This document shows positions 1-64,000 of a stretch of 64,000 bases of DNA, piece by piece. The position numbers and the translations under genes were made by a program. The notes beneath the pieces were generated by a model. The model did not search any database. It saw nothing but the letters and a program-made list of their open reading frames with translations, and was not told where the DNA came from. Every line of letters starts with the position of its first letter. Position 1 is the stretch's first letter. Where the stretch lies: positions 17,032 through 81,031 of the IMG/VR virus record IMGVR_UViG_3300012953_003264; one strand, written 5' to 3'. Source of the stretch: a virus. Its lineage: Duplodnaviria; Caudoviricetes.

Positions 1-236
1 GCGTTAGTAGCTCCGTCCCAATGAAGCTCTACTGCTGACTTACTATTAGCAGTGTTAATAGAATACCATATTTTTGATATGTTTCTATTGCCATCTTCGG
101 TCATAAATGTTGTTGCTGAAGCGTCAACCTTATTAACCAAATCTTCGCCTGTACCGTCAGATAAGTTTGTCATTTTAACTACAAATTTTTGACCTGAAGT
201 ATCCGTTAAAGTTTGTGTTGTTACTATATCTGCCAT
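1..236 (-). CDS. Hypothetical head-region protein, truncated by window start
   Basis: Manual translation from ATG at 236: MADIVTTQTLTDTSGQKFVVKMTNLSDGTGEDLVNKVDAS..., open to position 1; not in ORF track; resembles ORF 893-1285. Confidence 0.6.
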   Translation of the reverse strand, partial: MADIVTTQTLTDTSGQKFVVKMTNLSDGTGEDLVNKVDASATTFMTEDGNRNISKIWYSINTANSKSAVELHWDGATN

Positions 237-239
237 TTA

Positions 240-461
240 TTACTCCAATATTAACTTCTTAATATGTCTATTTCCTAGACTATCTTCTTCAATTTCTGCT
301 TTAGACTTTAGGCATTGATACTGAACACTACCACCACCTTTTAATTGCCTTTCAGCTATCCTTTTTCCTTTTAAACACATAGACATTGATTCTTGTATTC
401 TATGCTCCTTAATCTCTTGATTTACAATCATTAGCAAAGCTACAACTGTTTCTACTATCAT
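240..461 (-). CDS. Small hypothetical protein with hydrophobic N-terminus
   Basis: 73-aa ORF tightly packed in operon; N-terminal VETVVALLMIV, two Cys. Confidence 0.55.
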   Translation of the reverse strand: MIVETVVALLMIVNQEIKEHRIQESMSMCLKGKRIAERQLKGGGSVQYQCLKSKAEIEEDSLGNRHIKKLILE

Positions 462-466
462 AATCG

Positions 467-886
467 TTAATGTGCATTACCATTTTTATACACAATCTCC
501 CTATTAGAATCTTTTAATTTTTCAATATCTTCTAACATCTTCTCAACTTGTTTCTGTAGAAACTCAATATTCACTTTGTTTGTCATATTCTGCTCAAGGT
601 TTTTTTCTATTTTCTCCACCGACTTATATAAATCCTCTATCAACATAAATTGCTCGGCGTCGGCCGGCAAGGAACCCATTTCACCTCTTGGCCATTTAAT
701 TCTAAATTCTACATTTTTTTCTAAATCAGCTTGCATTAATGTAATTTGTGTGCTATGCTGATTTAATTTTTCAGTTATACCAAAATAAGACCATACTCCG
801 ATACCGACTGCTCCTATTATGGCGAGCATGTTTCGGACCGGCATACTAATTGCTGTATTGTCGCTCACATCTATTCTATCTTTCAT
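467..886 (-). CDS. Single-TM, coiled-coil hypothetical protein
   Basis: 139 aa; TM segment MLAIIGAVGIGVWSYFGI, heptad-rich C-terminus; GGAG RBS upstream. Confidence 0.65.
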   Translation of the reverse strand: MKDRIDVSDNTAISMPVRNMLAIIGAVGIGVWSYFGITEKLNQHSTQITLMQADLEKNVEFRIKWPRGEMGSLPADAEQFMLIEDLYKSVEKIEKNLEQNMTNKVNIEFLQKQVEKMLEDIEKLKDSNREIVYKNGNAH

Positions 887-892
887 AAACTC

Positions 893-1285
893 CTATACCG
901 TTGTAAAACCACTTTCTTTATGACACTCAATAATTAAACTAAAATTTTTTAAATTAGTTCCTGTTTTTACCTTTATATTACCTGCGCCTGACTCTGGTTT
1001 AATTTTAGCCTCACTAGGTTTTAAACCATAATTATCTCTACCTGTAAGAGTTAAGAATGGGTCACCGTCATCAAATTGTAGAGTAACTTGTCCTGTTTGT
1101 TCTACATTATTCACTTTCTCATTAACAACTTCGTGATATACATTAGCAACTGATATTTTTGATTCGTTAGTTGCACCACTTAATTTTTCAACATCTATAA
1201 TAGTTTCGTCTTCACTCTTTTTACCAGTAATAACCTTAATAACTTTAAAGTTATCATCAACTAATCCTGTATTAGTTAATGCCAT
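893..1285 (-). CDS. Hypothetical protein (beta-rich, head-gene region)
   Basis: 130-aa ORF, start overlaps upstream stop at 1285. Confidence 0.6.
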   Translation of the reverse strand: MALTNTGLVDDNFKVIKVITGKKSEDETIIDVEKLSGATNESKISVANVYHEVVNEKVNNVEQTGQVTLQFDDGDPFLTLTGRDNYGLKPSEAKIKPESGAGNIKVKTGTNLKNFSLIIECHKESGFTTV

Positions 1286-1521
1286 TACTGTGCGTCATAG
1301 TAAGTCTTTGATAACTCACCACGCTCAACTGTTGTTCCTTTTTTTCTACATCTAACATATACTTTGGTAACTGCTGATGTACCTGGTCTAGTATGTGTTC
1401 TTATACCACCAGAAAAAGTTGAGTTTGCACCTGCTCCTGAATCAGAATATGTATTGGCCGCTGTAGCAGTATTTTCATATTGCCACACACTATTTGAACC
1501 TGGAACATCTACCCACGCCAT
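1285..1521 (-). CDS. Hypothetical protein
   Basis: 78-aa ORF, GGAG RBS at about 1527-1531. Confidence 0.55.
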   Translation of the reverse strand: MAWVDVPGSNSVWQYENTATAANTYSDSGAGANSTFSGGIRTHTRPGTSAVTKVYVRCRKKGTTVERGELSKTYYDAQ

Positions 1522-1522
1522 G

Positions 1523-1750
1523 TTATTCTCCTGTTTCTTTGTCTATATAATCATAGACAATATCTGTTTTAACATTGTGTTTAAGAGCAACTTTATCTAT
1601 TGTTGATTCAACCTCTTTTACAACATCATTAGTTTCATAATCAACTTGATTAAAAAAATCATTTACCACATCTTTGTGTTGTGGTGATAATGCATTAAAA
1701 GTAGTAGTATCAACTACATTTGATTTAAGTAGTTGGCTGACTCTCATCAT
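1523..1750 (-). CDS. Hypothetical protein (start revised from 1828 to 1750/1747)
   Basis: Track extension to 1828 is low-complexity Gln/Arg read-through overlapping the upstream gene; plausible protein starts MMRVSQLLKS. Confidence 0.5.
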   Translation of the reverse strand: MMRVSQLLKSNVVDTTTFNALSPQHKDVVNDFFNQVDYETNDVVKEVESTIDKVALKHNVKTDIVYDYIDKETGE

Positions 1751-2057
1751 TACTTGGCGCCTCTGCCTCTGGTGTTGCTGGTGCTTCTGCTTCAGTAGCA
1801 GCTGGCACTTCTTGTCCTTGCGTATCAATCATAGTCGCTGTTTCAGGACTAGGGTCTGTTACATGAGGTTTAGGGTCGCTATGTGCTTCAGGTTCTATTC
1901 CATTAAATATTTTTCCTGCAACAACTTCCCTATGAGCGTCTAGTGAGCTTGCCACTTTATCTCTTAATGCGTCTTTAAATACATCTCCAGCTTTTACATT
2001 ATCGCCTGCTTGTAAGGCGTCAACGAATTGTGCTGTTTTACTTTGTTCTTCCGACAT
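1725..2057 (-). CDS. Prohead core protein-like (gp67-like), acidic
   Basis: Immediately downstream of portal as in T4-like gene order; helical N-terminus (DALRDKVASSLDAHR), acidic Pro/Ala/Glu tail; AGGAG RBS. Confidence 0.5.
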   Translation of the reverse strand: MSEEQSKTAQFVDALQAGDNVKAGDVFKDALRDKVASSLDAHREVVAGKIFNGIEPEAHSDPKPHVTDPSPETATMIDTQGQEVPAATEAEAPATPEAEAPSNDESQPTT

Positions 2058-2066
2058 AATTTCTCC

Positions 2067-3581
2067 TTATTTTACTTCTCTAGTAAATTCACCGGCGTCT
2101 GGCATTGAAATAATACCATCGTCAATTTCTTTCTTAATTTGTTTATTAATGTCTGCAATATCTCTATCAGTTTGTCGTAATACATTTTTTCTAACAAACT
2201 CTACAGAAAAATATTTACCAACATAATCTCTCATTGAGTCTGCAACTCTCAATCTTTCCATCAACAATTCAGACTCTTTTAATTCTGCAAAGTGTCCGTC
2301 TTGTAAAAAATCATACTGTAGATTATCTCTTACTGTAAACCAATCAGCTTCTGCTATAACAGCTTTTAAAACTAATTGTGTTCTCAATATATCATTAAAC
2401 AATTCAGTAAATTTTTTTCTTAACCTTTGAACAAATTTAGTAAATTTAAGTTCATCTCTAGTAATTTCAGTTGAACGACCAAGATTAAAACCTTGATTCG
2501 CTTCTAATCTACTAGCAGGAACATTTAAACTTCTATAAAGTTTTGCTCTAAAGTATTCTATGTCTGTAATTTCTCCAAGATTTTGACCACCAGGCAATGT
2601 AGAAATATCTGTACCTCTACCACCTTCTCTACTTGGTAACCAAAAGTCTTCAAGCATTGACATGTAGTTTCTATCATCTCTGATTTCACCTGTACTTGCG
2701 TCATAGACAAGTTTGTTTCTGTATCTTGCCATAACATCTCGTAAGTATTGTTCTGCTTTTACTTTCGGTAAATTACCTACATCAATTTTAAATATTCTTC
2801 TTTCAGGCGCTCTTGCTATTCTGTAAATAACAGCAGCGTCTTCAATCATTCTTAATTGATTTGTTGGTTTAATAGCCTTATGTAAATAAGACAAGACCAT
2901 ATTTTTATTCTGGTCTACTAAACCACTTGGTACAAATGCGATTGTATCTGGAGCAATCTTAATGCCACCAGATGTTGTACCTGCTACACCTTTTTCATTA
3001 AATAAAAAGTATTCTTCTATGTGGTCAACAACTGTTAAACCATGAGGCGTAGGTCCGTCAGGTCTTTGTTTTCTAACTTCTCTTACCTTTTTAATTTTTC
3101 TAGGGTCAATGTATCTTAATTCTGTAATACCTTTTACAGGAGATTCTCTATCAATTACTTTATGATAATAGATTCTTCCGTCAACATACCATCTTCTAAA
3201 GATATCATGCCCTCTGGTATTAAAATTCATTAATCTTAATACTTCTTGGAATTCGTCTTCTATTTTTCTTTTGATTTCGTTACCAAACGGAAGCGTATCT
3301 AAACGCAACTTTACAGCGTCTTTAAGTTCGTTTGCTACAACAGCTTCATTGATAATATCTTCAATAGCCATATCGCACTCCGGATGGAGAGCAATTTCTC
3401 TGTATCTACGAATTAAATCCTGCTCTGTTTTAGCAGTACCTTCCATGTCAAGGTACTGACCAAAGTAACCACCGGCGGCGATGGTTTGTGTTCCATCTTC
3501 CGCCTGTGGTTGTGTAAAGCTTTGTTTCGGGTCTGCTTGTTTTTTAGTCCGTGTGATAGAAAACCCAAATAAATCAGCCAT
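2067..3581 (-). CDS. gp20: T4-like portal vertex protein
   Basis: Motifs LIRRYREIALHPECDMAIEDI, FRRWYVDGR, YRIARAPERRIFKIDVGNLP, EDFWLPSREGGRGT. Confidence 0.97.
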   Translation of the reverse strand: MADLFGFSITRTKKQADPKQSFTQPQAEDGTQTIAAGGYFGQYLDMEGTAKTEQDLIRRYREIALHPECDMAIEDIINEAVVANELKDAVKLRLDTLPFGNEIKRKIEDEFQEVLRLMNFNTRGHDIFRRWYVDGRIYYHKVIDRESPVKGITELRYIDPRKIKKVREVRKQRPDGPTPHGLTVVDHIEEYFLFNEKGVAGTTSGGIKIAPDTIAFVPSGLVDQNKNMVLSYLHKAIKPTNQLRMIEDAAVIYRIARAPERRIFKIDVGNLPKVKAEQYLRDVMARYRNKLVYDASTGEIRDDRNYMSMLEDFWLPSREGGRGTDISTLPGGQNLGEITDIEYFRAKLYRSLNVPASRLEANQGFNLGRSTEITRDELKFTKFVQRLRKKFTELFNDILRTQLVLKAVIAEADWFTVRDNLQYDFLQDGHFAELKESELLMERLRVADSMRDYVGKYFSVEFVRKNVLRQTDRDIADINKQIKKEIDDGIISMPDAGEFTREVK

Positions 3582-3608
3582 AATATTTTTCCTTTAATTA
3601 CTACTTAA

Positions 3609-3616
3609 TATTTATA
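3609..3616 (-). promoter_or_regulatory. T4-type late promoter TATAAATA (portal)
   Basis: tatttata on + strand in the 37-nt gap between gp19 and gp20. Confidence 0.7.
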
Positions 3617-3618
3617 TA

Positions 3619-4146
3619 CTATGTAGTAGTGTTACTTTCAAAGTATTGATATGAGAAAGTTACAGCAAATTCTTCAATTGCTGTTGCTTCGTCATATGTC
3701 AATTCAATCGGAGCGATTGTATTAGGAAATGCACCTCTTAAAGTGTAAGACTTAATCGTTGCTCCATTTCTATCCAATTGGTCAACAAATGCGTCAACTT
3801 GATAATCTGCTGGATTAGTCAAGCCTTCGTTATCTGTCATATTGTTTATACCGTTCATCCATCTTTCAAATGCGTTTCTTAATTTGAAATTTGTATCGTT
3901 ATAAACTGTAACAGACCAATCTTCTATTGTTCTATCACCCGCTATTTTCACAGCTCGTCCTCTAAAAGGAACATTAAACGCTGGTACGGTCATACCAGGT
4001 AATGCTGTCGCTCTGCATAAAAAAGCAAGCTCTTCTATTTCGCCACCAACTTGAGCGTAACCAGGAAAAGGCATTGTTACCTTAAACTGATTGGCTCTTG
4101 CGCCACCGCCTGCAAGTTTAGCTTTGAAATCATTAATGTTTGCCAT
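3619..4146 (-). CDS. gp19: Tail tube protein
   Basis: GGARANQF, FRGRAVKIAGDRT, W-x-VTVYND, LRNAFERWMNGIN; between gp18 and gp20. Confidence 0.93.
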   Translation of the reverse strand: MANINDFKAKLAGGGARANQFKVTMPFPGYAQVGGEIEELAFLCRATALPGMTVPAFNVPFRGRAVKIAGDRTIEDWSVTVYNDTNFKLRNAFERWMNGINNMTDNEGLTNPADYQVDAFVDQLDRNGATIKSYTLRGAFPNTIAPIELTYDEATAIEEFAVTFSYQYFESNTTT

Positions 4147-4157
4147 GATTTTTCTCC

Positions 4158-6077
4158 TTAACCTGCAACTTCATCAAAACTGACACCAGTTCTGGTTGCG
4201 ATAAATTGTAAAGTAATGAAGTTAATGCTTCTTGCTGGTTTAATAAAAATCTCAGCAATGAATTCATTTCTATCAATTACTTCGCCTGTGTTGTTAGTTT
4301 CATCACATACTACTAAAAAGTCCGTGATACCTCTTCTACCTTGTACCTCTCGTAAGAACGGCTCAACAATGTTTCTAAAGTTTGCTCTAGTAAACTCATC
4401 ATTGAATTCAAACAATTGGAATTTAGAAGCAGTAGCAATCGCTTTTTCTAGTACGATAAACAATCTTCTTACATTTATTCTGTCAAATGCTGAAGGTGCC
4501 GATAATCCAGTTTTATCTCCGAATAATACAGTTCCTTGTCCTGGGAATGTTGCCACAGGATTTACTCTAGCTCTGTATAATTCATCTCTTTGAGATTGTG
4601 TTGGATTGAAAGCAAGTTTTACTGCGCCTCTAATTATACCTCTATTCAGACCTGCTGGTGAGAACCAAGCGTCTGCAACAAGGTCAGTTCTAGCGGCTAG
4701 ACCTGCAATGTCACCGTTAAGTGGTACATATCTGTATATGTCAGCATATCTGTCATACATGTATTTGTAACCACTATCAAATACAGCGTAAGATGTTGAG
4801 TTGATTTGGTTGTAAAAACCAATCACATTATCTTTTTGTGTATTTGAGTCAGCAATATTAACTACATCACTTCTTTCCGGAGAAGCAAATACGATTGCGT
4901 CTTTTCGGTTTTCTGCGAGTGTAATTAGATTGTCAATATGTGTTTTATCTCCTGCACCTGCAATGATTAAACCGATATCAACTGTTTCTGAATCTGCAAA
5001 TTTTTCATAAGCAGTTTTCTTTTGACCAGTTGTAGCAGCCGAACCATCAGAACCACTTTGTAAAGATACATTTGAAACAGCAGTTACATCCGTAAATGTT
5101 GTTCCAGAAGCCGCACTACCCCAGTTTGAACCTGAAGCGTTGTGGTCCATCCAGTAAATGTTACTAGATTGATTGTATATTACATTAGGATAATAATTAT
5201 CAGAACCTTGTGGTGATTTTGCGTCTGAAGCTTTAGACAATGAGTTATAAACTTCTAAAACATCGCCTTTAGTTCCTGTTATTCCACCGTCTTCGTCTAT
5301 AATTACTACATGAAGTTCATCATTAGAACCACCTCTTGCTGAAGCGTAAGGTGATGTTCCTGGTGCCTTGTTTACTAAATCATAATACTTCCATCTTCGT
5401 CTTACAGCTGCTCCGTTTGTCAAAGCGTTATGTAATCCAGAAGAGTCTGATACGCCAAAGTATGCTGGTTCTTCTTTTCTAACAATTGATAAGTCGTTTG
5501 TATTAACTGCTACAACTCTATACTCAAATTTGTCAGCAAAGTTTACTATGTCTCCTACAGAAATACCAACTCCAGATGTTACTGTAACGACAGTATCTCC
5601 AACAGCAGTTGAAGCGTCATTTACAGTTGTCTTTGAAGTTTCTTCATAAGCAGTAGCAGATGGACAAGTTGAAATTTGTAAATTATTTCCCCATGCGCCA
5701 GCTGTTCTAGCTGCCCACAATCCTACAGAAGCAGAACCGTCAGCATGATTATTTTGGTAATCAGTAGTATTCTTAACAACAAATGTACTACCACTTTCGG
5801 TAGCATTTGATACAGATGAATTCTGTACTCGGACAACCCTTAAAGAATTAGAGTATTGTAAAAAGTTAGCAGCTGAGAAAAAATCCTCAAAGTTTGTGCT
5901 ATCTGGTTTACCAAATTTAGTTACTAATTCCTGTTCACTAGAAATTGATGTAACATCATCTAAAGGTCCTTTACTGAATTTACCAGCAAAAGCTCCGATT
6001 GATGTTGATACAGCAGGAATAATTCTAGTTAGGTCTTTTTCCTGTACGAGAACACCTGGTGATACTTGAAATGCCAT
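4158..6077 (-). CDS. gp18: Tail sheath protein
   Basis: MAFQVSPGVLVQEKD, WFSPAGLNRG, GDKT...FDRINVRRLF, FEFNDEFTR, IKPARSINFITLQF. Confidence 0.97.
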   Translation of the reverse strand: MAFQVSPGVLVQEKDLTRIIPAVSTSIGAFAGKFSKGPLDDVTSISSEQELVTKFGKPDSTNFEDFFSAANFLQYSNSLRVVRVQNSSVSNATESGSTFVVKNTTDYQNNHADGSASVGLWAARTAGAWGNNLQISTCPSATAYEETSKTTVNDASTAVGDTVVTVTSGVGISVGDIVNFADKFEYRVVAVNTNDLSIVRKEEPAYFGVSDSSGLHNALTNGAAVRRRWKYYDLVNKAPGTSPYASARGGSNDELHVVIIDEDGGITGTKGDVLEVYNSLSKASDAKSPQGSDNYYPNVIYNQSSNIYWMDHNASGSNWGSAASGTTFTDVTAVSNVSLQSGSDGSAATTGQKKTAYEKFADSETVDIGLIIAGAGDKTHIDNLITLAENRKDAIVFASPERSDVVNIADSNTQKDNVIGFYNQINSTSYAVFDSGYKYMYDRYADIYRYVPLNGDIAGLAARTDLVADAWFSPAGLNRGIIRGAVKLAFNPTQSQRDELYRARVNPVATFPGQGTVLFGDKTGLSAPSAFDRINVRRLFIVLEKAIATASKFQLFEFNDEFTRANFRNIVEPFLREVQGRRGITDFLVVCDETNNTGEVIDRNEFIAEIFIKPARSINFITLQFIATRTGVSFDEVAG

Positions 6078-6112
6078 TTTGGTTTTCTCCTTAATTAGCT
6101 AATTATTTTTAA

Positions 6113-6155
6113 ATATTCAAATTTCGTATTATTCATACGCCCATATTCAAATTTC
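6113..6155. repeat. 13-nt direct repeat ATATTCAAATTTC x2 flanking a small stem-loop in the gp18 leader
   Basis: Copies at 6113-6125 and 6143-6155; CGTAT-N5-ATACG at 6125-6139. Confidence 0.7.
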
Positions 6156-6166
6156 AACCTTACAGA

Positions 6167-6174
6167 TATTTATA
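6167..6174 (-). promoter_or_regulatory. T4-type late promoter TATAAATA (sheath)
   Basis: tatttata in gp17-gp18 intergenic region, 90 nt upstream of gp18 ATG. Confidence 0.7.
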
Positions 6175-6185
6175 ATAAACATAAT

Positions 6186-7814
6186 CTACAACCCTTTACG
6201 CACTACGGGGTGCCACACATCTCCATACTCATCAACCTCTGTCTTTTCATGGTCTGGAGTACCATCATCTACGAAGCCAAAAGGCGCCATGTCTTGCTCA
6301 ATTTGATGTTGTTGTTCTTCATACAACACTTTTCTAGCGTTTGTATCGGTCATCTCTTTAAAGAATGGTTGGTTTGCGAGCCATCCAAATATGACTAGAC
6401 ACATCATCAAATCGTCTGTACAACCCTCCTCTGCCATCCATGATTGACCACGCCTAACAAATGTTGACATCTCTTCAATTATGTTAAAATCATTTACTAA
6501 TACTTTATCACTTTCTAATAATGATTTAATATTTGAACAACCTATTTTTTTAATTTGTTTGGTCATCTTTACACCAAATCCAGAACCTCTACCTGAAAAT
6601 CCTGCACCTAATATTTGACCAGCTCTACCTCTTTGTGTTGTCATTAAAAGATTGTCATACTCTAATTCAAATTGTAATGCCTCTGCTATTTGTTGGCCTA
6701 AATCATTTACTTCAACTAATATATGAGCATGATTATATCCTTTACAAACTCTATCTATTGTATGTGGAAATAATAAAGGTTTAATATCGTTATCTCTAAA
6801 CTTGGCGACAACTCTAAAAGGCATTTCTGTAACATCTATAATTACAAATGCTGAATAATCTTTTTGTACACCTCTCGCAACATCAACTGTACAAACATAT
6901 GTTCTATCTTTTTGTGGTTGTTCATAAACATCTAAACATGCATTTGATTGAATAGGTTGTTTAAATGTCATGTTTTTAATTTTAGCAGGATTAATTAATG
7001 TGTTAACAGAACCTAAAAACTCACATTCAAACTCTTGTTGAAACTGCTCTGGTGAGGTGTTTCTAATTGTTCTTTCTTTCCACTCTTCATCTCTGCCAGG
7101 CACTTCCGACCAATGCACTTCAATAGGAACATAATCATTTCTTTTTTCTTGAGCGTCTGTCCATAATTTGTAAAACTGATTCATACCATAAGGTGTAGAA
7201 ACAATTACCATTTTAGTTTTTTGTCCAGATGATATCGTAGGATAAACAGAGCTAAAAAACATTTCGGCAATATTAGCAGGTACGAAAGCAAATTCATCTA
7301 GGAAAATAATATTATATGAACCACCTCGGATAGCACTTGAAGATGTAGCAGCCGCCACTATTTGAGATTTATTTTCTAATTCAATATTACCTTTGTTCCA
7401 GTTTATAACACCTTGTTGTAACCACTTTGGTAAATTCTCATATGCTAATTGTACTCTACCTAAAATATCTCTAGCAGTAGATGACTTATTGGCAAGTATG
7501 GCAATGTTACTGTTTGGGTTAAATAAGGCGTAATGTAATAAGTAAGATACGGTAGTTGTTGACTTACCTGATTGTCTAGGTAGTTTACAAATTGTGAATC
7601 TATTATCATGTATAGTCCTTACAATATGTTTCTGAAAGTTGTACATCTTAAAAGGTACAAGACCTTCATCAAGAGAAACAATCCTTATGTATTTCTCCAT
7701 AAAGTAAATGGGGTCTTTACCACACTTTTGATATTCTAAAATTTGTTCTTTAGTAAACTCAACTGGTGTGTTGACTTTTTTTAAATTTGGATTACCTAGA
7801 TATGCGTCAGTCAT
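6186..7814 (-). CDS. gp17: Terminase large subunit
   Basis: YLGNPNLK N-terminus, Walker A PRQSGKST, Walker B IIFLDEFAF, nuclease VDVARG/DYSA/DDLMM. Confidence 0.97.
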   Translation of the reverse strand: MTDAYLGNPNLKKVNTPVEFTKEQILEYQKCGKDPIYFMEKYIRIVSLDEGLVPFKMYNFQKHIVRTIHDNRFTICKLPRQSGKSTTTVSYLLHYALFNPNSNIAILANKSSTARDILGRVQLAYENLPKWLQQGVINWNKGNIELENKSQIVAAATSSSAIRGGSYNIIFLDEFAFVPANIAEMFFSSVYPTISSGQKTKMVIVSTPYGMNQFYKLWTDAQEKRNDYVPIEVHWSEVPGRDEEWKERTIRNTSPEQFQQEFECEFLGSVNTLINPAKIKNMTFKQPIQSNACLDVYEQPQKDRTYVCTVDVARGVQKDYSAFVIIDVTEMPFRVVAKFRDNDIKPLLFPHTIDRVCKGYNHAHILVEVNDLGQQIAEALQFELEYDNLLMTTQRGRAGQILGAGFSGRGSGFGVKMTKQIKKIGCSNIKSLLESDKVLVNDFNIIEEMSTFVRRGQSWMAEEGCTDDLMMCLVIFGWLANQPFFKEMTDTNARKVLYEEQQHQIEQDMAPFGFVDDGTPDHEKTEVDEYGDVWHPVVRKGL

Positions 7815-8094
7815 TTAATACTATTGCCTCTATATGTGTATAGCCTAATTTGATAGCAGCCTGCACTCTTTGACTACCTCTATACACCGAATATTGTTTT
7901 TCTGCATAAGGTTTACCATTGACACCAAATCTAGGTTTTAAAGAATAACTATGTTGTCTAACTTCTATAGGATTTTGTAAATCTTCACCGTCTATTAGTT
8001 CCTTTAACGGCGTCATAGATTTTATATAGTGTATTTTAGATATTTCTACTATAAACTTATTCTTTAGTTTCTGCTTTGCCTTCAATAGTTTCAT
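7807..8094 (-). CDS. Small ParB/Srx-like domain protein
   Basis: NPIEV...YRGSQRVQAAIKLGYTHIEAIV resembles ParB-N motif G-x2-R-x2-A-x3-LG; overlaps both terminase genes. Confidence 0.45.
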   Translation of the reverse strand: MKLLKAKQKLKNKFIVEISKIHYIKSMTPLKELIDGEDLQNPIEVRQHSYSLKPRFGVNGKPYAEKQYSVYRGSQRVQAAIKLGYTHIEAIVLND

Positions 8095-8542
8095 TTTCTT
8101 TTGCCTTATCAGCTGATGTTTCGGGTGTTTCTTTTCTTAACATCTTTTGCAATTCGTGGGTTGAACCTACAAATAATGCATTTTTTATATTAGTGTTGGC
8201 AGTTTTTGGCAACTCTTTTAAGTCTTTTAATTTTTTCTGTAAATCTTGTAACTTATCTGTAACTTGAGCAACTTGTCCGATTAATTGACCAGCAACCTCA
8301 TAGGCTCTAGGGTGTTGTCCTTCTTTTGCAATATCTAATATACCATCTATTGCTTCTTGACCTTTTTCAATTAATTGATAATAGTTATCTCTACTAGTAT
8401 CATAATCTTGGTCAACATGTGGTTTATCACCTACTGGCAAGTTATCTTTCTTAATTTCAGGTGGTGAAAAGTCTTTAACATCTATTGCGTCTTTCTTTTC
8501 TATGCCTAAAATATCGTTTACGCTGTCCTCTAGTTTAGTCAA
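8057..8542 (-). CDS. gp16: Terminase small subunit
   Basis: EKGQEAIDGILDIAKEGQHPRAYEVAGQLI, NALFVGSTHELQKML; position between gp15 and gp17. Confidence 0.85.
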   Translation of the reverse strand: MTKLEDSVNDILGIEKKDAIDVKDFSPPEIKKDNLPVGDKPHVDQDYDTSRDNYYQLIEKGQEAIDGILDIAKEGQHPRAYEVAGQLIGQVAQVTDKLQDLQKKLKDLKELPKTANTNIKNALFVGSTHELQKMLRKETPETSADKAKENETIEGKAETKE

Positions 8543-8744
8543 AATCTGTCCTTACTATATGTTTTCTTAAAGCTCTAACCAATTCTTCAATTTTATCTAT
8601 AACCGAAATCAAACTTTTATCTGTTATGAATTGTTGTCTGCCTCTTAATTTGTCGTACTCTTTTAACGGAATAGTAACCGTACTTTGTTCATTTTCATAT
8701 GTTAAATCATGGTCATGTGTATCTCTATCAATTTCATCACTCAT
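8535..8744 (-). CDS. Hypothetical protein
   Basis: 69-aa ORF with GGAG RBS, overlaps gp16 start. Confidence 0.55.
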   Translation of the reverse strand: MSDEIDRDTHDHDLTYENEQSTVTIPLKEYDKLRGRQQFITDKSLISVIDKIEELVRALRKHIVRTDFD

Positions 8745-8756
8745 AAATCTCCTTTA

Positions 8757-9563
8757 TTATGTATCAGTATCAGTTGATGTATTATATTTCTTACTATCAT
8801 CAAAAAATGATATAGTAGTTGTAAAACCAAAATCATCATCAGCGTCAGCCGTTGTAGGTTTTGGTGTTACTGTTATCCTTTCTTCTCTCTTTGCTGTTGT
8901 AGTGTTAGTGTCGGAATATAAATCGTTTTGTACTTCTTTAATGACTTTATTATTGTTCATAGGTCCGTACAAGTAAGTTTTAGCAGTAAAATTTAAAGTA
9001 TAAATTACTGCTCTTCTTTGAGTAAATGTTCCGTTGTAACTGTCTTCATAACTTATATCGTTTAACACGATAGGGATATCTCTCACAATATCCATTTCAG
9101 GAACAGCTTTCATAGTTACCGTATATTCTGGTTGAAACCATGGTAAAATTTGTTCTATAATCATAAGTCCGTTTTCAGCAGTTGCTGTAAAAGAATATAA
9201 AGAAAAATTAATGTTGTATGGTACAGGTGTATAGTTATAATATTGTACCTTACCTCCCTCGCCTTCTTTTACTTTTACAGTTTTGTTCATCTTATTTAAT
9301 TTTCTATTAGCGTCATAAGATAAACCTGTTATTTCAAAACCTAATCTAGGTAGAGTTGTAGCAAATTGTCTGTTTTCTAAATTAGCTTGCTCATCTAATC
9401 TAACTAAAAATTTTTCTTTTGGTGCATATGCCAAAGGTACTCTAAATCTTTTAGTAATAGCACCAGAGCTATTTTTATTTTGTACAATAATATTATTAAA
9501 TATTTGACCAAATGCAATGGTCAACTTTCTCATACCTTCGTTATAAAAATGAGTACCAAACAT
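8757..9563 (-). CDS. gp15: Tail sheath stabiliser / tail completion protein
   Basis: AFGQIFNNI, VPLAYAPKEKF, LPRLGFEI, EQILPWFQP, LNFTAKTYLYGP. Confidence 0.93.
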   Translation of the reverse strand: MFGTHFYNEGMRKLTIAFGQIFNNIIVQNKNSSGAITKRFRVPLAYAPKEKFLVRLDEQANLENRQFATTLPRLGFEITGLSYDANRKLNKMNKTVKVKEGEGGKVQYYNYTPVPYNINFSLYSFTATAENGLMIIEQILPWFQPEYTVTMKAVPEMDIVRDIPIVLNDISYEDSYNGTFTQRRAVIYTLNFTAKTYLYGPMNNNKVIKEVQNDLYSDTNTTTAKREERITVTPKPTTADADDDFGFTTTISFFDDSKKYNTSTDTDT

Positions 9564-10387
9564 TATTCGTCAACCTCTCCAAATGGATTTCTTTCTGTAA
9601 AGTCTAATATGTCGTCTGTTAAATCGTTAGCAGTATCATAACCAGCAGCCTGATTTAGGTCTAAATTACCTGCATAAGGTGATTGTGTTGCCAAATTACT
9701 TGTTGCTACATAAGTTTCCATCATTAACAATGCTGGTTGACCTGTTGAGTAATCGTAATAATCTTCTAATACAATTGAACCTTCTCCTGTCAATGCAACT
9801 TGACCAGATTCTAAAGTAAATTTATGTTGTAAAGTATCTAGTGTAAATTTGTCTTCAGCTTGGTCTAGTAATTCTTGACCTGTATTAATTTGTTCATTTG
9901 CATATTCAAATTTAGTTACTCTTAATTTATATACTGGTAAGTTTCCTATTTGATAAAATGGTTCTTGGTCTTCTACGAATTGAATTTCAAAAAATGAATT
10001 CATTAAAGGCACAAAAATTAAATCGCCTTCATTTGGTCTACCAGTTGCTATTAAATTAGCAGTATTAGCTACATGCTCTTCAAATCTTCTTTTAGAAACT
10101 ATTAGTGTTGTATCATCTCTAATTTCTAAACCAAATTTATTAATGATTTCGTTTTCGCCAGCAAATCCTTCATTAGTTTCAAAATACATTTCTATCAGAT
10201 AAGAGTCGTCAAATCTGCTAGATGTATCTTCGCCTAATACTAAATCTCTATTAACAAGTGTTCTCGGCATATAATAAACATCTTGTCCAAAAATCTTTAG
10301 ACTTTCTATTATTATATCTTCGTGTAATAGTTTTTCAGCTGCATTTCCAATGCCCTTACCGCCTTGAAAATAATGATTGATTGCCAT
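9563..10387 (-). CDS. gp14: Neck protein
   Basis: ESLKIFGQDVYYMPR, KFGLEIRD, RPNEGDLIF, FEIQFVEDQEPFYQ, DFTERNPFG. Confidence 0.93.
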   Translation of the reverse strand: MAINHYFQGGKGIGNAAEKLLHEDIIIESLKIFGQDVYYMPRTLVNRDLVLGEDTSSRFDDSYLIEMYFETNEGFAGENEIINKFGLEIRDDTTLIVSKRRFEEHVANTANLIATGRPNEGDLIFVPLMNSFFEIQFVEDQEPFYQIGNLPVYKLRVTKFEYANEQINTGQELLDQAEDKFTLDTLQHKFTLESGQVALTGEGSIVLEDYYDYSTGQPALLMMETYVATSNLATQSPYAGNLDLNQAAGYDTANDLTDDILDFTERNPFGEVDE

Positions 10388-10391
10388 AGGT

Positions 10392-11198
10392 TTATCCTAT
10401 CATCATTGCTGGGTTTAATTCAAATGTGCTTCTTATTTCTGTTTCTAGTTTTTCAACATCTGTTAGCGCTTCTGAATATATTTGTCTTCCGTTTAAAGTA
10501 ACCCCACCTATCATTGCAACACCATCAAATTTAGAAAGATTAGCGCCCCATTGTTTCTTAAACAAGGCCGTTACATATCTTTTTAAATATATGTCATTAT
10601 AAACATCTGTATAAATTGTAGGGTCTAGTTTTCTATAACACTCTATAACTAGATATTCACCTACTGCTAAGTCATTTTTCCAATCCATATCAACATATAA
10701 TCTATTATCGTGTTGATTAAATCTTAATGGTTTTTCACCTACTAAAATATGGTCTAAAAAATCTAGGTGTCTTAATACTATATCATAATTGATAATACTA
10801 GTTGATGAGAAATCATATAAGTCGTTTAATCTTAATTGATATCTAACATCAAATAAATTCATATTACTTTTATTTGAAAAAGGAAATATATTGATTACAG
10901 ATATAACACTTTCAGGAACAACTATAAAGTTGTTTCCCTCTTTCCATGTTGTAGTTACAGAATTCTTTGTAATTGACTCACTTGAATCAGCCGTCATTCT
11001 TGTCTTGTCTGCGTCTGTATATTGGTATTTTAAAAATGTTCTACGAATACCGTCATAATGGTATTGAGCAAAGTATTGTAAAGCCTCGTCTATTCTATCT
11101 TCAAGTTGGTCATCATCTATATTAATCTCAATTACAGGCTTACCTAATGCTCGTAAAGCATATTGTTTTAAATTTTCTCTTGTTGCTGGTTCTGCCAT
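10392..11198 (-). CDS. gp13: Neck protein
   Basis: LKQYALRALGKPVIEINI, WGANLSKF, GGVTLNGRQIY. Confidence 0.93.
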   Translation of the reverse strand: MAEPATRENLKQYALRALGKPVIEINIDDDQLEDRIDEALQYFAQYHYDGIRRTFLKYQYTDADKTRMTADSSESITKNSVTTTWKEGNNFIVVPESVISVINIFPFSNKSNMNLFDVRYQLRLNDLYDFSSTSIINYDIVLRHLDFLDHILVGEKPLRFNQHDNRLYVDMDWKNDLAVGEYLVIECYRKLDPTIYTDVYNDIYLKRYVTALFKKQWGANLSKFDGVAMIGGVTLNGRQIYSEALTDVEKLETEIRSTFELNPAMMIG

Positions 11199-11216
11199 AA
11201 TTGTACCCTTTCGGTA

Positions 11217-11224
11217 TATTTATA
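11217..11224 (-). promoter_or_regulatory. T4-type late promoter TATAAATA (gp13)
   Basis: tatttata in the 30-nt gap between pcyX stop and gp13 start. Confidence 0.7.
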
Positions 11225-11228
11225 AGAA

Positions 11229-11909
11229 TTATTTAATGATAGGAAAGAGATTATCGGAACAGAACAATTTAATATCTTCTTCAGGTAATCCAAGGGATTG
11301 CATAACTCTTGGTGTATGTGGATTCTTTTGTTGATGTTCACAATAGAAATTTTGTGCTTCTTTGACCTCTGATTCTTTACTATCCTCATGGAATTCTATT
11401 ATTCTATCAAGATAAAAAGACAAATTATTCTCTACTAAAAGACATATATCATTTAACTCTTTTTCTTCTCTAATATTACCAGCGGCTATCATATGAGGAC
11501 TAAAAATTTTTAATGCCCAATCAGGCAATTCTCTAGGTTTAGAAGGTTGATAACCCAATACTAAATCACCAAATGCATTTACCATAGGGTGGTCTTTTTT
11601 AAGTAACGGTGAGAAATCGTGAAATGCACCAGTAACTTTCTTTTGACCTGCGATAATGTCCCAACCGAAAATAGGACCACCATTTCCAAAAGCAGGAAAA
11701 ATACAAACATGTTGCATCCATAATCCTTTTTCTTCTCTTACATCAACAACATCAACATGAGCTCGTCTTATGCCTTGACTACACCATGTTCTATTAGTCC
11801 ATTTATCGTTGTTAAATCTTTCCATACCTGGTTCATTATATTCCTCTAAATAGAAATTTAATTTTTTTATTATAGCTTCACTATTTTTTATTAGTCTATC
11901 CCAAATCAT
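11229..11909 (-). CDS. pcyX: Ferredoxin-dependent bilin reductase, PcyX-type
   Basis: RRAHVDVVD, LWMQHVCIFP, PIFGWDIIAG, GAFHDFSP, RELPDWA, QNFYCEHQQKNPHT; His67/Asp84 with the same 17-residue spacing as PcyA His88/Asp105; HVD in place of PcyA HLE; adjacent to heme oxygenase. Confidence 0.85.
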   Translation of the reverse strand: MIWDRLIKNSEAIIKKLNFYLEEYNEPGMERFNNDKWTNRTWCSQGIRRAHVDVVDVREEKGLWMQHVCIFPAFGNGGPIFGWDIIAGQKKVTGAFHDFSPLLKKDHPMVNAFGDLVLGYQPSKPRELPDWALKIFSPHMIAAGNIREEKELNDICLLVENNLSFYLDRIIEFHEDSKESEVKEAQNFYCEHQQKNPHTPRVMQSLGLPEEDIKLFCSDNLFPIIK

Positions 11910-12505
11910 TAGTCTTTACCTTCCATTTCTGTACCAATGTAAGGGTCTACCTTATTCATTTCTTCAAATAGTTTAGTCGCATTTTCAAAACAATAAATTG
12001 CCTCTGGTAATACTGAATGTTGATAAACATTCATGTAACTATTAATTGTTTCTTTAATAATTCTACCAAACTCAATGACTTCTTTATTTCTAAAAGTGTG
12101 ATATCTACATGGTCCAGGTAGTTTCTTTTTCATCATTTGACCACCTTTTAAATCTCCCATATGTCTTACATAGATGTGAGCATATAGTTTTTCAGGATTA
12201 TCTCTAATACCTTTTACATGTTCAATATATTCTTTTGTACTATCAAAGATAGGTGGCTTTTCTTCATCTTTCCATAAGGCATTAAAGTCATATAATAAAT
12301 GTTCAGCTCTTTGAAGTCCTACGGTTGTTCTAAACAATGAATTTTCTTGAGCATATTTTTCTAAAGCTGCGTAGCATTGTAATTGATTATATAAAAACAC
12401 AGCAAATAATTTCTCTGGTATTTCACCAGACATTAATACTTTTACAAATTGTTGTCTTTCAGCGTTCTTATGGTATTCCCATGTTAACTCTTTTATATCA
12501 TACAT
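11909..12505 (-). CDS. hemO: Heme oxygenase
   Basis: Proximal His in ELTWEYHKNAE; signature AHIYVRHMGDLKGGQM; stop overlaps pcyX start. Confidence 0.9.
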   Translation of the reverse strand: MYDIKELTWEYHKNAERQQFVKVLMSGEIPEKLFAVFLYNQLQCYAALEKYAQENSLFRTTVGLQRAEHLLYDFNALWKDEEKPPIFDSTKEYIEHVKGIRDNPEKLYAHIYVRHMGDLKGGQMMKKKLPGPCRYHTFRNKEVIEFGRIIKETINSYMNVYQHSVLPEAIYCFENATKLFEEMNKVDPYIGTEMEGKD

Positions 12506-13529
12506 AAAATAATGCTCCTGAAACTCCTATTACTAATATTGCCCAACCACTCAATAATTTACCATAGTAGGATAGTTTTGTTCCGAAATACATCTTACCT
12601 ATTGTAACGCATTTATGCATTGGTGATAATATATATCCGGCAAAATCAACTGCAAAAAACCATGGTAGATATTCAATACCATATAAAGCAGTTAAAATAA
12701 CTGTAACAGCACCAAATCTACTAGATGAACCTAACAGAAAAGCAGATACAAATGCTAATAATGAAATTGCACCAAAACCTAACATTGTATTAGGGTCAAA
12801 TCCTGTGGCTGCCATAAAGTCATAGATATCGTTTGTACTTGTTCTAACTATATTTGCTATAGCAATAATTAAAGCAACCATACCTACAATTTTCCAATCA
12901 ACATAACTTATTAATTTTTTAGGATTAAATGTTTGAGTAACTACCATGTAGTATAAAGTTAATGCACTAAAAGACCATAGAAAATTTACACCTGCAATAA
13001 TAGAACCTATAGCAATAATATATGGAAAAACATATCTTGTTATTCTACTAACTTTAACTTTGCCTTTAGTATTTGTTAATTCTATATCTTCATCTTTAAT
13101 TACAAAAATTAAATACCATAAAATGTATGCAATTGTAACTGCTAACAGAGGCCACATAATTCCTAAAAATGCACCATATGATAAACCAAAGGCTGCCATA
13201 GGAAGAATGACCGTCTTTTCTAAAGGCGACCAGAAATAATAATGGTGTGTTGACATAAAATCAATAGGTCCAAACTTCTCTCTTTTCTTTGGGTCTTTAC
13301 TTGCTAATGTATCTAACAAACCTGCTGATACTGTAACTCTACCTTTTATAGGCATACAACCTGTTATGGCACTAAAGATTGCCACCACAGCTCTATTACT
13401 TTTTATATTTCTTTTTAAAAATGTAAACACATCACTAAAAAGGTTATTGTCTTTAATCATACCTGCAACCATCATCACAAAGATAATAAGAAACAAATAT
13501 ACTTGGCCTTTTAAAATTAATTCAATCAT
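12498..13529 (-). CDS. Multi-pass membrane protein, DUF401 / ion-transporter-superfamily-like
   Basis: About 9-10 hydrophobic segments; motifs GCMPIKG, HHYYFWSPLE, GYILSPMHKC resemble DUF401 signatures. Confidence 0.6.
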   Translation of the reverse strand: MIELILKGQVYLFLIIFVMMVAGMIKDNNLFSDVFTFLKRNIKSNRAVVAIFSAITGCMPIKGRVTVSAGLLDTLASKDPKKREKFGPIDFMSTHHYYFWSPLEKTVILPMAAFGLSYGAFLGIMWPLLAVTIAYILWYLIFVIKDEDIELTNTKGKVKVSRITRYVFPYIIAIGSIIAGVNFLWSFSALTLYYMVVTQTFNPKKLISYVDWKIVGMVALIIAIANIVRTSTNDIYDFMAATGFDPNTMLGFGAISLLAFVSAFLLGSSSRFGAVTVILTALYGIEYLPWFFAVDFAGYILSPMHKCVTIGKMYFGTKLSYYGKLLSGWAILVIGVSGALFYV

Positions 13530-13530
13530 A

Positions 13531-14028
13531 TTAAAAATAGTTAAAGTTTATATTAACTCTCCTAGGTTGGTTGGTGGTATTGGTACTACAATGTGGTTTA
13601 GAGGCGTCAAACAATAACATTCTATTTGCGACACTTTCTATTTTTGTACCGTCTTCTAATTTAGTATAACCATCACATGTATTAACACTAAACAAACCAC
13701 CATTGTTAAAATAACTATAGTCTGTATGTTTTTCATGTTCAATTAGTTTATCATCTTTTAAGTAACTATTAACCTTTACTCTTATCAAAGATTTGATTTC
13801 TATTTTTTTAAAAACACACTTCATAATAGTTTCATAATGAGGTGAAATAGGCATAGTGTCTTCATATAACATATGAAGATAATAAGAAAAATTATCCGAT
13901 TTATTTTTATCTAAACCTGTTTCTTTATAAGAGTCCATATAAAACCATGGAAAAGGTTCATTCATAATTAAATTGTGAATAAAAATAAAATCTTCTTTAT
14001 CTAAAAAATCGTCTATTACTTTGTGCAT
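13531..14028 (-). CDS. 2OG-Fe(II) oxygenase (type A)
   Basis: EHEKHTDY (HxD), NTCDGYT, SVANRMLLFDASKPHCST, RVNINFNYF. Confidence 0.8.
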   Translation of the reverse strand: MHKVIDDFLDKEDFIFIHNLIMNEPFPWFYMDSYKETGLDKNKSDNFSYYLHMLYEDTMPISPHYETIMKCVFKKIEIKSLIRVKVNSYLKDDKLIEHEKHTDYSYFNNGGLFSVNTCDGYTKLEDGTKIESVANRMLLFDASKPHCSTNTTNQPRRVNINFNYF

Positions 14029-14029
14029 G

Positions 14030-14611
14030 TTATAATCCTAAATTAAACGATATTGCTATTTTCTCGCCCTTTGGTTGTAATGTATTTCCATGTATCATAT
14101 CTCCTCTAAAGAGAAACAAACTACCTGCCTTACAATCTAATTTTACATCTTTTGAATTGTATATATTAGGTGTTTTAATCTCAATATGATTAGGATAATA
14201 ATATGATTGGTCATAAAAAGTTATTGTTGAATCTTTAGGTGCTTTTATATAATAAACACCCGATACTAAACAAAATCCATGGTGATGAGGAAATAAAAAA
14301 TCATTCTCGTTACTAATATTAAACCACATCTCGTTATACTTACATCTATCAATATATGAATTACTATATTCTAGTTGTTCAATAAAACTCAATGCCTTTT
14401 TGTAAATAAAATCACTTAAAAATTTTATCTCTTCTTTTTCAAATAGTCTGGTATCTGTGTGAAATGTTGTATCCACATTTTGCGTGGCTGTTCTTTTAAA
14501 ACCTTTTTGTTGTTTTAAAAAACCCTCTAAAAAATCCAGTTTATCTGAAAAGATATTTTCCATTAAAACTAGAGGTTTAGGAAATAAGTTTATAAGTTTT
14601 GCTTCATCCAT
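14030..14611 (-). CDS. Putative 2OG-Fe(II) oxygenase (TIGR02466-like)
   Basis: MWFN, FPHHH, VSGVYYI, LFLFRGDMIHG, KIAISFN. Confidence 0.75.
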   Translation of the reverse strand: MDEAKLINLFPKPLVLMENIFSDKLDFLEGFLKQQKGFKRTATQNVDTTFHTDTRLFEKEEIKFLSDFIYKKALSFIEQLEYSNSYIDRCKYNEMWFNISNENDFLFPHHHGFCLVSGVYYIKAPKDSTITFYDQSYYYPNHIEIKTPNIYNSKDVKLDCKAGSLFLFRGDMIHGNTLQPKGEKIAISFNLGL

Positions 14612-14619
14612 GATTTATC

Positions 14620-15141
14620 TCAAAAATAATTAATATTAATATTCATTCTGGTTTTACTATCTGAACAAGAGGTACTACAATGTGGTACAGAGGGGTCAAA
14701 AAATATTATTCTATTTGCAACACTTGGTATTTTCTCTTCACCTATTTTAGTATAACCATCACAGGTATTTAGGCTGTATAAGGCACCCTTATGTTTAAAT
14801 GGGTAGTCTGTATGTTCAGCATGTTCTTTTACTCCTAATCCTTGGTTCAAATAAAGATTACATTTAACTCTTATAAGAGCTTTAGGGTCTATCTTTTTTA
14901 ATAATGGAAACATTAACTCAAAATATTTACTTTGATGTAATGATGTTTGATTATAAAATACATGACAAAGATAGAAAAAAATATCTTTATCTTTTTGTTC
15001 TAAAGTTATTTTATCTGCAAGGTGCCAATCAAAACCTTGGTCATTTATTACTTCTAAAATCTTTTTATAATCTTCTTCAGGAAGAAAATCATCTACAATA
15101 ATTCTATTGTTACCAACATCACCCATATCCCATTTAGCCAT
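14620..15141 (-). CDS. 2OG-Fe(II) oxygenase (type A, paralog of 13531-14028)
   Basis: EHAEHTDY, NTCDGYT, SVANRIIFFDPSVPHCST, RMNININYF. Confidence 0.8.
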   Translation of the reverse strand: MAKWDMGDVGNNRIIVDDFLPEEDYKKILEVINDQGFDWHLADKITLEQKDKDIFFYLCHVFYNQTSLHQSKYFELMFPLLKKIDPKALIRVKCNLYLNQGLGVKEHAEHTDYPFKHKGALYSLNTCDGYTKIGEEKIPSVANRIIFFDPSVPHCSTSCSDSKTRMNININYF

Positions 15142-15490
15142 TTTTTAAGTCCTCATAATTATCTGGATTTCTAATATACAATCTCTTACCATGAAAATCC
15201 TGTTTATAGTCTAATGTTTTAAATTTAATTTCTTGATATATGTCATTATGAACAAGCCATCTAGGCATTTTAGGTCCTTTAATGTCTAACAACCAAGCAA
15301 AAACATCTCTATTATTAGAAAAGTACCAATAGTATTCGTATTTAAATTGAGATTTTTTAAGATAACAATATCTCTTACCACCATCTCTTTTAAATTCATT
15401 AATAACTTCCCATTCAGCGTCATTAGCTAATCTAACAATATGTCGTAATCCGTTTTGTTCTTGCCATCTACTCATATTATCGGTATCCAT
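15134..15490 (-). CDS. Hypothetical protein
   Basis: 118-aa aromatic-rich ORF overlapping both neighbours. Confidence 0.5.
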   Translation of the reverse strand: MDTDNMSRWQEQNGLRHIVRLANDAEWEVINEFKRDGGKRYCYLKKSQFKYEYYWYFSNNRDVFAWLLDIKGPKMPRWLVHNDIYQEIKFKTLDYKQDFHGKRLYIRNPDNYEDLKNG

Positions 15491-16065
15491 CTAGTAAAAT
15501 TTAAAGGGTCAATTTTATTTCGTTGTAAAAAATCAAATGCTATTGTAATTCTAGGTTCTTCTTTATTAGTCCATGGTGTAACTCTATGTAATAGACCAGC
15601 AGGGCTAAGTGTAATGTAACCATTTTTATTTACAATTGTGTCAACCAGGCCTTTATCATTTTTATATAAAGTTTTACTAGGTTCAGCATTTACTGATACA
15701 TAACCATGCCATCTTCCGTCATTACCAACTTTTGGTCCATGTTTATGCCAATCTAAATATTCATCTTTATCATATACATTTACCCAACCTGCCATAGCAT
15801 AGTCATAGTAATTAGATTCTTTTGTTTTAAAATACTGAATTACTAGATTATATAATTCTGCAAAACCAGGCATTTGACATAAGAATACATTGTAAGTTTC
15901 ATATAATTGTGTGCTTAAACTACCTTTAGCAAATTTCATATAATCTTTATCCCATGTTTTAATCCAGTTAGAGTGTCTTTTACTAACTTCGTTTGCCAAG
16001 TTTATACAACTAGGTTTTAATATATTACAATTATCAGAATGAAATAGATGGTCGTGGTGTATCAT
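15472..16065 (-). CDS. Putative 2OG-Fe(II) oxygenase
   Basis: GWVNVY, LDWHKH, HGYVSV, GLLHRV, PRITIAFD. Confidence 0.7.
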   Translation of the reverse strand: MIHHDHLFHSDNCNILKPSCINLANEVSKRHSNWIKTWDKDYMKFAKGSLSTQLYETYNVFLCQMPGFAELYNLVIQYFKTKESNYYDYAMAGWVNVYDKDEYLDWHKHGPKVGNDGRWHGYVSVNAEPSKTLYKNDKGLVDTIVNKNGYITLSPAGLLHRVTPWTNKEEPRITIAFDFLQRNKIDPLNFTRWIPII

Positions 16066-16066
16066 G

Positions 16067-16675
16067 TTAAATTATCAGGTGATTACTATTTTCGGGGTCA
16101 CCCATTTCTCCTTTAATAAATGTGTTAAATGATATTGTAACTCTGTCATTGTTACTCTCATTTTTATCAACATCATGTACCATAGATGAAGGAAATATAA
16201 TCAATCGGCCAACTTCATTCATCACTCCAGCTTTTGTAGCTGTAAATGCGCTACTGCCTTTATCGCCATCATAAAAAGCAAAATTACCAAAAGATGTTCT
16301 ATCATCATATCTATAAAAATATGTTGGACATTTATCACCACTTACATAATAGATACAACTAAAAATACTATTAGGGTGCATATGTGTATGATGATAAGAA
16401 TGAGGTGGATTTGTATTCATCCAAGACTGTGTTATATAAAAACTTGTTTTATCACTAGCGCCTAATTGTTTGCCAAATGCTTTAACATTAAGTAAACACC
16501 AATTTTTAAAGTCTTTCATAGACTCATCTTCCATTATATCTTTTCTAGGAGTTATATAATTACCACCTTTATTTTTTATTGTTCCTAATGTTTTTAAATA
16601 TTGTATTTGTTCTTCTTTTAAATTATATAAATTATCTGATTTATATACAGGTGTTGCGAATATAGCGTCTATCAT
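16067..16675 (-). CDS. Putative 2OG-Fe(II) oxygenase (TIGR02466-like)
   Basis: IFATPVY, TQSWMN, HHTHMHPNSIFSCIYY, LIIFPSSMVHDV, RVTISFNT. Confidence 0.8.
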   Translation of the reverse strand: MIDAIFATPVYKSDNLYNLKEEQIQYLKTLGTIKNKGGNYITPRKDIMEDESMKDFKNWCLLNVKAFGKQLGASDKTSFYITQSWMNTNPPHSYHHTHMHPNSIFSCIYYVSGDKCPTYFYRYDDRTSFGNFAFYDGDKGSSAFTATKAGVMNEVGRLIIFPSSMVHDVDKNESNNDRVTISFNTFIKGEMGDPENSNHLII

Positions 16676-17430
16676 TTAAAGTACCTCTTATATAATTCTT
16701 TCACCTTATTTCTAGTAGGTGAAAATGAGAAACTAGACCAATAAGGTTTTTTTTCTATCCATCTCATTTCTTTTGCATTTGCGTCCCGACACACCATATT
16801 TAATTTTTTGCCCCAAATAGGAACAATTTGCATTAATGGTGTGCCGGCTTTAATAAACCTTTCTCCCTCTTTTACATTCCAATAAAGTTGTACATTTAAC
16901 TCTGAACTTAAAGCAGGTTCTAAAACACCAGACGAACTCTCCCAATCGTAATGGTCTGGATATGGCATTGGTAAAAATAAAAACTTTATTTCTGGTGGTG
17001 CAATAATATTATAAGGTGTATTAATCTTTACAATATTGTTTATACGACCTTCTCTTTTAGGAATAAACTTTGTAATCATATCGCCATGAGTATCAATAAT
17101 ATTCATCTTTGTTTGTTCCATTAAATCGCCACTTGCAACTCGCCAAGAAAAGCCTTCTTTAGTTTTATCTGTTTTTATATAAACATCATACCACGCTGAT
17201 ACATACCAACCAAATTTAAATAAGTCAAATATGCCAGGACATAAGGCTATATGATTGCCTTTTTCGTTTTGTTTATAATTTTTTTTGTAATCTTCTATTG
17301 CCTTTTTAGTCCAACTAGGTTTATAATCAGACATAGGTCTTATAGGAAACATGTCAGCTACACCTGGTACGGTGCTGACAAACTTGACATAATCTAAATC
17401 TTCCCAAAACTCTTGATAATTCCAACTCAT
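16672..17430 (-). CDS. Hypothetical protein with possible dUTPase-like beta fold
   Basis: CPGIFD...GW, KINTPY, SSGVLE, IKAGTPLMQIVP; ATGA overlaps with both neighbours. Confidence 0.5.
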   Translation of the reverse strand: MSWNYQEFWEDLDYVKFVSTVPGVADMFPIRPMSDYKPSWTKKAIEDYKKNYKQNEKGNHIALCPGIFDLFKFGWYVSAWYDVYIKTDKTKEGFSWRVASGDLMEQTKMNIIDTHGDMITKFIPKREGRINNIVKINTPYNIIAPPEIKFLFLPMPYPDHYDWESSSGVLEPALSSELNVQLYWNVKEGERFIKAGTPLMQIVPIWGKKLNMVCRDANAKEMRWIEKKPYWSSFSFSPTRNKVKELYKRYFK

Positions 17431-19097
17431 TTATTTAATACAAATACTCCTAATCCATTCCAAAAATCATTAGGGTCTTCACCCTCTGTAAATATTTCTT
17501 CTTTAAATAATACTTTGTAACCTAATTTCTCTATTGACCTAAATGTGCCGTGTCTAACTTGCGACCAATTCCAGTCATCAATAATTAAACAGAAAGTATT
17601 ATCAATCTTACTATTATATTTAGTCAAGAAGGAATAGTGAGCTTCCACGGTGTGTTCGCCATCATAGAGTACAACATTTGATTTTACAGGTATCTTGCTT
17701 AGAGAATTTTCCGAGTCCGAGTCCACGATAGTAATAGATTTACCACCAGTATATGGTCTAATATTTTTTAAGAATACTTGTTTAGTATCATCTGTTTCTG
17801 CCTTAATGTCTATATCTCTCATTGGTACATTATGCGTATCTGACCAATTATCAACAGCGTTTGCAATTATATTATTACCCTCTAAAGCAGAGGCAAACAT
17901 AGCACCTTGATATACACCTACTTCCAAATAAGTTGTATCTGGCATTTCACACATATTATTAATAAAGTGTTTTACTTTGTGAGATGTTAGACCAGGCAAG
18001 TCTAATACTGTTTGAGATAGTTTTGACTCTTCTCTTCTTGATTTATCTAACGCATTTTTAACGGCGTCAAGCATTACCTTTTGATTATTTTTCATTGTTA
18101 TTAAATCACACACATTACAATCCCAACAATTAAACTTACAATTTCTTATTGTAGTTTTCCAGACATCAATCCTTTTTTGTGCAAATTGATTATCTTTTAT
18201 AAAGTTTTCAAAATCAGTATATAGTATTTCATCATTATTGTCAAACTTTTGTATAATCTTCATAGTTTCAAATAAACGACCAACATCTTCACGACCATGC
18301 ATTTTTACCACATCTATGTAACCTAACAATCTATCCCACTCATCTCTAAATGGTGGAAAATTTGCTATTCGCCAATGATATGCTGGGTCTTGTTCGTCCC
18401 ATTTAGGACATGAGAAGTAACTTATTGGTGTTTTAAAGTATGTTGGTTGATTGCCTTTGCTTCTTGTATTGTTATATAAAAAGTGTTCATCTTGAACAGG
18501 ACAATTTCCGTAACAACCCTCATTTGCAAGTAAACTATACTTGACATCAACACCAAGTTTATCTTTACAATACTTTTTTACATCTTGCATACGCTTTAAA
18601 GTATCTTCATCTCTCATCAAATCTCTATCAAAGTTTATGTAATGAAAACCAGCCTCTACACACTTAACAACTTCGTTTGGTCTTTGTACATTTCTTAATA
18701 TAGTATTCTTAATCATCACATCTGGATATGCCTTTTGAAAACGGCCTGATAACATCCAAAGAGTGTGTGGTATTGTAACTATACGGACTCCCTTATCGTA
18801 TAGTAATTTAAAATTTTTTATGAATAAATCTAAATTTTCGTCTGTAGGTGGTACTTCTATATTATTAAAAGTAGCAGACAAAGGAATGCCTGTAACCTTT
18901 GGTATGATAAAGGCATTTTCGTTGATTAAATTGTATTGAGTTTCGTTAAAGACATCTCCCATTGCGTCTTGTATAAAGGGAGGTATTCTACTTGTAAAAT
19001 AAACATCATAGATTAAATGTTTATATCTTTTAAGAAAATTTAAAAAAGAATCAAACTGTTGTGGTGTTAATTTGGGATTGAGTGGTACACTAAACAT
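17427..19097 (-). CDS. Peptidase-U32-like Fe-S domain fused to class I SAM methyltransferase
   Basis: N-half: NFDRDLMRD, LLANEGCYGNCP, SCPKW, VVKMHGRE, CKFNCWDCNVC; C-half: YLEVGVYQG, AVDNW, LYDGEH, LIIDDWNW. Confidence 0.7.
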   Translation of the reverse strand: MFSVPLNPKLTPQQFDSFLNFLKRYKHLIYDVYFTSRIPPFIQDAMGDVFNETQYNLINENAFIIPKVTGIPLSATFNNIEVPPTDENLDLFIKNFKLLYDKGVRIVTIPHTLWMLSGRFQKAYPDVMIKNTILRNVQRPNEVVKCVEAGFHYINFDRDLMRDEDTLKRMQDVKKYCKDKLGVDVKYSLLANEGCYGNCPVQDEHFLYNNTRSKGNQPTYFKTPISYFSCPKWDEQDPAYHWRIANFPPFRDEWDRLLGYIDVVKMHGREDVGRLFETMKIIQKFDNNDEILYTDFENFIKDNQFAQKRIDVWKTTIRNCKFNCWDCNVCDLITMKNNQKVMLDAVKNALDKSRREESKLSQTVLDLPGLTSHKVKHFINNMCEMPDTTYLEVGVYQGAMFASALEGNNIIANAVDNWSDTHNVPMRDIDIKAETDDTKQVFLKNIRPYTGGKSITIVDSDSENSLSKIPVKSNVVLYDGEHTVEAHYSFLTKYNSKIDNTFCLIIDDWNWSQVRHGTFRSIEKLGYKVLFKEEIFTEGEDPNDFWNGLGVFVLNK

Positions 19098-19110
19098 AAC
19101 ATAACTAAAT

Positions 19111-19129
19111 TTGCCGGGAGGAACGGCAA
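19111..19129 (-). terminator. GC-rich hairpin (possible terminator/attenuator or processing site)
   Basis: TTGCCG-N7-CGGCAA inverted repeat in a 40-nt AT-rich gap; only a weak U-tract follows on the minus strand. Confidence 0.4.
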
Positions 19130-19137
19130 CCTTTTAC

Positions 19138-19890
19138 TTAAAAAGTAATTTTTGTAGGAGGAGCGCCTATACTACCGTCTTCAGCTGCTTGTTCCGTACT
19201 AACAGTTATAGCTAATTTATTATGTCTCCACAAATGTGCTTTAGCTATAGTGTCTAATGCGTCAACTTCATCCTCTAATTTTTTTTGTTCGGCTAATTTT
19301 GTAGCAATAGCAGAATTATATGCTGTAACTTTAGAATTAATTTTTCCAACTAAATCTGAAACTGAAATACCTCTAGCAGTTGCCATTGTTGTTAACATTG
19401 GTGTACTTGCTGAATTATCGGCTGTCCATGCAGCTGCTTCATCTTTTTGTTGTTCAAATGATAACTGTTCTAAATCACCTACTCTAGCACTTACGATATC
19501 TTTTGCTTTATCGTTAAATCTATCTCTAATATATTTTTTAAAAACTAAATGATTAAAAGTAAGACCTGAAGCAATTTCATCAGCAGTCATATCGTGTCTT
19601 ACACTTGATGGAGCGTTAGGGTCTGTATCGGACAATATTACAGGAAAATCATCTGAAATAGCGTCACCTGATTTTAATTTTACATATCCTCTATATGCGT
19701 CTGCAAAGATAGAAGATTTTGCTTCCGCTGCTGTTATAATTTCTGCGCCGATTGAATCTAAATCCAATCTCATATCTTGGTATTCGTCTGCAATTCTATA
19801 AACACCATATGCGCCATAAGTTGTATATGCTTCTAACCAACCTTTGCCTGAAGCGTCTTGGTTTTTTACTAATACATGTATGTTAGCCAT
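19138..19890 (-). CDS. Tail-fibre assembly/chaperone-like protein
   Basis: C-terminal EQLSFEQQKDEAAAWTADNSASTPMLTTMATARGIS motif typical of fibre-assembly proteins. Confidence 0.55.
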   Translation of the reverse strand: MANIHVLVKNQDASGKGWLEAYTTYGAYGVYRIADEYQDMRLDLDSIGAEIITAAEAKSSIFADAYRGYVKLKSGDAISDDFPVILSDTDPNAPSSVRHDMTADEIASGLTFNHLVFKKYIRDRFNDKAKDIVSARVGDLEQLSFEQQKDEAAAWTADNSASTPMLTTMATARGISVSDLVGKINSKVTAYNSAIATKLAEQKKLEDEVDALDTIAKAHLWRHNKLAITVSTEQAAEDGSIGAPPTKITF

Positions 19891-20746
19891 TTGAATTGTC
19901 CTTTAAGTCTTTATACTTATTATTTATAAGAGCATTACTCTCATCTACATTATTTTCTTGCATATTTTCTAGCATGTTTTCTGCTAAAAAATCGTCTGTA
20001 ATACCAATATGTCCCATTTTTTCTTTAGTATCTGGATCCACATAACCTATTTTCATATCATTTATTGCCTTGTCAGTTAATAATCCCATACCTGTGCCTA
20101 CTCTTGCTGTATAATTACTTGTCAATTGTAGTGTTTCTTTTATCTCTTTTGGTCCTAACATTGCAATAGCATCCATATTACCAGTACCTATTCTACCATA
20201 GGCCAACATTTCCATACTCGCTTGTTTAGCTAATCTTGTAATCCAATGTTGTTTTTCTAATTCTTCTTCTAACTCTTTATTACCAAAAACATCCATCAAC
20301 TTTGTGCCATTTGGTAAAGTACCTTGAGGACCTTCACATAACTCTCTAATCAATTCTAGTATTGAGTCTTTTTCTCTTAATGCAACAATAAGAGAATCTT
20401 CGTGTCTTTTTTTATCTTTTACAATATTTAATAAGTCTATTTCAATATATTGTTTTTCAATATCATTTGTAGATTGAGCAAGCTTTTCTCTCTCAACCAT
20501 TTCTTCTAATTCTTTTCTTTTAATTTCCCATTGAATATGTAAATAAGAATCTTGTCTTATTTTTAATTCTAAAAACAATTGTTTTAGTTTGTGAAAGGGT
20601 GTAATTAGTGAACCACCAACAAAGTATTTTAATTTAAATTTAGGTACTCCGCCGTCAACTTTGTGGTTAGCAAATTCAATTAAATCGGTATCAGTCATAT
20701 TTTCTAGGACTACACCATCATCTTTTTTATTCATTTCATTCTCCAT
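19883..20746 (-). CDS. Coiled-coil hypothetical protein
   Basis: 287 aa, long Glu/Lys/Leu helical segment; AYGRIGTGNMDAI. Confidence 0.6.
   Translation of the reverse strand: MENEMNKKDDGVVLENMTDTDLIEFANHKVDGGVPKFKLKYFVGGSLITPFHKLKQLFLELKIRQDSYLHIQWEIKRKELEEMVEREKLAQSTNDIEKQYIEIDLLNIVKDKKRHEDSLIVALREKDSILELIRELCEGPQGTLPNGTKLMDVFGNKELEEELEKQHWITRLAKQASMEMLAYGRIGTGNMDAIAMLGPKEIKETLQLTSNYTARVGTGMGLLTDKAINDMKIGYVDPDTKEKMGHIGITDDFLAENMLENMQENNVDESNALINNKYKDLKDNSNG
19921..19928 (-). promoter_or_regulatory. Candidate late promoter TATAAATA inside upstream ORF
   Basis: tatttata 31 nt upstream of ATG at 19890. Confidence 0.45.
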
Positions 20747-20771
20747 TTATACTATAGTATAATATATTTAT

Positions 20772-22160
20772 CTATGTTCTCCAGCCGCAATGTCCTGAAG
20801 ATTGACCAGCGTTTGCTGTAGGTTGTAAACCACTATGGTCTGTTCTTGTATCTGTATGATAATATTGTTGCCATGTTCCGTTATTTTGAGAACCATCAAA
20901 ATTACCAAGCATGTAACCCCAATCTTGTCCTAGTGTAAAGTTTTCTTCTCCACAATTTGCACGATATTTTGAAAAAGTACCTGTGTTACTATCGTTAGTT
21001 AAATTCCATCTTCGTAAGTTATATCCACCATTGTAAGTACCTTCATTACCACAATAACCTAATCTAATTTTAGTTGGCATACCTTTTTGTTGTCCGTGAG
21101 CAGACCAATGAGTTGTACCTGAAGTAGAAAAAGTTTGGTGATTTACTTTGAAACCACTACCATCTCCCCAATGATACCCTTGGTCTTTATCAGAAAATGC
21201 CGAGTTGGTACTACCACCACCTCTTATGTCACCAGAATTATCTGATTGTCTTGCCTCTGTAGCAAGATTAAATACTTCCATATTACTTCTATCACCACCA
21301 CCATGAAATGATAAAAATGTTTCTTTGAATGATGTACCTGAGTCGTTTCTATCACTATAGGTATTAAATGTACTATTATGTGATTTACTTGTTTCGGTGT
21401 ACATGTGAAAACCAGATGTTCTGGAACTAGGTGTAAAATGACTATTATCTGACGGTGTTGACCATAAGAAAAAAGTAGTATCACTACAAGCGCCAGAAAT
21501 ATAAGAACCTGGGTGGTCCATTTGAATACCTAAATTTGTAGTTTGGTGTGTAGCACAATTTGTTCTATGAATTTGTCTCCAAGGTGAGCCGTTTCTATAA
21601 CCACCACCTGTGTAAGCGACATTAATTATCTGTCTAAATTTCCATTGAGCAGCTCTTGATGTTGAATCTCTGTAACCTTGACTGTTTGCACCACCATAAC
21701 CGGATGTTCCTACATAGCCACCTGCTTGCATTAATGTAGAAATTTCGTTACCTGTAAAAAAAGGAGTAAAATAAGGATATTTACCTTGATTGTATCTATT
21801 GTCGCCGTAAATTCTTAATGCGTTTGCACCTCTACTACTAATGCTGACATCTTCACCAACGACACCACCACCAAAAATTTCACTATTTCCATTAACTGTA
21901 CCACTACCAAAAGTTGGATGATTAACTGTACCAGACCCGCCACCTGAAGCCAGGTCTCTGTAAGTAGAATTGAAAACACCACGCATAACTTGGTCCATGG
22001 TACGAATACCATAGTTTCTCGCATATGAATCGTCATATGTGTTTGCTCTGTTAGATGTACTGCTTCCGGAAGGACCAGCGTCATGTATAGTTTCTGTAGT
22101 ACCTATTTCAGAATTATTTTGCCGTCTTCCGAGCCTTCTACCTATAATTGGTCCAGACAT
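20772..22160 (-). CDS. Gly/Ser-rich virion protein with C-terminal beta-propeller-like repeats
   Basis: 462 aa; about 40-aa repeats AYTGGGY / SFHGGG / GYHWG / GYCG / GYMLG in C-terminal 280 aa. Confidence 0.55.
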   Translation of the reverse strand: MSGPIIGRRLGRRQNNSEIGTTETIHDAGPSGSSTSNRANTYDDSYARNYGIRTMDQVMRGVFNSTYRDLASGGGSGTVNHPTFGSGTVNGNSEIFGGGVVGEDVSISSRGANALRIYGDNRYNQGKYPYFTPFFTGNEISTLMQAGGYVGTSGYGGANSQGYRDSTSRAAQWKFRQIINVAYTGGGYRNGSPWRQIHRTNCATHQTTNLGIQMDHPGSYISGACSDTTFFLWSTPSDNSHFTPSSRTSGFHMYTETSKSHNSTFNTYSDRNDSGTSFKETFLSFHGGGDRSNMEVFNLATEARQSDNSGDIRGGGSTNSAFSDKDQGYHWGDGSGFKVNHQTFSTSGTTHWSAHGQQKGMPTKIRLGYCGNEGTYNGGYNLRRWNLTNDSNTGTFSKYRANCGEENFTLGQDWGYMLGNFDGSQNNGTWQQYYHTDTRTDHSGLQPTANAGQSSGHCGWRT

Positions 22161-22176
22161 TTAATTTCCTTATCTA

Positions 22177-22536
22177 TTAACTAATTTCTTCGTAAGAAAT
22201 CACATAGTCTAATCTACTATTAGTAGCTGCACCACCTCTAACGGAATCACCTTCTTCAAGATAGAATGATGAGTTTTTATCTGTTACGATAACAACCGTA
22301 TTTGCTGGGCAGTTAACATTGTAAGCTATAAACCTGTCAGTTGAACCGTTATAAAAACTAAATCTGAATGTTGTATCTGTTCCAGCTTTGTTGGTACATA
22401 CAAGAGAATTTATTTTGTATATTTTACCAGAAGCGGCTGAGTTAGTTACAAGAGAAGTAGTATAAGTGGTGTTCAATTCACCAGAGTCAGTCTTACCATT
22501 AATAGTTGCGACACTTACTATATTTGGATTTGCCAT
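22177..22536 (-). CDS. Small beta-sandwich virion protein
   Basis: 119 aa; similar pattern to 26370-26717. Confidence 0.6.
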   Translation of the reverse strand: MANPNIVSVATINGKTDSGELNTTYTTSLVTNSAASGKIYKINSLVCTNKAGTDTTFRFSFYNGSTDRFIAYNVNCPANTVVIVTDKNSSFYLEEGDSVRGGAATNSRLDYVISYEEIS

Positions 22537-22567
22537 TTTTTATCCTCTTTTCCTTTTCTTAATTTAT

Positions 22568-25500
22568 TTATCCAAAGACGATTGACATTGCAATCGCTTT
22601 ACCAGTTGAGAACGAATTAGCAAGTACAAATGTTCTTACCGCCTGTTCTGTTGGTACTGCAACATCTGAATTACCTGATAGGGTTCCATCTGTTGAGAAC
22701 TCGTTAATTGTGGCACCGATTTGGGCACCAATAGAACCAAGTTGTAACTCGGTCAATCCTGAAAGGTCAAAGGCGTCTGCGTTTAGTGTTGCAACACCTG
22801 TTGACTGCTCAACTCTAAATAAATCACCAACTCTAAAGTCACCATCTTGGTCAGTAGAAGTCCAATAAACTCTACCACCGTTTAGCTCAGTAACCTCTCT
22901 ACCTTGGTCTGCAAGCTGAGAAGGTACATTTGGATAATTCGTTGAAGTTAAGTCACCTGTTCCTATATCTAGGAAGTCGTGACCAGTTAATCTTATATTT
23001 GAGAAATTAGCAGTAATAGTTATAGCCGCATTATCAGCTACAGCTACTGTTTTCTCTGGAGTTAATCTTATAGTAGCTCTTTGGTTTGTTGTATCTTCAT
23101 CTGTAACCGCCGTAACTGCATATATCGTACTATCTCCAGCAAATTTAATATTTCTACCTGGTACAATTTTACCTGCTGTGCCTAATGTACCATCACTTGA
23201 ATCAACTCTGAATAATTTACCAATTTGGCCTTGGTTAGCAGCCACACTATCACCAAATCCTGATGTTAAAGCGTTAGTAAAGAATGTTGAGTCAGTATTC
23301 TCAATTTGTATTGTTTCGTTTTGTGAGAAGTTACCGACAGGAGTATCTATTTGAATAAATTTTTTATCTGCAACATGCCCAATAACAGTAGCATAAGCGT
23401 TAGATGTTTGACCTCTTACTACATCTCCAATATCTATTGTTTGACCTGAAGTTAAGTTAGTAGAGTATTGTAACATCTGTCCTCTTGCTGTTACTGCTAC
23501 AACTGTTTCATCTGGATCCGTACCATCTGCATAGGCACCATATTCTCCGTATGCCATTGATGAGTTAAGAGCTCTAATGAAACCACCTGATTCTGCAAAG
23601 AAAGCTTTGTCATTGTAATATGTAAATACTGATACTAATTCTGCACGACCTCTATTCAATACATGGACACCTCGTCCATCATTAATTATTTGCGTAAAGT
23701 CATTTGCAAGAATTGATTTGTTACCACTTGCTTGAACATCACCATCAATTTTAATACCTGTTACAACTGCTGAAGTATGGACATTTGTACAGTTTTGAAT
23801 ATAAGGTGAAGCACTTGAAATTGCACCACTTGGGTCTAATGACATAATTACTGCGCCGTTAGAACCACCTTTAAATGAGAAGTTTCTAATGTTCGTTGCG
23901 TTATTTAAATGGAAGAAGTTACAAGATGAGTTAGCTTGTTGAGTTGCAACTGTTATTTCGTAAGCAGCTGACGGACTTCCCATTGTGTTAGTAGCAAATT
24001 GTAATACTTGATTTACTCTGTAATTGTGACCACCATGATATAATGTAACACTTGGGTTTGATGAACCGTCTGTAGTTACATCAAATATTGCACCTGACCC
24101 TAATTTAGGATAAGTTTTTTCACCTGTAGCACATGAGTATTTAATATCTTTTAAACCAACTGTATCACTCGCTGATAATCCGTGAGCAGAAGCAGTTGTA
24201 ATTGTTACAACACCAGTTGTTCCGTTATAAGGAGCATTTGTAATGTTGATTGCTGTTCCGTCTGTTTTAACAATTTGACCACCACTTACATAAGTGTGTG
24301 CAATAGGACTTACTCCTAATGATACTGTTAAAGTCGTAGCGTCTGGAGCAGAAGCAACTGTATAGTTTTGATATAGTGTTGTTGGTTTTAATCTGTTAAA
24401 TGTTCCTGGAGTACCACCTGTACCACCTGTTTTATGTGATACTGTAGCAATCTCACGACCTTTGAAGTTACCTGTATCATTTTGGAAAGGTTTAACTACA
24501 CAACCTCTTAATGAAGCACCTTCTAATGTCGCTTTATTTGGAACAATAATAGGGAATATTTCTTGATATTGGCCTTGATGAACAAATACTTTATCACCTT
24601 CAGAAATATTTTCTACTTTAAATGTAATGTCAGCTGTTGAAGTACCTACATTTGCTTTTGCAATTGTAATTGTATTACCTTTTGCAAAACCTGTACCTGA
24701 ATTTACAATAGTAATTTGAGGTGTAGATGAACCGTCAGTTGTAACATTAAAAGTTGCAAGCGAACCTGAACCACCTGTTCCTGAAACATTATTAAATGTT
24801 CCTGGTGTTCCGCCAGTACCACCTGCTATTGTATCTATTTGTGTAATACCATTTGAATTACATAATTCTAATGCGTGTCTAATTGTTGCTAAAGGTAAAT
24901 CTTCAGAACCTGGATTTTCATCATTACCATTTGGAGCAACATGATAAGTATTGTTTATATTTACTTCAGAATAAACTAAATCTGTTCCTGTTGAAACTAA
25001 TCTTGCACCTTTTGGTCCTAATGGAAATCTTTCAGGTATTGAAACACCTTGTTTAACTAGGTCGCCTCTTTGAGTAAATACACCTGAAGCGTCACCTTTG
25101 TTATATAATTCCCATACTGCGTTTGAAGCTAAATTTGTGGGACTTGTTCCGTTGGCAGCTCTATCTACTTTTGCTCTGTAAGATGAATTTAAGAAAATTA
25201 CTACTTCACCAATTTTATATGCTGTTCCTGTTGCGAAATCACCTTGTAGTGATATACCTTCAACAAGTAAATCGTAGTATGTGGTGTTAGTTGGCAGATA
25301 CGCACCAGCACTATGACCTACTTTACAAACATATGTATTACCACCGTACTGGACAACTTCACCAGTTTTGTAAGCAGTACCAGACGAGTAAACGCCTTTC
25401 ATACTGAAACCTGTAGTAATTACTTCCCAATCTGCACCTGAATCTATCGGTGTTTGACCTATATTGGCTCTTTCTGCAACATATTGGTATCCACCATATG

Positions 25501-25903
25501 TTACAATATCACCTTTTTGATAATTTGTACCACTTGCCCATGAATCCTCAAATTCAAGACCTGGTAAAAACTCTGCGAATTTTGTTGTATCTAAAACTGC
25601 TGAACTTGAAGTATGAGCAGTTGTACATCTCCATAAACTAGGACCATATTTTACTATGTCATCTACTTTATAGAATGTTGCGTTTGCGTAATCGGTCTTG
25701 TAGTCAATACCACCGACCATTTTTTGCCATTTTGTTGGGTTGGCTGATAAATCTGTTTCAAAAGCTGAAGATGAGGTATGGTTTACTACTGCTATAAAAG
25801 CATTTCCACCGTATTTGACAACATCATCTGCGAGGTAGGCAGTTGAACCTGACCAATCGCCTTTCCATACAAATTTTATTCTCCCTAATACGAAATCTGC
25901 CAT
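22568..25903 (-). CDS. Large fibre/spike protein: N-terminal carbohydrate-binding-like repeats plus beta-helix domain
   Basis: About 6 repeats W-x3-T-x-Y-x3-D/E-x-V-x-YG; YHVAPNGNDENPGS, VFVHQGQYQE, SPYIQNCT beta-helix cues; C-terminal AIAMSIVFG. Confidence 0.7.
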   Translation of the reverse strand: MADFVLGRIKFVWKGDWSGSTAYLADDVVKYGGNAFIAVVNHTSSSAFETDLSANPTKWQKMVGGIDYKTDYANATFYKVDDIVKYGPSLWRCTTAHTSSSAVLDTTKFAEFLPGLEFEDSWASGTNYQKGDIVTYGGYQYVAERANIGQTPIDSGADWEVITTGFSMKGVYSSGTAYKTGEVVQYGGNTYVCKVGHSAGAYLPTNTTYYDLLVEGISLQGDFATGTAYKIGEVVIFLNSSYRAKVDRAANGTSPTNLASNAVWELYNKGDASGVFTQRGDLVKQGVSIPERFPLGPKGARLVSTGTDLVYSEVNINNTYHVAPNGNDENPGSEDLPLATIRHALELCNSNGITQIDTIAGGTGGTPGTFNNVSGTGGSGSLATFNVTTDGSSTPQITIVNSGTGFAKGNTITIAKANVGTSTADITFKVENISEGDKVFVHQGQYQEIFPIIVPNKATLEGASLRGCVVKPFQNDTGNFKGREIATVSHKTGGTGGTPGTFNRLKPTTLYQNYTVASAPDATTLTVSLGVSPIAHTYVSGGQIVKTDGTAINITNAPYNGTTGVVTITTASAHGLSASDTVGLKDIKYSCATGEKTYPKLGSGAIFDVTTDGSSNPSVTLYHGGHNYRVNQVLQFATNTMGSPSAAYEITVATQQANSSCNFFHLNNATNIRNFSFKGGSNGAVIMSLDPSGAISSASPYIQNCTNVHTSAVVTGIKIDGDVQASGNKSILANDFTQIINDGRGVHVLNRGRAELVSVFTYYNDKAFFAESGGFIRALNSSMAYGEYGAYADGTDPDETVVAVTARGQMLQYSTNLTSGQTIDIGDVVRGQTSNAYATVIGHVADKKFIQIDTPVGNFSQNETIQIENTDSTFFTNALTSGFGDSVAANQGQIGKLFRVDSSDGTLGTAGKIVPGRNIKFAGDSTIYAVTAVTDEDTTNQRATIRLTPEKTVAVADNAAITITANFSNIRLTGHDFLDIGTGDLTSTNYPNVPSQLADQGREVTELNGGRVYWTSTDQDGDFRVGDLFRVEQSTGVATLNADAFDLSGLTELQLGSIGAQIGATINEFSTDGTLSGNSDVAVPTEQAVRTFVLANSFSTGKAIAMSIVFG

Positions 25904-25915
25904 TTGTTATCCTAA

Positions 25916-26332
25916 TTAAGTTGTATAATTCCTTGTGTTGCCAGTTGACCCCACATTATAAGTAAAATCTGAAAAGTATCTTGCTACCAAAAAACCGTCA
26001 GAGTTTACAAAGTAAGTTAGTTTTACATTATCAAATCTTGCACCGTCATATGCTCTAGTACCAGGCGTTCTACCATCACTTAATTGTGTAGTATTATCAC
26101 TTCTATGTGTAGCATTCGCCGTACCAGCATTGACATCATCAATACCGTTATAAGGTATTCCAAAATCTGCTAAACTTACACTAGCGCTTGGGTCGTTAAT
26201 GTATGTCTTTGTGTAAGTTAAGTTGCCTTCGTTAGTAGTACCGACATTTCTATCTACTTTCAGACCATGGAATGCTGATTCATCTGAACTAAAGATTCCT
26301 GTTCCTGTACTCTTTGCTACTAAATATGACAC
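25916..26332 (-). CDS. Hypothetical virion-region protein
   Basis: 138-aa ORF preceded by GGAG and late promoter. Confidence 0.6.
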   Translation of the reverse strand: MSYLVAKSTGTGIFSSDESAFHGLKVDRNVGTTNEGNLTYTKTYINDPSASVSLADFGIPYNGIDDVNAGTANATHRSDNTTQLSDGRTPGTRAYDGARFDNVKLTYFVNSDGFLVARYFSDFTYNVGSTGNTRNYTT

Positions 26333-26353
26333 TTAAACTTACTCCTTAACATA

Positions 26354-26361
26354 TATTTATA
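26354..26361 (-). promoter_or_regulatory. T4-type late promoter TATAAATA
   Basis: tatttata in 37-nt intergenic gap. Confidence 0.65.
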
Positions 26362-26369
26362 ATAGTTTA

Positions 26370-26717
26370 TTATGTAACTTCCAAAATAGCTGCAACTGCC
26401 TCAATATCTGGTGTTGATGAGTCAGGATTTAATTCTGCGACTATTCTTAATATATCATTACTTTCCATATTAATAGGTTTATCAATCATTAATGTATTTT
26501 CTGGTTCAATTTTTAATGACTTACCTATATGAAAAAATGTAGAACCACCGTCAGTTGTTACCTTGACATCTACATTTCCGTAATTTGTTTTACTCTTATT
26601 AGAGATGAATAATGCGTGTATAACGGCAGAGGCACTACCAGGAACCGTGTATAAATTAGCAGCTGAACTATCAACTACACCAACTGATTTACCTGCGTTT
26701 TTAAATGCACTAGCCAT
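26370..26717 (-). CDS. Small beta-sandwich virion protein
   Basis: 115 aa; NLYTVP...VIHALFISN...PENTLMIDKPINMESNDILRI. Confidence 0.6.
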   Translation of the reverse strand: MASAFKNAGKSVGVVDSSAANLYTVPGSASAVIHALFISNKSKTNYGNVDVKVTTDGGSTFFHIGKSLKIEPENTLMIDKPINMESNDILRIVAELNPDSSTPDIEAVAAILEVT

Positions 26718-26719
26718 GA

Positions 26720-27100
26720 TTAACTACCAAAGACAATAGCAAATGCTAAAGCGTCTCCCTCTGTAGCCAAAGCACCTGAAGCGTTTGGCAATGTTAATGT
26801 TCTATCAGCAGTTGGTTCTGTAGCAGTTAAAAATGTTTCATATGCGTTTTCTAAAGCACCTTCAAACACTAATCTTGAACCGTTTAGAATGATATCTTGG
26901 TTTGTGATATTACCATTTGAAGTAACATCATTCAAGATAACCGAACCAGCACCACCAACTTCTTTTACCGTACCGCCTGTTGTTTTAGTAAAAAATTTAC
27001 CGTCAGCGATATTAAGAGCTAATTCACCTGCTTGTAAATCACTAGCAGATGGTATAGATAATGCTGTTTCACTTCTTTTTAATTTTATTACAGCTGCCAT
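26720..27100 (-). CDS. Short tail-fibre-like protein
   Basis: IKLKRS...LQAGELALNIADGKFF fibre N-terminus; FEG...TADRTLTLPNASG module; C-terminal ALAFAIVFG. Confidence 0.6.
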   Translation of the reverse strand: MAAVIKLKRSETALSIPSASDLQAGELALNIADGKFFTKTTGGTVKEVGGAGSVILNDVTSNGNITNQDIILNGSRLVFEGALENAYETFLTATEPTADRTLTLPNASGALATEGDALAFAIVFGS

Positions 27101-27309
27101 TATTTAATCTTCTTTTTAATTTGTTTTATTAGTTTATCTTTTGTTAGTCGTCTATCTAATTCAACACCAACTTTTCTTCCTAATCTTTCTAATTCTTTTT
27201 TAGTTTTCTTTTCTAAACCTTTTACATCAATCTCATCTTTCTTTTTTAAGACTAATGGTTTCATATAAGGTTTTACAATCCAACTTTTAATTTTTTTCCA
27301 AATATGCAT
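27100..27309 (-). CDS. Small basic protein, Rho-N/HeH-like
   Basis: TKKELERLGRKVGVELDRRLTKDKLIKQI helix-extension-helix pattern. Confidence 0.45.
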   Translation of the reverse strand: MHIWKKIKSWIVKPYMKPLVLKKKDEIDVKGLEKKTKKELERLGRKVGVELDRRLTKDKLIKQIKKKIK

Positions 27310-29018
27310 TAATAGGATCCTCCGTCAATACCTGTAACAGTTACATCTCCACTTGTTACAGTAAAATTATCTGAAGCAAATTTAGCCACACCAATGTTTG
27401 ATGTACTTGCTAATTCACCTTCAATTCTTAAAGTGTTACCACTTGCTACAGTATTAATACCTTCGCCTGTAATAAACTCCATAGGATTTCCTATCTCAAC
27501 TGTTCCTTGAGTTGAACTTTCGTCTGCGAATATAAAGTTTTCAATTTTTGCTCCGTCAATGCTTCCCGCCAACATTGAATTTGTAATACCTAATGCTTTA
27601 ACTCTTAATGCGTCTGAATTGACCTCAATAGATGAATCGTCAACCTCTGTATTTAAAGTATTTCCTGTTTTTGATAAAGCTGCACCAGCTACTACTTGCC
27701 CAGCACCACTAAATTGTGCTACATCCAAAGCGGTCGTTCCGAAAGTAGGATTGCCTGTGTGAGTGAAAACATATCCGTTATCACCATTTGCCGTACCTTC
27801 TTCTACGAATACGAAAGCGCCACCTGATAATTCGGCAGGTTGGTCTTCCGGAGTTGCTCTCGTTAATACCCAATTTGCTGAACCTGAACCTATAGTTGTT
27901 ACAACATAGATACCGTTTTGAGCGGCTGTTGTTTGGTCCTTAACTAGAACTCTATCACTTGCTGATAAAGTTACTCCGTCAATTGCAATTGCAGCTTGAG
28001 AGCCTGAATTGGTTAATGTAGCACCTACACCGGCTGTGCCGTTATTGTAGGTTGCTGATAAGTTGGCCGTTGTTGCAACTCTTGTTGATGGTTTAGTATC
28101 TAAACCTTGAGCAACTTGGTCAACATATGCCTTGTTAGCTAATGATTGTGTTGTAAATCCTGCTCTATCTTCGTAACCTGAAGGAACTATTACCGTGCCT
28201 GTGCCGTGTGGCGATAAATTTATATCCTTGTTACTAGCAGTTGTTGAGATTGTTTGAGCATTAATAGTAATATCATCAACAACTAAAGAAGTTAATCCTG
28301 CGATATCAGTTGTAGTTGCGCCTAATGTTAATACTGAAGAACCTAATGTAGTTGTAGGATTTGCTAGATTAGCATTTGAGATAGCTGCACTACCTGATAA
28401 GTTTGCATTTGTTAAAGATGTTGCCGTTACAGTTACAGTATTGTCTGTTACTGTTTGAACTAAACCAGCACCACCAGCAAATGTTAAAGTTTCAGAGGTA
28501 TTGTAAGTATCTGTACCTACATCACCTGCTAAATCTATGAATTGGTTTACAGTAGCGAAATCTAAATTTCCACCACCATCTGTTTTTAAAAATTGGCCTG
28601 CTGAACCATCTCCACCTGGAAGTGTGAAAGTTACAGTATTTGCCATTGCGTTAGGAGCTTTTAGTCCTACGAAATTTGTACCGTTGTTTGTGCCTTCGTT
28701 GATTTTGATTGTACCGCCGGCACTTGCATTGTTACCGACAATCAACTCGTCTATTGCTTTGTTTGAATCTACTAGAATTGCTGAACCAGCTGTTAGTGTT
28801 CCTGCGACATGGTCTAATAACGCCGTAAAATATTTACCACCGATAATATCTATACTATTTGCGTCACCATTACCATCAACACCACCTGTTCCTAGATATA
28901 ATCTATCTCCGCCGTTACCTTGGGTTCCTGAACCGTAAGTATAGGCAGCTTCAGCAAGTTTCAGCGTACTCGGTGATGTAGTACCTGAACTTCTTTTTAT
29001 TTGAATTATTGTTGCCAT
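27309..29018 (-). CDS. Tail fibre protein
   Basis: MATIIQIKRSSGT, ANKAYVDQVAQGLD, RVLVKDQTTAAQNGIY, FVEEGTANG, IDGGSY. Confidence 0.75.
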   Translation of the reverse strand: MATIIQIKRSSGTTSPSTLKLAEAAYTYGSGTQGNGGDRLYLGTGGVDGNGDANSIDIIGGKYFTALLDHVAGTLTAGSAILVDSNKAIDELIVGNNASAGGTIKINEGTNNGTNFVGLKAPNAMANTVTFTLPGGDGSAGQFLKTDGGGNLDFATVNQFIDLAGDVGTDTYNTSETLTFAGGAGLVQTVTDNTVTVTATSLTNANLSGSAAISNANLANPTTTLGSSVLTLGATTTDIAGLTSLVVDDITINAQTISTTASNKDINLSPHGTGTVIVPSGYEDRAGFTTQSLANKAYVDQVAQGLDTKPSTRVATTANLSATYNNGTAGVGATLTNSGSQAAIAIDGVTLSASDRVLVKDQTTAAQNGIYVVTTIGSGSANWVLTRATPEDQPAELSGGAFVFVEEGTANGDNGYVFTHTGNPTFGTTALDVAQFSGAGQVVAGAALSKTGNTLNTEVDDSSIEVNSDALRVKALGITNSMLAGSIDGAKIENFIFADESSTQGTVEIGNPMEFITGEGINTVASGNTLRIEGELASTSNIGVAKFASDNFTVTSGDVTVTGIDGGSY

Positions 29019-29021
29019 TTA

Positions 29022-29270
29022 TTAAAAACTCCCACAATTAAATAACAGCGTACCAGTTGATGTTATAATTTCTGTTCTTGTAACAAATTTACCATCACTT
29101 GACCTATACTGTAATAAAGCACCATCATCTAAAGTAGTTGTATCAACATCACCTAATAGTTTCAACTGTAAAGCACTATTAGAAGCTGCTTGAGCTGAGG
29201 GCAATGTTACTGATACTTTTTCTGGTCCCGCTGATGTATTAACATTTATTTTTGCTGTAATATCAGGCAT
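29022..29270 (-). CDS. Small virion-associated protein
   Basis: LKLLGDVD...DGALLQY fibre motif; C-terminal NCGSF. Confidence 0.55.
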   Translation of the reverse strand: MPDITAKINVNTSAGPEKVSVTLPSAQAASNSALQLKLLGDVDTTTLDDGALLQYRSSDGKFVTRTEIITSTGTLLFNCGSF

Positions 29271-29288
29271 TCTGCTCTCCCTCTCGTA

Positions 29289-29296
29289 TATTTATA
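29289..29296 (-). promoter_or_regulatory. T4-type late promoter TATAAATA
   Basis: tatttata in 30-nt gap followed by GAGGGGAG RBS. Confidence 0.65.
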
Positions 29297-29300
29297 AGAT

Positions 29301-29642
29301 TTATGTCGTTACATTGGGTCTGACATTTACAACACCCTCAATAACCCTTGTAACATTTCCAGTACCAGTCTGTTCAATTTCTAAATCATAGACATATCTA
29401 CCGTCATCTAAAGCTGTGGTCTGCGTGGCTGTAAGTGTCAATGCGACAACACCAGTTGTTGCGTCCCCAGCAATAGTACAAGTAAAATTGGTTCTTGTTC
29501 TAGTTGAGCTATAACCTTTTGCCATTTTAGCTCTTGCTGTATAACCTGTGAGGTTAAATGCGTTTCCGTTAGCGTCTTTAACGGTAACATCTGAACTAAA
29601 TGTAGCACCTTGGTCTATTGTTAAGTTTGCAATGGCAGCCAT
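29301..29642 (-). CDS. Ig-like virion structural protein
   Basis: NLTIDQGATF, NLTGYTA, GRYVYDLEI, RVIEG. Confidence 0.65.
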   Translation of the reverse strand: MAAIANLTIDQGATFSSDVTVKDANGNAFNLTGYTARAKMAKGYSSTRTRTNFTCTIAGDATTGVVALTLTATQTTALDDGRYVYDLEIEQTGTGNVTRVIEGVVNVRPNVTT

Positions 29643-29852
29643 CTATTTTGTCTTAATCTCTTTTTTTGCTTCTTCTTTAAGTAAATCTACTATTTTTTTA
29701 TTAAAGTGTTCAGTTAATACTTCAATCTTTTCTAACTCTAATGTCAATCTAGTTTTGTTAACTTGTAATTCCTGCCTAGAGGTAATATAATTTCTCAATT
29801 CAGGACTAAATTTGGAATCGTCATATTCGGTTCCGTCAATTATTATAGCCAT
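29643..29852 (-). CDS. Small coiled-coil protein
   Basis: 69 aa; IIIDGTEY N-terminus, GGAG RBS. Confidence 0.55.
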   Translation of the reverse strand: MAIIIDGTEYDDSKFSPELRNYITSRQELQVNKTRLTLELEKIEVLTEHFNKKIVDLLKEEAKKEIKTK

Positions 29853-29872
29853 AAAAAATACTCCTTTTAATA

Positions 29873-29893
29873 CTATTTATACACGATAAATAG
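29873..29893. promoter_or_regulatory. Back-to-back late promoters (TATAAATA minus at 29874-29881; GATAAATA plus at 29885-29892)
   Basis: CTATTTAT-ACACG-ATAAATAG inverted repeat in the 45-nt divergent gap. Confidence 0.6.
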
Positions 29894-29897
29894 ATAT

Positions 29898-30635
29898 ATG
29901 GACATTAAAGTTGATTTAGATAAACACAAAAAAGTGAATTTAAACATCAAAGAAATCTTGACCAATAGATTTACAGCAAAATGGTGGTCGGATAAAAAGG
30001 TTGAAGATGAAAAATTACAATATGTTTTAGATTGTGCCTATTTAGCACCATCTAAAAGGAGTGAATATGATTATGAAATATTAGTATTAGGTGATTCTCC
30101 AAAAGCAAAAGAAATTAAAGATTGGTTATATTGGGAAAACAGTTGGTGTTATAAAGGTGAAAGAGCACCTGAAGGTGTTGACGGTACTCCTGATAGAAGA
30201 TATAACGGCCAATGTCAAGCACCTATAGTTTTAGTTTGGCATGGTATTATGGATAAAGTTTCTTATAACAGATTTACACCAAGAATAGATGAACCTGATT
30301 TATGTAGAGATATGGCAATCTCTACTTCAATAGCTATGATGGCAGCTGAAGAAGTAGGTTTACATACAGGTTTACAAAGTTGTTTTGAAGAAGATGAATT
30401 AGGTAAAAGATTAGGCAAAAAAGGATTTTCTTATATGCTTTTAGGTTTAGGTCATATTGATAAGTATGACCACAAAACTATTTTTCCAGACCATGGTCAT
30501 TTTCCAGGAAGATTTGTTTATAAAGATGGTAAACATATGGGTTTTGATTTTGGTAATAATCCTGCTTATGATAAAGAAGTGAATATCAGTAGAAGAGGCA
30601 AGAAGACAAAAGAAGACATCATTAAGTTTATATAA
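29898..30635 (+). CDS. Nitroreductase-family flavoprotein
   Basis: ILTNRFTAKWW, LDCAYLAPSK, QAPIVLV, MMAAEEVGLHTG, LLGLGH. Confidence 0.75.
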   Translation: MDIKVDLDKHKKVNLNIKEILTNRFTAKWWSDKKVEDEKLQYVLDCAYLAPSKRSEYDYEILVLGDSPKAKEIKDWLYWENSWCYKGERAPEGVDGTPDRRYNGQCQAPIVLVWHGIMDKVSYNRFTPRIDEPDLCRDMAISTSIAMMAAEEVGLHTGLQSCFEEDELGKRLGKKGFSYMLLGLGHIDKYDHKTIFPDHGHFPGRFVYKDGKHMGFDFGNNPAYDKEVNISRRGKKTKEDIIKFI

Positions 30636-30638
30636 ATA
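30631..30638 (+). promoter_or_regulatory. T4-type late promoter TATAAATA
   Basis: Overlaps nitroreductase stop, followed by AGGAG RBS and ATG 30658. Confidence 0.65.
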
Positions 30639-30657
30639 GAATTAGGAGTATTATATA

Positions 30658-31365
30658 ATGTCAGATAATGTAATTGTAAAACCAGGTGTAAGTGGTCAAT
30701 CAGTCCAATACGATACATCAAAAGTAAAATTAGAAACTGTAGCAGACGAACTTGCTTTATTAAGTTTAGGTGATTGGGAAGGCCTTAAAGTTAAAGTCAA
30801 TTCCGGTCAGTACAGAAAAGAAATTAAAGAATTAGAAAACGAATGGGTAGATTATCTACCTAGAACCGATAAAGTTAATAATAGAAAAGCTTTATCATTA
30901 ATGAATCTTCCAGGTAAAACTCATAAAGATAATCCTAGTTTAGCACAGGCATGTGTTGAAGCTGATAGATATATTAATGAAGCAGAGTTTAATACACCAA
31001 CTCTAGCATATGAAAAGTTACCTAGTTTACATCCTTTATTAGAATTATTTCCAACTTTAGGTAGAACATTTTTAGTTAAGTGTGGTGTTGGTGGATATTT
31101 TACACCTCATAGAGACCACCCATTTATGCCTAGAGATTCATTTAGAGTAGCAGTATTCTTACAAGATTGTCAACCAATGCAATTTGATTGGATACATGGT
31201 AATGAAAAAATGATGATTGAAGAAGGTAGACCATATTATGTTAATACAAAAAAAGTACATAGAACTATGAGTTGGGCAAAAAATAGTACACACTTAATTA
31301 TTAATGTACCTTTTACATCTGAAAATGTACAAACATTGATTGCAAATTTACAACATGCTCACTAG
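30658..31365 (+). CDS. Aspartyl/asparaginyl beta-hydroxylase-family 2OG-Fe(II) oxygenase
   Basis: GGYFTPHRD (HxD), FRVAVF, YYVNTKKVH, HLIINV. Confidence 0.75.
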   Translation: MSDNVIVKPGVSGQSVQYDTSKVKLETVADELALLSLGDWEGLKVKVNSGQYRKEIKELENEWVDYLPRTDKVNNRKALSLMNLPGKTHKDNPSLAQACVEADRYINEAEFNTPTLAYEKLPSLHPLLELFPTLGRTFLVKCGVGGYFTPHRDHPFMPRDSFRVAVFLQDCQPMQFDWIHGNEKMMIEEGRPYYVNTKKVHRTMSWAKNSTHLIINVPFTSENVQTLIANLQHAH

Positions 31366-32071
31366 ACCTCAAGAAGACAAAGACATAATATTAAACAATT
31401 TAGAAGATACATATTACATAGAAAACTTTGTATCTAAAGATGATATAAACGAGTTATGTGATATTTTTGATAATTCTTCTAATAAAGTTTATAAAGAAAC
31501 AGGACCTGTAACTTCTACAATAAAAGATTTTAAAATACCTGTTATGAGAAAAATAACAGATAAAATTTATAATCTATATCCTAATAGTGAGATTTACCAT
31601 GGTATGTTTTTCAATGTAAACTACCCCCATATTATACACAATGATGATAATAGAGATTGGCCTATAATTTATAAAGCATTTAATATACCTTTAAAATATG
31701 ATGGTGATGAAATGCCTTATTTGTGTTTCTTTGACCAAGTTTATCTTGACGGACCTAGTAAATTTTTTAATGGTGAAACAGATATGAAAACACATTATAA
31801 TACATGTGTCTATGACTACAAAGATGTATTAGGTAAAAATGATGAAGGTATAGAAAGTCATATCAAAGAAAAATATCTCACACATTTAAAAGATGAATGG
31901 TTAAAAGGTTTAAGTTTTAATTCAGCACATCATTGGAAACCAGGCAATACTATTGTATTTGATTCTTGTAGATTACATTGTGCTAGCGATTTTAGAACTA
32001 ATGTAAAAAGTAAATTAGGTATTAGTATATTTACGAAAGTGAGAGTAAATCCTCGGTACCATCCAAAGTAA
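31340..32071 (+). CDS. Putative 2OG-Fe(II) oxygenase (cupin fold)
   Basis: PHIIHNDD, AFNIPL, WKPGNTIVFDSCRLHCAS, KLGISIF. Confidence 0.6.
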   Translation: MQIYNMLTRPQEDKDIILNNLEDTYYIENFVSKDDINELCDIFDNSSNKVYKETGPVTSTIKDFKIPVMRKITDKIYNLYPNSEIYHGMFFNVNYPHIIHNDDNRDWPIIYKAFNIPLKYDGDEMPYLCFFDQVYLDGPSKFFNGETDMKTHYNTCVYDYKDVLGKNDEGIESHIKEKYLTHLKDEWLKGLSFNSAHHWKPGNTIVFDSCRLHCASDFRTNVKSKLGISIFTKVRVNPRYHPK

Positions 32072-32645
32072 ACATTAAAGCAATTCTAGGTGTTTTACTC
32101 ATATTAACTACTGCATGTTGGTAACCAATATTTAAGAAATTAGCAGTACCATCTTTTAAAATATAAGCTTCCATTTCATTATTTCTTTTAAATAAATTTA
32201 CAACATTATCACTACCATATATTGGTACGATACATCTTACTCCGTAGTTTACATCATAATCAACATGAAAAGGTATCATTTTACCAGGTGCTAATTTAGT
32301 TATTCTAACTCTACTAGCAGGTGCCTTACATTGAGTTACAATCTCCTCAAAATAACTGCCTGTATAATCTTCCGTAGGAACTTTATATAAATGTTCTTCT
32401 CTTCTTTTTAGTCTTTCTTTAATGCTTGTAGTATGTGGTAATACTTCACTAGGCGTTGTTAAATTAATTTGTTCAAAATTATCGTAAACACTTTTTACTA
32501 ATTCAGCGTGATTATCGCATAATCCAGGATTTGCTGATTCTACATCTAAAAACTTATCAGCTAACTTATCAGTTTCTTTTCTTAATTTAATTAAGTTAAT
32601 TGTAATAGGTAATGTAGCTACAGTAGGTAGTGTGTGTTTATTCAT
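32031..32645 (-). CDS. Aspartyl/asparaginyl beta-hydroxylase-family oxygenase (start revised to 32645)
   Basis: RVRITKLAPGKMIPFHVD, RCIVPI, FLNIGYQHAVVN, PRIALM; ATG 32645 overlaps upstream stop. Confidence 0.75.
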   Translation of the reverse strand: MNKHTLPTVATLPITINLIKLRKETDKLADKFLDVESANPGLCDNHAELVKSVYDNFEQINLTTPSEVLPHTTSIKERLKRREEHLYKVPTEDYTGSYFEEIVTQCKAPASRVRITKLAPGKMIPFHVDYDVNYGVRCIVPIYGSDNVVNLFKRNNEMEAYILKDGTANFLNIGYQHAVVNMSKTPRIALMFTLDGTEDLLSLS

Positions 32646-33285
32646 TAATTTTGCCATCATGTTTCCTTTCAACTATAAATTCAGATTCAGGCCGCCAATC
32701 ATAATCTCCTTGAAGTCTAATACTATAAACATATTGTAAAGTGTTATTAGTTTTAAACAAGAAATTCTTTTCTAATTGTAAACTATTGTACCATTCTCCT
32801 TTTGTATGTTCTTTAAAACTAGGTACAGTCATAACTTTTCTTCGTTGATATAATTTATTTATAGTAATATTATTAATATCATGTGTAATATAAAGTATCT
32901 TATATCCTTTCTCTCTCGCCCATTTGATTTGATGTTCTCCCATAATCAAACCACAATGGCTAAATCTATAGCCGTCTAGTATATGGTATCTACAAACTCT
33001 AACTGCAATGTCGGGGTCATTTGTATAATGTGATTTTTCAGCAGCTGATATTGATATCAATTTATCATACTTATTTAATTTTTCTCTAACTTTATTATTA
33101 GGTTTTAAATATGTTTCCCACTCTTCAACATATTTGTAACACATCCATGTTTCTATATTAGGGTCTTCGGGGTCGTACTTATCATAACTTAAACTATTGT
33201 TGCCTTCTTTAAAAGTTTGTTTTCTAAAAACTTCTATATTCGGCCAATGAATATTTGGATTATCTGAATATTTTTTTACTTCCAT
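32638..33285 (-). CDS. GNAT-like N-acyl/acetyltransferase
   Basis: RVCRYHILDGYRFSHCGLIM...QIKWAREKGYKILYIT...N...NKLY pattern. Confidence 0.5.
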   Translation of the reverse strand: MEVKKYSDNPNIHWPNIEVFRKQTFKEGNNSLSYDKYDPEDPNIETWMCYKYVEEWETYLKPNNKVREKLNKYDKLISISAAEKSHYTNDPDIAVRVCRYHILDGYRFSHCGLIMGEHQIKWAREKGYKILYITHDINNITINKLYQRRKVMTVPSFKEHTKGEWYNSLQLEKNFLFKTNNTLQYVYSIRLQGDYDWRPESEFIVERKHDGKINE

Positions 33286-33908
33286 TTTTCTAACCAGTTT
33301 TTATAAGATGATAACATTTCATCTTTACTCTTCCATTGTTTAGTTTCTTGTTTCTCAATAGTTACTAAATTACTTTTAAAACTATCTATATAATCAATTT
33401 CATTTCTTATAAAACCAATATTATCTTTATATAGATTATCCCAGCAATCATTTTTTACAATACTTTTTACAACATGACCACCCATTTTTTCTAATAGATG
33501 TTTAGTCATATCAAAGTGTCTACCTCCTGCCTTTTTTGAAGGTGTAAATGTAATTAGTATTATAGGTTTATATGAAAAACCATATGATGTGCCTAGATTA
33601 TTATTCATGTTTGATTTTACAACTAACCAATCCATAGCATTTTTAAATACTGCTGAATAATGACCTGTATGTTCAGGCACAGCAAAAACAAAAACATCTG
33701 TATCATGTAAATCTTTATCAAACTCTTTTATACCTTCATCAACTTTACCATCTACATCATTTGTATCAAGTAACTTCATGTTATAATCATTCATTGATTT
33801 ACATACATGAAAGTTAATATAATCATTCATCATTAATAAACCTCTAGTATTCATACTATCAGGATTATTACTAAAACTAAATGCTGAAATTTTACAAGAC
33901 ATAATCAA
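33276..33908 (-). CDS. NADPH-dependent FMN reductase (flavodoxin-like)
   Basis: DVFVFAVPEHTGHYSAVFKNAMDWL, KPIILITF, GG. Confidence 0.75.
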   Translation of the reverse strand: MIMSCKISAFSFSNNPDSMNTRGLLMMNDYINFHVCKSMNDYNMKLLDTNDVDGKVDEGIKEFDKDLHDTDVFVFAVPEHTGHYSAVFKNAMDWLVVKSNMNNNLGTSYGFSYKPIILITFTPSKKAGGRHFDMTKHLLEKMGGHVVKSIVKNDCWDNLYKDNIGFIRNEIDYIDSFKSNLVTIEKQETKQWKSKDEMLSSYKNWLEKWK

Positions 33909-34773
33909 AATGATTCCTCTCTTTATACCAACATGCCGACCTTAATAACTCTCTAGTTTGGTCTTTTGCTATCGTAGGCCTTCTATGAATAGTTGTTAAC
34001 TGGTCCATTAATAAAATATCACCAGGTTTCCATTTATGTTTATAAGTGTAGTTATCAGTTATAAAATCTTTATATATTTCATTATACAATTCTTTATGAG
34101 AAAAGTTTAACAAACCTACAAATTCTGTAATTTCATATGGTTGAAAAAATATACCTTCAATACCTAAAGGATGATTTGGTACTAGTTTATGTTTATCTAA
34201 TACACCTCGCCATTCTTTAAATCTTTTATCAATTAAATCAGCTCTACTTTTATTTCTATTTTGTTTTATACCATTCATAACTGTATCAGTATATTTTTTA
34301 TCCCAATCAGGCCTCCATGGTTGATTTATAGGAGTACCACCTGAATGATTTAATTTGGTGTATAAACTTTTATATAACTCTTTAGTTGTTGCACTTAATT
34401 TTCTCATGTAAGGAATACTAGTACATATCCATGTTTCAGTATCATATGTTATTGTTTTACCATACAAACCTATAACTTCTTGAGCGTCAGCGTGAGGTAC
34501 CAAATTACTGTGCCAATCTAATTCATCATCTGCAAATAGACCTTGATTTTCTCCGTCTACCTTTTCGTTTGTTACACGCCAAAAGTATTCACTATGTTCC
34601 TTATCTGTACACCAAATATCAGGACTTATATGATATCCAAATGCAAGATTCCATTTTGCAAATTCTTCAGGACTTGCACCACTATTTTCAATCACCAAAT
34701 ATCCATGTTCAGCAACCATTTTGTTTGCGTCAATAGGGTCTATTGCTTCTAATTTTTTATTTTGTAAAATCAT
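33892..34773 (-). CDS. TauD/TfdA-like dioxygenase with HSN motif
   Basis: HGYLVI, RVTNEK, GLFADDELDWHSN, HKWKPGDILLMDQLTTIHRR, RELLR. Confidence 0.75.
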   Translation of the reverse strand: MILQNKKLEAIDPIDANKMVAEHGYLVIENSGASPEEFAKWNLAFGYHISPDIWCTDKEHSEYFWRVTNEKVDGENQGLFADDELDWHSNLVPHADAQEVIGLYGKTITYDTETWICTSIPYMRKLSATTKELYKSLYTKLNHSGGTPINQPWRPDWDKKYTDTVMNGIKQNRNKSRADLIDKRFKEWRGVLDKHKLVPNHPLGIEGIFFQPYEITEFVGLLNFSHKELYNEIYKDFITDNYTYKHKWKPGDILLMDQLTTIHRRPTIAKDQTRELLRSACWYKERNHFDYVL

Positions 34774-35572
34774 CTTTTGTTATCACATAGTCCTTATATT
34801 TTGTTATACTTCTTTCTAACAATTCATGCCATTTAGGAATATTTAAAGTACCCATTGGCATTAATTGAATTCTTTTTGTAGGGTGGTAACCTGCGTCTGC
34901 GCCATGTTCATGTACCGTACCATCATATGCCATAGCATTTGTTTCTGGTGGTAACATAGGATATATTCTTGTTTGAGCATGGTCTTTTGTAAAATATAAA
35001 TGTTCTTTTTTCCAATCAGTAACTTTACTCCACCTAACTCTTACTTGACTAGGCTCTTGGTGTTTTAAATCTTCTCTTGCTTTGTCGTATTCGTCATAAT
35101 GAGGACCAACTCCGTGTGTATCTCTTCCTACAAATGCCAACCATCTAACATTATCATAAGGCATTGAATCAATAAATTTTATAATATCTGGAAACTCATC
35201 ATGTACAAAATCACACCACTCACCTTTTACATCTCCGTAATATGCACCATTTTTAAATAACATTAATGCTCTGTAATCGTGATTAATATATGTACTATGT
35301 CTTGAACTATTAATATCAGATTTATCCTTATCAAACCATACATGTTTCTTATCATTGATTGTAGTCCATCTTTTCCACATTAAATCTAAATCTAAATTAA
35401 CATATGGCACATCTAAAGGTGTCCAAACAACACCCTTATAACCATGATATTCACTTTTATAATTTACTTTATGGTGTTCATCATGTTCAGGATTATCTCT
35501 AGCAATATATTTTTCAATATTATCACCAGGCAATTTTTCATCTATGTCTTTAACTATTCTGTATCTTGCCAT
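34757..35572 (-). CDS. Putative 2OG-Fe(II) oxygenase
   Basis: GVGPHYDE (HxD), AYDGTVHEHG, KRIQL. Confidence 0.5.
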   Translation of the reverse strand: MARYRIVKDIDEKLPGDNIEKYIARDNPEHDEHHKVNYKSEYHGYKGVVWTPLDVPYVNLDLDLMWKRWTTINDKKHVWFDKDKSDINSSRHSTYINHDYRALMLFKNGAYYGDVKGEWCDFVHDEFPDIIKFIDSMPYDNVRWLAFVGRDTHGVGPHYDEYDKAREDLKHQEPSQVRVRWSKVTDWKKEHLYFTKDHAQTRIYPMLPPETNAMAYDGTVHEHGADAGYHPTKRIQLMPMGTLNIPKWHELLERSITKYKDYVITKDDFTK

Positions 35573-36192
35573 TTTTTATCCCAATCTTCATATAAATGAA
35601 GCCATTTACATATTGTTCTAACATCTGTATGTTCAGTAATTTTATTTTTCTTTTCGTATGGTTCTGATAATACTTTATACATATTTTCAGCACCTTCTTG
35701 TACCCACTCATAATTATCAGGAACACATTTTTCCCAACCGTGATTATATACTATATGTCCATGATGTATTACTTGAAAGTTTTTTAACAATCTTTTTATC
35801 TCGTCTGCATGTCTTCCACCATTCTTGTAACTAGGAGAGAATGTTACACTAAACATTGGCTTATGACTTATACTATAAGGTATATTTAAATCTTTATCGT
35901 AATTACTTTTTACAACTAACCAATCCATGGCATTTTTAAATGTACCACAATAACCTCCCATCATTTCCGCTATAAAAAATATATAAGCGTCAGCGTCAAT
36001 TAAAGCTTTGTCAAATTCTATTACACTATCAGGAACATTGCCGTCTGCCATATTAGTGTCTAATATTGGTATATTAAAATCACCTAGATTAACAACCTTA
36101 TGAAAAGGTATAAATTTATTTAAAAGTTTTATACCTCTTTGTTGCATAGACTTTGGCGAACAACTAAAATTAACTGCAACTATTTTATTCAT
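35554..36192 (-). CDS. NADPH-dependent FMN reductase (paralog of 33276-33908)
   Basis: DAYIFFIAEMMGGYCGTFKNAMDWL, KPMFSVTF. Confidence 0.75.
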   Translation of the reverse strand: MNKIVAVNFSCSPKSMQQRGIKLLNKFIPFHKVVNLGDFNIPILDTNMADGNVPDSVIEFDKALIDADAYIFFIAEMMGGYCGTFKNAMDWLVVKSNYDKDLNIPYSISHKPMFSVTFSPSYKNGGRHADEIKRLLKNFQVIHHGHIVYNHGWEKCVPDNYEWVQEGAENMYKVLSEPYEKKNKITEHTDVRTICKWLHLYEDWDKKWQDTE

Positions 36193-36803
36193 AGTAATTT
36201 AGCCTCTGCAATCAATCGTCTACCACAAAATATCTCTGCGTCAATAATATGTTCTTCCCAAATATCATAATCATCCATATCCTGTGTTATTGTTTTTAAT
36301 TCTAATCTATCATCATAATGTTTTTGTGTATGGTACGGTTCTTGTATGATAGCATTATTACACCAATAAAATTTCATGGTATCTTTAAACAATTTAAAAT
36401 GTTCTTTTTCATATAATAATACACCACTAAAAATTACAACATCAACTCTAAAACCAACTGATTCTAATTTATTCCAATCAGATACTTTATAATCTATATT
36501 TGGTTTATGGCACCATTGGTGCTGTGCAATTTTTATAGGTTCAGGTGAAGTATCAAATCCATAATAATTATAAAACTGATAATTCTTCTCATGTAATATT
36601 TCATTTACTGGACCGTGTCGGCAACCTACATCTACAATACCTTTATATCCGTTTTCAATAATAATGTCTGCCTGTTTTTCAAAGATAGGTTTTGCCTCTT
36701 TTGTATCAAGGTATGACATATCATTCATAGCATACTCTTTTCTCAAAGGCACTTTAAAATCAGATGGCAGTTTAGGCCACGGAATGGATTTTGTTGAAAT
36801 CAC
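36189..36803 (-). CDS. Class I SAM-dependent methyltransferase
   Basis: IVDVGCRHG, YYGFDTS, DVVIFSGVLLY. Confidence 0.75.
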   Translation of the reverse strand: MISTKSIPWPKLPSDFKVPLRKEYAMNDMSYLDTKEAKPIFEKQADIIIENGYKGIVDVGCRHGPVNEILHEKNYQFYNYYGFDTSPEPIKIAQHQWCHKPNIDYKVSDWNKLESVGFRVDVVIFSGVLLYEKEHFKLFKDTMKFYWCNNAIIQEPYHTQKHYDDRLELKTITQDMDDYDIWEEHIIDAEIFCGRRLIAEAKLL

Positions 36804-37590
36804 TTGCTATTCTCCATAATAATCTATTGTTGTCCATAACTGGTGTTCTTCGGTGTAAACTAGTAAATTGGTCCATTAAAAGTAAATCACCTTTTTTAAA
36901 TATATGATGATACTGATACTCTGATTTAAATATTAATTTTTTTAACTTATCAATCATTTCTTCATGGTCAATTAGTGTTTTTCCTTGCCATGCTTTAATT
37001 ATAAAATGATAAGGAAAATAAAAGTAAAATTTATCTATATGTGGGTGTTTGCCAACTAAAGGCCTAATACTACCTTTATTCTTGCTCATAAATTCTAACT
37101 CGGGGTCACCTTCTTCTAAATCATATATTGTATTGTTTCTAAATTTTAATCTTATCTTTATAGACTTCCAGTATTCTTGTTCATCTTCGGATAATTCATA
37201 AAAAGGTTTACTAGTATTACATACGCTTAAAGTTGTATTGATATCTTCTTTTACACAATATAAACTAATTAAAATTTTATCTATTAAGTGTCTTGAATTA
37301 CCATTTGAATGCCAACCTAATTCTGTATCACCAAACATACCAATTTTTTTGCCGTCTTTATCTCTTTTACCTGTAACTAAAAATATTTCTGGATATTCTT
37401 TAGGATTCATAAAAAGCATAGGTGTTTCACATTCACCAAATTTCTTTAATGTATCAACATATTCTCTTTCATTAAAATCTTGATTATACATTACTGCCAC
37501 GCCTTCTCGGTGTATGACATCTACTAATTGTTTTAGTTTTTTATTATCTAAAGTTTTTAATTGTGTTGTTGTTTTAAATGGTTCTATCAT
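36772..37590 (-). CDS. TauD/TfdA-like dioxygenase with HSN motif
   Basis: EGVAV, FLVTGK, GMFGDTELGWHSN, LYCV, HPH, FKKGDLLLMDQFTSLHRR, RLLWR. Confidence 0.8.
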   Translation of the reverse strand: MIEPFKTTTQLKTLDNKKLKQLVDVIHREGVAVMYNQDFNEREYVDTLKKFGECETPMLFMNPKEYPEIFLVTGKRDKDGKKIGMFGDTELGWHSNGNSRHLIDKILISLYCVKEDINTTLSVCNTSKPFYELSEDEQEYWKSIKIRLKFRNNTIYDLEEGDPELEFMSKNKGSIRPLVGKHPHIDKFYFYFPYHFIIKAWQGKTLIDHEEMIDKLKKLIFKSEYQYHHIFKKGDLLLMDQFTSLHRRTPVMDNNRLLWRIASDFNKIHSVA

Positions 37591-38362
37591 ATTCTTCCTT
37601 TATCAATTCGCATAAACTAATTCTATTAATATCTCCTTTTTTGAATTTATCATAGTCTTTATTATTTGTAGTTGCCAACCATACACTATCTGAAGGTATT
37701 AAGTCCAACTCATCACATAATTTTTCTTGTATAGGTTTTAATTCAGTATTTACATCATAAACATTAACTTGTTTTATTATCTCTTCACCTAATGCCATTG
37801 AATGATAATTATAATACTTTGCTGAGTTTATTAGCCTTTCTAATTGTTCATCTGGTTCTCTTGACCAATAATAACCTATTCTATAATTTCTTAAACCAAA
37901 ACATTTACTCATAGAGAAAAATACTTTTTCAACATTTTTTGATGGTTTGCCATATCTAACTTTCTTTGAACAAGAACCTACATGTGCTATATCTAATACA
38001 ACAGGAACATCTTGAGGTATATCTGTAATATTACCTTCAGCTGATGAAGGATTGGACATGTATATTATATCACCAGAATCACTTTCTGGCAACCATACAT
38101 AATCATCTTTATGTCTAAAAACTTTCCTATCTTCTTGCATGTACCAATAATTGATACCCTCTGTTATACCATTTGCAGGATAAACATATTTGAAATCTGA
38201 TAGGTCAATTACAGGTTTTAACCACTCTGTAATATTAGAAGAGAATCTTTTGACCTCTGTATGATTGTCTATTTTGAAACTATCACATATTGCTTTTACT
38301 TTGGCAATAGGAAATGTTCTAATAGCTAATGATTGTTTAAGTATTTTTTCTTTTTGGTTCAT
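37574..38362 (-). CDS. Compact fold-type I PLP-dependent enzyme (class I/II aminotransferase-like)
   Basis: NGITEG, SNPSS, VVLDIAH, FSMSKCFGLRNYRIGY (Schiff-base Lys motif). Confidence 0.75.
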   Translation of the reverse strand: MNQKEKILKQSLAIRTFPIAKVKAICDSFKIDNHTEVKRFSSNITEWLKPVIDLSDFKYVYPANGITEGINYWYMQEDRKVFRHKDDYVWLPESDSGDIIYMSNPSSAEGNITDIPQDVPVVLDIAHVGSCSKKVRYGKPSKNVEKVFFSMSKCFGLRNYRIGYYWSREPDEQLERLINSAKYYNYHSMALGEEIIKQVNVYDVNTELKPIQEKLCDELDLIPSDSVWLATTNNKDYDKFKKGDINRISLCELIKEEYDRTI

Positions 38363-38993
38363 AATCTTTAAATAATTTCTCTGCTATCCAACCACCTGTA
38401 TCAAACTTATGTAATCTAATTCTTTTAAAATTTTCGTGATGATTTTTATGATAGCCCTCACCTGCAATAAACATATTCAACCAAGGTACATTAGCACCTC
38501 CTGGTGTATTATGTCCGACTGTATTTAATAGTCCAAAACCTATCTTCGCAAAGACAAATGGTACGGCACAAAAGGCCACCCAAAAATATGGACTAATTAA
38601 AAAACTTATTATGTTAACACTTACTAGTATATGTAACCAGTATTTGTGGCAAAAAACTAATCTAGGATTTTTATATAAATCTCTAGCATATTTCATAGGT
38701 ATATTTTTTATATCCCATGTAGTAAATAAAACTTTCCAAAAACCCACATGTTTAGCTGCATGAGGATCCTCTGGTCCGTCTGAATGTTTATGGTGCATAC
38801 GGTGACTCGCAATCCAACCTATTGGTGTTCTAATACATGCTATCATTAACATTGCTAAACCAATTGTTTCAAACCATGCTGGAACTTTAAATTGGTTATG
38901 GCAATAATGCCTATGTAATAGTATGCTAGCACCAAAATGTGATATAATTTGAGACCACACAATGCCTATTAATATTGATATTGTTAACATCAT
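38337..38993 (-). CDS. Membrane fatty-acid desaturase (delta-9 acyl-lipid/acyl-CoA type)
   Basis: Three His boxes: LHRHYCH, SHRMHH, GEGYHKNHH; TM segments. Confidence 0.85.
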   Translation of the reverse strand: MMLTISILIGIVWSQIISHFGASILLHRHYCHNQFKVPAWFETIGLAMLMIACIRTPIGWIASHRMHHKHSDGPEDPHAAKHVGFWKVLFTTWDIKNIPMKYARDLYKNPRLVFCHKYWLHILVSVNIISFLISPYFWVAFCAVPFVFAKIGFGLLNTVGHNTPGGANVPWLNMFIAGEGYHKNHHENFKRIRLHKFDTGGWIAEKLFKDYEPKRKNT

Positions 38994-39001
38994 ACTCCTA
39001 T

Positions 39002-39571
39002 TTATCTCACTCCTATAACCATGAATCTTTTATATTTTGGCAATTCTAACTCACCTTTATACAAAACTTTTTGAAATTTTAAGGTATCGGCAAACTCTTC
39101 TAAAGTGTTAAAACAATTTACATGGTCTTTTATTTCAAAGTAATTATTTGATTGTAGTATAACCATGGTACCTTTTTCTATGTTATTAAATATATTATCA
39201 AAATCTGATTGAGTTAAGTGTTCACATGAGGTACAAGCAATAACATCATATTTTTTAGTGTCATAATTTATTATATTATTTGTTTCAAAATTAACTTTTT
39301 TATACAATAATTCACCGACCATTTTACAATTTTCATCCATATCAATAGAAGTTACATCACCAAAATGTAACAATCTGTCTGCAAGATTGCCATACCAACC
39401 GGCAAGAACAATTATTTTAGGGTTTACTAGTAAATTAAGATACTGGTTACAATTTTCAATTAACCATTGTTTACATTTTTCTTGATTTTCATTAACTGAA
39501 TGAACAATAGTTTTGGCCAAGTTATCTTTGGTAACTCGTTCTATAACATTTAATACTCTTCTCAAACTCAT
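39002..39571 (-). CDS. Class I SAM-dependent methyltransferase
   Basis: IVLAGWYG, SIDMD, DVIACTSCEH, ILQSNNY. Confidence 0.65.
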   Translation of the reverse strand: MSLRRVLNVIERVTKDNLAKTIVHSVNENQEKCKQWLIENCNQYLNLLVNPKIIVLAGWYGNLADRLLHFGDVTSIDMDENCKMVGELLYKKVNFETNNIINYDTKKYDVIACTSCEHLTQSDFDNIFNNIEKGTMVILQSNNYFEIKDHVNCFNTLEEFADTLKFQKVLYKGELELPKYKRFMVIGVR

Positions 39572-39578
39572 ATAAATA
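39571..39578 (+). promoter_or_regulatory. T4-type late promoter TATAAATA driving the glycosyltransferase/radical SAM arm
   Basis: Exact octamer 32 nt upstream of ATG 39611. Confidence 0.65.
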
Positions 39579-39598
39579 TAACCATTATTAGTTATGGA

Positions 39599-39606
39599 TA
39601 TTTATA
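39599..39606 (-). promoter_or_regulatory. T4-type late promoter TATAAATA driving the methyltransferase/desaturase/TauD arm
   Basis: tatttata 27 nt upstream of minus-strand ATG 39571. Confidence 0.65.
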
Positions 39607-39610
39607 CAAG

Positions 39611-40480
39611 ATGAAAAGAGTTGTTTATAGTATTTACATTGATGTGCCTGAAAAAGAACATTATGCCACGAACTTTGATTTTGAGATAAATCAAAACAAC
39701 AAAAGAGCCGAACTTACTAGGCAAAGTTTCAAGACACATTACGATAGACTTATACAAGTTAAAAAAGAATACGCTGAAAAGATAGGCGCTGATTTTTTAA
39801 TGTATGAGTATGATTCAAAATATAAAGATTTTTTAAAAGAAATGAATTATAAGGAGTTGACAGGATATGAAATTGTTAACTTTTATAAGATATATCTTTT
39901 AGATAAACTTGCTGAAGAATATGATGAGATATTATATTTAGATTTTGACGCAATACCAGTAACTAATGAAAACTTTTTTGAACATTGGAACTTATCAAAA
40001 GGTATTGTAGTTTTAAATAATGATGACCAAATTAGAAGACATAAAGCAATACAACATTTAAGGCAAAGTACAAGAAGTCCTACGGCAAAATATTATAACG
40101 CTCAGGCAATGTTGTTAGAAAATGGCAAAAGTCCTAAAAACAATGTTATCAATACAGGTATTATAGGCATATCAAAAGAACATGTAAAACAATTAAACTA
40201 TTTTGGTAATTTTAAAGAAACAATTGATTTAATGACCTATCTAATTAATGAAAAAGATAGTATGTATCCTGATAATATAAAAGATATGTTTAGATATGAT
40301 AACGAAACAATATTTTCTTACAAAATAAAAATGAATGATTTACCTGTGCAATGGTTTGATGACGAATGGCACTATTTTTATTCTCAACAACTTTACATAC
40401 CTAGAGAAACAAAAATTGTACATTGTGTTTGCAAAGACTTTGATACAGTATGGAAATTTTATGACAAAATTAATTTTTAG
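39611..40480 (+). CDS. GT-A fold glycosyltransferase-like protein
   Basis: FYKIYL, ILYLDFD (DxD), INTGIIG, DNETIFSY, IVHCV. Confidence 0.65.
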   Translation: MKRVVYSIYIDVPEKEHYATNFDFEINQNNKRAELTRQSFKTHYDRLIQVKKEYAEKIGADFLMYEYDSKYKDFLKEMNYKELTGYEIVNFYKIYLLDKLAEEYDEILYLDFDAIPVTNENFFEHWNLSKGIVVLNNDDQIRRHKAIQHLRQSTRSPTAKYYNAQAMLLENGKSPKNNVINTGIIGISKEHVKQLNYFGNFKETIDLMTYLINEKDSMYPDNIKDMFRYDNETIFSYKIKMNDLPVQWFDDEWHYFYSQQLYIPRETKIVHCVCKDFDTVWKFYDKINF

Positions 40481-41381
40481 TATATACTTTAAGAAAATAT
40501 CTGGCAATGAAAAACATACAGATAGATTTAAAAAGTTAGAATTACATTATAAAAAACTGGTAGAATATAAAAAAAATTACGCCAAAAAGATAGGTGCTGA
40601 TTTTAGAATATATACAAATGATGATTTATATATTAATTTTGATGATAAACAAAGCTTTCATATTGACACTTCATGGTCTGATTTTAAAGAAAAATATAAA
40701 GACTATGAGTTTGATGTACTAAATTTATTTAAGTTACATCTATTAGAAAAGGTCGCTAAAGAATACGACAATGTTTTATATTTAGATATGGATGTGGTGC
40801 CTAATACAAAAACAAGTTTTTTTGATGAGTTTGATATGAATAAATTGTGTGTTAGGTCTATAAATGCAACGACAGATGTATTACCTATGAAGTTTCAAAA
40901 ACATATTAAATCTGGTAAAAAAAGTTATATAAAAATTATAAGACTATTAGACAAATATAATGAACATGTAAAAGCTCTATGTAAAAAAGCAATGTTGATT
41001 AACCAAAATATAGCATGTAAAGATTACGAATTAGTAAATACTGGTATAGTTGGTGGTAATAGAAAAGCAATAGAACAATTAAAATTTACAGATAATTTAG
41101 AACACATGTTACAAGTTTTAAAAGACACTAAAGAAGAACTGTTTTATGATAAAGATATTACAGATTATTTCTTTCCTAATAATGAGGTCTTTTTTCATTA
41201 TCTGTTAGATAAAAACAAATTAGATTGGTTTAATTTGCCAGAAAAATGGCATAAAATCAATTATGGTTTAGAAGACTCTGAAATTACAGATGAATATAAA
41301 GAATGTAAAATGATTCATGTTATTAGTAAGAAGTTTGATAAACTATGGAAAATATTAGAAAATAATGTGGAAAAACAATAA
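40461..41381 (+). CDS. GT-A fold glycosyltransferase-like protein (paralog; start revised to 40461)
   Basis: MTKLIFSIYF mirrors MKRVVYSIYI; LFKLHL, VLYLDMD, VNTGIVG, NNEVFF, MIHVI. Confidence 0.65.
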   Translation: MTKLIFSIYFKKISGNEKHTDRFKKLELHYKKLVEYKKNYAKKIGADFRIYTNDDLYINFDDKQSFHIDTSWSDFKEKYKDYEFDVLNLFKLHLLEKVAKEYDNVLYLDMDVVPNTKTSFFDEFDMNKLCVRSINATTDVLPMKFQKHIKSGKKSYIKIIRLLDKYNEHVKALCKKAMLINQNIACKDYELVNTGIVGGNRKAIEQLKFTDNLEHMLQVLKDTKEELFYDKDITDYFFPNNEVFFHYLLDKNKLDWFNLPEKWHKINYGLEDSEITDEYKECKMIHVISKKFDKLWKILENNVEKQ

Positions 41382-42483
41382 TCTCAAAGTCATGTTTGAC
41401 ATATCAACCAGATGTAATGCTGGTTGCCCCCAATGTCATAGAACCGATACAAACAATGTATCAAAAAAAGTATCTTGGTTACCAGATGTAGTTTGGTCTT
41501 TTGAAAATTTTAAAAAGGCAGTACCACCAAAAATGGCTAAAGATATGAAGACAGCTGACTTTTGTGGAACCTGGGGCGACCCTATTACTAATAATGATTT
41601 AATAGATATAGTTAAATATCTAGTTACAGAAAATCCTAGAATTAATATAGATTTAAACACCAATGGCTCTTTAAGAAATGAAGATTGGTGGTGGAGATTA
41701 GGTGTGGCAGGTGGTAGAAATCTATGTGTTACTTTTGCTGTTGAAGGCATAAATCAAGAAATGCATGAACACTATAGACAAAACACTTATTTAAATAAAA
41801 TTCTTGAAAATATGAGAGTTGTATCTAATACTTTAGCATTTGTAAAAACACAATGTCTAGTTTGGAAACACAATGAAAATCATTTACAAGAGATAGAAGA
41901 CATGTGTATAAAAAACGGTTCTAAATCTCATGTGTTAATGGTGACAGATAGATTTGGTGATGAAGGTACATCCGAGTTAAAATTCGTTCATAAAGGTAAA
42001 GAGAAAGTATTAGAACAAACAAATTGGAAAGTAGAAAATACTAATGATAATATAGTACAAACAAGTAGAAGAAGGTATCGTAGAAGAGAAAAAGAATTAC
42101 CTGGTAAATCTGTAGAGATGGTTAGAAAATTAAGAAAACAACAAAGTAAAATGGATATTACTTGCGAATGGGGTAATAATAATAAAGTAGTTGTTAATCC
42201 TGATGGCCAAGTTTGGCCTTGTTGTTTTTTCTGTAACCCTACCTATAAATCACAATTTGTTGAAGGATATGACGCTAAGTTTAAGAACAATCCTGTTATG
42301 ATGGAATATGAAAAAAATAAATCCGATTTAAATGTATTTAAAAATAGTTTAGATAAAATTATAAATGACAAATGGTACAAAACTACACTACCGAATAGTT
42401 GGCAATCTGATAAACCTGTAAGTCAATGTATTAGATATTGTGGTAAAAAAAGTAAAATGAAAGAAATGCTGGATAAAATTTAA
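41365..42483 (+). CDS. Radical SAM enzyme with C-terminal SPASM/twitch domain
   Basis: CNAGCPQC (CxxxCxxC), CGTWGDP, NTNG, C...NPDGQVWPCC, CIRYC. Confidence 0.88.
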   Translation: MWKNNNLKVMFDISTRCNAGCPQCHRTDTNNVSKKVSWLPDVVWSFENFKKAVPPKMAKDMKTADFCGTWGDPITNNDLIDIVKYLVTENPRINIDLNTNGSLRNEDWWWRLGVAGGRNLCVTFAVEGINQEMHEHYRQNTYLNKILENMRVVSNTLAFVKTQCLVWKHNENHLQEIEDMCIKNGSKSHVLMVTDRFGDEGTSELKFVHKGKEKVLEQTNWKVENTNDNIVQTSRRRYRRREKELPGKSVEMVRKLRKQQSKMDITCEWGNNNKVVVNPDGQVWPCCFFCNPTYKSQFVEGYDAKFKNNPVMMEYEKNKSDLNVFKNSLDKIINDKWYKTTLPNSWQSDKPVSQCIRYCGKKSKMKEMLDKI

Positions 42484-43616
42484 TGGGCTTTTTAAAAAGA
42501 AATAAAAGTTATTGTGTAATGCCTTTTAGTGAGATATATGCTGATAGTGCCGGCAGATATAAACTATGTTGTCATGCTGGTAAAATGGATGAACTAAAAA
42601 AATATAACACATCTACACACAACCCATTTGACTTTTTCTTATCTAAAGAAATGGATGAAGTAAGAAATAAAATGTTGAGTGGTATAAAAATACCCGAATG
42701 TCAAATTTGTTATGACCAAGAAAAACATGGTAAATCATTTAGAACTGGAAAATATAATGACAGATACAATATCGTAACAGAGCCTATTGAAATAGGTCTA
42801 AAGCTTAGAGTAAATGGTTCATTTTGCAATTTATCTTGTTACATGTGCCACCCTTATAACTCATCTACTAAACGAAATGAAATGAAAGAAACTTTTGGTA
42901 CACAATTGGTTAAAGGTTTTTATAATGATAGTAACCAATATAAAGCTGTGAAACATGACCGTTGGAATAGTATTATTGATGACATTTTAAAACACATACA
43001 TTTAATTAAACATATTCATTTAACAGGAGGTGAACCTTTACAATTACCTAAACATTGGGAAATGATTGATAAAATACCAAAAGAACATGCAAAAAATATT
43101 GGTTTAGCTTATGACACAAATCTTACTGAATTAAGATATAAAAATCATTCAGTTTATGATGTTATAGATAAATTTAAAAGAGTATATTACGGTATATCCT
43201 GTGACCATTATCAAGAAAAATTATCATGGATAAGATACCCTATTGATGTAAAAAAATTTGAAAGTAATTTAAAAGAGATGGCAGCTCACACGGATAGGCG
43301 TATCAATGTTACAATATCAATGTTAAATGTGGATGATTTATTAGATATTAAAAAATATTATAAAAATAATTTTAATGTAGATACAAACTTTAATAATATA
43401 TGTATAGCTCCTTTTCCATTATCTGTACGAAATCATAAAAATAAAAAAGAACTTATAGAAAAATACAAAGATTTACCTGAATTTAGTAAAGTTGTTACAG
43501 AATTACAAAAATATGTTACTGATAAAGATAATATAAAAATGATAGATTACCTAGACGCATTATCTAAAAAAAGAAACTTTGACTGGAGAAATTTATGGAA
43601 AAATGGCGTGGTATAA
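42483..43616 (+). CDS. Radical SAM enzyme with N-terminal twitch domain
   Basis: N-terminal YCVMPF...YKLCC, CQIC; CNLSCYMC; LTGGEP; TNLT. Confidence 0.88.
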   Translation: MGFLKRNKSYCVMPFSEIYADSAGRYKLCCHAGKMDELKKYNTSTHNPFDFFLSKEMDEVRNKMLSGIKIPECQICYDQEKHGKSFRTGKYNDRYNIVTEPIEIGLKLRVNGSFCNLSCYMCHPYNSSTKRNEMKETFGTQLVKGFYNDSNQYKAVKHDRWNSIIDDILKHIHLIKHIHLTGGEPLQLPKHWEMIDKIPKEHAKNIGLAYDTNLTELRYKNHSVYDVIDKFKRVYYGISCDHYQEKLSWIRYPIDVKKFESNLKEMAAHTDRRINVTISMLNVDDLLDIKKYYKNNFNVDTNFNNICIAPFPLSVRNHKNKKELIEKYKDLPEFSKVVTELQKYVTDKDNIKMIDYLDALSKKRNFDWRNLWKNGVV

Positions 43617-44539
43617 ACATAGACGCCAGCGCTAAGTGTACACTTGAATGTCCTAAATGTTTAAGACAAACATTAAGAAAAGATGGTGTAAAAATACCAG
43701 GTGAAGATATGTCTATTACAACTTATAAAAAGTTGTTAAAATATTATGATGGTGGAATAGTATTTTGTGGTCAATTATCTGACCCTATATTTAATGATAA
43801 TTTAATTGAAATGTTAAAGTTATCAAAAGATAGACCATGGGTACATATTAATACAGCTGCTACATCTAAAAAAAGAAAAAAAGACTGGTACGAAAAAGCA
43901 TTTAAAGCCAATCTAAAAGCTCAATGGACTTTTGGTATTGATGGTCTACCACATCAAAGTTATATTTACAGAATAGGTCAAGACGGTGAATTTTTATTTG
44001 ATATGATGAAGTTTGGTAAAGAGTGTGGTGTTAAAGTATTATGGCAATATATAATATTTAAATATAATGAAAAATATATAGATAAAGCTAAACAACTTGC
44101 AAAAGAACACAATATACCTTTTGAATTAAATTATTCTGGTAGGTGGAATGATGAAAGCGATTATGACCCATATAAACCTTCATTAGAAAATAGAATTGTA
44201 AGTAAACATAATAGAGGGCATTTAAAAAGAAAATTTACTCCAAAATGTATTAAAGACAACATACCTGTGGCAATATCAGCCACACAATCTTTATTACCTT
44301 GTTGTTGGATTGATAAGAGAGAAGGTTGGGCAGACCCTATACTTAAAAAGTTTTTTAACGATAAACTAAATTTAAAAAATGTAGATAGTGTTGATGATAT
44401 AATAAAAACTGGAACATGGCAAGAGTTTTTTTCATTGCTTATAAATAATCCAGAGTTGGCACCAGACCTTTGTAAACATCATTGTACATCAAAGGTTAAT
44501 GAAAACCCTAATAGAATGAGAATAGTACAAAATGATTAA
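43595..44539 (+). CDS. Radical SAM enzyme with C-terminal twitch domain
   Basis: CTLECPKC, CGQLSDP, FGIDG, WQYIIFKYNE, LLPCCW, CKHHC. Confidence 0.88.
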   Translation: MEKWRGINIDASAKCTLECPKCLRQTLRKDGVKIPGEDMSITTYKKLLKYYDGGIVFCGQLSDPIFNDNLIEMLKLSKDRPWVHINTAATSKKRKKDWYEKAFKANLKAQWTFGIDGLPHQSYIYRIGQDGEFLFDMMKFGKECGVKVLWQYIIFKYNEKYIDKAKQLAKEHNIPFELNYSGRWNDESDYDPYKPSLENRIVSKHNRGHLKRKFTPKCIKDNIPVAISATQSLLPCCWIDKREGWADPILKKFFNDKLNLKNVDSVDDIIKTGTWQEFFSLLINNPELAPDLCKHHCTSKVNENPNRMRIVQND

Positions 44540-45284
44540 AATATTTACGGTGTACTTTGACGGAAAATATACACCAGATTATGTTGAAAAACTTTGGAAT
44601 GGTTTAAAAAGAAATTGTACACTACCATTTGAGTTTATTTGTTATAGTGATAATCCTAATGTAAAGGCTGATAGAGTTATTCCTTTACCTAATCCAAAAC
44701 ATACACCAATTAAAAAACATTGGCACAAAATGAGTGTCTTTTCGCCTTTGTTTGGCTATCAAAATCCAGATGATGAGATTATAATAATGGATATTGACCA
44801 GATAATATTAGGTAACATTGACCATATTATTGGAAGACCAGTAGGAAATAATCAAATAATATCTTATAAGAAATGGTGGGGATTTGATAACTTACCTTTA
44901 AATGGTGGATTTTATAAATTTAAATCTGGTGGTGCATGTAAACAAATATGGCAGGAGTTTTTAAAATGTCCTGAAGATTGGCAGTTACATTACTTTAAAA
45001 AAATGACCGTTCATTACAAATATTTTGGAGAACAAAACTTTGTTCATAGATGTGTAGAAAAATTTAATATTGATTTAATTACACTACCTGGCAATCAGAT
45101 TTGTAAAATAACAAATGATAAAAAACAAAATATGGAAGTATCTTTAGAATATATGAAAAGATATAATGCTGATTATATGATTTTAGATAAACCTCATCCT
45201 GATATTAAGATTATACACTTTGCAAATCCACACACAACCATACACGAGTCTGAATATGAATGGATTAAGGATTATTGGAAATGA
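44532..45284 (+). CDS. GT-A (GT8-like) glycosyltransferase
   Basis: YVEKLWNGLKRN, WHKM, MDID (DxD), LNGG, GEQNF, IIHF. Confidence 0.7.
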   Translation: MIKIFTVYFDGKYTPDYVEKLWNGLKRNCTLPFEFICYSDNPNVKADRVIPLPNPKHTPIKKHWHKMSVFSPLFGYQNPDDEIIIMDIDQIILGNIDHIIGRPVGNNQIISYKKWWGFDNLPLNGGFYKFKSGGACKQIWQEFLKCPEDWQLHYFKKMTVHYKYFGEQNFVHRCVEKFNIDLITLPGNQICKITNDKKQNMEVSLEYMKRYNADYMILDKPHPDIKIIHFANPHTTIHESEYEWIKDYWK

Positions 45285-45679
45285 TTGTAAATAAAAGTTT
45301 TATGATGATAAAAACTATCTCTTATGCCTTGAATGATATAAAATATAAAGTAGATTGTTTAGAACAATTAAAACAATACAAATTTAATAGAATTCTTTTA
45401 CCTAATTTTAGTTATGGTGTTTTTGAAAATGTATTAACTATTCATATGGAATATATAAAAGGTCAACAAATTACTTCAAATAAAAAAAAGAGTTATACAG
45501 ATATAGTATATGAAGATTTGGTATGTTCAACAAATCCTATATCAGCAAAGGGTTATGCTTTAGAAAATTTTATTATAACAGGAGATAAAATATATTATAT
45601 TGATTTAGAAGATATGGCATTTTGTAGTATAGAAGACCGAAAGATAAAGTTTAAAAAAGATTGGATAGATGAAAAATGA
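45281..45679 (+). CDS. Degenerate kinase-like protein (start revised to ATG 45281)
   Basis: MEYIKG hinge, LENFI, YYIDLED; ATGA overlaps on both sides. Confidence 0.4.
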   Translation: MIVNKSFMMIKTISYALNDIKYKVDCLEQLKQYKFNRILLPNFSYGVFENVLTIHMEYIKGQQITSNKKKSYTDIVYEDLVCSTNPISAKGYALENFIITGDKIYYIDLEDMAFCSIEDRKIKFKKDWIDEK

Positions 45680-46263
45680 GCACACATTATAAAAGAATAA
45701 TTTGTGTTAATACTGGAGATAAATTTTCTAAATGGTATACTGATAACTTAAAGTATATGATTGATGTATGGTCAGGTTTAGGTTATGACCATTTTGAAGT
45801 TATAGATGAAGAGAAACATAATGGCGTTTTTAATAAACTTCAAATGTTTGATAAATTTAGAGATGGTGAAAATATATACTTTGATTTAGATGTTTGTATA
45901 TATGATAAACTTCCTAATTTAAAAAGGCAAAATTTAACGGTATTACATGCGTGGTGGAGAGATAGATGGCACACATCACTAAACTCTTCAATTATATCTT
46001 GGACAGGCGACCAATCACATATCTATAAAAAATTTATAGAAAAACCTGAATACTATCAGGAAAAATATAACAAAGGTATAGACCAAATGTTAGAAGAAAT
46101 GTATAACCCTGCTACATTTGGTAAAGTATGTTATACTATTCAAAATAATGAGTTTGAAGATAAGAATAAAGAATATCCGATGGTATTATTTAATCAAAGA
46201 CAATTCTTAATGGAACCAGGTTGGTCTGGTTGGTGGACTAATTATTTTCTTCCCAAATACTAA
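45676..46263 (+). CDS. GT-A glycosyltransferase-like protein
   Basis: IICVNTGDKF, NKLQMF, YFDLD (DxD), NSSIISW, GIDQ. Confidence 0.65.
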   Translation: MSTHYKRIICVNTGDKFSKWYTDNLKYMIDVWSGLGYDHFEVIDEEKHNGVFNKLQMFDKFRDGENIYFDLDVCIYDKLPNLKRQNLTVLHAWWRDRWHTSLNSSIISWTGDQSHIYKKFIEKPEYYQEKYNKGIDQMLEEMYNPATFGKVCYTIQNNEFEDKNKEYPMVLFNQRQFLMEPGWSGWWTNYFLPKY

Positions 46264-46771
46264 TAAAGTATTTCAAAGCTTCTGCTGGAGATTTAGATTT
46301 TCTAATAGCAGATTTTAGTTTTTCATTTTTACTATTTTTTACAATTTCGTTTTCAAACAAGTAAATTTTCCATGAAAACAATTTGTCTAACTGTTCTTCA
46401 TCTTTAGTTGTTAAAAATTTAATAATATGTTCATATAAATTTTCATCAACCTTTTCAGTTAATTTTTTATAAAGACCTTCAGATTCAGCTATGTTTTTTA
46501 CTTGAATTACAAAGTCTTCTCGTTCTTGTTTCTTTTGTTGCCAAGTGTTTTCGTGCAATTGTTCTAAATCGCATATCTCTAATAATTCTTTACAAGTAGG
46601 ATGCTCTTCATCATACTCTATAGTGTGAGGTCTAACTTCTACTTTTCCTGTGCCAAAATTAGGCTCTTTTAATAGAACTTCAATAGTTGTTCTATCATTA
46701 TCAATAAAGTACGCTGTATAAAAGTTTTCTCTATTAATAGTATCTGTAGTTATTAAATTTTGTGTGTTCAT
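46238..46771 (-). CDS. Hypothetical protein
   Basis: 177-aa ORF coupled to epimerase stop. Confidence 0.6.
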   Translation of the reverse strand: MNTQNLITTDTINRENFYTAYFIDNDRTTIEVLLKEPNFGTGKVEVRPHTIEYDEEHPTCKELLEICDLEQLHENTWQQKKQEREDFVIQVKNIAESEGLYKKLTEKVDENLYEHIIKFLTTKDEEQLDKLFSWKIYLFENEIVKNSKNEKLKSAIRKSKSPAEALKYFISIWEENN

Positions 46772-47487
46772 TAATTTACCACCTTGTTCTTTTTTATATA
46801 ATCAAACAAATCAATGCTTGACTTCCAACCATAACTATTTAGTATAGTTGTATCTGCCTTATTATCAAATCTTTCATTATCACCACCTATTTGACCTTTG
46901 GCCTCTATACCTACTCTAGTCAGAATATCCGTCAATTTATTTGAAACTCCTGTACCTACATCTAATATTCCTGTGTAAGTATTGTGAAGTAATAATAGTA
47001 TTGATGAAATAACATCATCTACATGTATAAAATCTCGTTTGTGGTTTACATTTATATATGGTACATCATTTCTTAAAATTCTAGGTATTAACATGGTTTC
47101 TCTTGCACCTGGTCCATAAACAGTTGTAAATCTCATTCCTACACTATTTTTTGGTGCTATTTGTTCCATAGAATACTTACTCATTGCATATGGATTTTTC
47201 CATGGTTCATATGCTGTACTTGAACTAGCATATAGTATTCTCTTATCTTTATATCTATCAAAAATTCTTTGAGTTGCAATTACATTATTAATCCAATAGT
47301 CAGTTGGTCTATCTAAACTATCTCTAACGCCTGAAAGTCCTGCTAAATGTATTACAACATCTACATCTGGTAATTCACATGTCATAATGTCTTTGCCAGA
47401 TTTAATGTCTAAACAATGAAAATGATAATCTGTATTTCTTAAATTTGAACCTATGAAGCCTTCGCTTCCAGTCATTAATATCTTCAT
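46771..47487 (-). CDS. NAD-dependent nucleotide-sugar epimerase/dehydratase
   Basis: TGSEGFIG, HLAG, YASSS, YAMSK (YxxxK), RFTTVYGP, RDFIHVDD. Confidence 0.9.
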   Translation of the reverse strand: MKILMTGSEGFIGSNLRNTDYHFHCLDIKSGKDIMTCELPDVDVVIHLAGLSGVRDSLDRPTDYWINNVIATQRIFDRYKDKRILYASSSTAYEPWKNPYAMSKYSMEQIAPKNSVGMRFTTVYGPGARETMLIPRILRNDVPYINVNHKRDFIHVDDVISSILLLLHNTYTGILDVGTGVSNKLTDILTRVGIEAKGQIGGDNERFDNKADTTILNSYGWKSSIDLFDYIKKNKVVN

Positions 47488-47512
47488 AATAAAAAACCCT
47501 TATAATATAATT

Positions 47513-48433
47513 TTATGATTTGCCTATCTTTAAATAATGAGTTGCTATGGTTGTAGCCGTACCATTAGGAAACTCTTGAGCTCTATAATCATCTGTATTG
47601 ATATATCTTTGTTGATAATTACCAGAACCATTTAATCTGCCGTCTACCATACCTGAACCTCTATTTGTTCCAGTAGTGTAACTATATCTCAATGAATAAC
47701 CATCAGCAGAATTAGCCGCTGTTTGTCTTATCCAACTTGATAATAATGTTTCAAAATCTGTTTCTGAATATTCTTGTAAGTCGTTATCACTTCTCATTTG
47801 AACAGGTAATTGATATGTGTTATCAGTACCAGCAAGTTGTTGTAAGTAATAAGTTGTAATTGTTGTAGGTTGGTCTAAAGCTTCTGGTATACCACCTGTT
47901 GTATAAGCGCCTGTATTTGCTCTAGTATCTAAAAAACAAGTACCAATATTTGTAGAGCCTGCAACTGAAGATGAGGTTGTTACATGATAAGTACCACCTT
48001 GAGCAGTACCTGTTGAACCTGAAACTAATGAGTCAATAGCAGGATGTAAAAATGTATCTTTCATATCTTGTAAAGACATTGCCTGAATATCATTACTTGC
48101 CGTTCTATAAACAGGAAATGCTTTACCATCATCTGCTGTAGGTGTTGAAGCGTTAACTGTTTGATTTATTTTTGAATAGTTTACTGTAACTACGGATGGC
48201 TCTGCTGTTGAACCTTCACCAGGAAATGCTGAAACATTTGTAGCTGAAGCGCCGGCCTGTAATCTTGTATCTGCAATTGAACCTAAATTTCCACCACTTC
48301 CAAGAATACTTAATGAAACACTAGGACTGATTGAGAATTGATAAATTACTTGGTTTACTATTTCAGTAACCTGAGCTGTGGTAAAATCTTTTAAATTTCC
48401 ACTATCAAGATATAAGGGTGTTCTTACTGCCAT
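47513..48433 (-). CDS. Virion structural protein
   Basis: 306 aa Thr/Ser/Gly-rich, within structural operon; DYRAQEFPNG. Confidence 0.6.
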   Translation of the reverse strand: MAVRTPLYLDSGNLKDFTTAQVTEIVNQVIYQFSISPSVSLSILGSGGNLGSIADTRLQAGASATNVSAFPGEGSTAEPSVVTVNYSKINQTVNASTPTADDGKAFPVYRTASNDIQAMSLQDMKDTFLHPAIDSLVSGSTGTAQGGTYHVTTSSSVAGSTNIGTCFLDTRANTGAYTTGGIPEALDQPTTITTYYLQQLAGTDNTYQLPVQMRSDNDLQEYSETDFETLLSSWIRQTAANSADGYSLRYSYTTGTNRGSGMVDGRLNGSGNYQQRYINTDDYRAQEFPNGTATTIATHYLKIGKS

Positions 48434-48448
48434 AATTTAATTCCATTT

Positions 48449-49255
48449 TTAAGCACCTGCGCCATAGAGTGTTTTTTGTGCGACACCAGATGAATTGTAT
48501 AATATTAATGTAACAACAGATTTTAATTCTGCTTGACCTATTGCGTCATTAGCCATCAATGATTCTGTTATAGAGTTGTCTGAACCAGTTGTTAAAACAG
48601 TACCAGATAAATCTGGAAAAGTTATTGTTCTATCTGCTGTAGGGTCTGTTACAGCTAAAGTTGTTTCAAAATCATTAGAAGTAGCACCTTCAAATTTTAA
48701 ATTACTAGCCGCTAATTGTAAAGTACCATCTACTTTTAAAGTTTCTGAACTTGGTACTGTAACAACATTACCTGAACGAGATTCTAATTGATTTCCTTTT
48801 ACTGTAGTACCTACTACATTTGCACCTGTAATTGTTCCTGTAGATGTTAAATCTTCATCACCTATACTAATTGTTCCGGAAGTATCTGTAATTGAACCAG
48901 CAGCTATTGTTAATGTTCCTGCTTTTACAGAGGTTGTAACCTCTACTGTATTATTTAAACTTAAAGTTAAAGTATCTGGTGCTGATACTACTGCATTAAT
49001 TTGATTTGAAGAACCTAGAAAAGTTGCAATATCACCACCACCTACAAGTTGAGTAGTTGATGTTGAATCACGCATTTTCCAACCAGCAGTAGATGTAGCA
49101 ATACTAATTGTTTCATTCATTGCCCCAACTAGATTTGTTGCACTAATAGAACCTGATAGGTTTGCTATATCACCAAAATCATTTGCTGTCAGAGCATTAA
49201 ACTCCGTTCTAAATTTTTCTAGTGTATCTGTTACTGCTATATTTCTTACTGCCAT
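48449..49255 (-). CDS. Fibre-like virion protein
   Basis: TDTLEKFRTEFNAL N-terminus; FEGATSNDFET...PTADRTITFPD module. Confidence 0.6.
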   Translation of the reverse strand: MAVRNIAVTDTLEKFRTEFNALTANDFGDIANLSGSISATNLVGAMNETISIATSTAGWKMRDSTSTTQLVGGGDIATFLGSSNQINAVVSAPDTLTLSLNNTVEVTTSVKAGTLTIAAGSITDTSGTISIGDEDLTSTGTITGANVVGTTVKGNQLESRSGNVVTVPSSETLKVDGTLQLAASNLKFEGATSNDFETTLAVTDPTADRTITFPDLSGTVLTTGSDNSITESLMANDAIGQAELKSVVTLILYNSSGVAQKTLYGAGA

Positions 49256-49256
49256 T

Positions 49257-49478
49257 TTACTTTACTATTTCTTTTAATAAGTCTTTAATTTCTCTTAATT
49301 CGCTCTTTAGGTTATTTATCTCTTTTACAGCATGTCTAATCTGGTCACCTTGTTGTTCTCTACTTTTTACTCTTTGCATATACATTTGATATTCACTAAC
49401 ATTTGTATTAATAATAGCGTTAGAACTTGTATCTCTTATTAAATGTTCATGTCCTTCTACTTTTACTTTGTAACTCAT
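49257..49478 (-). CDS. Small conserved coiled-coil protein
   Basis: VEGHEHLIRD...AIINTN, EINNLKSELREIKDLL. Confidence 0.6.
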   Translation of the reverse strand: MSYKVKVEGHEHLIRDTSSNAIINTNVSEYQMYMQRVKSREQQGDQIRHAVKEINNLKSELREIKDLLKEIVK

Positions 49479-49479
49479 G

Positions 49480-52400
49480 TTATACCGCTAATGCTATTGC
49501 TCTTAAATCTTTTATTCTTGCACCATATGAGGAGTTTGTACCATTAAATACTACTTTAATTTGAAATGATGTAAACTCTGGTAAATCTTTTACACTAAAT
49601 TTATAATCTTTAAAGTCAATATCTATTACTTTATCTCCTGTACTTGGTTCAACTGTAGTATCAGAAGAACCGTCCGTATTAAACGGAGTATATTCTATGT
49701 CTTGTATTCTTCTTGTTTCTTCACCACCTGTTAATCTAAAGAACATTTTTATTGATGATGATGTTCTTACACTAGCAGCTACTCTAACTTCAACTGCTGT
49801 TGAAGGTGTTGCAAGTGAAACTGGTTTAGTTACATAAACTCCTTCGGAAGAACCACCTTGAGGTGCTGTATCATCTTCATAATTAACCATATTTGATAGT
49901 TTTGCAATTATATTTGAACCTGAAGCCGGAGCACTTGTTAAAGTTAAAGTTGTTCCTGAAACTGTAAAGTCGTCAACTGGCGATAATCTTTTACCTGATT
50001 TTTTAACAGATAATAAATGAACACTAGCTGGTGTGCTTGATAAAGTAAATGCTGTTGTTGAACCATCTCCTGTAAATGAATTTGTAGAACTTACTGCTGG
50101 CTGATTTAATCTATTAGAAATTGCAAAAGCATTAACTCTTTGTAAATCAACTACTGGTGATAAGTTTGCATTACTAGATGACATTGTTAATTTAACAAAC
50201 ATAGATTTAGAACCGGCCATTTCATTTGTTTGGTTAATATCACTAGCAACCATTTTTGGTTCTGTAAAGTAAATATTATCTCCTAATACAACATTTTTAG
50301 AATCAGCTGCACTTTGAGCAACAAAAGGACTTTCTGCACCATGAACTGAACGGCCTGTAGTTGTTCTTAATGTTGATGTGATACCTGTTCCTGGATGTAC
50401 AACATTTCCTATTTGTAATTGTAAAACATCAAACAATCTATTTTGTGTGGCAGTTACAGTTGCTCCTCCAACATCACCTGTAGCATTTGCTGTTCCGCCT
50501 ACTGTAATATCATAACTATCTAATGTCATATTTGTAACTGTAGTATATGTTCCGTTAATTGCTGAGTGAGCAATACCATTGTAAGTACCTGAAGCTACAC
50601 CTGCGATTGTAACATTATCGTTGCTACTATGCATTCCGTGATTTTTATGGAAAACTCTAACCACATTTGAACCATTAAATGTTCTAATAGGATTACTGTC
50701 TAAAGTTTTTGCTGGTAATGTTTTATTTGATAGAGATAAATTTCCTACGCTTGATGTATCAAACACAGCTTTATTAATTGTAATTTTCATATCTTCCATT
50801 TGTTCAGCGTTCCATGTTCTATTGTTTGCTGACTTAAATAGAATACCCATATTAGGTTGTGTTGATATTGTTCTATTTGAACCTATTGATTTTTCACCTA
50901 GTCTTGCAACATAAGCTGTATAATCAACTGAATCTGAATATAATACTAATGCGTATTCAATACCTTCTTGTAAGTAAACAGGTGAATCAAATGTAAATGT
51001 TGTAGCTGCTGTTGCGTCTGTACTCGTATTTACTGAACCTGGATTTAACCATTTTTGTGCGAAAGGTAAAACTTTAGGTCCTGGATAACCATTAACCATG
51101 TTTCTTAATTCTGCTTTAACAGGTATAGTAGATGATTTTGTTGCAAAGAAAGCGCTAATACTTGTAACAAAAATACCATCTGCTTCATCTACAGTAAATG
51201 ATTGAGCTAAAGGGTCTCCTCTAGGTGGCATTCTTGCTATAACAGCTCTTGATGTTCTAGTTACTTGTTGAGTATCAGTAACACTTGTTCTTTCCGTTCT
51301 TGCTTCTCTAGTAGAAATAATTGCTTCTTGTACAGTTTCTAATAGACCTTTTGCGTCATAATCTCCTTCAGCTGATGTAGCTACTGCTGTTCTATCTTCA
51401 CTATTAGCTGCTGAACTTGTTAATCTTAAAACTCTTTTACCTGTACGCCATCTTGGATTTGCCGTATTGTTCGGGTCAGGTATTGCAAAAACACCTTTAA
51501 CATATCCATTTGAGTCTGTAACAACATTACCCCCTAATGAACCACCATCTGGTGTTACATAAGAAGAAATATCAATATTGTCAAAGAAAGGATAAACTCT
51601 AACATTTGGTCTCATACCAAAAGCTTGAAACTCTACATCTCTGCTTCTAATAAATGGTACAAAGTTTACAGATACAACTCTGTTTCCTAAACTTTGTCTA
51701 ACTGTTTGAGGAACTATTGTCGTTCTAATACCACTTCTAATTTGACCAACATCTGTCGCTGTTGTTCTTACTAATTCATTACCTTGCCATCTTTGTGAAC
51801 TTCTAGGATTACCAGACCATTGGTCTTGCCATTCATTCCATTCTGTACCTACAGGTATTTCTGAAATACTTGTATTGTCTAATCCTGCATTAATAGCTAA
51901 GTTGTCAAATGTACCGTTTACATTTACTACAACCTCTGGCGCCGTTCTTGTTTCTTTCCATTCGTCAACTGGTGGATTTAATTGTATATCACCAATCCAG
52001 TTAAATACTAAAAATGGATTTAAATTTTCTGTTTTTGAGGCAAATGATTGTGTTAAATAAGGTGTTGTAGTGTAAGGTAATGTAATTATATCACCAGTTT
52101 TTTGGTAATTACCATCCGTTCTATCTGAAGCAATTATAGCTGTACCATCATCATCTGATTCTTCTAACTCAACAATGTCCTCATTAAACATTGTTCTTGC
52201 CTCACCTCTTGCTCTATCAATAGATAGTTTGTAATCATTATTTCCTACATCACCAACATTATGGCCTGTAAAGTTATCTACTACAAATCCGTTTTTAAAT
52301 CTATCAAAACCATCAGCGTCTTGTATCTGTAAACTTTGTGCGTCTGATTCTAATAGTGAAAGTTGAGTATAATACTCTATATTTTTAATTCTGTTTTCTA

Positions 52401-55400
52401 AAGAACCGATATCTCTCATTGTATATCTTCTATTATCTTCAAGCTGTAGTTTTACATCATCTGTCCTTAAAGTATATGAAGGAATGTTTATTACTGCTAA
52501 TAACATATGGCCATCTAAATCAGCAGGAGATAATGGATTTAAATCTGAAGCACCTTTGACAACTTTTAATACACCATCTCTTGTTAAAAATAATTTATCT
52601 ATTCTATTTAAATAAAATTCTAAATCTGAAGTAATATCAGAACCAAATTTTGGAATATCTACAGTTGAAGCACCTGTTCCGTCATATGACCTGTCGCCAG
52701 CTGCTACGCCACTATTAATTGTACTAGCGTCATCTACTCTAGGTCTAAAGTCTAATACATCTCTTAATTCAAAAGTATCACCTGTCGAATCTGATTTATA
52801 AGTAGGTATACTTTCATATGTAATTACACCTGAATATGAGTCAACATCAAAATAATCTCCTGAACCATGACTAAAGTAATCAAACTTAACTAAAAGTTGA
52901 CCTGTAGGCACGATAGCACCAGGTTTTAATTTAATTCTTCCTATGTCATAGAAGTTATCTCTTTGACCATTATCTAATTCAAATCTGTTTGTAATATCCG
53001 TATCTGAAGTTGTAGCAGTAGAACCAAAAGACGGAGCCATGTAAACATTTTTCAATGCGTAAATATCTGCTTTGTTTAATCCTACAACACCACTTTCAAT
53101 TGAAGCTTGAGATGAAATGTTTATAGTTGAATCACTATTTAAAGTTTTAGTTTTTGAACCTGCAACTGTTCTACTAATAGTCGCAAGAATTTTAATTTTA
53201 TGACCGGCAAAGTTAGCGCCAAAGTCTAATGTCAATGTTTTACCTGTAGGAGAACCACCTAGATTAAATATTGTTGAACCTTCGTGATTACTTCCTGATA
53301 AATTTAATACATCTCCAACTGCACCTGTTCCGCCTGAACCAGTTGTCATTATTGAAACTGAAAAATCAGAATTTGCTAATGAACCAAATACTTCATTTGT
53401 TCCTGCTGATATTGTTACTTCACCATTTGATGATAATGTTCCAGTAAAATGTCTTCTAACATTAAAGTTTGTATCTGTTAATCCAGAGTTAGTTGTAGTT
53501 TTTAAAGTTTTAACAGTAGTGTAAGGTAATTGAAATAGTAAAATGTTATTTTCTGGATTATTTAATTTAGCTCTTTTTCTAGTAACAACCGAAGCAGTTG
53601 ATACATCTGAACCACCTACAGCACTTGATAAAGTAGCCTGTGTTTCATTTACAATATTTTTAATAATTTTTGTTACAGAACCACCAGCGTTATTTGTAAA
53701 TGTAATTTCATCACCTTGTTTTAAATCGGTGTTAAAGTTTGTACCTTTACCTAATAAATTTGTAGAACTGTTTGCTATTGATATATTACCTTGAATAATT
53801 GTGTTTGAGCCGTTAGCTGAAGTAATATCTGTATCGGCAGTATAAGTAGGAGAACCTGCCATACCTATTTGTTTTGTACTTGTAATATCTTTAGATGAAA
53901 CTCCTCTCAATCCTAATCTATCAGATTGTATAGAAGCACTATTATTTGAAGTTTGACCTGTTATTGTTTCGCCTTGAGCAAATGTACCATTGACATTTGA
54001 TATTACAACAACTCCGTGTGCCATTGTAGGACCTGAAGTAAATGCTGTAACATTTTGAGATGTTGTTCCGTCTGCACCGTATAATTCAAAAGTATTTGTT
54101 GTAGAATTTCTTACAGTAAATAAGCCTGGTGTGTATGCACTACCACCTATTGCAAAGTTACCACCTGAAAAAGTAAGTTGTTGACCATCTTTAAATCCGT
54201 GAGCATTTTTTGTAACAATACCTGGATTAGCTACTGATATTGTAGTAGCAGCCGTTGATTCAGTTGCTGAAGAGGCTTGTACAATACCTGTAGCACCTGT
54301 ACTAGAACCTGATACTGTTTCGCCATTTGTAAATGATTGAGCAGTTGTAATATTAAGATGTGTAAACATTTCAACATCAAATACATAATGTCTGAAAACT
54401 GAACTTGTACCAAATATATCATTTGTTTCTGAACCTGATACATATTGGAAACCTCTTGATTTTGCACGACCAATTTTTGGCACAGTTGTACCTGATGTAG
54501 ATTGTTCCGTTCCTCTTACTGCTGATTTTGTATCATAGAAACTAATTGTTTTAAATGCCTCTGTATCACCTGAAACAAATCCAATATCAGGAGAGTTATA
54601 AGCATTTGTAACATTAATAAAGTTATCTACTGTAAATCTAGTTTTGTTATTATTGCCTGTATCAAAATCTCTTGCCTTATCTACTGCAACAAAATTAGTA
54701 CCTAATTGTTCAGCTTCATAACCACTTACATATGCCTTAAATGGTGAAATACCTAATGCTAATTTACTATTAAGTCCGCCAGCAGCTGATGTAAAAATTC
54801 CTCTATTATTACCTGAAGATAAATGTTCTCTAATTTCTATATCTGGATTATTTAAAACATAATCACCTGATTCGTCAAATGTTCTTCTAGCTAATGTGTC
54901 TTCTAGTACAGCATATTCTGTACTTCTAACCATTGATTTAATTTTACCGTTTTCAACTCTTGCAACTTCAAAGAAATTTGAATCATCTGTAGATGATGTT
55001 GTTTTTTTAGTTAAAGTTAATTGAATTTTAAATCTGTGAGCACCTGGAGCATTTAAGTTTGATGTACCTTGAGCATTATCATTAATACTATTGTCATCAT
55101 TTGGTGTAACAAAAGATTCTGTTACTAAAAATCCTACTCTGTATGAAGGTGTGTCTGTATATTTGTCTAATACTAAAGTTGTTTTATCTGTTTTTACAAA
55201 ATAACCATTTATGTAATAAGTACCATCTTCAACTGAAGCAGCTGAACCTGTATGTATTGAAGCAACAACAAGTGTTTCAGCAACATTTGAACTATTTAAG
55301 GCAGTAGATGTTACGGTTTCTCCAGCAGTAAATGATACGGCTGTATTATTTGTTCCACCTTTTTCGTATTTTATGAATAAAGTATCCGGGTCGGTACCGT

Positions 55401-55737
55401 CTGTATTAGAAATTCCTACAACTTTTGCAATAACTCCTGAAGTATTACCTGTTAGAGTAGTACCATTATATGTACTTAAAGCAGTAGCAGTTTTTGAAGT
55501 TAATTTTATTGCTGTATATTCTAAATCAATACCTACTTGACCAGGTATGACCATTGCACCTTGTTTAAATACATGGTCACCAAATTTTTCAATTTGATTT
55601 TGTAATATTGTTTGTGATTGTGTTAACTCTCTAGCCTGAACTGCAAATGACGGTCTAAAAAGAATTCTATGGAATTTTTTAGACTCTGAAAAGTCATCAT
55701 AGTAAGGTGAGAGGTTAAAATCAGTTGGACTTGGCAT
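49480..55737 (-). CDS. Very large baseplate-associated structural protein (DUF4815-like)
   Basis: 2085 aa; NLSPYYDDF, FHRILFRP..AVQARELTQ.QTILQNQ, RRYTMRDIG, RFKNGFVVDNF, DPLAQSF; directly downstream of gp8. Confidence 0.8.
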   Translation of the reverse strand: MPSPTDFNLSPYYDDFSESKKFHRILFRPSFAVQARELTQSQTILQNQIEKFGDHVFKQGAMVIPGQVGIDLEYTAIKLTSKTATALSTYNGTTLTGNTSGVIAKVVGISNTDGTDPDTLFIKYEKGGTNNTAVSFTAGETVTSTALNSSNVAETLVVASIHTGSAASVEDGTYYINGYFVKTDKTTLVLDKYTDTPSYRVGFLVTESFVTPNDDNSINDNAQGTSNLNAPGAHRFKIQLTLTKKTTSSTDDSNFFEVARVENGKIKSMVRSTEYAVLEDTLARRTFDESGDYVLNNPDIEIREHLSSGNNRGIFTSAAGGLNSKLALGISPFKAYVSGYEAEQLGTNFVAVDKARDFDTGNNNKTRFTVDNFINVTNAYNSPDIGFVSGDTEAFKTISFYDTKSAVRGTEQSTSGTTVPKIGRAKSRGFQYVSGSETNDIFGTSSVFRHYVFDVEMFTHLNITTAQSFTNGETVSGSSTGATGIVQASSATESTAATTISVANPGIVTKNAHGFKDGQQLTFSGGNFAIGGSAYTPGLFTVRNSTTNTFELYGADGTTSQNVTAFTSGPTMAHGVVVISNVNGTFAQGETITGQTSNNSASIQSDRLGLRGVSSKDITSTKQIGMAGSPTYTADTDITSANGSNTIIQGNISIANSSTNLLGKGTNFNTDLKQGDEITFTNNAGGSVTKIIKNIVNETQATLSSAVGGSDVSTASVVTRKRAKLNNPENNILLFQLPYTTVKTLKTTTNSGLTDTNFNVRRHFTGTLSSNGEVTISAGTNEVFGSLANSDFSVSIMTTGSGGTGAVGDVLNLSGSNHEGSTIFNLGGSPTGKTLTLDFGANFAGHKIKILATISRTVAGSKTKTLNSDSTINISSQASIESGVVGLNKADIYALKNVYMAPSFGSTATTSDTDITNRFELDNGQRDNFYDIGRIKLKPGAIVPTGQLLVKFDYFSHGSGDYFDVDSYSGVITYESIPTYKSDSTGDTFELRDVLDFRPRVDDASTINSGVAAGDRSYDGTGASTVDIPKFGSDITSDLEFYLNRIDKLFLTRDGVLKVVKGASDLNPLSPADLDGHMLLAVINIPSYTLRTDDVKLQLEDNRRYTMRDIGSLENRIKNIEYYTQLSLLESDAQSLQIQDADGFDRFKNGFVVDNFTGHNVGDVGNNDYKLSIDRARGEARTMFNEDIVELEESDDDGTAIIASDRTDGNYQKTGDIITLPYTTTPYLTQSFASKTENLNPFLVFNWIGDIQLNPPVDEWKETRTAPEVVVNVNGTFDNLAINAGLDNTSISEIPVGTEWNEWQDQWSGNPRSSQRWQGNELVRTTATDVGQIRSGIRTTIVPQTVRQSLGNRVVSVNFVPFIRSRDVEFQAFGMRPNVRVYPFFDNIDISSYVTPDGGSLGGNVVTDSNGYVKGVFAIPDPNNTANPRWRTGKRVLRLTSSAANSEDRTAVATSAEGDYDAKGLLETVQEAIISTREARTERTSVTDTQQVTRTSRAVIARMPPRGDPLAQSFTVDEADGIFVTSISAFFATKSSTIPVKAELRNMVNGYPGPKVLPFAQKWLNPGSVNTSTDATAATTFTFDSPVYLQEGIEYALVLYSDSVDYTAYVARLGEKSIGSNRTISTQPNMGILFKSANNRTWNAEQMEDMKITINKAVFDTSSVGNLSLSNKTLPAKTLDSNPIRTFNGSNVVRVFHKNHGMHSSNDNVTIAGVASGTYNGIAHSAINGTYTTVTNMTLDSYDITVGGTANATGDVGGATVTATQNRLFDVLQLQIGNVVHPGTGITSTLRTTTGRSVHGAESPFVAQSAADSKNVVLGDNIYFTEPKMVASDINQTNEMAGSKSMFVKLTMSSSNANLSPVVDLQRVNAFAISNRLNQPAVSSTNSFTGDGSTTAFTLSSTPASVHLLSVKKSGKRLSPVDDFTVSGTTLTLTSAPASGSNIIAKLSNMVNYEDDTAPQGGSSEGVYVTKPVSLATPSTAVEVRVAASVRTSSSIKMFFRLTGGEETRRIQDIEYTPFNTDGSSDTTVEPSTGDKVIDIDFKDYKFSVKDLPEFTSFQIKVVFNGTNSSYGARIKDLRAIALAV

Positions 55738-55747
55738 TTAACTCCCC

Positions 55748-57211
55748 TTAAAACTCAACTATTAACTTTATATTCTCCGTTTGGTCAGCAGCTCTAGTTA
55801 TTGGCGCTCTGTTTTCAACATATAGAATTTGTCCTGAACCTGCGTCAATTTCTGCAACTGAATAACCATTAGAAAATACAACATTGTTTGTTGTAGCTGA
55901 GTGTGAACTATTAGGAGAACCTGTAGCACCTGAAGTACCACCAGTTATTTGACCGGTTGAACTGAAACCAGTTTGGTTTCCGTTACTATCAATACCTTCA
56001 TTTGTAAATCTAGTTTGAATGTAATATAAAATAGTATTTACTGAATCCCATTCTACAACTTTTCCTACAGCGTTTGTTCCTGATTGTGTTATTTTTTCAT
56101 CAGCTGCAAATGTTCCTGAAGCGCCTGTAATTTTAATTGCTTTAGTCGCTCTTACTGTATTTGCTGTTGAAGCTGAACCTGAAGAAGTCGGGTCTTTAAT
56201 TAAAGCAACTTTTCTAAAGTCGTTAGCAACTGTAACATCTCCAGTATTTGCTGATTCTGTTCCTTCTAGTGAAGTGTTTAACATTATAAAGAAACCACCT
56301 AACTCTTCTACTGCGTTTTTACCATGACCACCTTTTGGTTCAATAATACAATCTAATTCTGCACCAACAAGGTTTGTAGAACCTGCTGATACTATTTGAG
56401 CATTACTTATTGTTGCAAAAGTATATCCTGTTCCAGGTGTAGTTACTGTTACTGAAGTTACAGCACCTGAAGTTACAACTACTGTAGCAACACCACTTGA
56501 ACCATCGCCTCTTAAAGGAATATTTGTAAATGTTCCGTCTGTACCACCTGAGCCGGCAGTTTTAATTTTAATAACATTAATAGCACCATCAACAGCCGCT
56601 GATGATACAGTTGAATTTGTTGCAACTGCCATAAAATCTGTAGATAAAAAATCAGCTTGTTGAGAAGCAGATAAAGTGTACATGTATTTCCATTTATAAC
56701 CATCTGCAAGTGTTAATATAGATGTAGATGTGCCAGTTGGTTCTACAGTTGATTGAGCATTACCATTGTTGTCTAAACATTTGTAAACATTTCTAGCCGC
56801 TGTTAATACATAAAAAGTTGCGTCAAATAAAGTTGTTGCGCCACTATTTGCATTATTTGAATTTGTTGTACCTGTTAAATAATCACCATAATCATGTCTG
56901 TAATAATCGTAAACTGTACCAGTTGTCCAGTTTCTTCTAGGAATAACTATTGAAACATTACTTGATGAGATTTTTTTAGCAGCCAGCATATCGTCAAAAG
57001 TAAAGTTTTGTGTATTTTCTGTATCTGTAGGTGTAATAGGACTTGAATCTGTTCCTTCGTTTTCTGTTCTAGAATCGCCTCTAGTGTGTGTTGTAAATGC
57101 TTGTGGTCTTCCAATACTTAAATAATATGTATTAGGAGCAGCCTCACTAAAAGACTCTCTAAATTGTTCACTATTGTGAACTCTGAATTTGTTTGTTATA
57201 ATTGCTGGCAT
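55748..57211 (-). CDS. gp8: Baseplate wedge subunit
   Basis: PRRNWTTG, YDYYRHD, VYKCLDN, DGYKWKYMYT, PKGGHG, YVENRAPITR...E.IKLIVEF. Confidence 0.9.
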   Translation of the reverse strand: MPAIITNKFRVHNSEQFRESFSEAAPNTYYLSIGRPQAFTTHTRGDSRTENEGTDSSPITPTDTENTQNFTFDDMLAAKKISSSNVSIVIPRRNWTTGTVYDYYRHDYGDYLTGTTNSNNANSGATTLFDATFYVLTAARNVYKCLDNNGNAQSTVEPTGTSTSILTLADGYKWKYMYTLSASQQADFLSTDFMAVATNSTVSSAAVDGAINVIKIKTAGSGGTDGTFTNIPLRGDGSSGVATVVVTSGAVTSVTVTTPGTGYTFATISNAQIVSAGSTNLVGAELDCIIEPKGGHGKNAVEELGGFFIMLNTSLEGTESANTGDVTVANDFRKVALIKDPTSSGSASTANTVRATKAIKITGASGTFAADEKITQSGTNAVGKVVEWDSVNTILYYIQTRFTNEGIDSNGNQTGFSSTGQITGGTSGATGSPNSSHSATTNNVVFSNGYSVAEIDAGSGQILYVENRAPITRAADQTENIKLIVEF

Positions 57212-57234
57212 ATCTTTTTAACTTCCTTAATCAA

Positions 57235-57242
57235 TATTTATA
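57235..57242 (-). promoter_or_regulatory. T4-type late promoter TATAAATA (gp8)
   Basis: tatttata in 41-nt gap followed by AAGGAAG RBS. Confidence 0.7.
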
Positions 57243-57252
57243 CAAGTTTTCA

Positions 57253-57537
57253 TTATGGTTTTGTCGGCCATGTAACATTGTTAACTTTTTCTACGGTATC
57301 AAGACCATTTGTAATATCCCTCAAATTTTGTCTATAAGTGACCATATCTGCACTCATGGTTACATCCGAATTACCATAAAAATCTGTTTCTTGTAAAAGC
57401 ACTTCTCTTTTTGCTCTTATATTTTCTAACGCCTTTTCAAGGTCGCTTTGAGCTGATGATTCTTCACTATCTCTTGCTGTTTCCTCATCTGCTGTAAATT
57501 GAATTCTTACACCGTCAACTAATTTATATCTAGGCAT
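57253..57537 (-). CDS. Tail-fibre assembly chaperone-like protein
   Basis: IRAKREVLLQETD...YRQNLRDIT...WPTKP. Confidence 0.65.
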   Translation of the reverse strand: MPRYKLVDGVRIQFTADEETARDSEESSAQSDLEKALENIRAKREVLLQETDFYGNSDVTMSADMVTYRQNLRDITNGLDTVEKVNNVTWPTKP

Positions 57538-58130
57538 TAATTTTTTGCTCCGTATAGTGTGTATGTATATTGGTCTATATTACCAGTATCCATATAAAGT
57601 TTTACTGCGTCAACATCATTGGCATCCGAGTGAGTTACACCCATACTTTGTAAACCTCTAAAAGCATTTCCAGTATCTTGTCTATGACCTACAAATTCGT
57701 AAAAGTTACCTCTATTTGTTGTATAACCTGACCTGTTAGGTATAATAGTTAATATACCTGCCATACCTTCATTTTGAAAATTATTACCAATAGTTGATTT
57801 AGTTATACCTGCGTAATCTGTTGCTTTACTATTATGTTCAGTATAAGAACCACTTGAACCTGCAACACCATCAACAATCCATGAATAATTAGATGTGTTA
57901 GCTAAATAAGAACTACCACCATCAACACTAAATCTTAATCTGAACTTTGCACCGTCTGTCGCTGGACATAATGAAGCAATAACAAGTTTAAATATTTGAT
58001 AATCTGTACTTAAAGTTAAATTAATTTCTGATACATCAGCCTGACTATTTGCAGCTGATAATTTTACCCAATCACCTTGACCTAAGCCAGTTGTTAAATT
58101 ATTTGCAATTGTTCTTGTTTTAACTCCCAT
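57537..58130 (-). CDS. Fibre-tip-like virion protein
   Basis: STDYQIFKL, RFSVDGGSSY, VKLYMDTGNI...TLYG beta-sandwich pattern. Confidence 0.55.
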   Translation of the reverse strand: MGVKTRTIANNLTTGLGQGDWVKLSAANSQADVSEINLTLSTDYQIFKLVIASLCPATDGAKFRLRFSVDGGSSYLANTSNYSWIVDGVAGSSGSYTEHNSKATDYAGITKSTIGNNFQNEGMAGILTIIPNRSGYTTNRGNFYEFVGHRQDTGNAFRGLQSMGVTHSDANDVDAVKLYMDTGNIDQYTYTLYGAKN

Positions 58131-58134
58131 AATC

Positions 58135-59799
58135 CTATCCTATGTACCTAAACACAATCTCTGCTCCATCAGCAGGCGCCGTGTCAAAAGTTAATGTTAC
58201 TCCTGAAACAGTATAATCATCTGTTGGTACCATACAAATACCGTTTACAAAAACTAATATGTCGTCTACCGTTCTATTTGCTAAAACTGTAAAAGATTTA
58301 CCAGAGTTTGCACCAGCAGAGTTACCTACATTAGATTTGTCTGTTGTTATATTTAATCTTGCTTGTTTACCACCTATAATATCTATAGAATGACCCATGT
58401 AAGAATGAGCAGTACATTCATAAAATAAAGGTGTTGGTGTATTTTCATCTATCGTAATTGTTGTATTAGCACCTGCATTACCAGCTGTACCAGTTACTAC
58501 GACACCAGTTGACATCTCTCTGTTTTTATCTCTATCATAATAAAATTTTAATGGGTGTGTAGCATTTGTACCAGCAGCTTGGTCAAACTTATAAACACCT
58601 TTTGATAAAGTTAAATGTGGAGATTGGTCGCCATCAATAACATAACCATTATTTGAACCTGAACCAAACTCATAATGTTCACTTGTTTTAGTTGCAACCG
58701 TAATTGTTAATGTTTTTGTTACTGTAGAATCTGGTGAACGGTGAGAAATATAACCTGCGTCTTGAAGATTAGCACCTGCTAAATCTAAAGTAGTACCAGC
58801 AACATATCCACTAGGTGCTCCTGGTTCAAAACGACCATTTGATGAATTCCAAATTAATGCGTTACCGTTTGCAATACCTGAAATGTTAACATTTGGATGT
58901 CTTTCAACACCATCATTCTCTGTTAAAATATTAATCCAACCAGCTGCGTCTGCCACATAAGGTTTGTCACCAGTTGTATCGTAAGCAAACATACCTTCAT
59001 AAGTTGTTTCACTAGGAAAGTTTCCTGTTCCTGCAAAATTAAATCTTGCTTTTGAACCTGAAGCTGTTAAGTCAAGTGTACCTGCACCTGATAAACTAAC
59101 TCCTGAAAATGAACTTACAGTAGAACCTAAAGCGGCCGCTGTAGAACCAAAAGTTATTGAAGAGTTTGCTAAATTAGCATTTGATATACCAGCTGAACCT
59201 GATAAATTTGTATTTGATAAGTTTGCTACGGCAATTGTTACTGTATCACCTGAAACTGTTGATGTTGCACCACCTGAACCTACAATTTTTAAAGTTTCGC
59301 CTAAACCAATTGTAGCTGTTGATGAAGTTGTATCTGCAATCGTAATAGGACTAAATGTGTTTGTTGCTGAAGTTAAATCTTTATTTGTTAAAGCAACTGA
59401 ATTTGTTAATGTTGCAAAGTTGTCATCTGTTAGTGCTGTATTAAATTCTGCTGTTGTTCCTGTAAGAGTATTCGTACCTAACGCCATTGACTTATTGGTC
59501 ATGGTAACTGTACCAGAACCGGTCATAATCGTATTGTCGGTAGCTAATGTAATTGTATCACCTGATACTGTAGCGTCAATACCAGAACCACCTATAAACT
59601 TTAATGTTTCACCTAATGCAATCGTTGATGTTGTTGATGTTGTATCTGCAATAGAAAAACTATTGATTAGATTACTTCCGTCACCTAACGAACTGTAGAT
59701 TTCAGTAAAGTTAGAGTTGATTTTAGTACCACCACCACGCAGGTTATCACCTGTTCCGTCATTTGGGTTAGTACCTAGATTTATTGATAGTTTTGCCAT
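58135..59799 (-). CDS. Baseplate/tail-fibre connector (gp9/gp10-like N-terminus) with internal repeats and cupredoxin-like domain
   Basis: INLGTNPNDGTGDNLRGGGTKINSNFTEIY; two about 38-aa repeats; HPL...YECTAHSYMG. Confidence 0.7.
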   Translation of the reverse strand: MAKLSINLGTNPNDGTGDNLRGGGTKINSNFTEIYSSLGDGSNLINSFSIADTTSTTSTIALGETLKFIGGSGIDATVSGDTITLATDNTIMTGSGTVTMTNKSMALGTNTLTGTTAEFNTALTDDNFATLTNSVALTNKDLTSATNTFSPITIADTTSSTATIGLGETLKIVGSGGATSTVSGDTVTIAVANLSNTNLSGSAGISNANLANSSITFGSTAAALGSTVSSFSGVSLSGAGTLDLTASGSKARFNFAGTGNFPSETTYEGMFAYDTTGDKPYVADAAGWINILTENDGVERHPNVNISGIANGNALIWNSSNGRFEPGAPSGYVAGTTLDLAGANLQDAGYISHRSPDSTVTKTLTITVATKTSEHYEFGSGSNNGYVIDGDQSPHLTLSKGVYKFDQAAGTNATHPLKFYYDRDKNREMSTGVVVTGTAGNAGANTTITIDENTPTPLFYECTAHSYMGHSIDIIGGKQARLNITTDKSNVGNSAGANSGKSFTVLANRTVDDILVFVNGICMVPTDDYTVSGVTLTFDTAPADGAEIVFRYIG

Positions 59800-59818
59800 A
59801 TTTTTTGTTCTCTTACAC

Positions 59819-59826
59819 TATTTATA
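59819..59826 (-). promoter_or_regulatory. T4-type late promoter TATAAATA
   Basis: tatttata in 34-nt gap after gp7. Confidence 0.65.
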
Positions 59827-59833
59827 AACTTTT

Positions 59834-62452
59834 TTAAGCGGTTGTGTCATCAAAAGTTTTCGTTGCGTTATCAAATTTAACCAATGTATTACTGAATAAG
59901 TCAGCATTAAAGGCAAGGTCTGTAGGAAACGCAAAATTCATCTTTAAATTGTTACCTACTTGATTATTTGGATCCGTCAAGAAAAATATAGGACTTGTTC
60001 CGTCTAAAGTTGTTCTTGTACCTTGTACTTTAATTTCATTTAACCTTTGAAATGTTATACCTGCACCTGGATTAGATGTACCAAATAATGTATTTGCAAA
60101 TTTATTTAAATTTTTCATTCTTGGTCCTGCGTATGCGTGACCAGTAGCAATTGTTACAGGATTACCACTTCTATCGCTAATTGTTCTTCTTTTTCTTAAT
60201 TGCAATGTAAAATCAATACCATCTCTTGTAAATGTAACATCTCTTGTATTTGCTGGAAAATGTTCTACAGTAGAAGTATTTGAATCTATTGTACCAGCTT
60301 CATGTGGTTTTGTTCTTAAAGATGTTCCGTCATCAACTGTTCCTAATCTTCTACCGAATATTGTAGAGAATAGTGTATTTGCAATACCGAATAGTCCAAG
60401 CTCTACTGCACCTGAAACTTCACCAATAATTGGCGACCTCATTTTCATACTTAATCTTGATGATATATTAACTTGTCCTGTAAAATAAAAACCAGTAGTA
60501 TGCATTGTCTTTTTAAACGAATCTCTCCATAAGTTAATAGATTGACCTACTTTTAATACATAAGAAAAATCTTGATAATATAAACTATCTTGAACTTTCA
60601 TAGTTGACTCTGATAATTTACCTCTTTCAGTAATATATTCACCATCTGTATCTGTTACTGAAGCAACTACAACGGAAACATTAGCGACATCTGTTTTAGC
60701 AACTTTAGCTGTAGTACCATTTGGAAAAGTTAATGTTTCATCTACAACAAAATTACCACCAGTATTATCTTTAAATTTTATTAAATTTCTATCTGTATCA
60801 TAAGAAACAATATTACTTGACTTACTTCCACTTGTAACATTTCCTATTAAAGGAACTGCACCTGAAATATCTTTTAAAATTATATTTTGAAAAAATGTTA
60901 ATGTAGGAGATGGAGCTGTTTGATATTTTTTACCGTGTTCAACTGTTTTAACTTGAATAATTTTTCCTATATCATCACCGTATGCCCTTAAAATAGCATT
61001 ACTTCCAGTTGATGTGTTTATTGTAACAGTTGGTAAAGAATTATAACCTAAACCTTGATTTATTAAAAATAATTTTGTTATCTCTCCGTTACCTGTACCC
61101 GATTCTTGTACAAGTGTTCTTCCTTCGTATTGGTCACCTAAAGTTGTTGCGTCTTCTAAAACAAAAGTATCCTCTGTTCCTGTAGCAGCTGCTGTACTAT
61201 TATTTTGGTCTACAAAACCACCATTTACAATTGAAATAAAACCTTCAGCACCTTGACCGGATGTTCCTGAATTATTAAAAACTAATGTATCTCCTATAGT
61301 ATAATTTGTTCCGGCATTTGATATAACAATGTCTGTTACACCACCTGTGCCTGTTTCACCTATTTGAAATAAAGCTCCTTCACCACCTGCTGTAACTTTA
61401 ATTAAATCATTTATTGCATATAAAGAACCATCATTATTAATTGTTTTTGTTCCTGGAATACCTGTAATATCTGCCTTTACAAAATAGTCATCTGTATCTG
61501 AAGCAGTACCTTGTATTTCTTCACCTACAATAAAGGTGCCTTGAATTGTATCAGCATTTAAAATTAATTCTGTAACTTCATCTGTACCAATTTGAAATTT
61601 TTGTAGGTTTTCAATTAATGCTGTTGCACCAGAATTTTTACCTGTTACTGTTCTACCAATTAATGTTCCTGGTTCTCCTATTCTAGCAATAATTCTTAAA
61701 ATCTTTTTACTATCAAATTGACCATCGGAGGTCTTTAACATTTGTTCTCTAGGATATAAAGTTTCTGAAGTTTCGTTAAAGAGTAATCTAAAAAATAATT
61801 CGTGGCCTTTTTGAGTACCTTTTGCTTTGTATAAAGATTTTACATTTTTAATTAATGCTCTTTTATCTACATCAACATTTAAACTTTCTGGTAATGTAGC
61901 TAAAAACTCATCTCTCATATTTGTTAAGAAATAAGAAATTACTTTATCAGGATCCCTAAAGTTTACAAGGTCTGAAATGTTATTTACAGGATTAGGTTTA
62001 TATCCGTCAAGTGTTGCCGTTGCGTTTGAAGATTGTCCAACTAATACCTCACCACTTATAAATTTATCTTGAGCGGATATGATAAGTCTATTATTAGTTA
62101 AGTCTTCAACAAGTATTACTGCCGTTGCGTTTGAAGATTGACCTTTTACAGTTTCACCTCTTGTAAATTTACCAAATTCAGATTCTTCATATAATATTTT
62201 ATCACCACCGTCTAGTGTTGTTCTAGCAGTATCAATTCTTGTAGCGTCTAATACTAAATTATTTTCTTGACCTGTTTCTGTTTCTAATAAAATACCAACT
62301 GTACTTAATACAGAGGTAACTTTTACTTCAGCAGATTCTAATAGTTGATAATATGTTTTAAGAAATTCGGCAAATTTAGGGTGGTCAGATACCACAAATT
62401 CTGGTAACTGATTGTTAAGTATCGTGGATAATTTTGCATTAAACTTTGCCAT
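59834..62452 (-). CDS. gp7: Baseplate wedge initiator
   Basis: QLPEFV...FAEFLKTYY, LYKAKGT...ELFFRLLF, QDSLYYQDFSYVLK, HTTGF; directly after gp6. Confidence 0.8.
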   Translation of the reverse strand: MAKFNAKLSTILNNQLPEFVVSDHPKFAEFLKTYYQLLESAEVKVTSVLSTVGILLETETGQENNLVLDATRIDTARTTLDGGDKILYEESEFGKFTRGETVKGQSSNATAVILVEDLTNNRLIISAQDKFISGEVLVGQSSNATATLDGYKPNPVNNISDLVNFRDPDKVISYFLTNMRDEFLATLPESLNVDVDKRALIKNVKSLYKAKGTQKGHELFFRLLFNETSETLYPREQMLKTSDGQFDSKKILRIIARIGEPGTLIGRTVTGKNSGATALIENLQKFQIGTDEVTELILNADTIQGTFIVGEEIQGTASDTDDYFVKADITGIPGTKTINNDGSLYAINDLIKVTAGGEGALFQIGETGTGGVTDIVISNAGTNYTIGDTLVFNNSGTSGQGAEGFISIVNGGFVDQNNSTAAATGTEDTFVLEDATTLGDQYEGRTLVQESGTGNGEITKLFLINQGLGYNSLPTVTINTSTGSNAILRAYGDDIGKIIQVKTVEHGKKYQTAPSPTLTFFQNIILKDISGAVPLIGNVTSGSKSSNIVSYDTDRNLIKFKDNTGGNFVVDETLTFPNGTTAKVAKTDVANVSVVVASVTDTDGEYITERGKLSESTMKVQDSLYYQDFSYVLKVGQSINLWRDSFKKTMHTTGFYFTGQVNISSRLSMKMRSPIIGEVSGAVELGLFGIANTLFSTIFGRRLGTVDDGTSLRTKPHEAGTIDSNTSTVEHFPANTRDVTFTRDGIDFTLQLRKRRTISDRSGNPVTIATGHAYAGPRMKNLNKFANTLFGTSNPGAGITFQRLNEIKVQGTRTTLDGTSPIFFLTDPNNQVGNNLKMNFAFPTDLAFNADLFSNTLVKFDNATKTFDDTTA
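62015..62140. repeat. Perfect 21-nt direct repeat inside gp7
   Basis: TGCCGTTGCGTTTGAAGATTG at 62015-62035 and 62120-62140 (QSSNATA twice). Confidence 0.8.
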
Positions 62453-62458
62453 TAATCA

Positions 62459-64000
62459 TTAGTAACTTGAACTTGTTGTATAACCGATACCTGCTTCTGA
62501 AGAACCACCAACAAATGAATCTGCTGAAACATTGACTGAAGAATTAGCAATATCTATTTCAACAATTTGGTCTCTTACTGGTGTTACATCATTAGAAGCT
62601 GGTGTTACAGTTAATTCTATTACAGTTGAAGCTGCCCCTCTAATATTTGAGATTGAAGATATATTAAGTGAATTTAATGTTATTGAACCATTTAAATAAT
62701 TAATTGTTCCTTGTGTTGAGTTTGCGTAAGTTTTAACACCAGAAACTAGATAGTATCTTCTAACATTTCCTTGTCCGTCATCATCTAAAAAATATTCATT
62801 AGTTGTATCACCGTCTACCTTAAATCCTGTAGAAGTTAAAATACCTCCTGCTGAAGCATTATGACCTGAATGTGGATTATACAATGCATTTCTAAAATAA
62901 ATGTTATATGCATTTGAAGCATTTAAAGTTGGTGTAAAATTTTTTCTAATTTTAATAGTTGTAATATTTGACAAGATACTTGTATCAGTATCGTCAATTA
63001 ATCCTGTTAATTTTGAATATCTGAATATTGAATCAAATTGTTGTAGAGTTGTAGAGTTATAATTTGTAATTGATGTTATAACATCTGATTTTAAAGTGTC
63101 TGCTGTTTTTGTTGTTGCCTTTGCGTCAAATTTTACATTTGAAGTTAACAATATAGAAGTTGTTTCCGGGTCAACAATTTGTGGCTGAACTGAAGCAACA
63201 TTATAAGGTGCTAATTGAGTTATAATATCTGTTTTTGTAGTTTCTGTTAATGTAGAACCTGATTTAGGTTTAATTGCAATTTTAACAATACCATATCTTG
63301 GTGTTTCATCTTCTTCACCACCCCAAGCACTTACTGATTGAGCATTAGGGTAAACACTTTTTACAATCGTTTCATAGTCTGTAGCAGTAACAGCTCTGTC
63401 TTGAGCTGCATAATTTAAAGGTGCATTATATTTAATTGATTGATTTGTTTCTGCATTTGTACCACCTGAAGAAGCAGAGTTTACAGTTACAGAAACATCT
63501 GAAAATCCACCGATTGTTCCTTGTAATGTAAAAGCATTTGCGCCGTTTGAAACTGTTTTATTTGTAACAATATATTCTAAAATTATAATACTACCATCTG
63601 CTGGTTTAGCACCAGTAACACCATCACCAAAATAAACTTCATATCTATTGTTTTGACTTTCTTGTAAAAAATAAACTTTACTATTTGAATCTAATCCATT
63701 ATAACCATTTGCAATATCATAAGCAACTGTAGTTGTATCTGTAGAACTATTTTGTACCGAAACTTGTAATGTTGAAGTATCTGCGTCAGAGCTAGGAATT
63801 AAAAACTTTTGGTCAACATCTGTACTATCAACCGTATATTTAAAAGTTACTAATGTTCCTTCGTATAGATTTAAATTTTGAATTTTGTAAACACCATCAA
63901 CAGGTGTAATTGTATTAATTTGGTTTGTAATATACTCATAAGATATTCCATCAACAACACTCGTAAATACCGTACCTTTGTTCATAGTTATAACTGTACC
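62459..64000 (-). CDS. gp6: Baseplate wedge subunit, N-terminus outside window
   Basis: YEVYFGDGVTG, APLNYAAQDRAVTATDY, AWGGEE, FRYSKL; frame open to window end (GTVITMNKG). Confidence 0.92.
   Translation of the reverse strand, partial: GTVITMNKGTVFTSVVDGISYEYITNQINTITPVDGVYKIQNLNLYEGTLVTFKYTVDSTDVDQKFLIPSSDADTSTLQVSVQNSSTDTTTVAYDIANGYNGLDSNSKVYFLQESQNNRYEVYFGDGVTGAKPADGSIIILEYIVTNKTVSNGANAFTLQGTIGGFSDVSVTVNSASSGGTNAETNQSIKYNAPLNYAAQDRAVTATDYETIVKSVYPNAQSVSAWGGEEDETPRYGIVKIAIKPKSGSTLTETTKTDIITQLAPYNVASVQPQIVDPETTSILLTSNVKFDAKATTKTADTLKSDVITSITNYNSTTLQQFDSIFRYSKLTGLIDDTDTSILSNITTIKIRKNFTPTLNASNAYNIYFRNALYNPHSGHNASAGGILTSTGFKVDGDTTNEYFLDDDGQGNVRRYYLVSGVKTYANSTQGTINYLNGSITLNSLNISSISNIRGAASTVIELTVTPASNDVTPVRDQIVEIDIANSSVNVSADSFVGGSSEAGIGYTTSSSY

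What the first reader, a model, noticed from the sequence alone, without database searches (positions are those of the whole stretch)
17427..19097. U32-type Fe-S domain fused to a methyltransferase: candidate O2-independent hydroxylate-then-methylate enzyme
Seen: an N-terminal TIM-barrel-like region with EGCYGNCP, SCPKW and a CKFNCWDCNVC cluster, joined to a class I methyltransferase (LEVGVYQG, YDGEH, IDDWNW). Established: 'peptidase U32' proteins TrhP, RlhA and UbiU/UbiV are Fe-S hydroxylases that need no O2, and hydroxylation is often followed by O-methylation (tRNA mo5U/cmo5U, ubiquinone). Inference: one polypeptide performs both steps. It heads the operon of O2-dependent hydroxylases, so the phage may carry both oxic and anoxic hydroxylation chemistry.
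Basis: partly seen in the sequence, partly recalled or inferred. Interest (0 to 1): 0.72.

Follow-up and report, generated by a model that had tools for sequence, protein, structure and literature searches.

The report
Phage U32-like Fe-S enzyme fused to O-methyltransferase
A gene found in many marine T4-like phages, annotated only as hypothetical, joins a very divergent relative of the oxygen-independent "U32" iron-sulfur hydroxylases to a metal-dependent O-methyltransferase, so it probably adds a hydroxyl and then methylates it on a substrate that is still unknown.

Summary
Window 17427-19097 (- strand) is one 556-aa ORF, and every quoted motif is present.

- **Split forms.** The two halves occur elsewhere as adjacent, overlapping genes.
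- **Conserved neighbours.** These are two small proteins ("A", "B") and a Gly/Ser-rich fibre-module protein. Outside cyanophages there is also a DUF401-like membrane protein and often a radical SAM enzyme.

Hydroxylate-then-O-methylate is the best-supported mechanism, but it is inferred, and the substrate is unknown. I call it a new variant of a known kind. First-stage readers of the scan noted this stretch twice, on two windows of the same genome.

The parts
17427..19097 (-). Whole ORF, 556 aa: U32-like Fe-S TIM barrel fused to an O-methyltransferase
   Evidence: ORF list. PHROG phrog_1458 covers the full length, E 2.8e-159, function unknown. 126 phage records hold a homologue; the listed hits are annotated 'hypothetical protein'.
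18063..19097 (-). N-terminal domain, aa 1-345: (beta/alpha)8 barrel, divergent U32 superfamily
18408..18521 (-). Cys loop after strand 7, aa 193-230: E193, C195, C199, E204, H205, C230. Candidate three-Cys cluster site
   Evidence: C195/C199/C230 are invariant and E193/E204/H205 at least 90% conserved in 71 sequences. The loop directly follows strand 186-191 of the model.
18291..18314 (-). D262-x2-K265-x2-G268-R269 on strand 8, matching the U32 'K-I-E-G-R' motif
   Evidence: Near-invariant. hhalign aligns it with U32 'lKIEGR'.
18108..18140 (-). C320-X3-C324-X2-C327-X2-C330: four invariant Cys at the end of the N-domain. Candidate second Fe-S cluster or Zn site
   Evidence: Invariant in 71/71 sequences. 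Predicted coil between helices 307-319 and 329-344.
17430..18062 (-). C-terminal domain, aa 346-556: cation-dependent class I O-methyltransferase fold (Methyltransf_24-like)
17904..17927 (-). SAM-binding motif I, LEVGVYQG (aa 391-398)
   Evidence: E392, G394 and G398 are at least 90% conserved. It follows strand 1 of the Rossmann fold.
17565..17666 (-). YDGEH (aa 478-482) and IDDWNW (aa 506-511): invariant D479, D507, D508, N510. Candidate metal-binding acidic residues
   Evidence: Invariant in 29 homologues. They lie at the ends of strands 4 and 5 of the model. Equivalence to the COMT Asp/Asp/Asn triad is inferred, not superposed.
19111..19129 (-). Small hairpin (TTGCCG...CGGCAA) in the 40-nt gap upstream of the start codon
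   Evidence: Read directly from the sequence. Function not tested.
19921..19928 (-). Nearest upstream T4-type late-promoter octamer TATAAATA, in front of gene B
   Evidence: Pattern search. Window-wide count is not above chance (14 found, 16 expected), so this is a positional hint only.
19138..19890 (-). Gene 'B' (250 aa): conserved neighbour, function unknown
   Evidence: 36% identical to the L148 246-aa gene beside the split U32-like gene. Also matched in P-HM2 (T4-GC 352), and linked to bacterial L140 only through L148 B.
19883..20746 (-). Gene 'A' (287 aa, phrog_1409): most persistent neighbour of U32-like genes, function unknown
   Evidence: Homologues lie next to U32-like genes in L148 (35%), bacterial L140 (28%, E 7e-14), S-RIM12 and P-HM2. 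In Ralstonia phage RP31 the link is through L148 A (E 5e-18).
20772..22160 (-). 462-aa Gly/Ser/Thr/Asn-rich fibre-module protein ('sericin-like', T4-GC 351): conserved upstream neighbour in phages
   Evidence: 45-47% identical to two paralogues in L148. 28-30% to S-RIM12 and P-HM2 genes at the same position. Composition.
16672..17430 (-). 252-aa protein (phrog_7084) whose start overlaps the target's stop (ATGA)
   Evidence: No Pfam match. Not found beside the homologues examined elsewhere.
13531..16675 (-). Five 2OG-Fe(II)-oxygenase-like genes plus one 118-aa ORF, tightly packed downstream
   Evidence: PF13759 hits at E 3.5e-19 and 3e-10; weaker PF13759 and PF13640 hits. phrog_81 and phrog_274. 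A homologue of the 165/173-aa type overlaps the 3' end of the fusion gene in S-RIM12.
12498..13529 (-). DUF401-like multi-pass membrane protein: conserved partner of U32-like genes outside cyanophages
   Evidence: PF04165 E 2.3e-5. 44% identical (E 6e-106) to the gene overlapping a standalone U32-like gene in a 6.4-Mb bacterial contig. 32% to RP31 ORF135, which follows the U32-like ORF136. 37-38% in L148/L150. Absent from the whole S-RIM12 genome.

Best explanation
The gene encodes a bifunctional tailoring enzyme.

Shown by computation:
- The N-terminal 345 residues form a (beta/alpha)8 barrel. It is a very divergent member of the U32 superfamily, the family of UbiU/UbiV, RlhA and TrhP.
- The barrel has two invariant Cys sets: three Cys in the loop after strand 7, and a CX3CX2CX2C knuckle at the end of the domain.
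- The C-terminal 211 residues have the fold and invariant acidic residues of Mg2+-dependent O-methyltransferases (COMT, CCoAOMT, TylF, TrmR type).

Inferred:
- The barrel binds one or two Fe-S clusters. Like characterised U32 proteins, it introduces a hydroxyl onto an aromatic or heteroaromatic carbon without O2, possibly with prephenate as oxygen donor.
- The second cluster may take the electron-relay role that the partner subunit has in UbiU-UbiV.
- The fused methyltransferase then uses SAM to O-methylate the new hydroxyl, held to the metal together with a neighbouring oxygen. The result is a methoxy group.

The enzyme is made from a late transcription unit. It is part of a conserved module with proteins A, B and a Gly/Ser-rich fibre-module protein. 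In other lineages the module also holds a DUF401-like membrane protein and a radical SAM enzyme.

The substrate is not known. My ranking: a phenolic residue or small molecule linked to the fibre or surface module, then a membrane-associated aromatic such as a quinone precursor, then RNA pyrimidines.
For: U32 link:
- 5d88 (U32 Mk0906) is the top PDB neighbour by Foldseek (E 4.7e-7, TMt 0.70).
- hhalign of the 71-sequence family profile against 4 E. coli paralogues gives E 3.3e-5. Against 70 U32 proteins it gives E 5.6e-8, probability 93%, 292 columns. Reversed and block-shuffled controls give E 1e-3 or worse.
- The alignment pairs family-invariant D31, N78, K130, R158 and K265-x2-G268-R269 with U32 signature positions.
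- The nearest language-model clusters are named 'Peptidase U32 (Fragment)' or carry PF01136 on 20% of members.
- A phage 'Peptidase' is the best BFVD match outside the family.

Fe-S: seven Cys are invariant in 71/71 sequences. U32 proteins bind 4Fe-4S through conserved Cys (PMC6747719).

Functional coupling:
- In L148, L150 and L151 the two halves are separate, overlapping adjacent genes (44% and 35-37% identity).
- B. subtilis keeps an O-methyltransferase and two U32 genes of one pathway in one operon (PMC6599085).
- Prephenate is the O donor for UbiU-V and is proposed for U32 proteins in general (PMC10990095).
Against: - No sequence-HMM match to PF01136 for the protein, for its six-frame DNA, or for any of 71 homologues.
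- The canonical CX6CX15CX3/4C motif is absent, and the essential Glu of TrhP/RlhA is not at the equivalent spacing. The chemistry may therefore differ from that of known U32 enzymes.
- Even for TrhP and RlhA, direct hydroxylase activity has not been shown in vitro (PMC10990095).
- hhalign is unreliable across the Cys region, so ligand equivalence is unresolved.
- Frequent linkage with radical SAM/SPASM enzymes and a membrane transporter-like protein is not a feature of known U32 systems.
- No chorismate mutase in the 81-kb record and no tRNA gene in the window.
- The structural neighbours of the methyltransferase are tied within 1 Z unit, so they do not name a substrate class.
Confidence: 0.48

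Rival explanations
1. The barrel is an Fe-S enzyme of the U32 fold but not a hydroxylase. It could be a reductase, dehydratase, lyase or electron-transfer partner for the radical SAM enzymes often encoded next to its homologues. The methyltransferase would then methylate a hydroxyl already present on a sugar or aromatic substrate.
For: The Cys pattern differs from canonical U32, and three Cys plus conserved E193/E204/H205 suggest a site-differentiated cluster. A radical SAM gene directly precedes or overlaps the U32-like gene in four independent contexts. Two radical SAM/SPASM genes plus PqqD lie nearby in another. Structural neighbours of the methyltransferase include sugar O-methyltransferases MeT1, MycF and SpnH. 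A 30%-identical standalone methyltransferase sits in a glycosyltransferase/aminotransferase cluster with no U32-like gene.
Against: All experimentally linked U32 functions so far are hydroxylations (PMC6747719, PMC6599085, PMC10990095). The fusion and its split-gene form argue that the two domains act on one substrate. The cyanophage versions have no adjacent radical SAM gene.
Confidence: 0.25
2. It is a phage version of the TrhP + TrmR pathway. It would hydroxylate C5 of wobble uridine (or a cytidine in rRNA) and methylate it to mo5U, retuning decoding for the AT-rich phage genes.
Against: There is no Peptidase_U32_C or other RNA-binding extension, and no Pfam U32 or Methyltransf_3 match. The conserved neighbours are fibre-module proteins and a membrane protein, not translation genes. 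No tRNA genes in the window. Expression appears to be late, with structural genes.
Confidence: 0.1
3. The N-domain is a genuine peptidase, as in the historical 'collagenase PrtC' reading of U32. It would process the neighbouring Gly/Ser-rich fibre protein or a precursor peptide, and the methyltransferase would act separately.
For: MEROPS classes U32 as peptidases. The gene sits beside a Gly/Ser-rich structural-module protein. Distant homologues lie in a RiPP-like cluster with PqqD, radical SAM/SPASM enzymes and a 47-aa ORF, where a leader peptidase would be expected.
Against: Seven invariant Cys arranged as metal-binding motifs point to redox or cluster chemistry. The best-studied U32 proteins are Fe-S proteins needed for hydroxylation. 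No protease catalytic residues are defined for U32 that could be checked here.
Confidence: 0.07

Closest known systems
Peptidase U32 family Fe-S proteins (UbiU/UbiV, RlhA, TrhP; Pfam PF01136; structure 5d88 of Mk0906)
   Different: No PF01136 HMM match. Cys pattern is CX3CX30C plus an extra C-terminal CX3CX2CX2C, not CX6CX15CX3/4C. The canonical essential Glu is not at the same spacing. No U32_C or DUF3656 extension. Fused to a methyltransferase. Phage-borne and widespread in marine T4-like phages. Different gene neighbours (A, B, DUF401-like, radical SAM).
B. subtilis trmR(yrrM)-trhP2(yrrN)-trhP1(yrrO) operon for mo5U34
   Same: Pairs U32 proteins with a cation-dependent, COMT-fold O-methyltransferase that methylates the hydroxyl the U32 step provides. 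The phage protein has the same two-part logic in one chain.
   Different: Separate genes rather than a fusion. TrmR belongs to Pfam Methyltransf_3, whereas this domain scores only with Methyltransf_24. TrhP1 has an RNA-related C-terminal domain that is missing here. The tRNA substrate is not supported by context.
Cation-dependent O-methyltransferases of the COMT/CCoAOMT/TylF class (TomG, SafC, SynOMT, MeT1, MycF, SpnH)
   Different: 9-17% identity in the structural alignments. N-terminal helical cap is family-specific. Covalently attached to an Fe-S barrel. Substrate unknown.
UbiU-UbiV-UbiT plus UbiG in O2-independent ubiquinone synthesis
   Same: A U32 hydroxylase with two 4Fe-4S clusters per functional unit, followed by O-methylation. 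An accessory partner handles a membrane-bound substrate.
   Different: There the two clusters come from a heterodimer, whereas here two Cys sets sit in one domain. UbiG is a different methyltransferase type (from general knowledge). The partner here is a DUF401-like polytopic membrane protein, not an SCP2 protein.

Membership tests
Peptidase U32 (Pfam PF01136 / MEROPS U32) | Match to the Pfam PF01136 profile above its cut-off | tested here: not met
   No hit at E<=0.1 for the protein. No hit at E<=10 in six-frame search of the 81-kb record, although controls matched. None of 71 homologues hits at E<=0.01.
Peptidase U32 (Pfam PF01136 / MEROPS U32) | U32-type (beta/alpha)8 barrel fold | tested here: met
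Peptidase U32 (Pfam PF01136 / MEROPS U32) | Detectable sequence homology at profile level | tested here: met
   hhalign E 3.3e-5, E 1.4e-6 and E 5.6e-8 with probability 92.8%. Reversed and shuffled controls give E >= 1e-3. Atlas neighbours carry PF01136 on 20% of members.
Peptidase U32 (Pfam PF01136 / MEROPS U32) | Four-Cys motif CX6CX15CX3/4C that binds the 4Fe-4S cluster (PMC6747719) | tested here: not met
   The family has C195-X3-C199-X30-C230 and C320-X3-C324-X2-C327-X2-C330. Canonical motif taken.
Peptidase U32 (Pfam PF01136 / MEROPS U32) | Essential Glu eight residues before the first motif Cys (TrhP E162, RlhA E161) | tested here: not met
   The equivalent position 187 is L/T/I/M in the family. 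A different Glu (E193, 69/71) lies two residues before C195.
Peptidase U32 (Pfam PF01136 / MEROPS U32) | K-I-E-G-R-type motif on the last barrel strand | tested here: met
   K265 (70/71), G268 (69/71) and R269 (70/71) are aligned by hhalign to U32 'lKIEGR'.
Peptidase U32 (Pfam PF01136 / MEROPS U32) | Bound Fe-S cluster and O2-independent, prephenate-dependent hydroxylation | not testable with these tools
   Needs anaerobic biochemistry and isotope labelling.
Cation-dependent class I O-methyltransferases (COMT/CCoAOMT/TylF; Pfam Methyltransf_3/_24) | Pfam Methyltransf_24 match above its cut-off | tested here: inconclusive
   22.1 bits (whole protein) and 24.1 bits (domain alone) against a cut-off of 26.3. 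Many homologues carry PF13578 in precomputed annotation.
Cation-dependent class I O-methyltransferases (COMT/CCoAOMT/TylF; Pfam Methyltransf_3/_24) | Rossmann fold with SAM motif I, closest to O-methyltransferases of this class | tested here: met
Cation-dependent class I O-methyltransferases (COMT/CCoAOMT/TylF; Pfam Methyltransf_3/_24) | Asp/Asp/Asn metal-binding triad after strands 4 and 5 | tested here: inconclusive
   D479, D507, D508 and N510 are invariant and lie at the right strand ends. No residue-level superposition on a metal-bound structure could be made.
TrhP/TrmR tRNA xo5U34 pathway | Peptidase_U32_C (PF16325) or another RNA-binding extension on the U32 protein | tested here: not met
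   No such Pfam match. The domain ends in a four-Cys knuckle followed by the methyltransferase.
Radical SAM superfamily (PF04055) | CX3CX2C after strand 1 of a partial barrel, and a PF04055 match | tested here: not met
   The CX3CX2C-containing motif lies at aa 320-330, after the full eight-stranded barrel, and has a fourth invariant Cys. No PF04055 hit. No radical SAM enzyme is among the 50 listed structural neighbours.

The most novel reading that the evidence does not exclude
A previously unrecognised, two-cluster clade of U32 Fe-S enzymes, carried by marine T4-like phages and some bacteria, works inside a conserved module (A, B, U32-like, O-methyltransferase, often a DUF401-like membrane protein and a radical SAM enzyme). 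The module would install methoxy groups, with an O2-independent oxygen donor, on a phage structural or surface component. One example would be Tyr to DOPA to methoxy-Tyr on the neighbouring Gly/Ser/Tyr-rich fibre protein. This would be a new kind of virion post-translational modification and the first U32 chemistry on a protein or in a virus.
Probability: 0.15. Interest if true: 0.85.

Novelty: new variant of a known kind. Interest (0 to 1): 0.62.

Why it matters
U32 proteins are the only known enzymes that hydroxylate aromatic carbons using an organic oxygen donor (prephenate). Most of their subfamilies are uncharacterised, and the literature describes them as almost exclusively bacterial and archaeal (PMC10990095).

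This gene family is abundant. There are 1,938 clusters at 90% identity in metagenomes and 126 sequenced phages, mostly Synechococcus and Prochlorococcus myoviruses, and the listed hits and sampled homologues carry no functional name. Placing it in the U32 superfamily, with a built-in O-methyltransferase and a second Cys cluster, does three things:
- It gives a concrete, testable function to a conserved cyanophage gene (T4-GC 354).
- It offers a single-chain, possibly self-sufficient U32 system that could make the still-missing in vitro assay for U32 chemistry easier.
- It raises the question of why phages of oxygen-producing hosts carry O2-independent hydroxylation machinery next to five O2-dependent 2OG oxygenases.

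Tried and rejected
**Searches of the target that found nothing**
- Pfam, NCBIfam and PDB phmmer/hmmsearch gave nothing for the N-domain. PDB sequence hits were only de novo TIM barrels and a zinc finger at E>0.05.
- hhalign against single UbiU or UbiV sequences was uninformative.

**Building a diverse U32 profile took several detours**
- The search for homologous proteins with the four E. coli paralogues returned only near-identical UbiU.
With TrhP alone it returned only enterobacterial copies.
- The profile was finally assembled from 61 Pseudomonadota genomes.

**Fused forms and neighbours**
- Pfam scans of other fused or longer homologues (P0134, P0216, P0236, P0149 and others) gave no extra domains. 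Their extra regions match none of the neighbour proteins.
- The 252-aa downstream protein has no counterpart next to homologues elsewhere.
- The window's 1111-aa fibre is not related to the giant LamG/DUF6519 protein beside the bacterial homologue.
- The Atlas search gave nothing for protein A.

**Other dead ends**
- Isoelectric points do not separate RNA-acting from other U32 proteins.
- Radical SAM identity for the CX3CX2C-containing motif was rejected: wrong position, a fourth Cys, no PF04055 hit, no radical SAM enzyme among the listed structural neighbours.
- A link to bilin synthesis was considered. A distant 446-aa homologue overlaps heme oxygenase plus bilin reductase in another phage contig, and the window's unit ends with the same two genes. 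I left it as an observation, because auxiliary-gene islands cluster for other reasons.
- Model coordinates are not exposed, so the Cys could not be checked for clustering in 3D.
- Literature searches for U32 with cyanophage or Mk0906 found nothing. U32 with bacteriophage returned only incidental co-mentions.
Full report
**What is there**

Window 17427-19097 on the - strand is one ATG-initiated ORF of 556 aa.

The window is a T4-like marine myovirus. It has the portal, sheath, large terminase, gp15 and gp14-type neck genes, and a heme oxygenase plus bilin reductase pair. It is a 64-kb part of an 81-kb viral record estimated 57% complete.

The best matches in sequenced phages are cyanomyoviruses at only 40-46% identity. 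I therefore call it a marine T4-like phage related to cyanomyoviruses and do not assert the host.

**How common it is**

- The word-indexed search found 1,938 clusters (90% identity) at E<=1e-3. None of the 120 listed carries a functional name.
- 126 phage records hold a homologue, and 121 of them cover at least 80% of the query. They are Synechococcus and Prochlorococcus phages plus three Ralstonia jumbo phages that carry the N-terminal half alone.
- PHROGs has a full-length family (phrog_1458) and an N-domain-only family (phrog_36869), both of unknown function.
- Source names, where present, are 'hypothetical protein'.

**N-terminal half, aa 1-345**

Sequence models are silent:
- No Pfam hit at E<=0.1 and no NCBIfam hit.
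- No PDB sequence hit.
- PF01136 finds nothing in the six-frame translation of the record, although it matches 10 of 14 control genomes.

An exhaustive HMMER search of 1.84 billion representatives found 228 related clusters. In an alignment of 71 of them, down to 23% identity, C195, C199, C230, C320, C324, C327 and C330 are invariant. Near-invariant positions are D31, N78, K130, T132, D157, R158, R162, E193, E204, H205, D262, K265, G268 and R269. None of the 71 hits PF01136.

The AlphaFold model built on that alignment has pLDDT 95.3 and pTM 0.92. It shows eight strand-helix units, a long insertion (aa 192-262) between strands 7 and 8, three further helices, and a coil that holds the last four Cys.

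Four lines of evidence link it to U32:
- **Structure, Foldseek.** Against the PDB, 5d88 (the U32 protein Mk0906) ranks first: E 4.7e-7, TMt 0.70, rmsd 4.3. Generic TIM barrels give TMt about 0.45-0.5 and rmsd about 8.
- **Profile-profile.** The family against the four E. coli paralogues gives E 3.3e-5. Against 70 U32 proteins collected from 61 Pseudomonadota genomes plus E. coli it gives E 1.4e-6. After trimming ragged columns it gives E 5.6e-8, probability 92.8%, over 292 columns. Reversed and ten block-shuffled versions of the same U32 alignment reach at best E 1e-3.
- **Language-model neighbours.** The nearest named Atlas clusters are a viral cluster named 'Peptidase U32 (Fragment)' and two clusters in which 20% of members carry PF01136. 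In the viral structure library, the best match outside the family is a phage 'Peptidase' (E 1.9e-9, TMt 0.73).

The hhalign alignment puts family-invariant residues on U32 signature positions:
- D31 on the Asp of 'GADAVY'.
- N78 on the Asn of 'LNT'.
- K130 on the invariant His.
- R158 on the Arg of 'RELS'.
- K265-x2-G268-R269 on 'KIEGR'.

I conclude, at about 85%, that this is a divergent U32-superfamily barrel.

**In what respects it is not a canonical U32**

The published U32 cluster motif is CX6CX15CX3/4C. UbiU uses C169, C176, C193 and C232; UbiV uses C39, C180, C193 and C197 (PMC6747719). TrhP needs E162, C170 and C177 (PMC6599085).

Here the barrel loop has C195-X3-C199-X30-C230, which is three Cys. 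The residue at the canonical Glu spacing is hydrophobic, while a different Glu (E193) is conserved. A second set, C320-X3-C324-X2-C327-X2-C330, closes the domain.

hhalign has near-zero confidence across this region and offers a register (C199 on UbiU C193, C230 on UbiU C232) that conflicts with the strand positions. Ligand equivalence is therefore unresolved.

A three-Cys site plus a four-Cys site in one chain is compatible with one substrate-facing cluster and one relay cluster, as in the UbiU-UbiV heterodimer. That reading is inference.

**C-terminal half, aa 346-556**

Pfam Methyltransf_24 scores just under its cut-off. Standalone relatives of about 220 aa exist. In 29 homologues D416, D479, D507, D508, W509 and N510 are invariant, together with a W-N-G-x-G motif; E392, G394 and G398 of motif I are at least 90% conserved.

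The model (pLDDT 93.2) is closest to cation-dependent O-methyltransferases:

|---|---|
| TomG | 16.1 |
| Leptospira O-methyltransferase | 15.9 |
| MeT1 | 15.8 |
| MycF (17% identity) | 15.8 |
| SynOMT | 15.6 |
| TrmR | 15.4 |
| SpnH | 15.2 |
| COMT | about 14.4 |

These values are tied, so they name the class but not the substrate.

**Are the two halves functionally coupled?**

In three metagenomic contigs (L148, L150, L151) a standalone U32-like gene (44% identical to the N-domain) overlaps a standalone methyltransferase gene (35-37% identical to the C-domain). This split form supports action on one substrate or pathway.

There is a documented precedent. In B. subtilis the O-methyltransferase TrmR (YrrM) and two U32 proteins (YrrN, YrrO) are encoded in one operon and make mo5U34 via ho5U34 (PMC6599085; PMC6158493).

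**Neighbourhood**

On the - strand the order is:
1. 462-aa Gly/Ser/Thr/Asn-rich protein.
2. A (287 aa).
3. B (250 aa).
4. The target.
5. A 252-aa protein whose start overlaps the target's stop.
6. Five 2OG-oxygenase-like genes plus a 118-aa ORF.
7. A DUF401-like membrane protein.
8. Heme oxygenase.
9. Bilin reductase.

The only late-promoter octamer between 11224 and 26354 on this strand lies at 19921-19928, in front of B. The 40-nt gap before the target holds a small hairpin.

Homologues of the 462-aa protein, A and B flank the gene in several genomes:
- P-HM2, where they are the consecutive 'T4-GC 351-354' genes. S-RIM12 also has the 462-aa protein and A; B was not matched there.
- L148.
- A and B also precede a standalone U32-like gene in a 6.4-Mb bacterial contig (L140).
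- A precedes the one in Ralstonia phage RP31.

The DUF401-like protein shows the following pattern:
- It is 44% identical (E 6e-106) to the gene overlapping the 3' end of the bacterial U32-like gene.
- It is 32% identical to RP31 ORF135, which directly follows the U32-like ORF136.
- It is 37-38% identical to a gene two positions downstream in L148/L150, and it is also present in L142.
- It is absent from the whole S-RIM12 genome, so it is a frequent but not obligatory partner.

Radical SAM genes directly precede the U32-like gene in the P0130 contig, L145, L148 and L150. More distant members (28% identity) sit in a RiPP-like cluster with PqqD, two radical SAM/SPASM enzymes and a 47-aa ORF. A 446-aa variant overlaps heme oxygenase plus bilin reductase in another phage contig.

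**Mechanism**

The best-supported reading has two steps:
- An Fe-S barrel of U32 ancestry makes a hydroxyl on an aromatic or heteroaromatic carbon without O2. All functions so far tied to U32 proteins are of this kind, and prephenate is the oxygen donor for UbiU-V (PMC10990095).
- The fused Mg2+-type O-methyltransferase converts the hydroxyl to a methoxy group.

The folds, the homology, the invariant residues and the split or fused gene forms are shown. Metal binding, hydroxylase chemistry, the oxygen donor, the order of steps and the substrate are inferred.

On the substrate:
- Context argues against tRNA. There is no RNA-binding extension and no tRNA gene in the window, and the neighbours are fibre-module and membrane proteins.
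- Context is compatible with a protein or peptide substrate, or a small phenolic or membrane-bound one.
- No chorismate mutase is encoded in the 81-kb record, so any prephenate would come from the host.

**Verdict**

The family fails three canonical U32 membership tests: the Pfam model, the Cys motif and the Glu position. It passes the fold, profile-homology and K-x-x-G-R tests. I therefore file it as a new, divergent variant within the U32 superfamily rather than as a U32 member in the Pfam sense.

First-stage readers of the scan noted this same stretch twice, on two windows of the same genome. No follow-up existed.

Noticed in passing
window 12498-13529 (-); L140:7071-8180; L001:6016-7056; L148:7641-8645: A DUF401-like polytopic membrane protein is a recurrent partner of U32-like genes in a bacterial chromosome, a Ralstonia jumbo phage, metagenomic contigs and this phage (32-44% identity). 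Its stop overlaps the heme oxygenase start here. Its role (transport of substrate, metal or product?) is unexplained.
   Followed up: partly
window 19138-22160 (-); L148:184-3972; L155:4336-7035: Three genes of unknown function travel with the U32-like gene across phage lineages: a 462-aa Gly/Ser/Thr/Asn-rich 'sericin-like' protein, A and B. A and B also occur beside the bacterial homologue. The A/B order is swapped between this phage and P-HM2.
   Followed up: partly
L146:5001-7526 (phage contig, 58 kb): A distant 446-aa member of the U32-like family overlaps the start of a heme oxygenase, which is followed by a bilin reductase 48% identical to the window's. In the window the same two genes end the transcription unit that contains the target. 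Possible link to tetrapyrrole metabolism, or just an auxiliary-gene island.
   Followed up: partly
L143:72-5139 and L144: A RiPP-like cluster: PqqD, two radical SAM/SPASM enzymes, a 312-aa unknown protein, a U32-like protein (28% identical to the target's N-domain), then a 47-aa ORF and an S24 peptidase. This suggests that some family members act on peptides.
   Followed up: no
window 13531-14028 and 14620-15141 (-): Two small paralogues fall in phrog_274, which is labelled 'DNA endonuclease V'; a gene under the Syn33 match is annotated denV. They have an H-x-D...H pattern, and one has a weak 2OG-FeII_Oxy_3 match. They look like small 2OG oxygenases, so the denV label is probably wrong. A homologue overlaps the 3' end of the fusion gene in S-RIM12, where it is annotated 'tail fiber protein'.
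   Followed up: partly
window 19111-19129 (-): A 6-bp-stem hairpin (TTGCCG...CGGCAA) with no T-run lies in the 40-nt gap between gene B and the target's start codon. It could be a processing or stability element, or could occlude the ribosome-binding region.
   Followed up: no
window 41383-41922 (+): A radical SAM gene in the large tailoring cluster elsewhere in the window is weakly similar (24-27% identity, E about 1e-6) to the radical SAM/SPASM enzymes that accompany distant U32-like genes in L143.
   Followed up: no
L139:1558-3297: A 579-aa homologue carries an extra 233-aa N-terminal region with no detectable family. Its contig also encodes a PIN protein, a class II-type ribonucleotide reductase and a Maf/MptE-like protein.
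   Followed up: partly

What the first reader, a model, noticed from the sequence alone, without database searches (positions are those of the whole stretch)
29898..47487. 17.6-kb late-promoter-driven biosynthetic/tailoring gene cluster in a T4-like phage (top candidate system)
Seen: about 24 contiguous, mostly overlapping genes, nearly all enzymes: nitroreductase, 4 cupin 2OG oxygenases, 2 TauD-like, 2 FMN reductases, GNAT, 2 methyltransferases, PLP enzyme, desaturase, 4 GT-A proteins, 3 radical SAM, a kinase-like protein and an epimerase. They lie between fibre genes, and each arm starts at a TATAAATA-type octamer. Established: TATAAATA is the T4 gp55 late promoter, and typical auxiliary metabolic and nucleotide-modification genes are expressed earlier. 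Inference: an assembly-stage pathway that builds a modified glycan, aminolipid or small molecule, decorating virions or remodelling the host envelope (e.g. superinfection exclusion, grazer or defence evasion). I know of no characterised pathway with this composition.
Basis: partly seen in the sequence, partly recalled or inferred. Interest (0 to 1): 0.88.

Follow-up and report, generated by a model that had tools for sequence, protein, structure and literature searches.

The report
Late-expressed enzyme island in SAR11 myophage
A T4-like phage of the abundant ocean bacterium SAR11 carries, among its tail-fibre genes, about 24 enzyme genes behind late-type promoter motifs; the island type is already published and its product is still unknown.

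Summary
Window 29898-47487 carries 24 tightly packed genes, at least 19 with enzyme-family evidence. The contig is a pelagimyophage; the nearest isolate is Pelagibacter phage Mosig.

The region is the enzyme-rich half of the published "host recognition cluster" (HRC), which lies between neck gene gp14 and baseplate gene VrlC (PMC7029224). Mosig carries an annotated homologous cluster. An earlier agent of this scan found the core cassette on other DNA (e1-3446452).

- The island has at least two modules. One is a conserved cassette: a Delta9-type membrane desaturase, AspH-type cupin, TauD, PLP enzyme, methyltransferase, FMN reductase and often a GNAT. It is present in 13-17 of 20 distinct relatives, and its membership persists where gene order is shuffled. 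The other is a variable sugar arm: four retaining GT-A transferases, three radical SAM enzymes and an SDR epimerase, present in 1-6 of 17.
- TATAAATA behaves as a promoter signal. 11 of 14 copies lie 18-32 nt before a same-strand start.
- All phage TauD copies carry His-x-Asn where the family has His-x-Asp.

The product is unknown. My best guess (about 0.4) is late remodelling of host envelope lipid and glycolipid. Virion decoration, unrelated auxiliary genes and an amino-acid-derived metabolite remain open. This is a new member of a known kind, of moderate interest.

The parts
29885..29892 (+). GATAAATA octamer, 5 nt before the w01 ATG
   Evidence: NATAAATA-N5-ATG is conserved before the w01 homologues in L009 and L010.
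29898..30635 (+). w01, nitroreductase-fold flavoenzyme
   Evidence: PF00881, 4.1e-11. Found in only a few relatives.
30631..30638 (+). TATAAATA, 19 nt before w02
30658..31365 (+). w02, AspH-type cupin oxygenase
   Evidence: hhalign 95% to the w04 family. Invariant H151, D153, H201. 32% identity to Mosig_81.
31340..32071 (+). w03, unknown; H100-N-D102...H213 motif only
   Evidence: No family found.
32031..32672 (-). w04, AspH-type cupin oxygenase (core cassette)
   Evidence: PF05118, 1.8e-6. Invariant H136, D138, H186. Present in 16 of 20 relatives.
32638..33285 (-). w05, GNAT-like acyltransferase (core, often present)
   Evidence: Look-alike clusters carry PF00583. No PDB or Pfam hit. Present in 13 of 20.
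33276..33908 (-). w06, NADPH-dependent FMN reductase
   Evidence: PF03358, 7.5e-16.
33892..34773 (-). w07, TauD-family protein with W-H-S-N
   Evidence: PF02668, 2.3e-19. Asn stands in place of the iron-binding Asp.
34757..35572 (-). w08, unknown phage-only family
   Evidence: 44 metagenomic clusters, none with a Pfam family. Fold failed.
35554..36192 (-). w09, NADPH-dependent FMN reductase (paralogue of w06)
   Evidence: PF03358, 3.8e-13. 38% identical to w06.
36189..36803 (-). w10, class I SAM methyltransferase (core)
   Evidence: Pfam methyltransferase families. Present in 16 of 20.
36772..37590 (-). w11, TauD-family protein with W-H-S-N (core)
   Evidence: PF02668, 1.2e-21. Aligned to WHTD of PDB 6d3h. 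Present in 17 of 20.
37574..38362 (-). w12, short class-I aminotransferase-fold PLP enzyme (core)
   Evidence: Invariant S150-x-S152-K153. HisC structures at 8e-5. Present in 16 of 20.
38337..38993 (-). w13, mini Delta9 (SCD/DesC)-type membrane desaturase; the only membrane protein of the island
   Evidence: PF00487. Four hydrophobic spans and three His boxes. At least 230 metagenomic clusters.
39002..39571 (-). w14, methyltransferase-like; first gene of the minus operon
   Evidence: Weak Pfam and NCBIfam hits, plus a motif. 25% identity to Mosig_90.
39571..39606 (.). Divergent promoter gap with TATAAATA on both strands
   Evidence: The same arrangement occurs in Mosig and in L002-L004 and L011.
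39611..40480 (+). w15, GT8-like retaining glycosyltransferase
   Evidence: DxD motif. Look-alike clusters carry PF01501 in 14-25% of members, which is a lead only.
40335..41381 (+). w16, paralogue of w15
   Evidence: 28% identity, 2e-31. The true start is probably downstream of 40335.
41365..42483 (+). w17, radical SAM/SPASM enzyme
   Evidence: PF04055 and PF13186. CxxxCxxC at residue 17.
42483..43616 (+). w18, N-terminal twitch radical SAM enzyme
   Evidence: NF033640, 231.7 bits against a cut-off of 170.
43595..44539 (+). w19, radical SAM enzyme
   Evidence: phrog_21308. CxxxCxxC at residue 15. Paralogue of w17.
44532..45284 (+). w20, glycosyltransferase
   Evidence: phrog_1962, 9.4e-15.
45275..45679 (+). 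w21, ORFan with a TTG start; 'kinase-like' not confirmed
45676..46263 (+). w22, retaining GT-A fold glycosyltransferase
   Evidence: AF2 pLDDT 94.6. Foldseek top hits are glycogenin, GlyE, LgtC and PBCV-1 A64R.
46238..46771 (-). w23, acidic protein of unknown function
   Evidence: No family. 38% identity to Mosig_95.
46771..47487 (-). w24, compact SDR sugar-nucleotide epimerase/dehydratase-like enzyme
   Evidence: PF01370, 1.8e-23. GxxGxxG and YxxxK present. It has no promoter of its own and follows w25.

Best explanation
SHOWN.
- The stretch is the enzyme-rich half of the pelagimyophage host recognition cluster.
- It is built from separable modules.
- Module A is the minus operon, 39571 down to 32031. 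It is a conserved, phage-specific oxygen- and iron-dependent cassette: a Delta9-type membrane desaturase, AspH-type cupin(s), TauD-type enzymes with a His-x-Asn site, a PLP enzyme, SAM methyltransferase(s), FMN reductase(s) and a GNAT.
- Module B is the plus operon 39611-46263 plus w24. It is a variable sugar kit: four retaining GT-A transferases, three radical SAM enzymes and an SDR epimerase.
- The operon heads carry T4-type late-promoter octamers.

INFERRED.
- Both modules are transcribed with the fibre and baseplate genes late in infection and act in the host cytoplasm and at the inner membrane.
- Module A desaturates, hydroxylates, methylates or acylates a membrane lipid or lipid-linked head group, with the flavin reductases supplying electrons.
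- Module B makes a modified nucleotide-sugar and adds short sugar branches to a lipid-linked acceptor of LPS/LOS type, which host machinery then exports.
- The net effect would be a changed infected-cell surface that blocks superinfection and reduces loss of progeny on cell debris.
- The actual product is unknown.
For: Position:
- gp14 neck at 9563-10387, VrlC at 49480-55737, and the Mosig synteny fix the position in the HRC.

Cassette conservation:
- The cassette is present in 13-17 of 20 distinct relatives, and the sugar arm in 1-6 of 17.
- Cassette membership is kept where gene order is shuffled, and in a different neighbourhood.

Envelope and lipid indications:
- w13 is the only membrane protein. 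It has the SCD/DesC His boxes.
- No flippase, polymerase or priming transferase is present, so any glycan must use host export.
- The transferases are GT8-like. GT8 is the LPS-associated family that PMC7029224 reports as commonest in these phages.

Late expression:
- 11 of 14 octamers lie 18-32 nt before a same-strand start.
- In relatives the octamer occurs only before the first genes of the operon, never inside it.
- In about 24 loci the cassette reads straight into fibre genes.
Against: - No expression, lipid or glycan data exist for any of these phages.
- The AspH-type cupins lack the membrane anchors I recall for LpxO/OlsC (the anchors are from memory).
- TauD enzymes, a PLP enzyme and a GNAT are more typical of amino-acid chemistry than of lipid chemistry.
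- The nearest structural neighbours of w22 include protein-glycosylating enzymes.
- Surface change made only late in infection gives limited protection against superinfection.
- A heme oxygenase/bilin reductase cassette lies in the same region. Position there therefore says little about function.
Confidence: 0.4

Rival explanations
1. Virion decoration. The late enzymes hydroxylate, glycosylate or otherwise modify tail-fibre or baseplate proteins, tuning host recognition or stability.
For: - The island is embedded in, and co-directional with, fibre and baseplate genes, behind late octamers.
- All enzymes except w13 are soluble.
- The w22 fold is closest to glycogenin, GlyE (adhesin glycosylation) and PBCV-1 A64R (capsid glycosylation).
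- AspH-type and SPASM radical SAM families often act on proteins or peptides (established knowledge).
- The neighbouring structural proteins are 20-27% Ser/Thr.
Against: - A membrane lipid-type desaturase is the most conserved member.
- Flavin reductases, a nitroreductase and TauD enzymes are not typical protein modifiers.
- No collagen-like repeats are present.
- The cassette also occurs away from recognisable fibre genes.
- Non-virion auxiliary genes share the same region.
Confidence: 0.22
2. No common product. The island is a late-region dumping ground of independently acting auxiliary enzymes (membrane-fluidity desaturase, redox helpers, assorted oxygenases, sugar enzymes) that expand and shuffle.
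For: - Paralogue expansions: two TauD, two FMN reductases, AspH-type cupins, three radical SAM, four transferases.
- Mosaic relatives.
- In a distant T4-like phage, a desaturase, epimerase, transferase and 2OG oxygenase are scattered among gp33, gp59 and gp32.
- The second island holds unrelated functions.
- Cyanophage desaturases act alone as auxiliary genes (PMC5776448).
Against: - Cassette membership persists through order shuffling and relocation.
- Genes overlap tightly in one operon.
- TauD and the PLP enzyme stay adjacent across lineages.
Confidence: 0.2
3. The conserved cassette makes an amino-acid-derived small molecule: hydroxylation, then PLP-dependent elimination or cyclisation, then N-acylation and methylation. 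The product would be free, or later attached by the sugar arm.
For: - TauD sits next to a class-I-fold PLP enzyme. This recalls VioC/VioD, and the transmembrane hydroxylase GntB with PLP enzyme GntC (10.1101/2023.03.21.533663).
- A GNAT, methyltransferases and AspH-type hydroxylases fit amino-acid tailoring.
- There is a weak NCBIfam hint to GntC (E 0.024).
Against: - The similarities are at family level only, and the GntC hit is not significant.
- w13 has acyl-lipid desaturase motifs.
- No ligase, NRPS or exporter is present in the island.
Confidence: 0.12
4. DNA hypermodification. Transferases, radical SAM, PLP, GNAT and methyltransferase enzymes decorate phage DNA bases before packaging.
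For: The enzyme classes overlap with those of thymidine hypermodification pathways (from memory; not tested here).
Against: - The island lies in the structural region.
- No base hydroxymethylase or confirmed kinase was found in the island.
- PMC7029224 reports that a restriction-modification system is encoded in only one of more than 100 sequenced SAR11 genomes.
Confidence: 0.03

Closest known systems
Gene cluster Mosig_00072 to Mosig_00096 of Pelagibacter phage Mosig EXVC030M (MT647606.1, about 54.7-72.5 kb)
   Same: - Same position, between fibre genes and VrlC.
- Shared homologues of w02, w04-w06, w09-w17, w19, w20 and w22-w24 at 25-86% identity.
- Same divergent promoter gap.
   Different: - Mosig lacks w03, w08, w18 and w21 and has no BLAST-detectable w01 homologue; its single TauD (Mosig_75) matches w07 only as a paralogue (30%), and it has one FMN reductase.
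- It adds a peroxiredoxin, a DegT-type aminotransferase, a carbamoyltransferase and further radical SAM and nitroreductase genes.
- Its cassette reads directly into the fibre genes.
Host recognition cluster of pelagimyophages (Zaragoza-Solas et al. 2020, PMC7029224)
   Same: - A hypervariable island between VrlC and gp14 holding fibres, glycosyltransferases and radical SAM cassettes.
- It was proposed to alter the host surface and avoid co-infection.
   Different: The passages I read do not resolve the island into a conserved oxygenase cassette and a variable sugar arm. They do not mention promoter placement or the His-x-Asn TauD enzymes.
Cell-wall/LPS gene sets of cyanomyoviruses (P-SSM2, S-SCSM1, S-SCSM2R; PMC12801897)
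   Same: Many glycosyltransferases, sugar epimerases, a PLP enzyme and a radical SAM maturase clustered in a marine T4-like phage. Function is inferred only.
   Different: The transferase families differ, and no desaturase/AspH/TauD cassette is reported there. The host is a cyanobacterium.
Cyanophage-encoded Delta9 lipid desaturases (PMC5776448)
   Same: A short phage Delta9-type acyl-lipid desaturase used as an auxiliary gene.
   Different: w13 has no tblastn match below 1e-5 in any isolate phage except Mosig. It is embedded in a multi-enzyme operon.
Virus-encoded virion glycosylation (mycobacteriophages, Freeman et al. 2023, cited in PMC12801897; chlorovirus PBCV-1 A64R)
   Same: Transferase genes sit beside structural genes. 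The A64R fold is among the w22 neighbours.
   Different: No glycosylated pelagiphage protein is known, and the island holds many non-sugar enzymes.

Membership tests
Pelagimyophage host recognition cluster (HRC) | Lies between the VrlC baseplate gene and the gp14 neck gene | tested here: met
   VrlC homologue at 49480-55737. T4 neck protein at 9563-10387 and gp15 at 8757-9563.
Pelagimyophage host recognition cluster (HRC) | Contains tail-fibre genes plus glycosyltransferases and other non-structural genes | tested here: met
   Fibre genes at 19.9-29.9 kb. Transferases w15, w16, w20 and w22.
Pelagimyophage host recognition cluster (HRC) | Gene content varies between related phages | tested here: met
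   Presence matrix over 65 loci.
T4-type late transcription unit | TATAAATA octamer a short distance upstream of the first gene | tested here: met
   Exact for the operons that start at w14, w15 and w02. One mismatch and 5-nt spacing for w01.
T4-type late transcription unit | Transcribed late, dependent on gp55/gp33 | not testable with these tools
   No transcript data. gp33 was seen only in a distant relative.
Fe(II)/2OG dioxygenase, TauD/TfdA family | His-x-Asp/Glu...His iron triad | tested here: not met
   His-x-Asn in w07, w11, Mosig_75 and all 40 distinct copies in relatives. Bacterial relatives keep Asp.
Fe(II)/2OG dioxygenase, TauD/TfdA family | Overall fold and sequence family, distal His, and 2OG-binding Arg | tested here: met
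   PF02668 at 1e-19 to 1e-21. PDB profile hits to 5.6e-14. Invariant H246, R256 and R260.
Acyl-lipid/acyl-CoA Delta9 desaturase (SCD/DesC) | Three His boxes (HRxxxH, HRxHH..DPH, GEGxHxxHH) in a four-helix membrane protein | tested here: met
   At about 210 aa it is shorter than the roughly 270-360 aa I recall for this family.
Ornithine-lipid/lipid A modification kit (OlsC/LpxO, OlsE, OlsG, OlsB) | Membrane-anchored AspH-type hydroxylase; FA_hydroxylase-type OlsE; OlsB-type N-acyltransferase | tested here: inconclusive
   w02 and w04 hit PF05118 or its family but have no hydrophobic span. w13 is desaturase-type, not PF04116. w05 is only a generic GNAT. No direct comparison with Ols/Lpx sequences was run.
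O-antigen/capsule biosynthesis locus | Flippase, polymerase or ABC exporter, and a priming transferase | tested here: not met
   No such family, and no membrane protein other than w13.

The most novel reading that the evidence does not exclude
The conserved cassette is a phage-specific pathway built around non-canonical 2-His-1-Asn TauD-type enzymes. It makes a new lipid or amino-acid-derived compound in infected SAR11 cells. The variable transferase/radical SAM arm attaches that compound, or a modified sugar, to the cell surface or to the virion. Host recognition in one of the ocean's most abundant phage groups would then depend on phage-made chemistry.
Probability: 0.25. Interest if true: 0.8.

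Novelty: new member of a known kind. Interest (0 to 1): 0.5.

Why it matters
- SAR11 myophages are abundant. The cassette's desaturase alone has at least 230 clusters at 90% identity in public metagenomes.
- A phage of an iron-poor ocean host carries about a dozen iron-dependent enzyme genes in this island alone, so these genes are probably under selection.
- The function of this island type is unknown, but it is testable, because Mosig grows on HTCC1062 and has the homologous cluster.
- The His-x-Asn TauD group is large. About 92 of the roughly 130 full-length representatives among the nearest 150 carry Asn. It may represent unexplored iron-enzyme chemistry.

Tried and rejected
- **w08:** AlphaFold on a 6-sequence alignment gave pLDDT 47, which is unusable. 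Profile search found 44 phage-only clusters with no Pfam family.
- **w03, w08 and the cupins:** hhalign of w03 and w08 against the AspH, TauD and 2OG-FeII_Oxy_5 families found no link.
- **PDB searches:** the w05, w03, w21 and w18 searches found nothing, and the w15/16 profile gave only non-significant hits (E at least 0.11).
- **PHROGs and NCBIfam** added little for the unknown proteins.
- **Exact look-up of w13:** not on record.
- **Sigma-70 and terminator scan:** promoter-like sites are not above chance (149 against 134 +/- 12). Terminator-like sites were 12 against 5.2 +/- 2.5 expected but were not followed up.
- **Bacterial homologues of the TauD clade:** the three close hits are phage contigs binned into MAGs. 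True bacterial hits are 22-26% identical and keep Asp, and none is SAR11. Recent capture from the host is therefore rejected.
- **w13 as a cyanophage vFAD orthologue:** not supported. Mosig is the only isolate match.
- **Collagen-like repeats as hydroxylation targets:** none found.
- **Literature on N-twitch radical SAM function:** nothing useful.

Full report
**What the window is.** The window is 64 kb of an 81-kb metagenomic contig. Its nearest isolate is Pelagibacter phage Mosig EXVC030M, with 73-80% nucleotide identity in parts. Almost all genes run on the minus strand. In order they are portal gp20, tube gp19, sheath gp18, terminase, gp15 and neck gp14 (2-10.4 kb); a first enzyme island (11.2-19.1 kb); fibre genes (19.9-29.9 kb); the finding (29.9-47.5 kb); three Ser/Thr-rich acidic proteins; and VrlC (49.5-55.7 kb). 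The 39 kb between gp14 and VrlC fits the published definition of the pelagimyophage "host recognition cluster" (PMC7029224). Both enzyme islands are lower in G+C (27-31%) than the structural genes (33-37%).

**Observation.** Twenty-four ORFs (w01-w24) fill 29898-47487 in four strand blocks, and most overlap their neighbours.
- Direct family hits support the nitroreductase, one AspH-type cupin, two TauD proteins, two FMN reductases, one methyltransferase, the desaturase, two radical SAM enzymes and the epimerase.
- Further work supports a second AspH-type cupin (hhalign 95%) and a class-I-fold PLP enzyme with an invariant SxSK lysine motif.
- It also supports a GNAT, from look-alike clusters only, and a second, weak methyltransferase.
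- A third radical SAM and an N-terminal-twitch radical SAM that passes its NCBIfam cut-off are supported too.
- Four GT-A transferases are supported. w22 folds at pLDDT 94.6 and matches glycogenin, GlyE, LgtC and PBCV-1 A64R. w20 hits a PHROG transferase family. w15 and w16 have a DxD motif and GT8 look-alikes.
- Not confirmed: two of the four "cupins" (w03 and w08, motif only) and the "kinase-like" w21, which has no match and no homologue in any relative. w23 has no family.

**Promoters.** The raw TATAAATA count is not above chance (14 against 16 expected).
- Placement is far from chance. 11 of 14 copies lie 18-32 nt upstream of a same-strand start, in DNA that is almost entirely coding.
- The 39-bp divergent gap at 39572-39610 holds one octamer for each operon. 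Mosig has the same arrangement.
- In relatives the octamer occurs only before w02-like, w14-like or w13 genes, which lie at the upstream end of the operon. It never occurs before w04-w12.
- w01 has GATAAATA exactly 5 nt before its ATG, and NATAAATA-N5-ATG is conserved before its homologues.
- The w24-w23 block has no octamer of its own and continues the structural operon.
- In L005, L006, L009 and L040 the whole enzyme set is co-directional with the structural genes. In about 24 loci the cassette reads straight into the small fibre genes.
- Late co-expression is therefore well supported by anatomy, but it has not been measured.

**Modules.** I retrieved 65 IMG/VR loci through the desaturase and scored each window gene in them.
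- Among 20 distinct loci with enough flanking DNA, w12, w11, w10, an FMN reductase, w05 and w04 are present in 13-17.
- Among 17 with enough DNA on the other side, the sugar-arm genes are present in 1-6.
- w01-w03 with w07-w08 form a third small cassette, found in about 2-5 of the 20 distinct loci.
- In the L022/L036 lineage the cassette order is shuffled (desaturase, cupin, TauD, PLP, TauD, methyltransferase, FMN reductase) but membership is kept.
- L040 and L067 carry a variant with a B12 radical SAM and a second desaturase. In L067 it lies near NifU and IscA genes.
- In a distant T4-like phage, a 30-35% desaturase homologue, an epimerase, a transferase and a 2OG oxygenase are scattered among gp33, gp59 and gp32.
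- The island is therefore not one obligate 17.6-kb pathway. The cassette behaves as a unit. This agrees with an earlier agent's verdict on other DNA (e1-3446452).

**Chemistry clues.**
- w13 is the only membrane protein of the island. It has the three His boxes of SCD/DesC Delta9 desaturases.
- All phage TauD copies read W-H-x-N where solved relatives read W-H-T-D. The distal His and two Arg are kept.
- Bacterial relatives at 22-26% identity keep Asp. About 92 of the roughly 130 full-length representatives among the nearest 150 carry Asn.
- The nearest solved relatives of w11 include ScoE, and that of w17 is an archaeal lipid synthase. These are weak, family-level hints.
- No flippase, polymerase or priming transferase is present.
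- No SAR11 homologue of the TauD clade was found.

**Interpretation.** I favour late remodelling of host membrane lipid and LPS/LOS-type glycolipid, at about 0.4. This matches the published suggestion for this island type. The rivals are virion decoration (0.22), unrelated auxiliary genes (0.2), an amino-acid-derived metabolite from the cassette (0.12; the precedent is hydroxylase plus PLP enzyme pairs such as VioC/VioD and GntB/GntC), and DNA modification (0.03). None can be settled without experiments. Mosig on HTCC1062 makes those experiments feasible.

**Novelty.** The island type is published, Mosig's cluster is annotated, and the scan has already seen the cassette on other DNA. New here are the split into cassette and sugar arm, the promoter geometry, and the breadth of the His-x-Asn clade. 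I rate it a new member of a known kind, interest 0.5.

Noticed in passing
window 33892-34773 and 36772-37590; Mosig_75; 40 copies in loci L002-L049: Every phage TauD-family copy has W-H-x-Asn where the family's iron-binding Asp should be. The distal His and the two Arg are kept. Bacterial relatives keep Asp, and about 70% of the nearest 150 cluster representatives carry Asn.
   Followed up: yes
window 29885-29892 (+) and 38999-39006 (-); L001 15978-15985; w01 homologues in L009 and L010: A sharp class of NATAAATA octamers lies exactly 5 nt before an ATG: 18 of 137 distinct TATAAATA contexts, against a main mode of 18-32 nt. With T4 late-promoter geometry (recalled, not tested) the A of ATG would be the transcript start, which suggests leaderless late mRNAs.
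   Followed up: partly
window 11229-19097: A second low-GC enzyme island lies in the same host recognition cluster. It holds a bilin reductase, a heme oxygenase, a DUF401/CitMHS-like membrane transporter, four 2OG-FeII_Oxy_5/3-type oxygenases and a 556-aa protein with a C-terminal methyltransferase domain. All are downstream of the TATAAATA at 19921.
   Followed up: partly
window 37574-38362: The PLP enzyme is only about 260-300 aa in all relatives. From memory, class I aminotransferases are about 350-400 aa. It keeps the SxSK...R-I-G-Y signature.
   Followed up: partly
L067 and L068 (ENA contigs of 164 kb and 22 kb); L040: A variant cassette carries a B12-binding radical SAM, a second desaturase and extra AspH cupins. 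In L067 it lies a few kb downstream of NifU and IscA-type Fe-S assembly genes.
   Followed up: no
L069, L070, L071 (genome contigs): Contigs labelled as Paceibacter, Bacteriovoracaceae and Bdellovibrionales MAGs carry 34-74% identical copies of the phage His-x-Asn TauD; two of the contigs are 118 and 152 kb, a phage-genome size. They look like T4-like phage contigs binned into bacterial MAGs.
   Followed up: no
window 32031-32071 and 46238-46263: The convergent operons end in overlapping genes (41 and 26 nt). The only terminator-like site at either junction is a weak one (6 pairs, 3 G-C) on the minus strand at 32068-32051, in the wrong direction to end the plus-strand w01-w03 block. Converging late transcripts would collide or produce antisense RNA.
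   Followed up: no
window 45275-45679: w21 is an ORFan with a TTG start and no homologue in any of the 65 relatives or in Mosig. It may be a gene remnant or a spurious ORF.
   Followed up: partly

What the first reader, a model, noticed from the sequence alone, without database searches (positions are those of the whole stretch)
33892..37590. Two TauD-like dioxygenases both carry His-Ser-Asn instead of the His-X-Asp/Glu iron triad
Seen: ELDWHSN (codons CAC AGT AAT, 34504-34512) and ELGWHSN (CAT TCA AAT, 37303-37311). The distal His and 2OG-binding Arg region are retained (MDQ-x-T-x-x-HRR...R-x-L-x-R, with DQ for the usual DN). Different Ser/His codons in divergent paralogs argue for selection, not decay. 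Established: loss of the carboxylate ligand (to Ala/Gly) defines 2OG halogenases such as SyrB2, WelO5 and BesD; I know of no characterised Asn variant. Inference: a new subfamily with altered metal coordination and possibly non-hydroxylation chemistry (halogenation, desaturation, N-oxidation).
Basis: partly seen in the sequence, partly recalled or inferred. Interest (0 to 1): 0.78.

Follow-up and report, generated by a model that had tools for sequence, protein, structure and literature searches.

The report
Phage TauD oxygenases with Asn iron ligand
Two phage genes belong to a large, undescribed branch of the TauD iron/2-oxoglutarate oxygenase family in which the usual iron-binding aspartate is mostly asparagine; because Asn and Asp swap repeatedly between close relatives in the same gene cassette, Asn probably fills the same role rather than marking a new chemistry.

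Summary
Both minus-strand ORFs (33892-34773, 293 aa; 36772-37590, 272 aa) are clear TauD/TfdA-family proteins. Each has W-H-S-N exactly where TauD, RdpA and ScoE have W-H-x-D. Both keep the distal His, the 2OG-binding Thr and both Arg.

The Asn is selected, not decay. It is kept in 119/120 and 112/120 close homologs. It is also kept in 80/80 TauD genes in 58 related viral loci and in 11/11 subfamily members in Bdellovibrionota genomes. The canonical TauDs in those same bacterial genomes are 23/23 HxD.

An exhaustive profile search defines a "DQxxxxH(R/K)R" subfamily of about 120 clusters at 50% identity. The third triad position is N in 81, D in 28, A in 7, and G, H or C in the rest. N and D interchange at least 13-16 times on the tree. 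HxD forms are nested inside winA's own ortholog family, in the same cassette. No compensating carboxylate column exists.

Best reading: these are active Fe/2OG oxygenases with a 2-His plus Asn site, where Asn either binds iron or holds a water. They serve as tailoring enzymes in a mobile oxidative cassette of the pelagimyophage host-recognition island. I found no evidence for halogenation. No published HxN 2OG oxygenase turned up. The scan had flagged HxN TauDs in other genomes before.

The parts
33892..34773 (-). TauD-family paralog A (293 aa), triad H88-S-N90...H263, with 2OG-binding residues T114, R274 and R278
   Evidence: Pfam PF02668 E 2.3e-19; alignments A1 and A2
34504..34506 (-). Asn90 codon (AAT) of paralog A, at the position of the canonical Asp iron ligand
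33985..33987 (-). Distal His263 codon of paralog A
   Evidence: 99% conserved column
36772..37590 (-). TauD-family paralog B (272 aa), triad H94-S-N96...H246, with T121, R256 and R260. The AlphaFold2 model has pLDDT 96.8.
   Evidence: Pfam E 1.2e-21; model; Foldseek top hits SfaA, ScoE, RdpA and TauD
37303..37305 (-). Asn96 codon (AAT) of paralog B, followed by Gly97
36853..36855 (-). Distal His246 codon of paralog B
   Evidence: invariant in A2
33276..33908 (-). FMN_red-family flavin reductase directly downstream of paralog A (overlapping ORFs)
   Evidence: Pfam PF03358 E 7.5e-16
34757..35572 (-). Conserved 271-aa ORF overlapping the start of paralog A. It is probably another DSBH oxygenase with a canonical H158-x-D160...H223.
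   Evidence: alignment A4; weak Foldseek hits, all to 2OG oxygenases; its homolog also precedes the HxD ortholog in L009
35554..36192 (-). Second FMN_red-family flavin reductase
   Evidence: Pfam E 3.8e-13
36189..36803 (-). SAM-dependent methyltransferase directly downstream of paralog B
   Evidence: Pfam Methyltransf_25/12/11; same order in phage Mosig
37574..38362 (-). 262-aa ORF upstream of paralog B. Its Mosig homolog is annotated 'putative aminotransferase', but the window copy has no Pfam hit.
38337..38993 (-). Membrane FA_desaturase-family di-iron enzyme
   Evidence: Pfam PF00487 E 2.2e-10; it co-occurs with HxN TauDs in phage and Bdellovibrionota loci
32031..32672 (-). Asp_Arg_Hydrox (AspH/LpxO-like) oxygenase at the end of the minus-strand arm
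   Evidence: Pfam PF05118 E 1.8e-6; it recurs in all related cassettes examined

Best explanation
Both genes encode catalytically competent Fe(II)/2-oxoglutarate oxygenases of the TauD/TfdA fold. They belong to a large, uncharacterised subfamily whose signature is ...WHx[N>D>A]...DQxxxxH(R/K)R...RxLxR.

In this subfamily the third facial position is usually Asn. I infer that the metal is held by the two His and bidentate 2OG. I also infer that the Asn side chain either binds iron through its amide oxygen (a neutral 2-His-1-amide triad) or positions a water at that site, as in AspH. Catalysis would then follow the normal route: O2 activation, 2OG decarboxylation, a ferryl intermediate and C-H abstraction.

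Asn and Asp are isosteric and have replaced each other many times within the subfamily, including among orthologs in the same cassette. I therefore read Asn as a functionally near-equivalent, possibly tuning, ligand and not as a switch of reaction type.

The enzymes act as tailoring oxygenases in a mobile oxidative cassette. The cassette holds an AspH-like hydroxylase, a membrane desaturase-like di-iron enzyme, FMN reductases, a methyltransferase, a GNAT-like protein and radical SAM enzymes. It lies in the pelagimyophage host-recognition island and is also found in Bdellovibrionota genomes. The substrate is unknown; a lipid or another cell-envelope or virion-surface molecule is a guess.

Shown here: family membership, fold, residue conservation, N/D lability and cassette conservation. 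Inferred: metal binding by Asn, catalytic activity and substrate class.
For: (1) Family and fold. Pfam TauD matches. The A2 profile hits RdpA, TfdA and TauD at E 1e-42 to 1e-37 over the full length, with N on their Asp ligand. The AF2 model has pLDDT 96.8 and its top Foldseek hits are SfaA, ScoE, RdpA and TauD.

(2) The rest of the catalytic apparatus is under strong constraint across 129 clusters at 50% identity. His1 is 98% conserved, His2 99%, the 2OG Thr 94%, and the two Arg 99% and 96%. A pseudoenzyme would be expected to lose these.

(3) Only isosteric or small residues occur at the site. Counts are N 85, D 32, A 7, H 2, G 1 and C 1, with no E or Q. This fits a sterically constrained first-sphere position.

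(4) N<->D needs about 25 changes on the tree, of which >=13-16 are forced by supported branches. Within winA's ortholog family, HxD forms are nested inside HxN clades, with 3 forced changes. Locus L009 carries the HxD ortholog in the same gene context: the u271 homolog followed by TauD-A, with FMN_red, MT, FA_desaturase and TauD-B (HSN) nearby.

(5) No HxD partner is required. All 80 scorable TauD genes in 58 viral loci are HxN, and 34 loci hold a single TauD gene. Phage Mosig has one TauD gene and it is HSN. The window's 81-kb record has only these two.

(6) Composition bias is not the cause. Canonical TauDs in the same Bdellovibrionota genomes are 23/23 HxD, against 11/11 HxN for the subfamily. 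The neighbouring ORF 34757-35572 keeps an invariant HxD.

(7) Precedents. AspH hydroxylates with 2 His plus a water and no carboxylate (PMC13168262). TauD H255Q keeps 81% activity, so an amide ligand can work in this very fold (PMC2767507). Methylphosphonate synthase uses a 2-His-1-Gln triad (cited in PMC11978286).
Against: No biochemical data exist for any member. In canonical enzymes the carboxylate is stringent. In P4H only Glu can replace Asp414 with retained activity, and TauD D101A is inactive unless rescued by formate (PMC2767507).

N/D interchange could also reflect repeated switching between two related activities rather than equivalence. The presence of HxA and HxG members shows that the site can be vacated altogether.
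Confidence: 0.55

Rival explanations
1. Asn marks altered reactivity. With a neutral ligand the Fe site carries an extra positive charge and recruits an exogenous anion, such as seawater chloride or bromide, or a substrate carboxylate. The outcome would be halogenation or another non-hydroxylation reaction.
For: The same subfamily contains HxA and HxG members (8 of 129 clusters). One is P0305 (HSA), in a phage cassette. Loss of the carboxylate is the known route to anion binding in SyrB2, WelO5 and BesD (established knowledge). The marine setting is halide-rich.
Against: Asn is as bulky as Asp and leaves no vacant site unless it rotates away. AspH shows that lacking a carboxylate does not imply halogenation. 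N and D swap between orthologs in an unchanged gene context. No known 2OG halogenase belongs to the TauD/TfdA group among the solved relatives found.
Confidence: 0.15
2. The HxN proteins are non-catalytic. They would be 2OG-binding or ligand-binding scaffolds, or regulatory subunits of the cassette.
For: D->N at this position would be expected to weaken Fe binding. In P4H only Glu substitutes for the Asp. Multiple TauD paralogs per cassette could allow subfunctionalisation.
Against: Both His, the 2OG Thr and both Arg stay 94-99% conserved across a very divergent subfamily. Many cassettes have only HxN copies, or a single copy. HxD forms are nested within HxN clades, which is hard to reconcile with dead enzymes reviving repeatedly.
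Confidence: 0.12
3. The Asn is converted to Asp after translation by deamidation, regenerating a canonical triad.
For: Gly follows the Asn in 37/76 HxN clusters but follows the Asp in only 6/32 HxD clusters. winB has N96-G97. Asn-Gly is the most deamidation-prone dipeptide (established chemistry).
Against: The winA family has N-L, N-M or N-V, which deamidate slowly. Deamidation through succinimide yields mostly isoAsp, which would distort the beta-strand. Nothing explains why encoding Asp directly would be avoided.
Confidence: 0.05

Closest known systems
TauD/TfdA/RdpA/AtsK group of Fe(II)/2OG dioxygenases (Pfam PF02668), with ScoE and SfaA as the nearest solved folds
   Same: The fold is shared (Foldseek TM 0.72-0.78). 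The profile matches over the full length (E 1e-42). The first His, distal His, 2OG-binding Thr and two Arg are all at the aligned positions.
   Different: The Asp ligand is Asn. The conserved WDN before the distal His is (M/x)DQ. The genes sit in a tailoring cassette rather than a sulfonate or herbicide catabolic context. The substrate is unknown.
Human aspartate/asparagine beta-hydroxylase AspH (2-His Fe site with a water in place of the carboxylate)
   Same: It is a 2OG hydroxylase that works without a protein carboxylate ligand and does not halogenate (PMC13168262). AspH-family genes (Asp_Arg_Hydrox) are constant neighbours of the HxN TauDs.
   Different: AspH belongs to a different family and has Gly, not Asn, at the position. 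Its water is held by a second-sphere Asp.
2OG-dependent halogenases (SyrB2, WelO5, BesD): HxA/G
   Same: The carboxylate ligand is absent.
   Different: Those enzymes have a small residue that frees a coordination site for a halide. Here the residue is Asp-sized. They also belong to other 2OG subfamilies. Only the rare HxA and HxG members of this subfamily resemble them at the site.
Methylphosphonate synthase MPnS (2-His-1-Gln triad), and the TauD H255Q variant
   Same: Both are precedents for a side-chain amide as a functional iron ligand in a non-heme Fe(II) oxygenase.
   Different: MPnS is a 2OG-independent cupin. H255Q replaces a His, not the Asp, and is an engineered variant.
Oxidative gene cluster of Pelagibacter phage Mosig EXVC030M (Mosig_00072-00081), within the pelagimyophage 'host recognition cluster'
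   Same: winB is 77% identical to Mosig_00075. The neighbours are the same: FA_desaturase, a 262-aa ORF, FMN_red, a methylase, a GNAT-like protein and Asp_Arg_Hydrox, next to tail-fibre genes (PMC7029224).
   Different: Mosig has one TauD gene and the window has two. The published descriptions do not mention the HxN substitution.

Membership tests
TauD/TfdA family (PF02668) | Significant match to the family profile above the curated cut-off | tested here: met
   70.7 and 78.2 bits against a cut-off of 27
TauD/TfdA family (PF02668) | Double-stranded beta-helix fold superposable on TauD or RdpA | tested here: met
   AF2 model pLDDT 96.8; Foldseek prob 1.00 and TM 0.72-0.78 to SfaA, ScoE, RdpA and TauD
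TauD/TfdA family (PF02668) | H-x-D/E...H facial triad | tested here: not met
   Both His are present, but the carboxylate position is Asn in both proteins. No conserved subfamily-specific Asp or Glu could substitute for it.
TauD/TfdA family (PF02668) | 2OG C5-carboxylate binding Arg (TauD R266) and Thr (TauD T126) | tested here: met
   The Arg is 99% and the Thr 94% conserved at the aligned columns
TauD/TfdA family (PF02668) | Fe(II)- and 2OG-dependent substrate oxidation | not testable with these tools
   Needs expression and assay
2OG-dependent halogenases | Ala or Gly at the carboxylate position, leaving a halide coordination site | tested here: not met
   Asn in both window proteins. Only 8 of 129 subfamily clusters have A or G.
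2OG-dependent halogenases | Halide binding and halogenated product | not testable with these tools
   Needs biochemistry
AspH-type 2-His 2OG hydroxylases | No protein ligand at the third site; a water is held there by a second-sphere residue | tested here: inconclusive

The most novel reading that the evidence does not exclude
The 'DQ' TauD subfamily would be the first natural class of 2OG oxygenases with a 2-His-1-amide (Asn) iron site. The neutral ligand would give it a distinct reactivity, such as anion-assisted radical transfer or halogenation in seawater, or an altered redox potential that needs the co-encoded FMN reductases. Marine phages and predatory bacteria would use this to remodel cell-envelope or virion-surface molecules.
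Probability: 0.15. Interest if true: 0.85.

Novelty: new variant of a known kind. Interest (0 to 1): 0.6.

Why it matters
[quoted passage not shown] The known natural exceptions are the HxA/G halogenases and 2-His AspH.

Here there is a large, abundant marine subfamily in which Asn is the majority state. Natural Asn/Asp pairs exist among orthologs. That gives enzymologists ready-made matched pairs for asking what the carboxylate actually contributes: metal affinity, redox tuning, or control of uncoupled turnover.

It also flags that automatic "taurine dioxygenase" annotations on these phage genes, often counted as sulfur-metabolism AMGs, are almost certainly wrong about function. The genes sit in a mobile tailoring cassette beside tail-fibre genes.

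Tried and rejected
1. Compensating carboxylate. I compared every alignment column between HxN and HxD clusters. No column gains Asp or Glu in the HxN set; the largest shift is 0.44 against 0.19. The only conserved acidic residues (GD and xDQ) are shared with canonical TauDs.

2. Obligate HxD partner paralog. Rejected. No HxD TauD lies within +/-10 kb in 58 viral loci. Mosig has a single HSN gene.

3. AT-bias artefact. Rejected. Canonical TauDs in the same bacterial genomes keep D, and the adjacent ORF keeps an invariant HxD.

4. Direct measurement of Asn-metal geometry. Model coordinates are not exposed to the script box.

5. The search for related loci with alignments A1 and A3 on genome contigs failed for lack of conserved stretches. 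A single-protein scan found one Bdellovibrionaceae MAG, which seeded the phylum scan.

6. The genome search 'relatives' is not available for a virus record.

7. Literature searches for HxN, 2-His-1-Asn or His-X-Asn in 2OG oxygenases returned nothing relevant. The one paper mentioning both pelagiphage and TauD was not pursued.

8. FMN reductase as an obligate TauD partner. It is often adjacent (window, L009, L011, L047) but absent within 8 kb in L005 and L007, so the link is not obligate. It may instead serve the desaturase-like di-iron enzyme.

9. My first regex-based triad calls picked up upstream WH/YH motifs and gave false 'HEQ' and 'HIS' states. I replaced them with hmmalign column calls.
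Full report
OBSERVATION. ORF listing and direct reading confirm both motifs. The minus-strand ORF 33892-34773 (293 aa, here winA) reads ELDWHSN, with codons CAC AGT AAT at 34512-34504. The minus-strand ORF 36772-37590 (272 aa, winB) reads ELGWHSN, with codons CAT TCA AAT at 37311-37303. Both match Pfam TauD (PF02668) at E 2e-19 and 1e-21. They share 28% identity.

GENOME AND CONTEXT. winB is 77% identical to Mosig_00075 of Pelagibacter phage Mosig EXVC030M, a T4-like pelagimyophage. Mosig has the same neighbours: FA_desaturase, a 262-aa ORF, FMN reductase, a methylase, a GNAT-like protein and Asp_Arg_Hydrox. In Mosig these lie next to the tail-fibre genes. The region corresponds to the hypervariable "host recognition cluster" described for pelagimyophages (PMC7029224). 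That paper does not discuss the TauD genes.

In the window, the minus-strand arm runs in this order:
- 189-aa ORF
- FA_desaturase (38337-38993)
- 262-aa ORF
- TauD-B
- methyltransferase
- FMN_red
- 271-aa ORF
- TauD-A
- FMN_red
- 215-aa GNAT-like ORF
- Asp_Arg_Hydrox (32031-32672)

The window's record is an 81-kb virus contig with only these two TauD genes.

IS THE ASN CONSERVED? Yes.
- Among the 120 best homologs of winB (64-89% identity), 119 read HSN.
- Among the 120 best homologs of winA, 112 read H(T/S/A/C)N and 8 read HxD.
- In 58 related IMG/VR loci with up to 10 kb of flank on each side, all 80 scorable TauD-family ORFs are HxN. There are 63 WHSN, 15 WHAN and 2 WHTN. None is HxD, and 34 loci hold a single TauD gene.
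- Both AAT and AAC occur at the Asn codon. The neighbouring Ser alternates between TCN and AGY codons.

A LARGE SUBFAMILY. An exhaustive HMMER search of 1.84 billion cluster representatives, using a profile of both paralog families, gave 339 hits at E<1e-10. Among the 129 full-length representatives in the top 150, the third triad position is N in 85, D in 32, A in 7, H in 2, and G and C in 1 each. There is no E or Q. Meanwhile His1 is 98% conserved, His2 99%, the 2OG-binding Thr 94% and the two Arg 99% and 96%. The Q of the "DQ" motif is 91% conserved.

When the tree is rooted with canonical TauDs, four "DN"-type HxD representatives fall with the outgroup. That leaves a "DQ" subfamily of 120 clusters: N 81, D 28, A 7, H 2, G 1 and C 1.

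The subfamily is not phage-only. P0263 (HSN) lies in a Bdellovibrionaceae MAG, beside an FA_desaturase gene and near MotAB, DsbD and a pseudouridine synthase gene. A scan of 301 Bdellovibrionota genomes found 6 genomes with subfamily members. All 11 members are HxN. The 23 scorable canonical TauD-family hits in the same phylum are all HxD with xDN.

Two bacterial loci (L044, L047) carry the same cassette as the phage. It comprises 2-3 HxN TauDs, Asp_Arg_Hydrox, FA_desaturase, radical SAM, FMN_red, a methyltransferase, a GNAT/SET protein and an aminotransferase-like gene.

N AND D INTERCHANGE. On a tree of 124 representatives, the HxN/HxD labels need about 25 changes. At least 13-16 of these are forced by well-supported branches. 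Several sister clusters differ only in N versus D. In a mixture-model tree of winA's own ortholog family, HxD forms are nested inside HxN clades, with three forced changes.

Locus L009 shows the HxD ortholog (VDWHTD) in the same context as winA. The homolog of the 271-aa ORF precedes it, and a TauD-B (HSN), FMN_red, a methyltransferase, FA_desaturase and a tail-fibre gene are nearby. L011 has three HxN TauDs and no HxD. L005 has an HSA TauD beside an HND one.

No alignment column acquires an acidic residue specifically in HxN clusters. The only conserved acidic residues, in GD and xDQ, are shared with canonical TauDs.

STRUCTURE. With a 124-sequence alignment, AlphaFold2 gives a confident model of winB (pLDDT 96.8, pTM 0.92). 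Foldseek places it with SfaA and ScoE (TM 0.77-0.78), RdpA/AAD-1, TauD and PlaO1. Placing N at the ligand position rests on the unambiguous WHx(D/N) alignment.

INTERPRETATION. Three features argue for a functional metal site in which Asn occupies the carboxylate's place:
- The rest of the Fe/2OG apparatus is under strong purifying selection.
- The variable site is restricted to Asp-shaped or small residues.
- No partner HxD paralog is required.

Repeated N<->D exchange among orthologs in an unchanged cassette argues that the two residues do the same job here. Asn would either ligate iron through its amide oxygen or hold a water.

Precedents make this chemically reasonable. AspH hydroxylates with two His and a water, and does not halogenate (PMC13168262). 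TauD H255Q retains 81% activity (PMC2767507). Methylphosphonate synthase uses a 2-His-1-Gln triad (cited in PMC11978286).

Against this, canonical enzymes are intolerant of change at this site. In P4H only Glu substitutes for Asp414, and TauD D101A needs formate rescue. So the subfamily must have second-sphere adaptations that I could not identify.

The halogenase-type reading remains possible, mainly because HxA and HxG members exist. It has no positive support for the Asn forms. Deamidation of Asn-Gly is a minor possibility for winB-type proteins only.

PRIOR KNOWLEDGE. Full-text searches found no described HxN or 2-His-1-Asn 2OG oxygenase. Every solved relative whose alignment I saw has D at this position. 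Public annotations call these proteins "taurine dioxygenase". Earlier notes of this scan flagged HxN TauDs in other genomes, and a follow-up described the mobile oxidative cassette. My results agree with those notes. They add the size of the subfamily, the N/D lability, the bacterial occurrence and the internal HxD controls.

VERDICT. It is a new variant of a known enzyme kind. Interest is moderate to high because the question is directly testable with natural N/D ortholog pairs.

Noticed in passing
window 34757-35572 (-): A 271-aa ORF with no Pfam hit overlaps the start of TauD-A. In 14 homologs it has an invariant H158-x-D160...H223. The AF2 model is only moderate (pLDDT 65), and its Foldseek hits are weak but all to DSBH 2OG oxygenases (EctD, PHD2). 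It is probably a further, canonical HxD oxygenase.
   Followed up: partly
L044 (G151:C34:146000-165900) and L047 (G187:C101:92000-110000): Bdellovibrionota genomes carry the same cassette as the phage island: 2-3 HxN TauDs, Asp_Arg_Hydrox, FA_desaturase, radical SAM, FMN_red, a methyltransferase and a GNAT/SET protein. This suggests exchange between marine phages and predatory bacteria. L047:10293-12411 also has four tandem ~176-aa ORFs of unknown function beside the radical SAM gene.
   Followed up: partly
L005:8001-8897 (protein P0305) and the clades P0305/P0331/P0370/P0378 and P0276/P0288/P0317: Members of the same subfamily have Ala at the carboxylate position, and there are single Gly, Cys and His variants. 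These halogenase-like or AspH-like sites lie in phage cassettes rich in radical SAM genes.
   Followed up: no
window 37300-37305 (-) and alignment A2: Gly follows the triad Asn in 37/76 HxN clusters (including winB, N96-G97) but follows the Asp in only 6/32 HxD clusters. Asn-Gly is the most deamidation-prone dipeptide.
   Followed up: partly
alignment of 129 subfamily representatives: The middle residue of WHxN is Cys in 27 clusters (WHCN). This is unusual for a strand residue next to a redox-active metal site.
   Followed up: no
window 33276-33908 (-) and 35554-36192 (-): Two FMN_red-family reductases flank the TauD genes. FMN_red is frequent but not obligatory next to HxN TauDs elsewhere, being absent within 8 kb in L005 and L007. 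It may instead serve the FA_desaturase-like di-iron enzyme.
   Followed up: partly
window 30658-31365 (+) and 31340-32071 (+): Two ORFs without Pfam hits contain HxD-like motifs (PHRDHP, HNDDN). They may be further cupin or 2OG-type oxygenases on the plus-strand arm.
   Followed up: no
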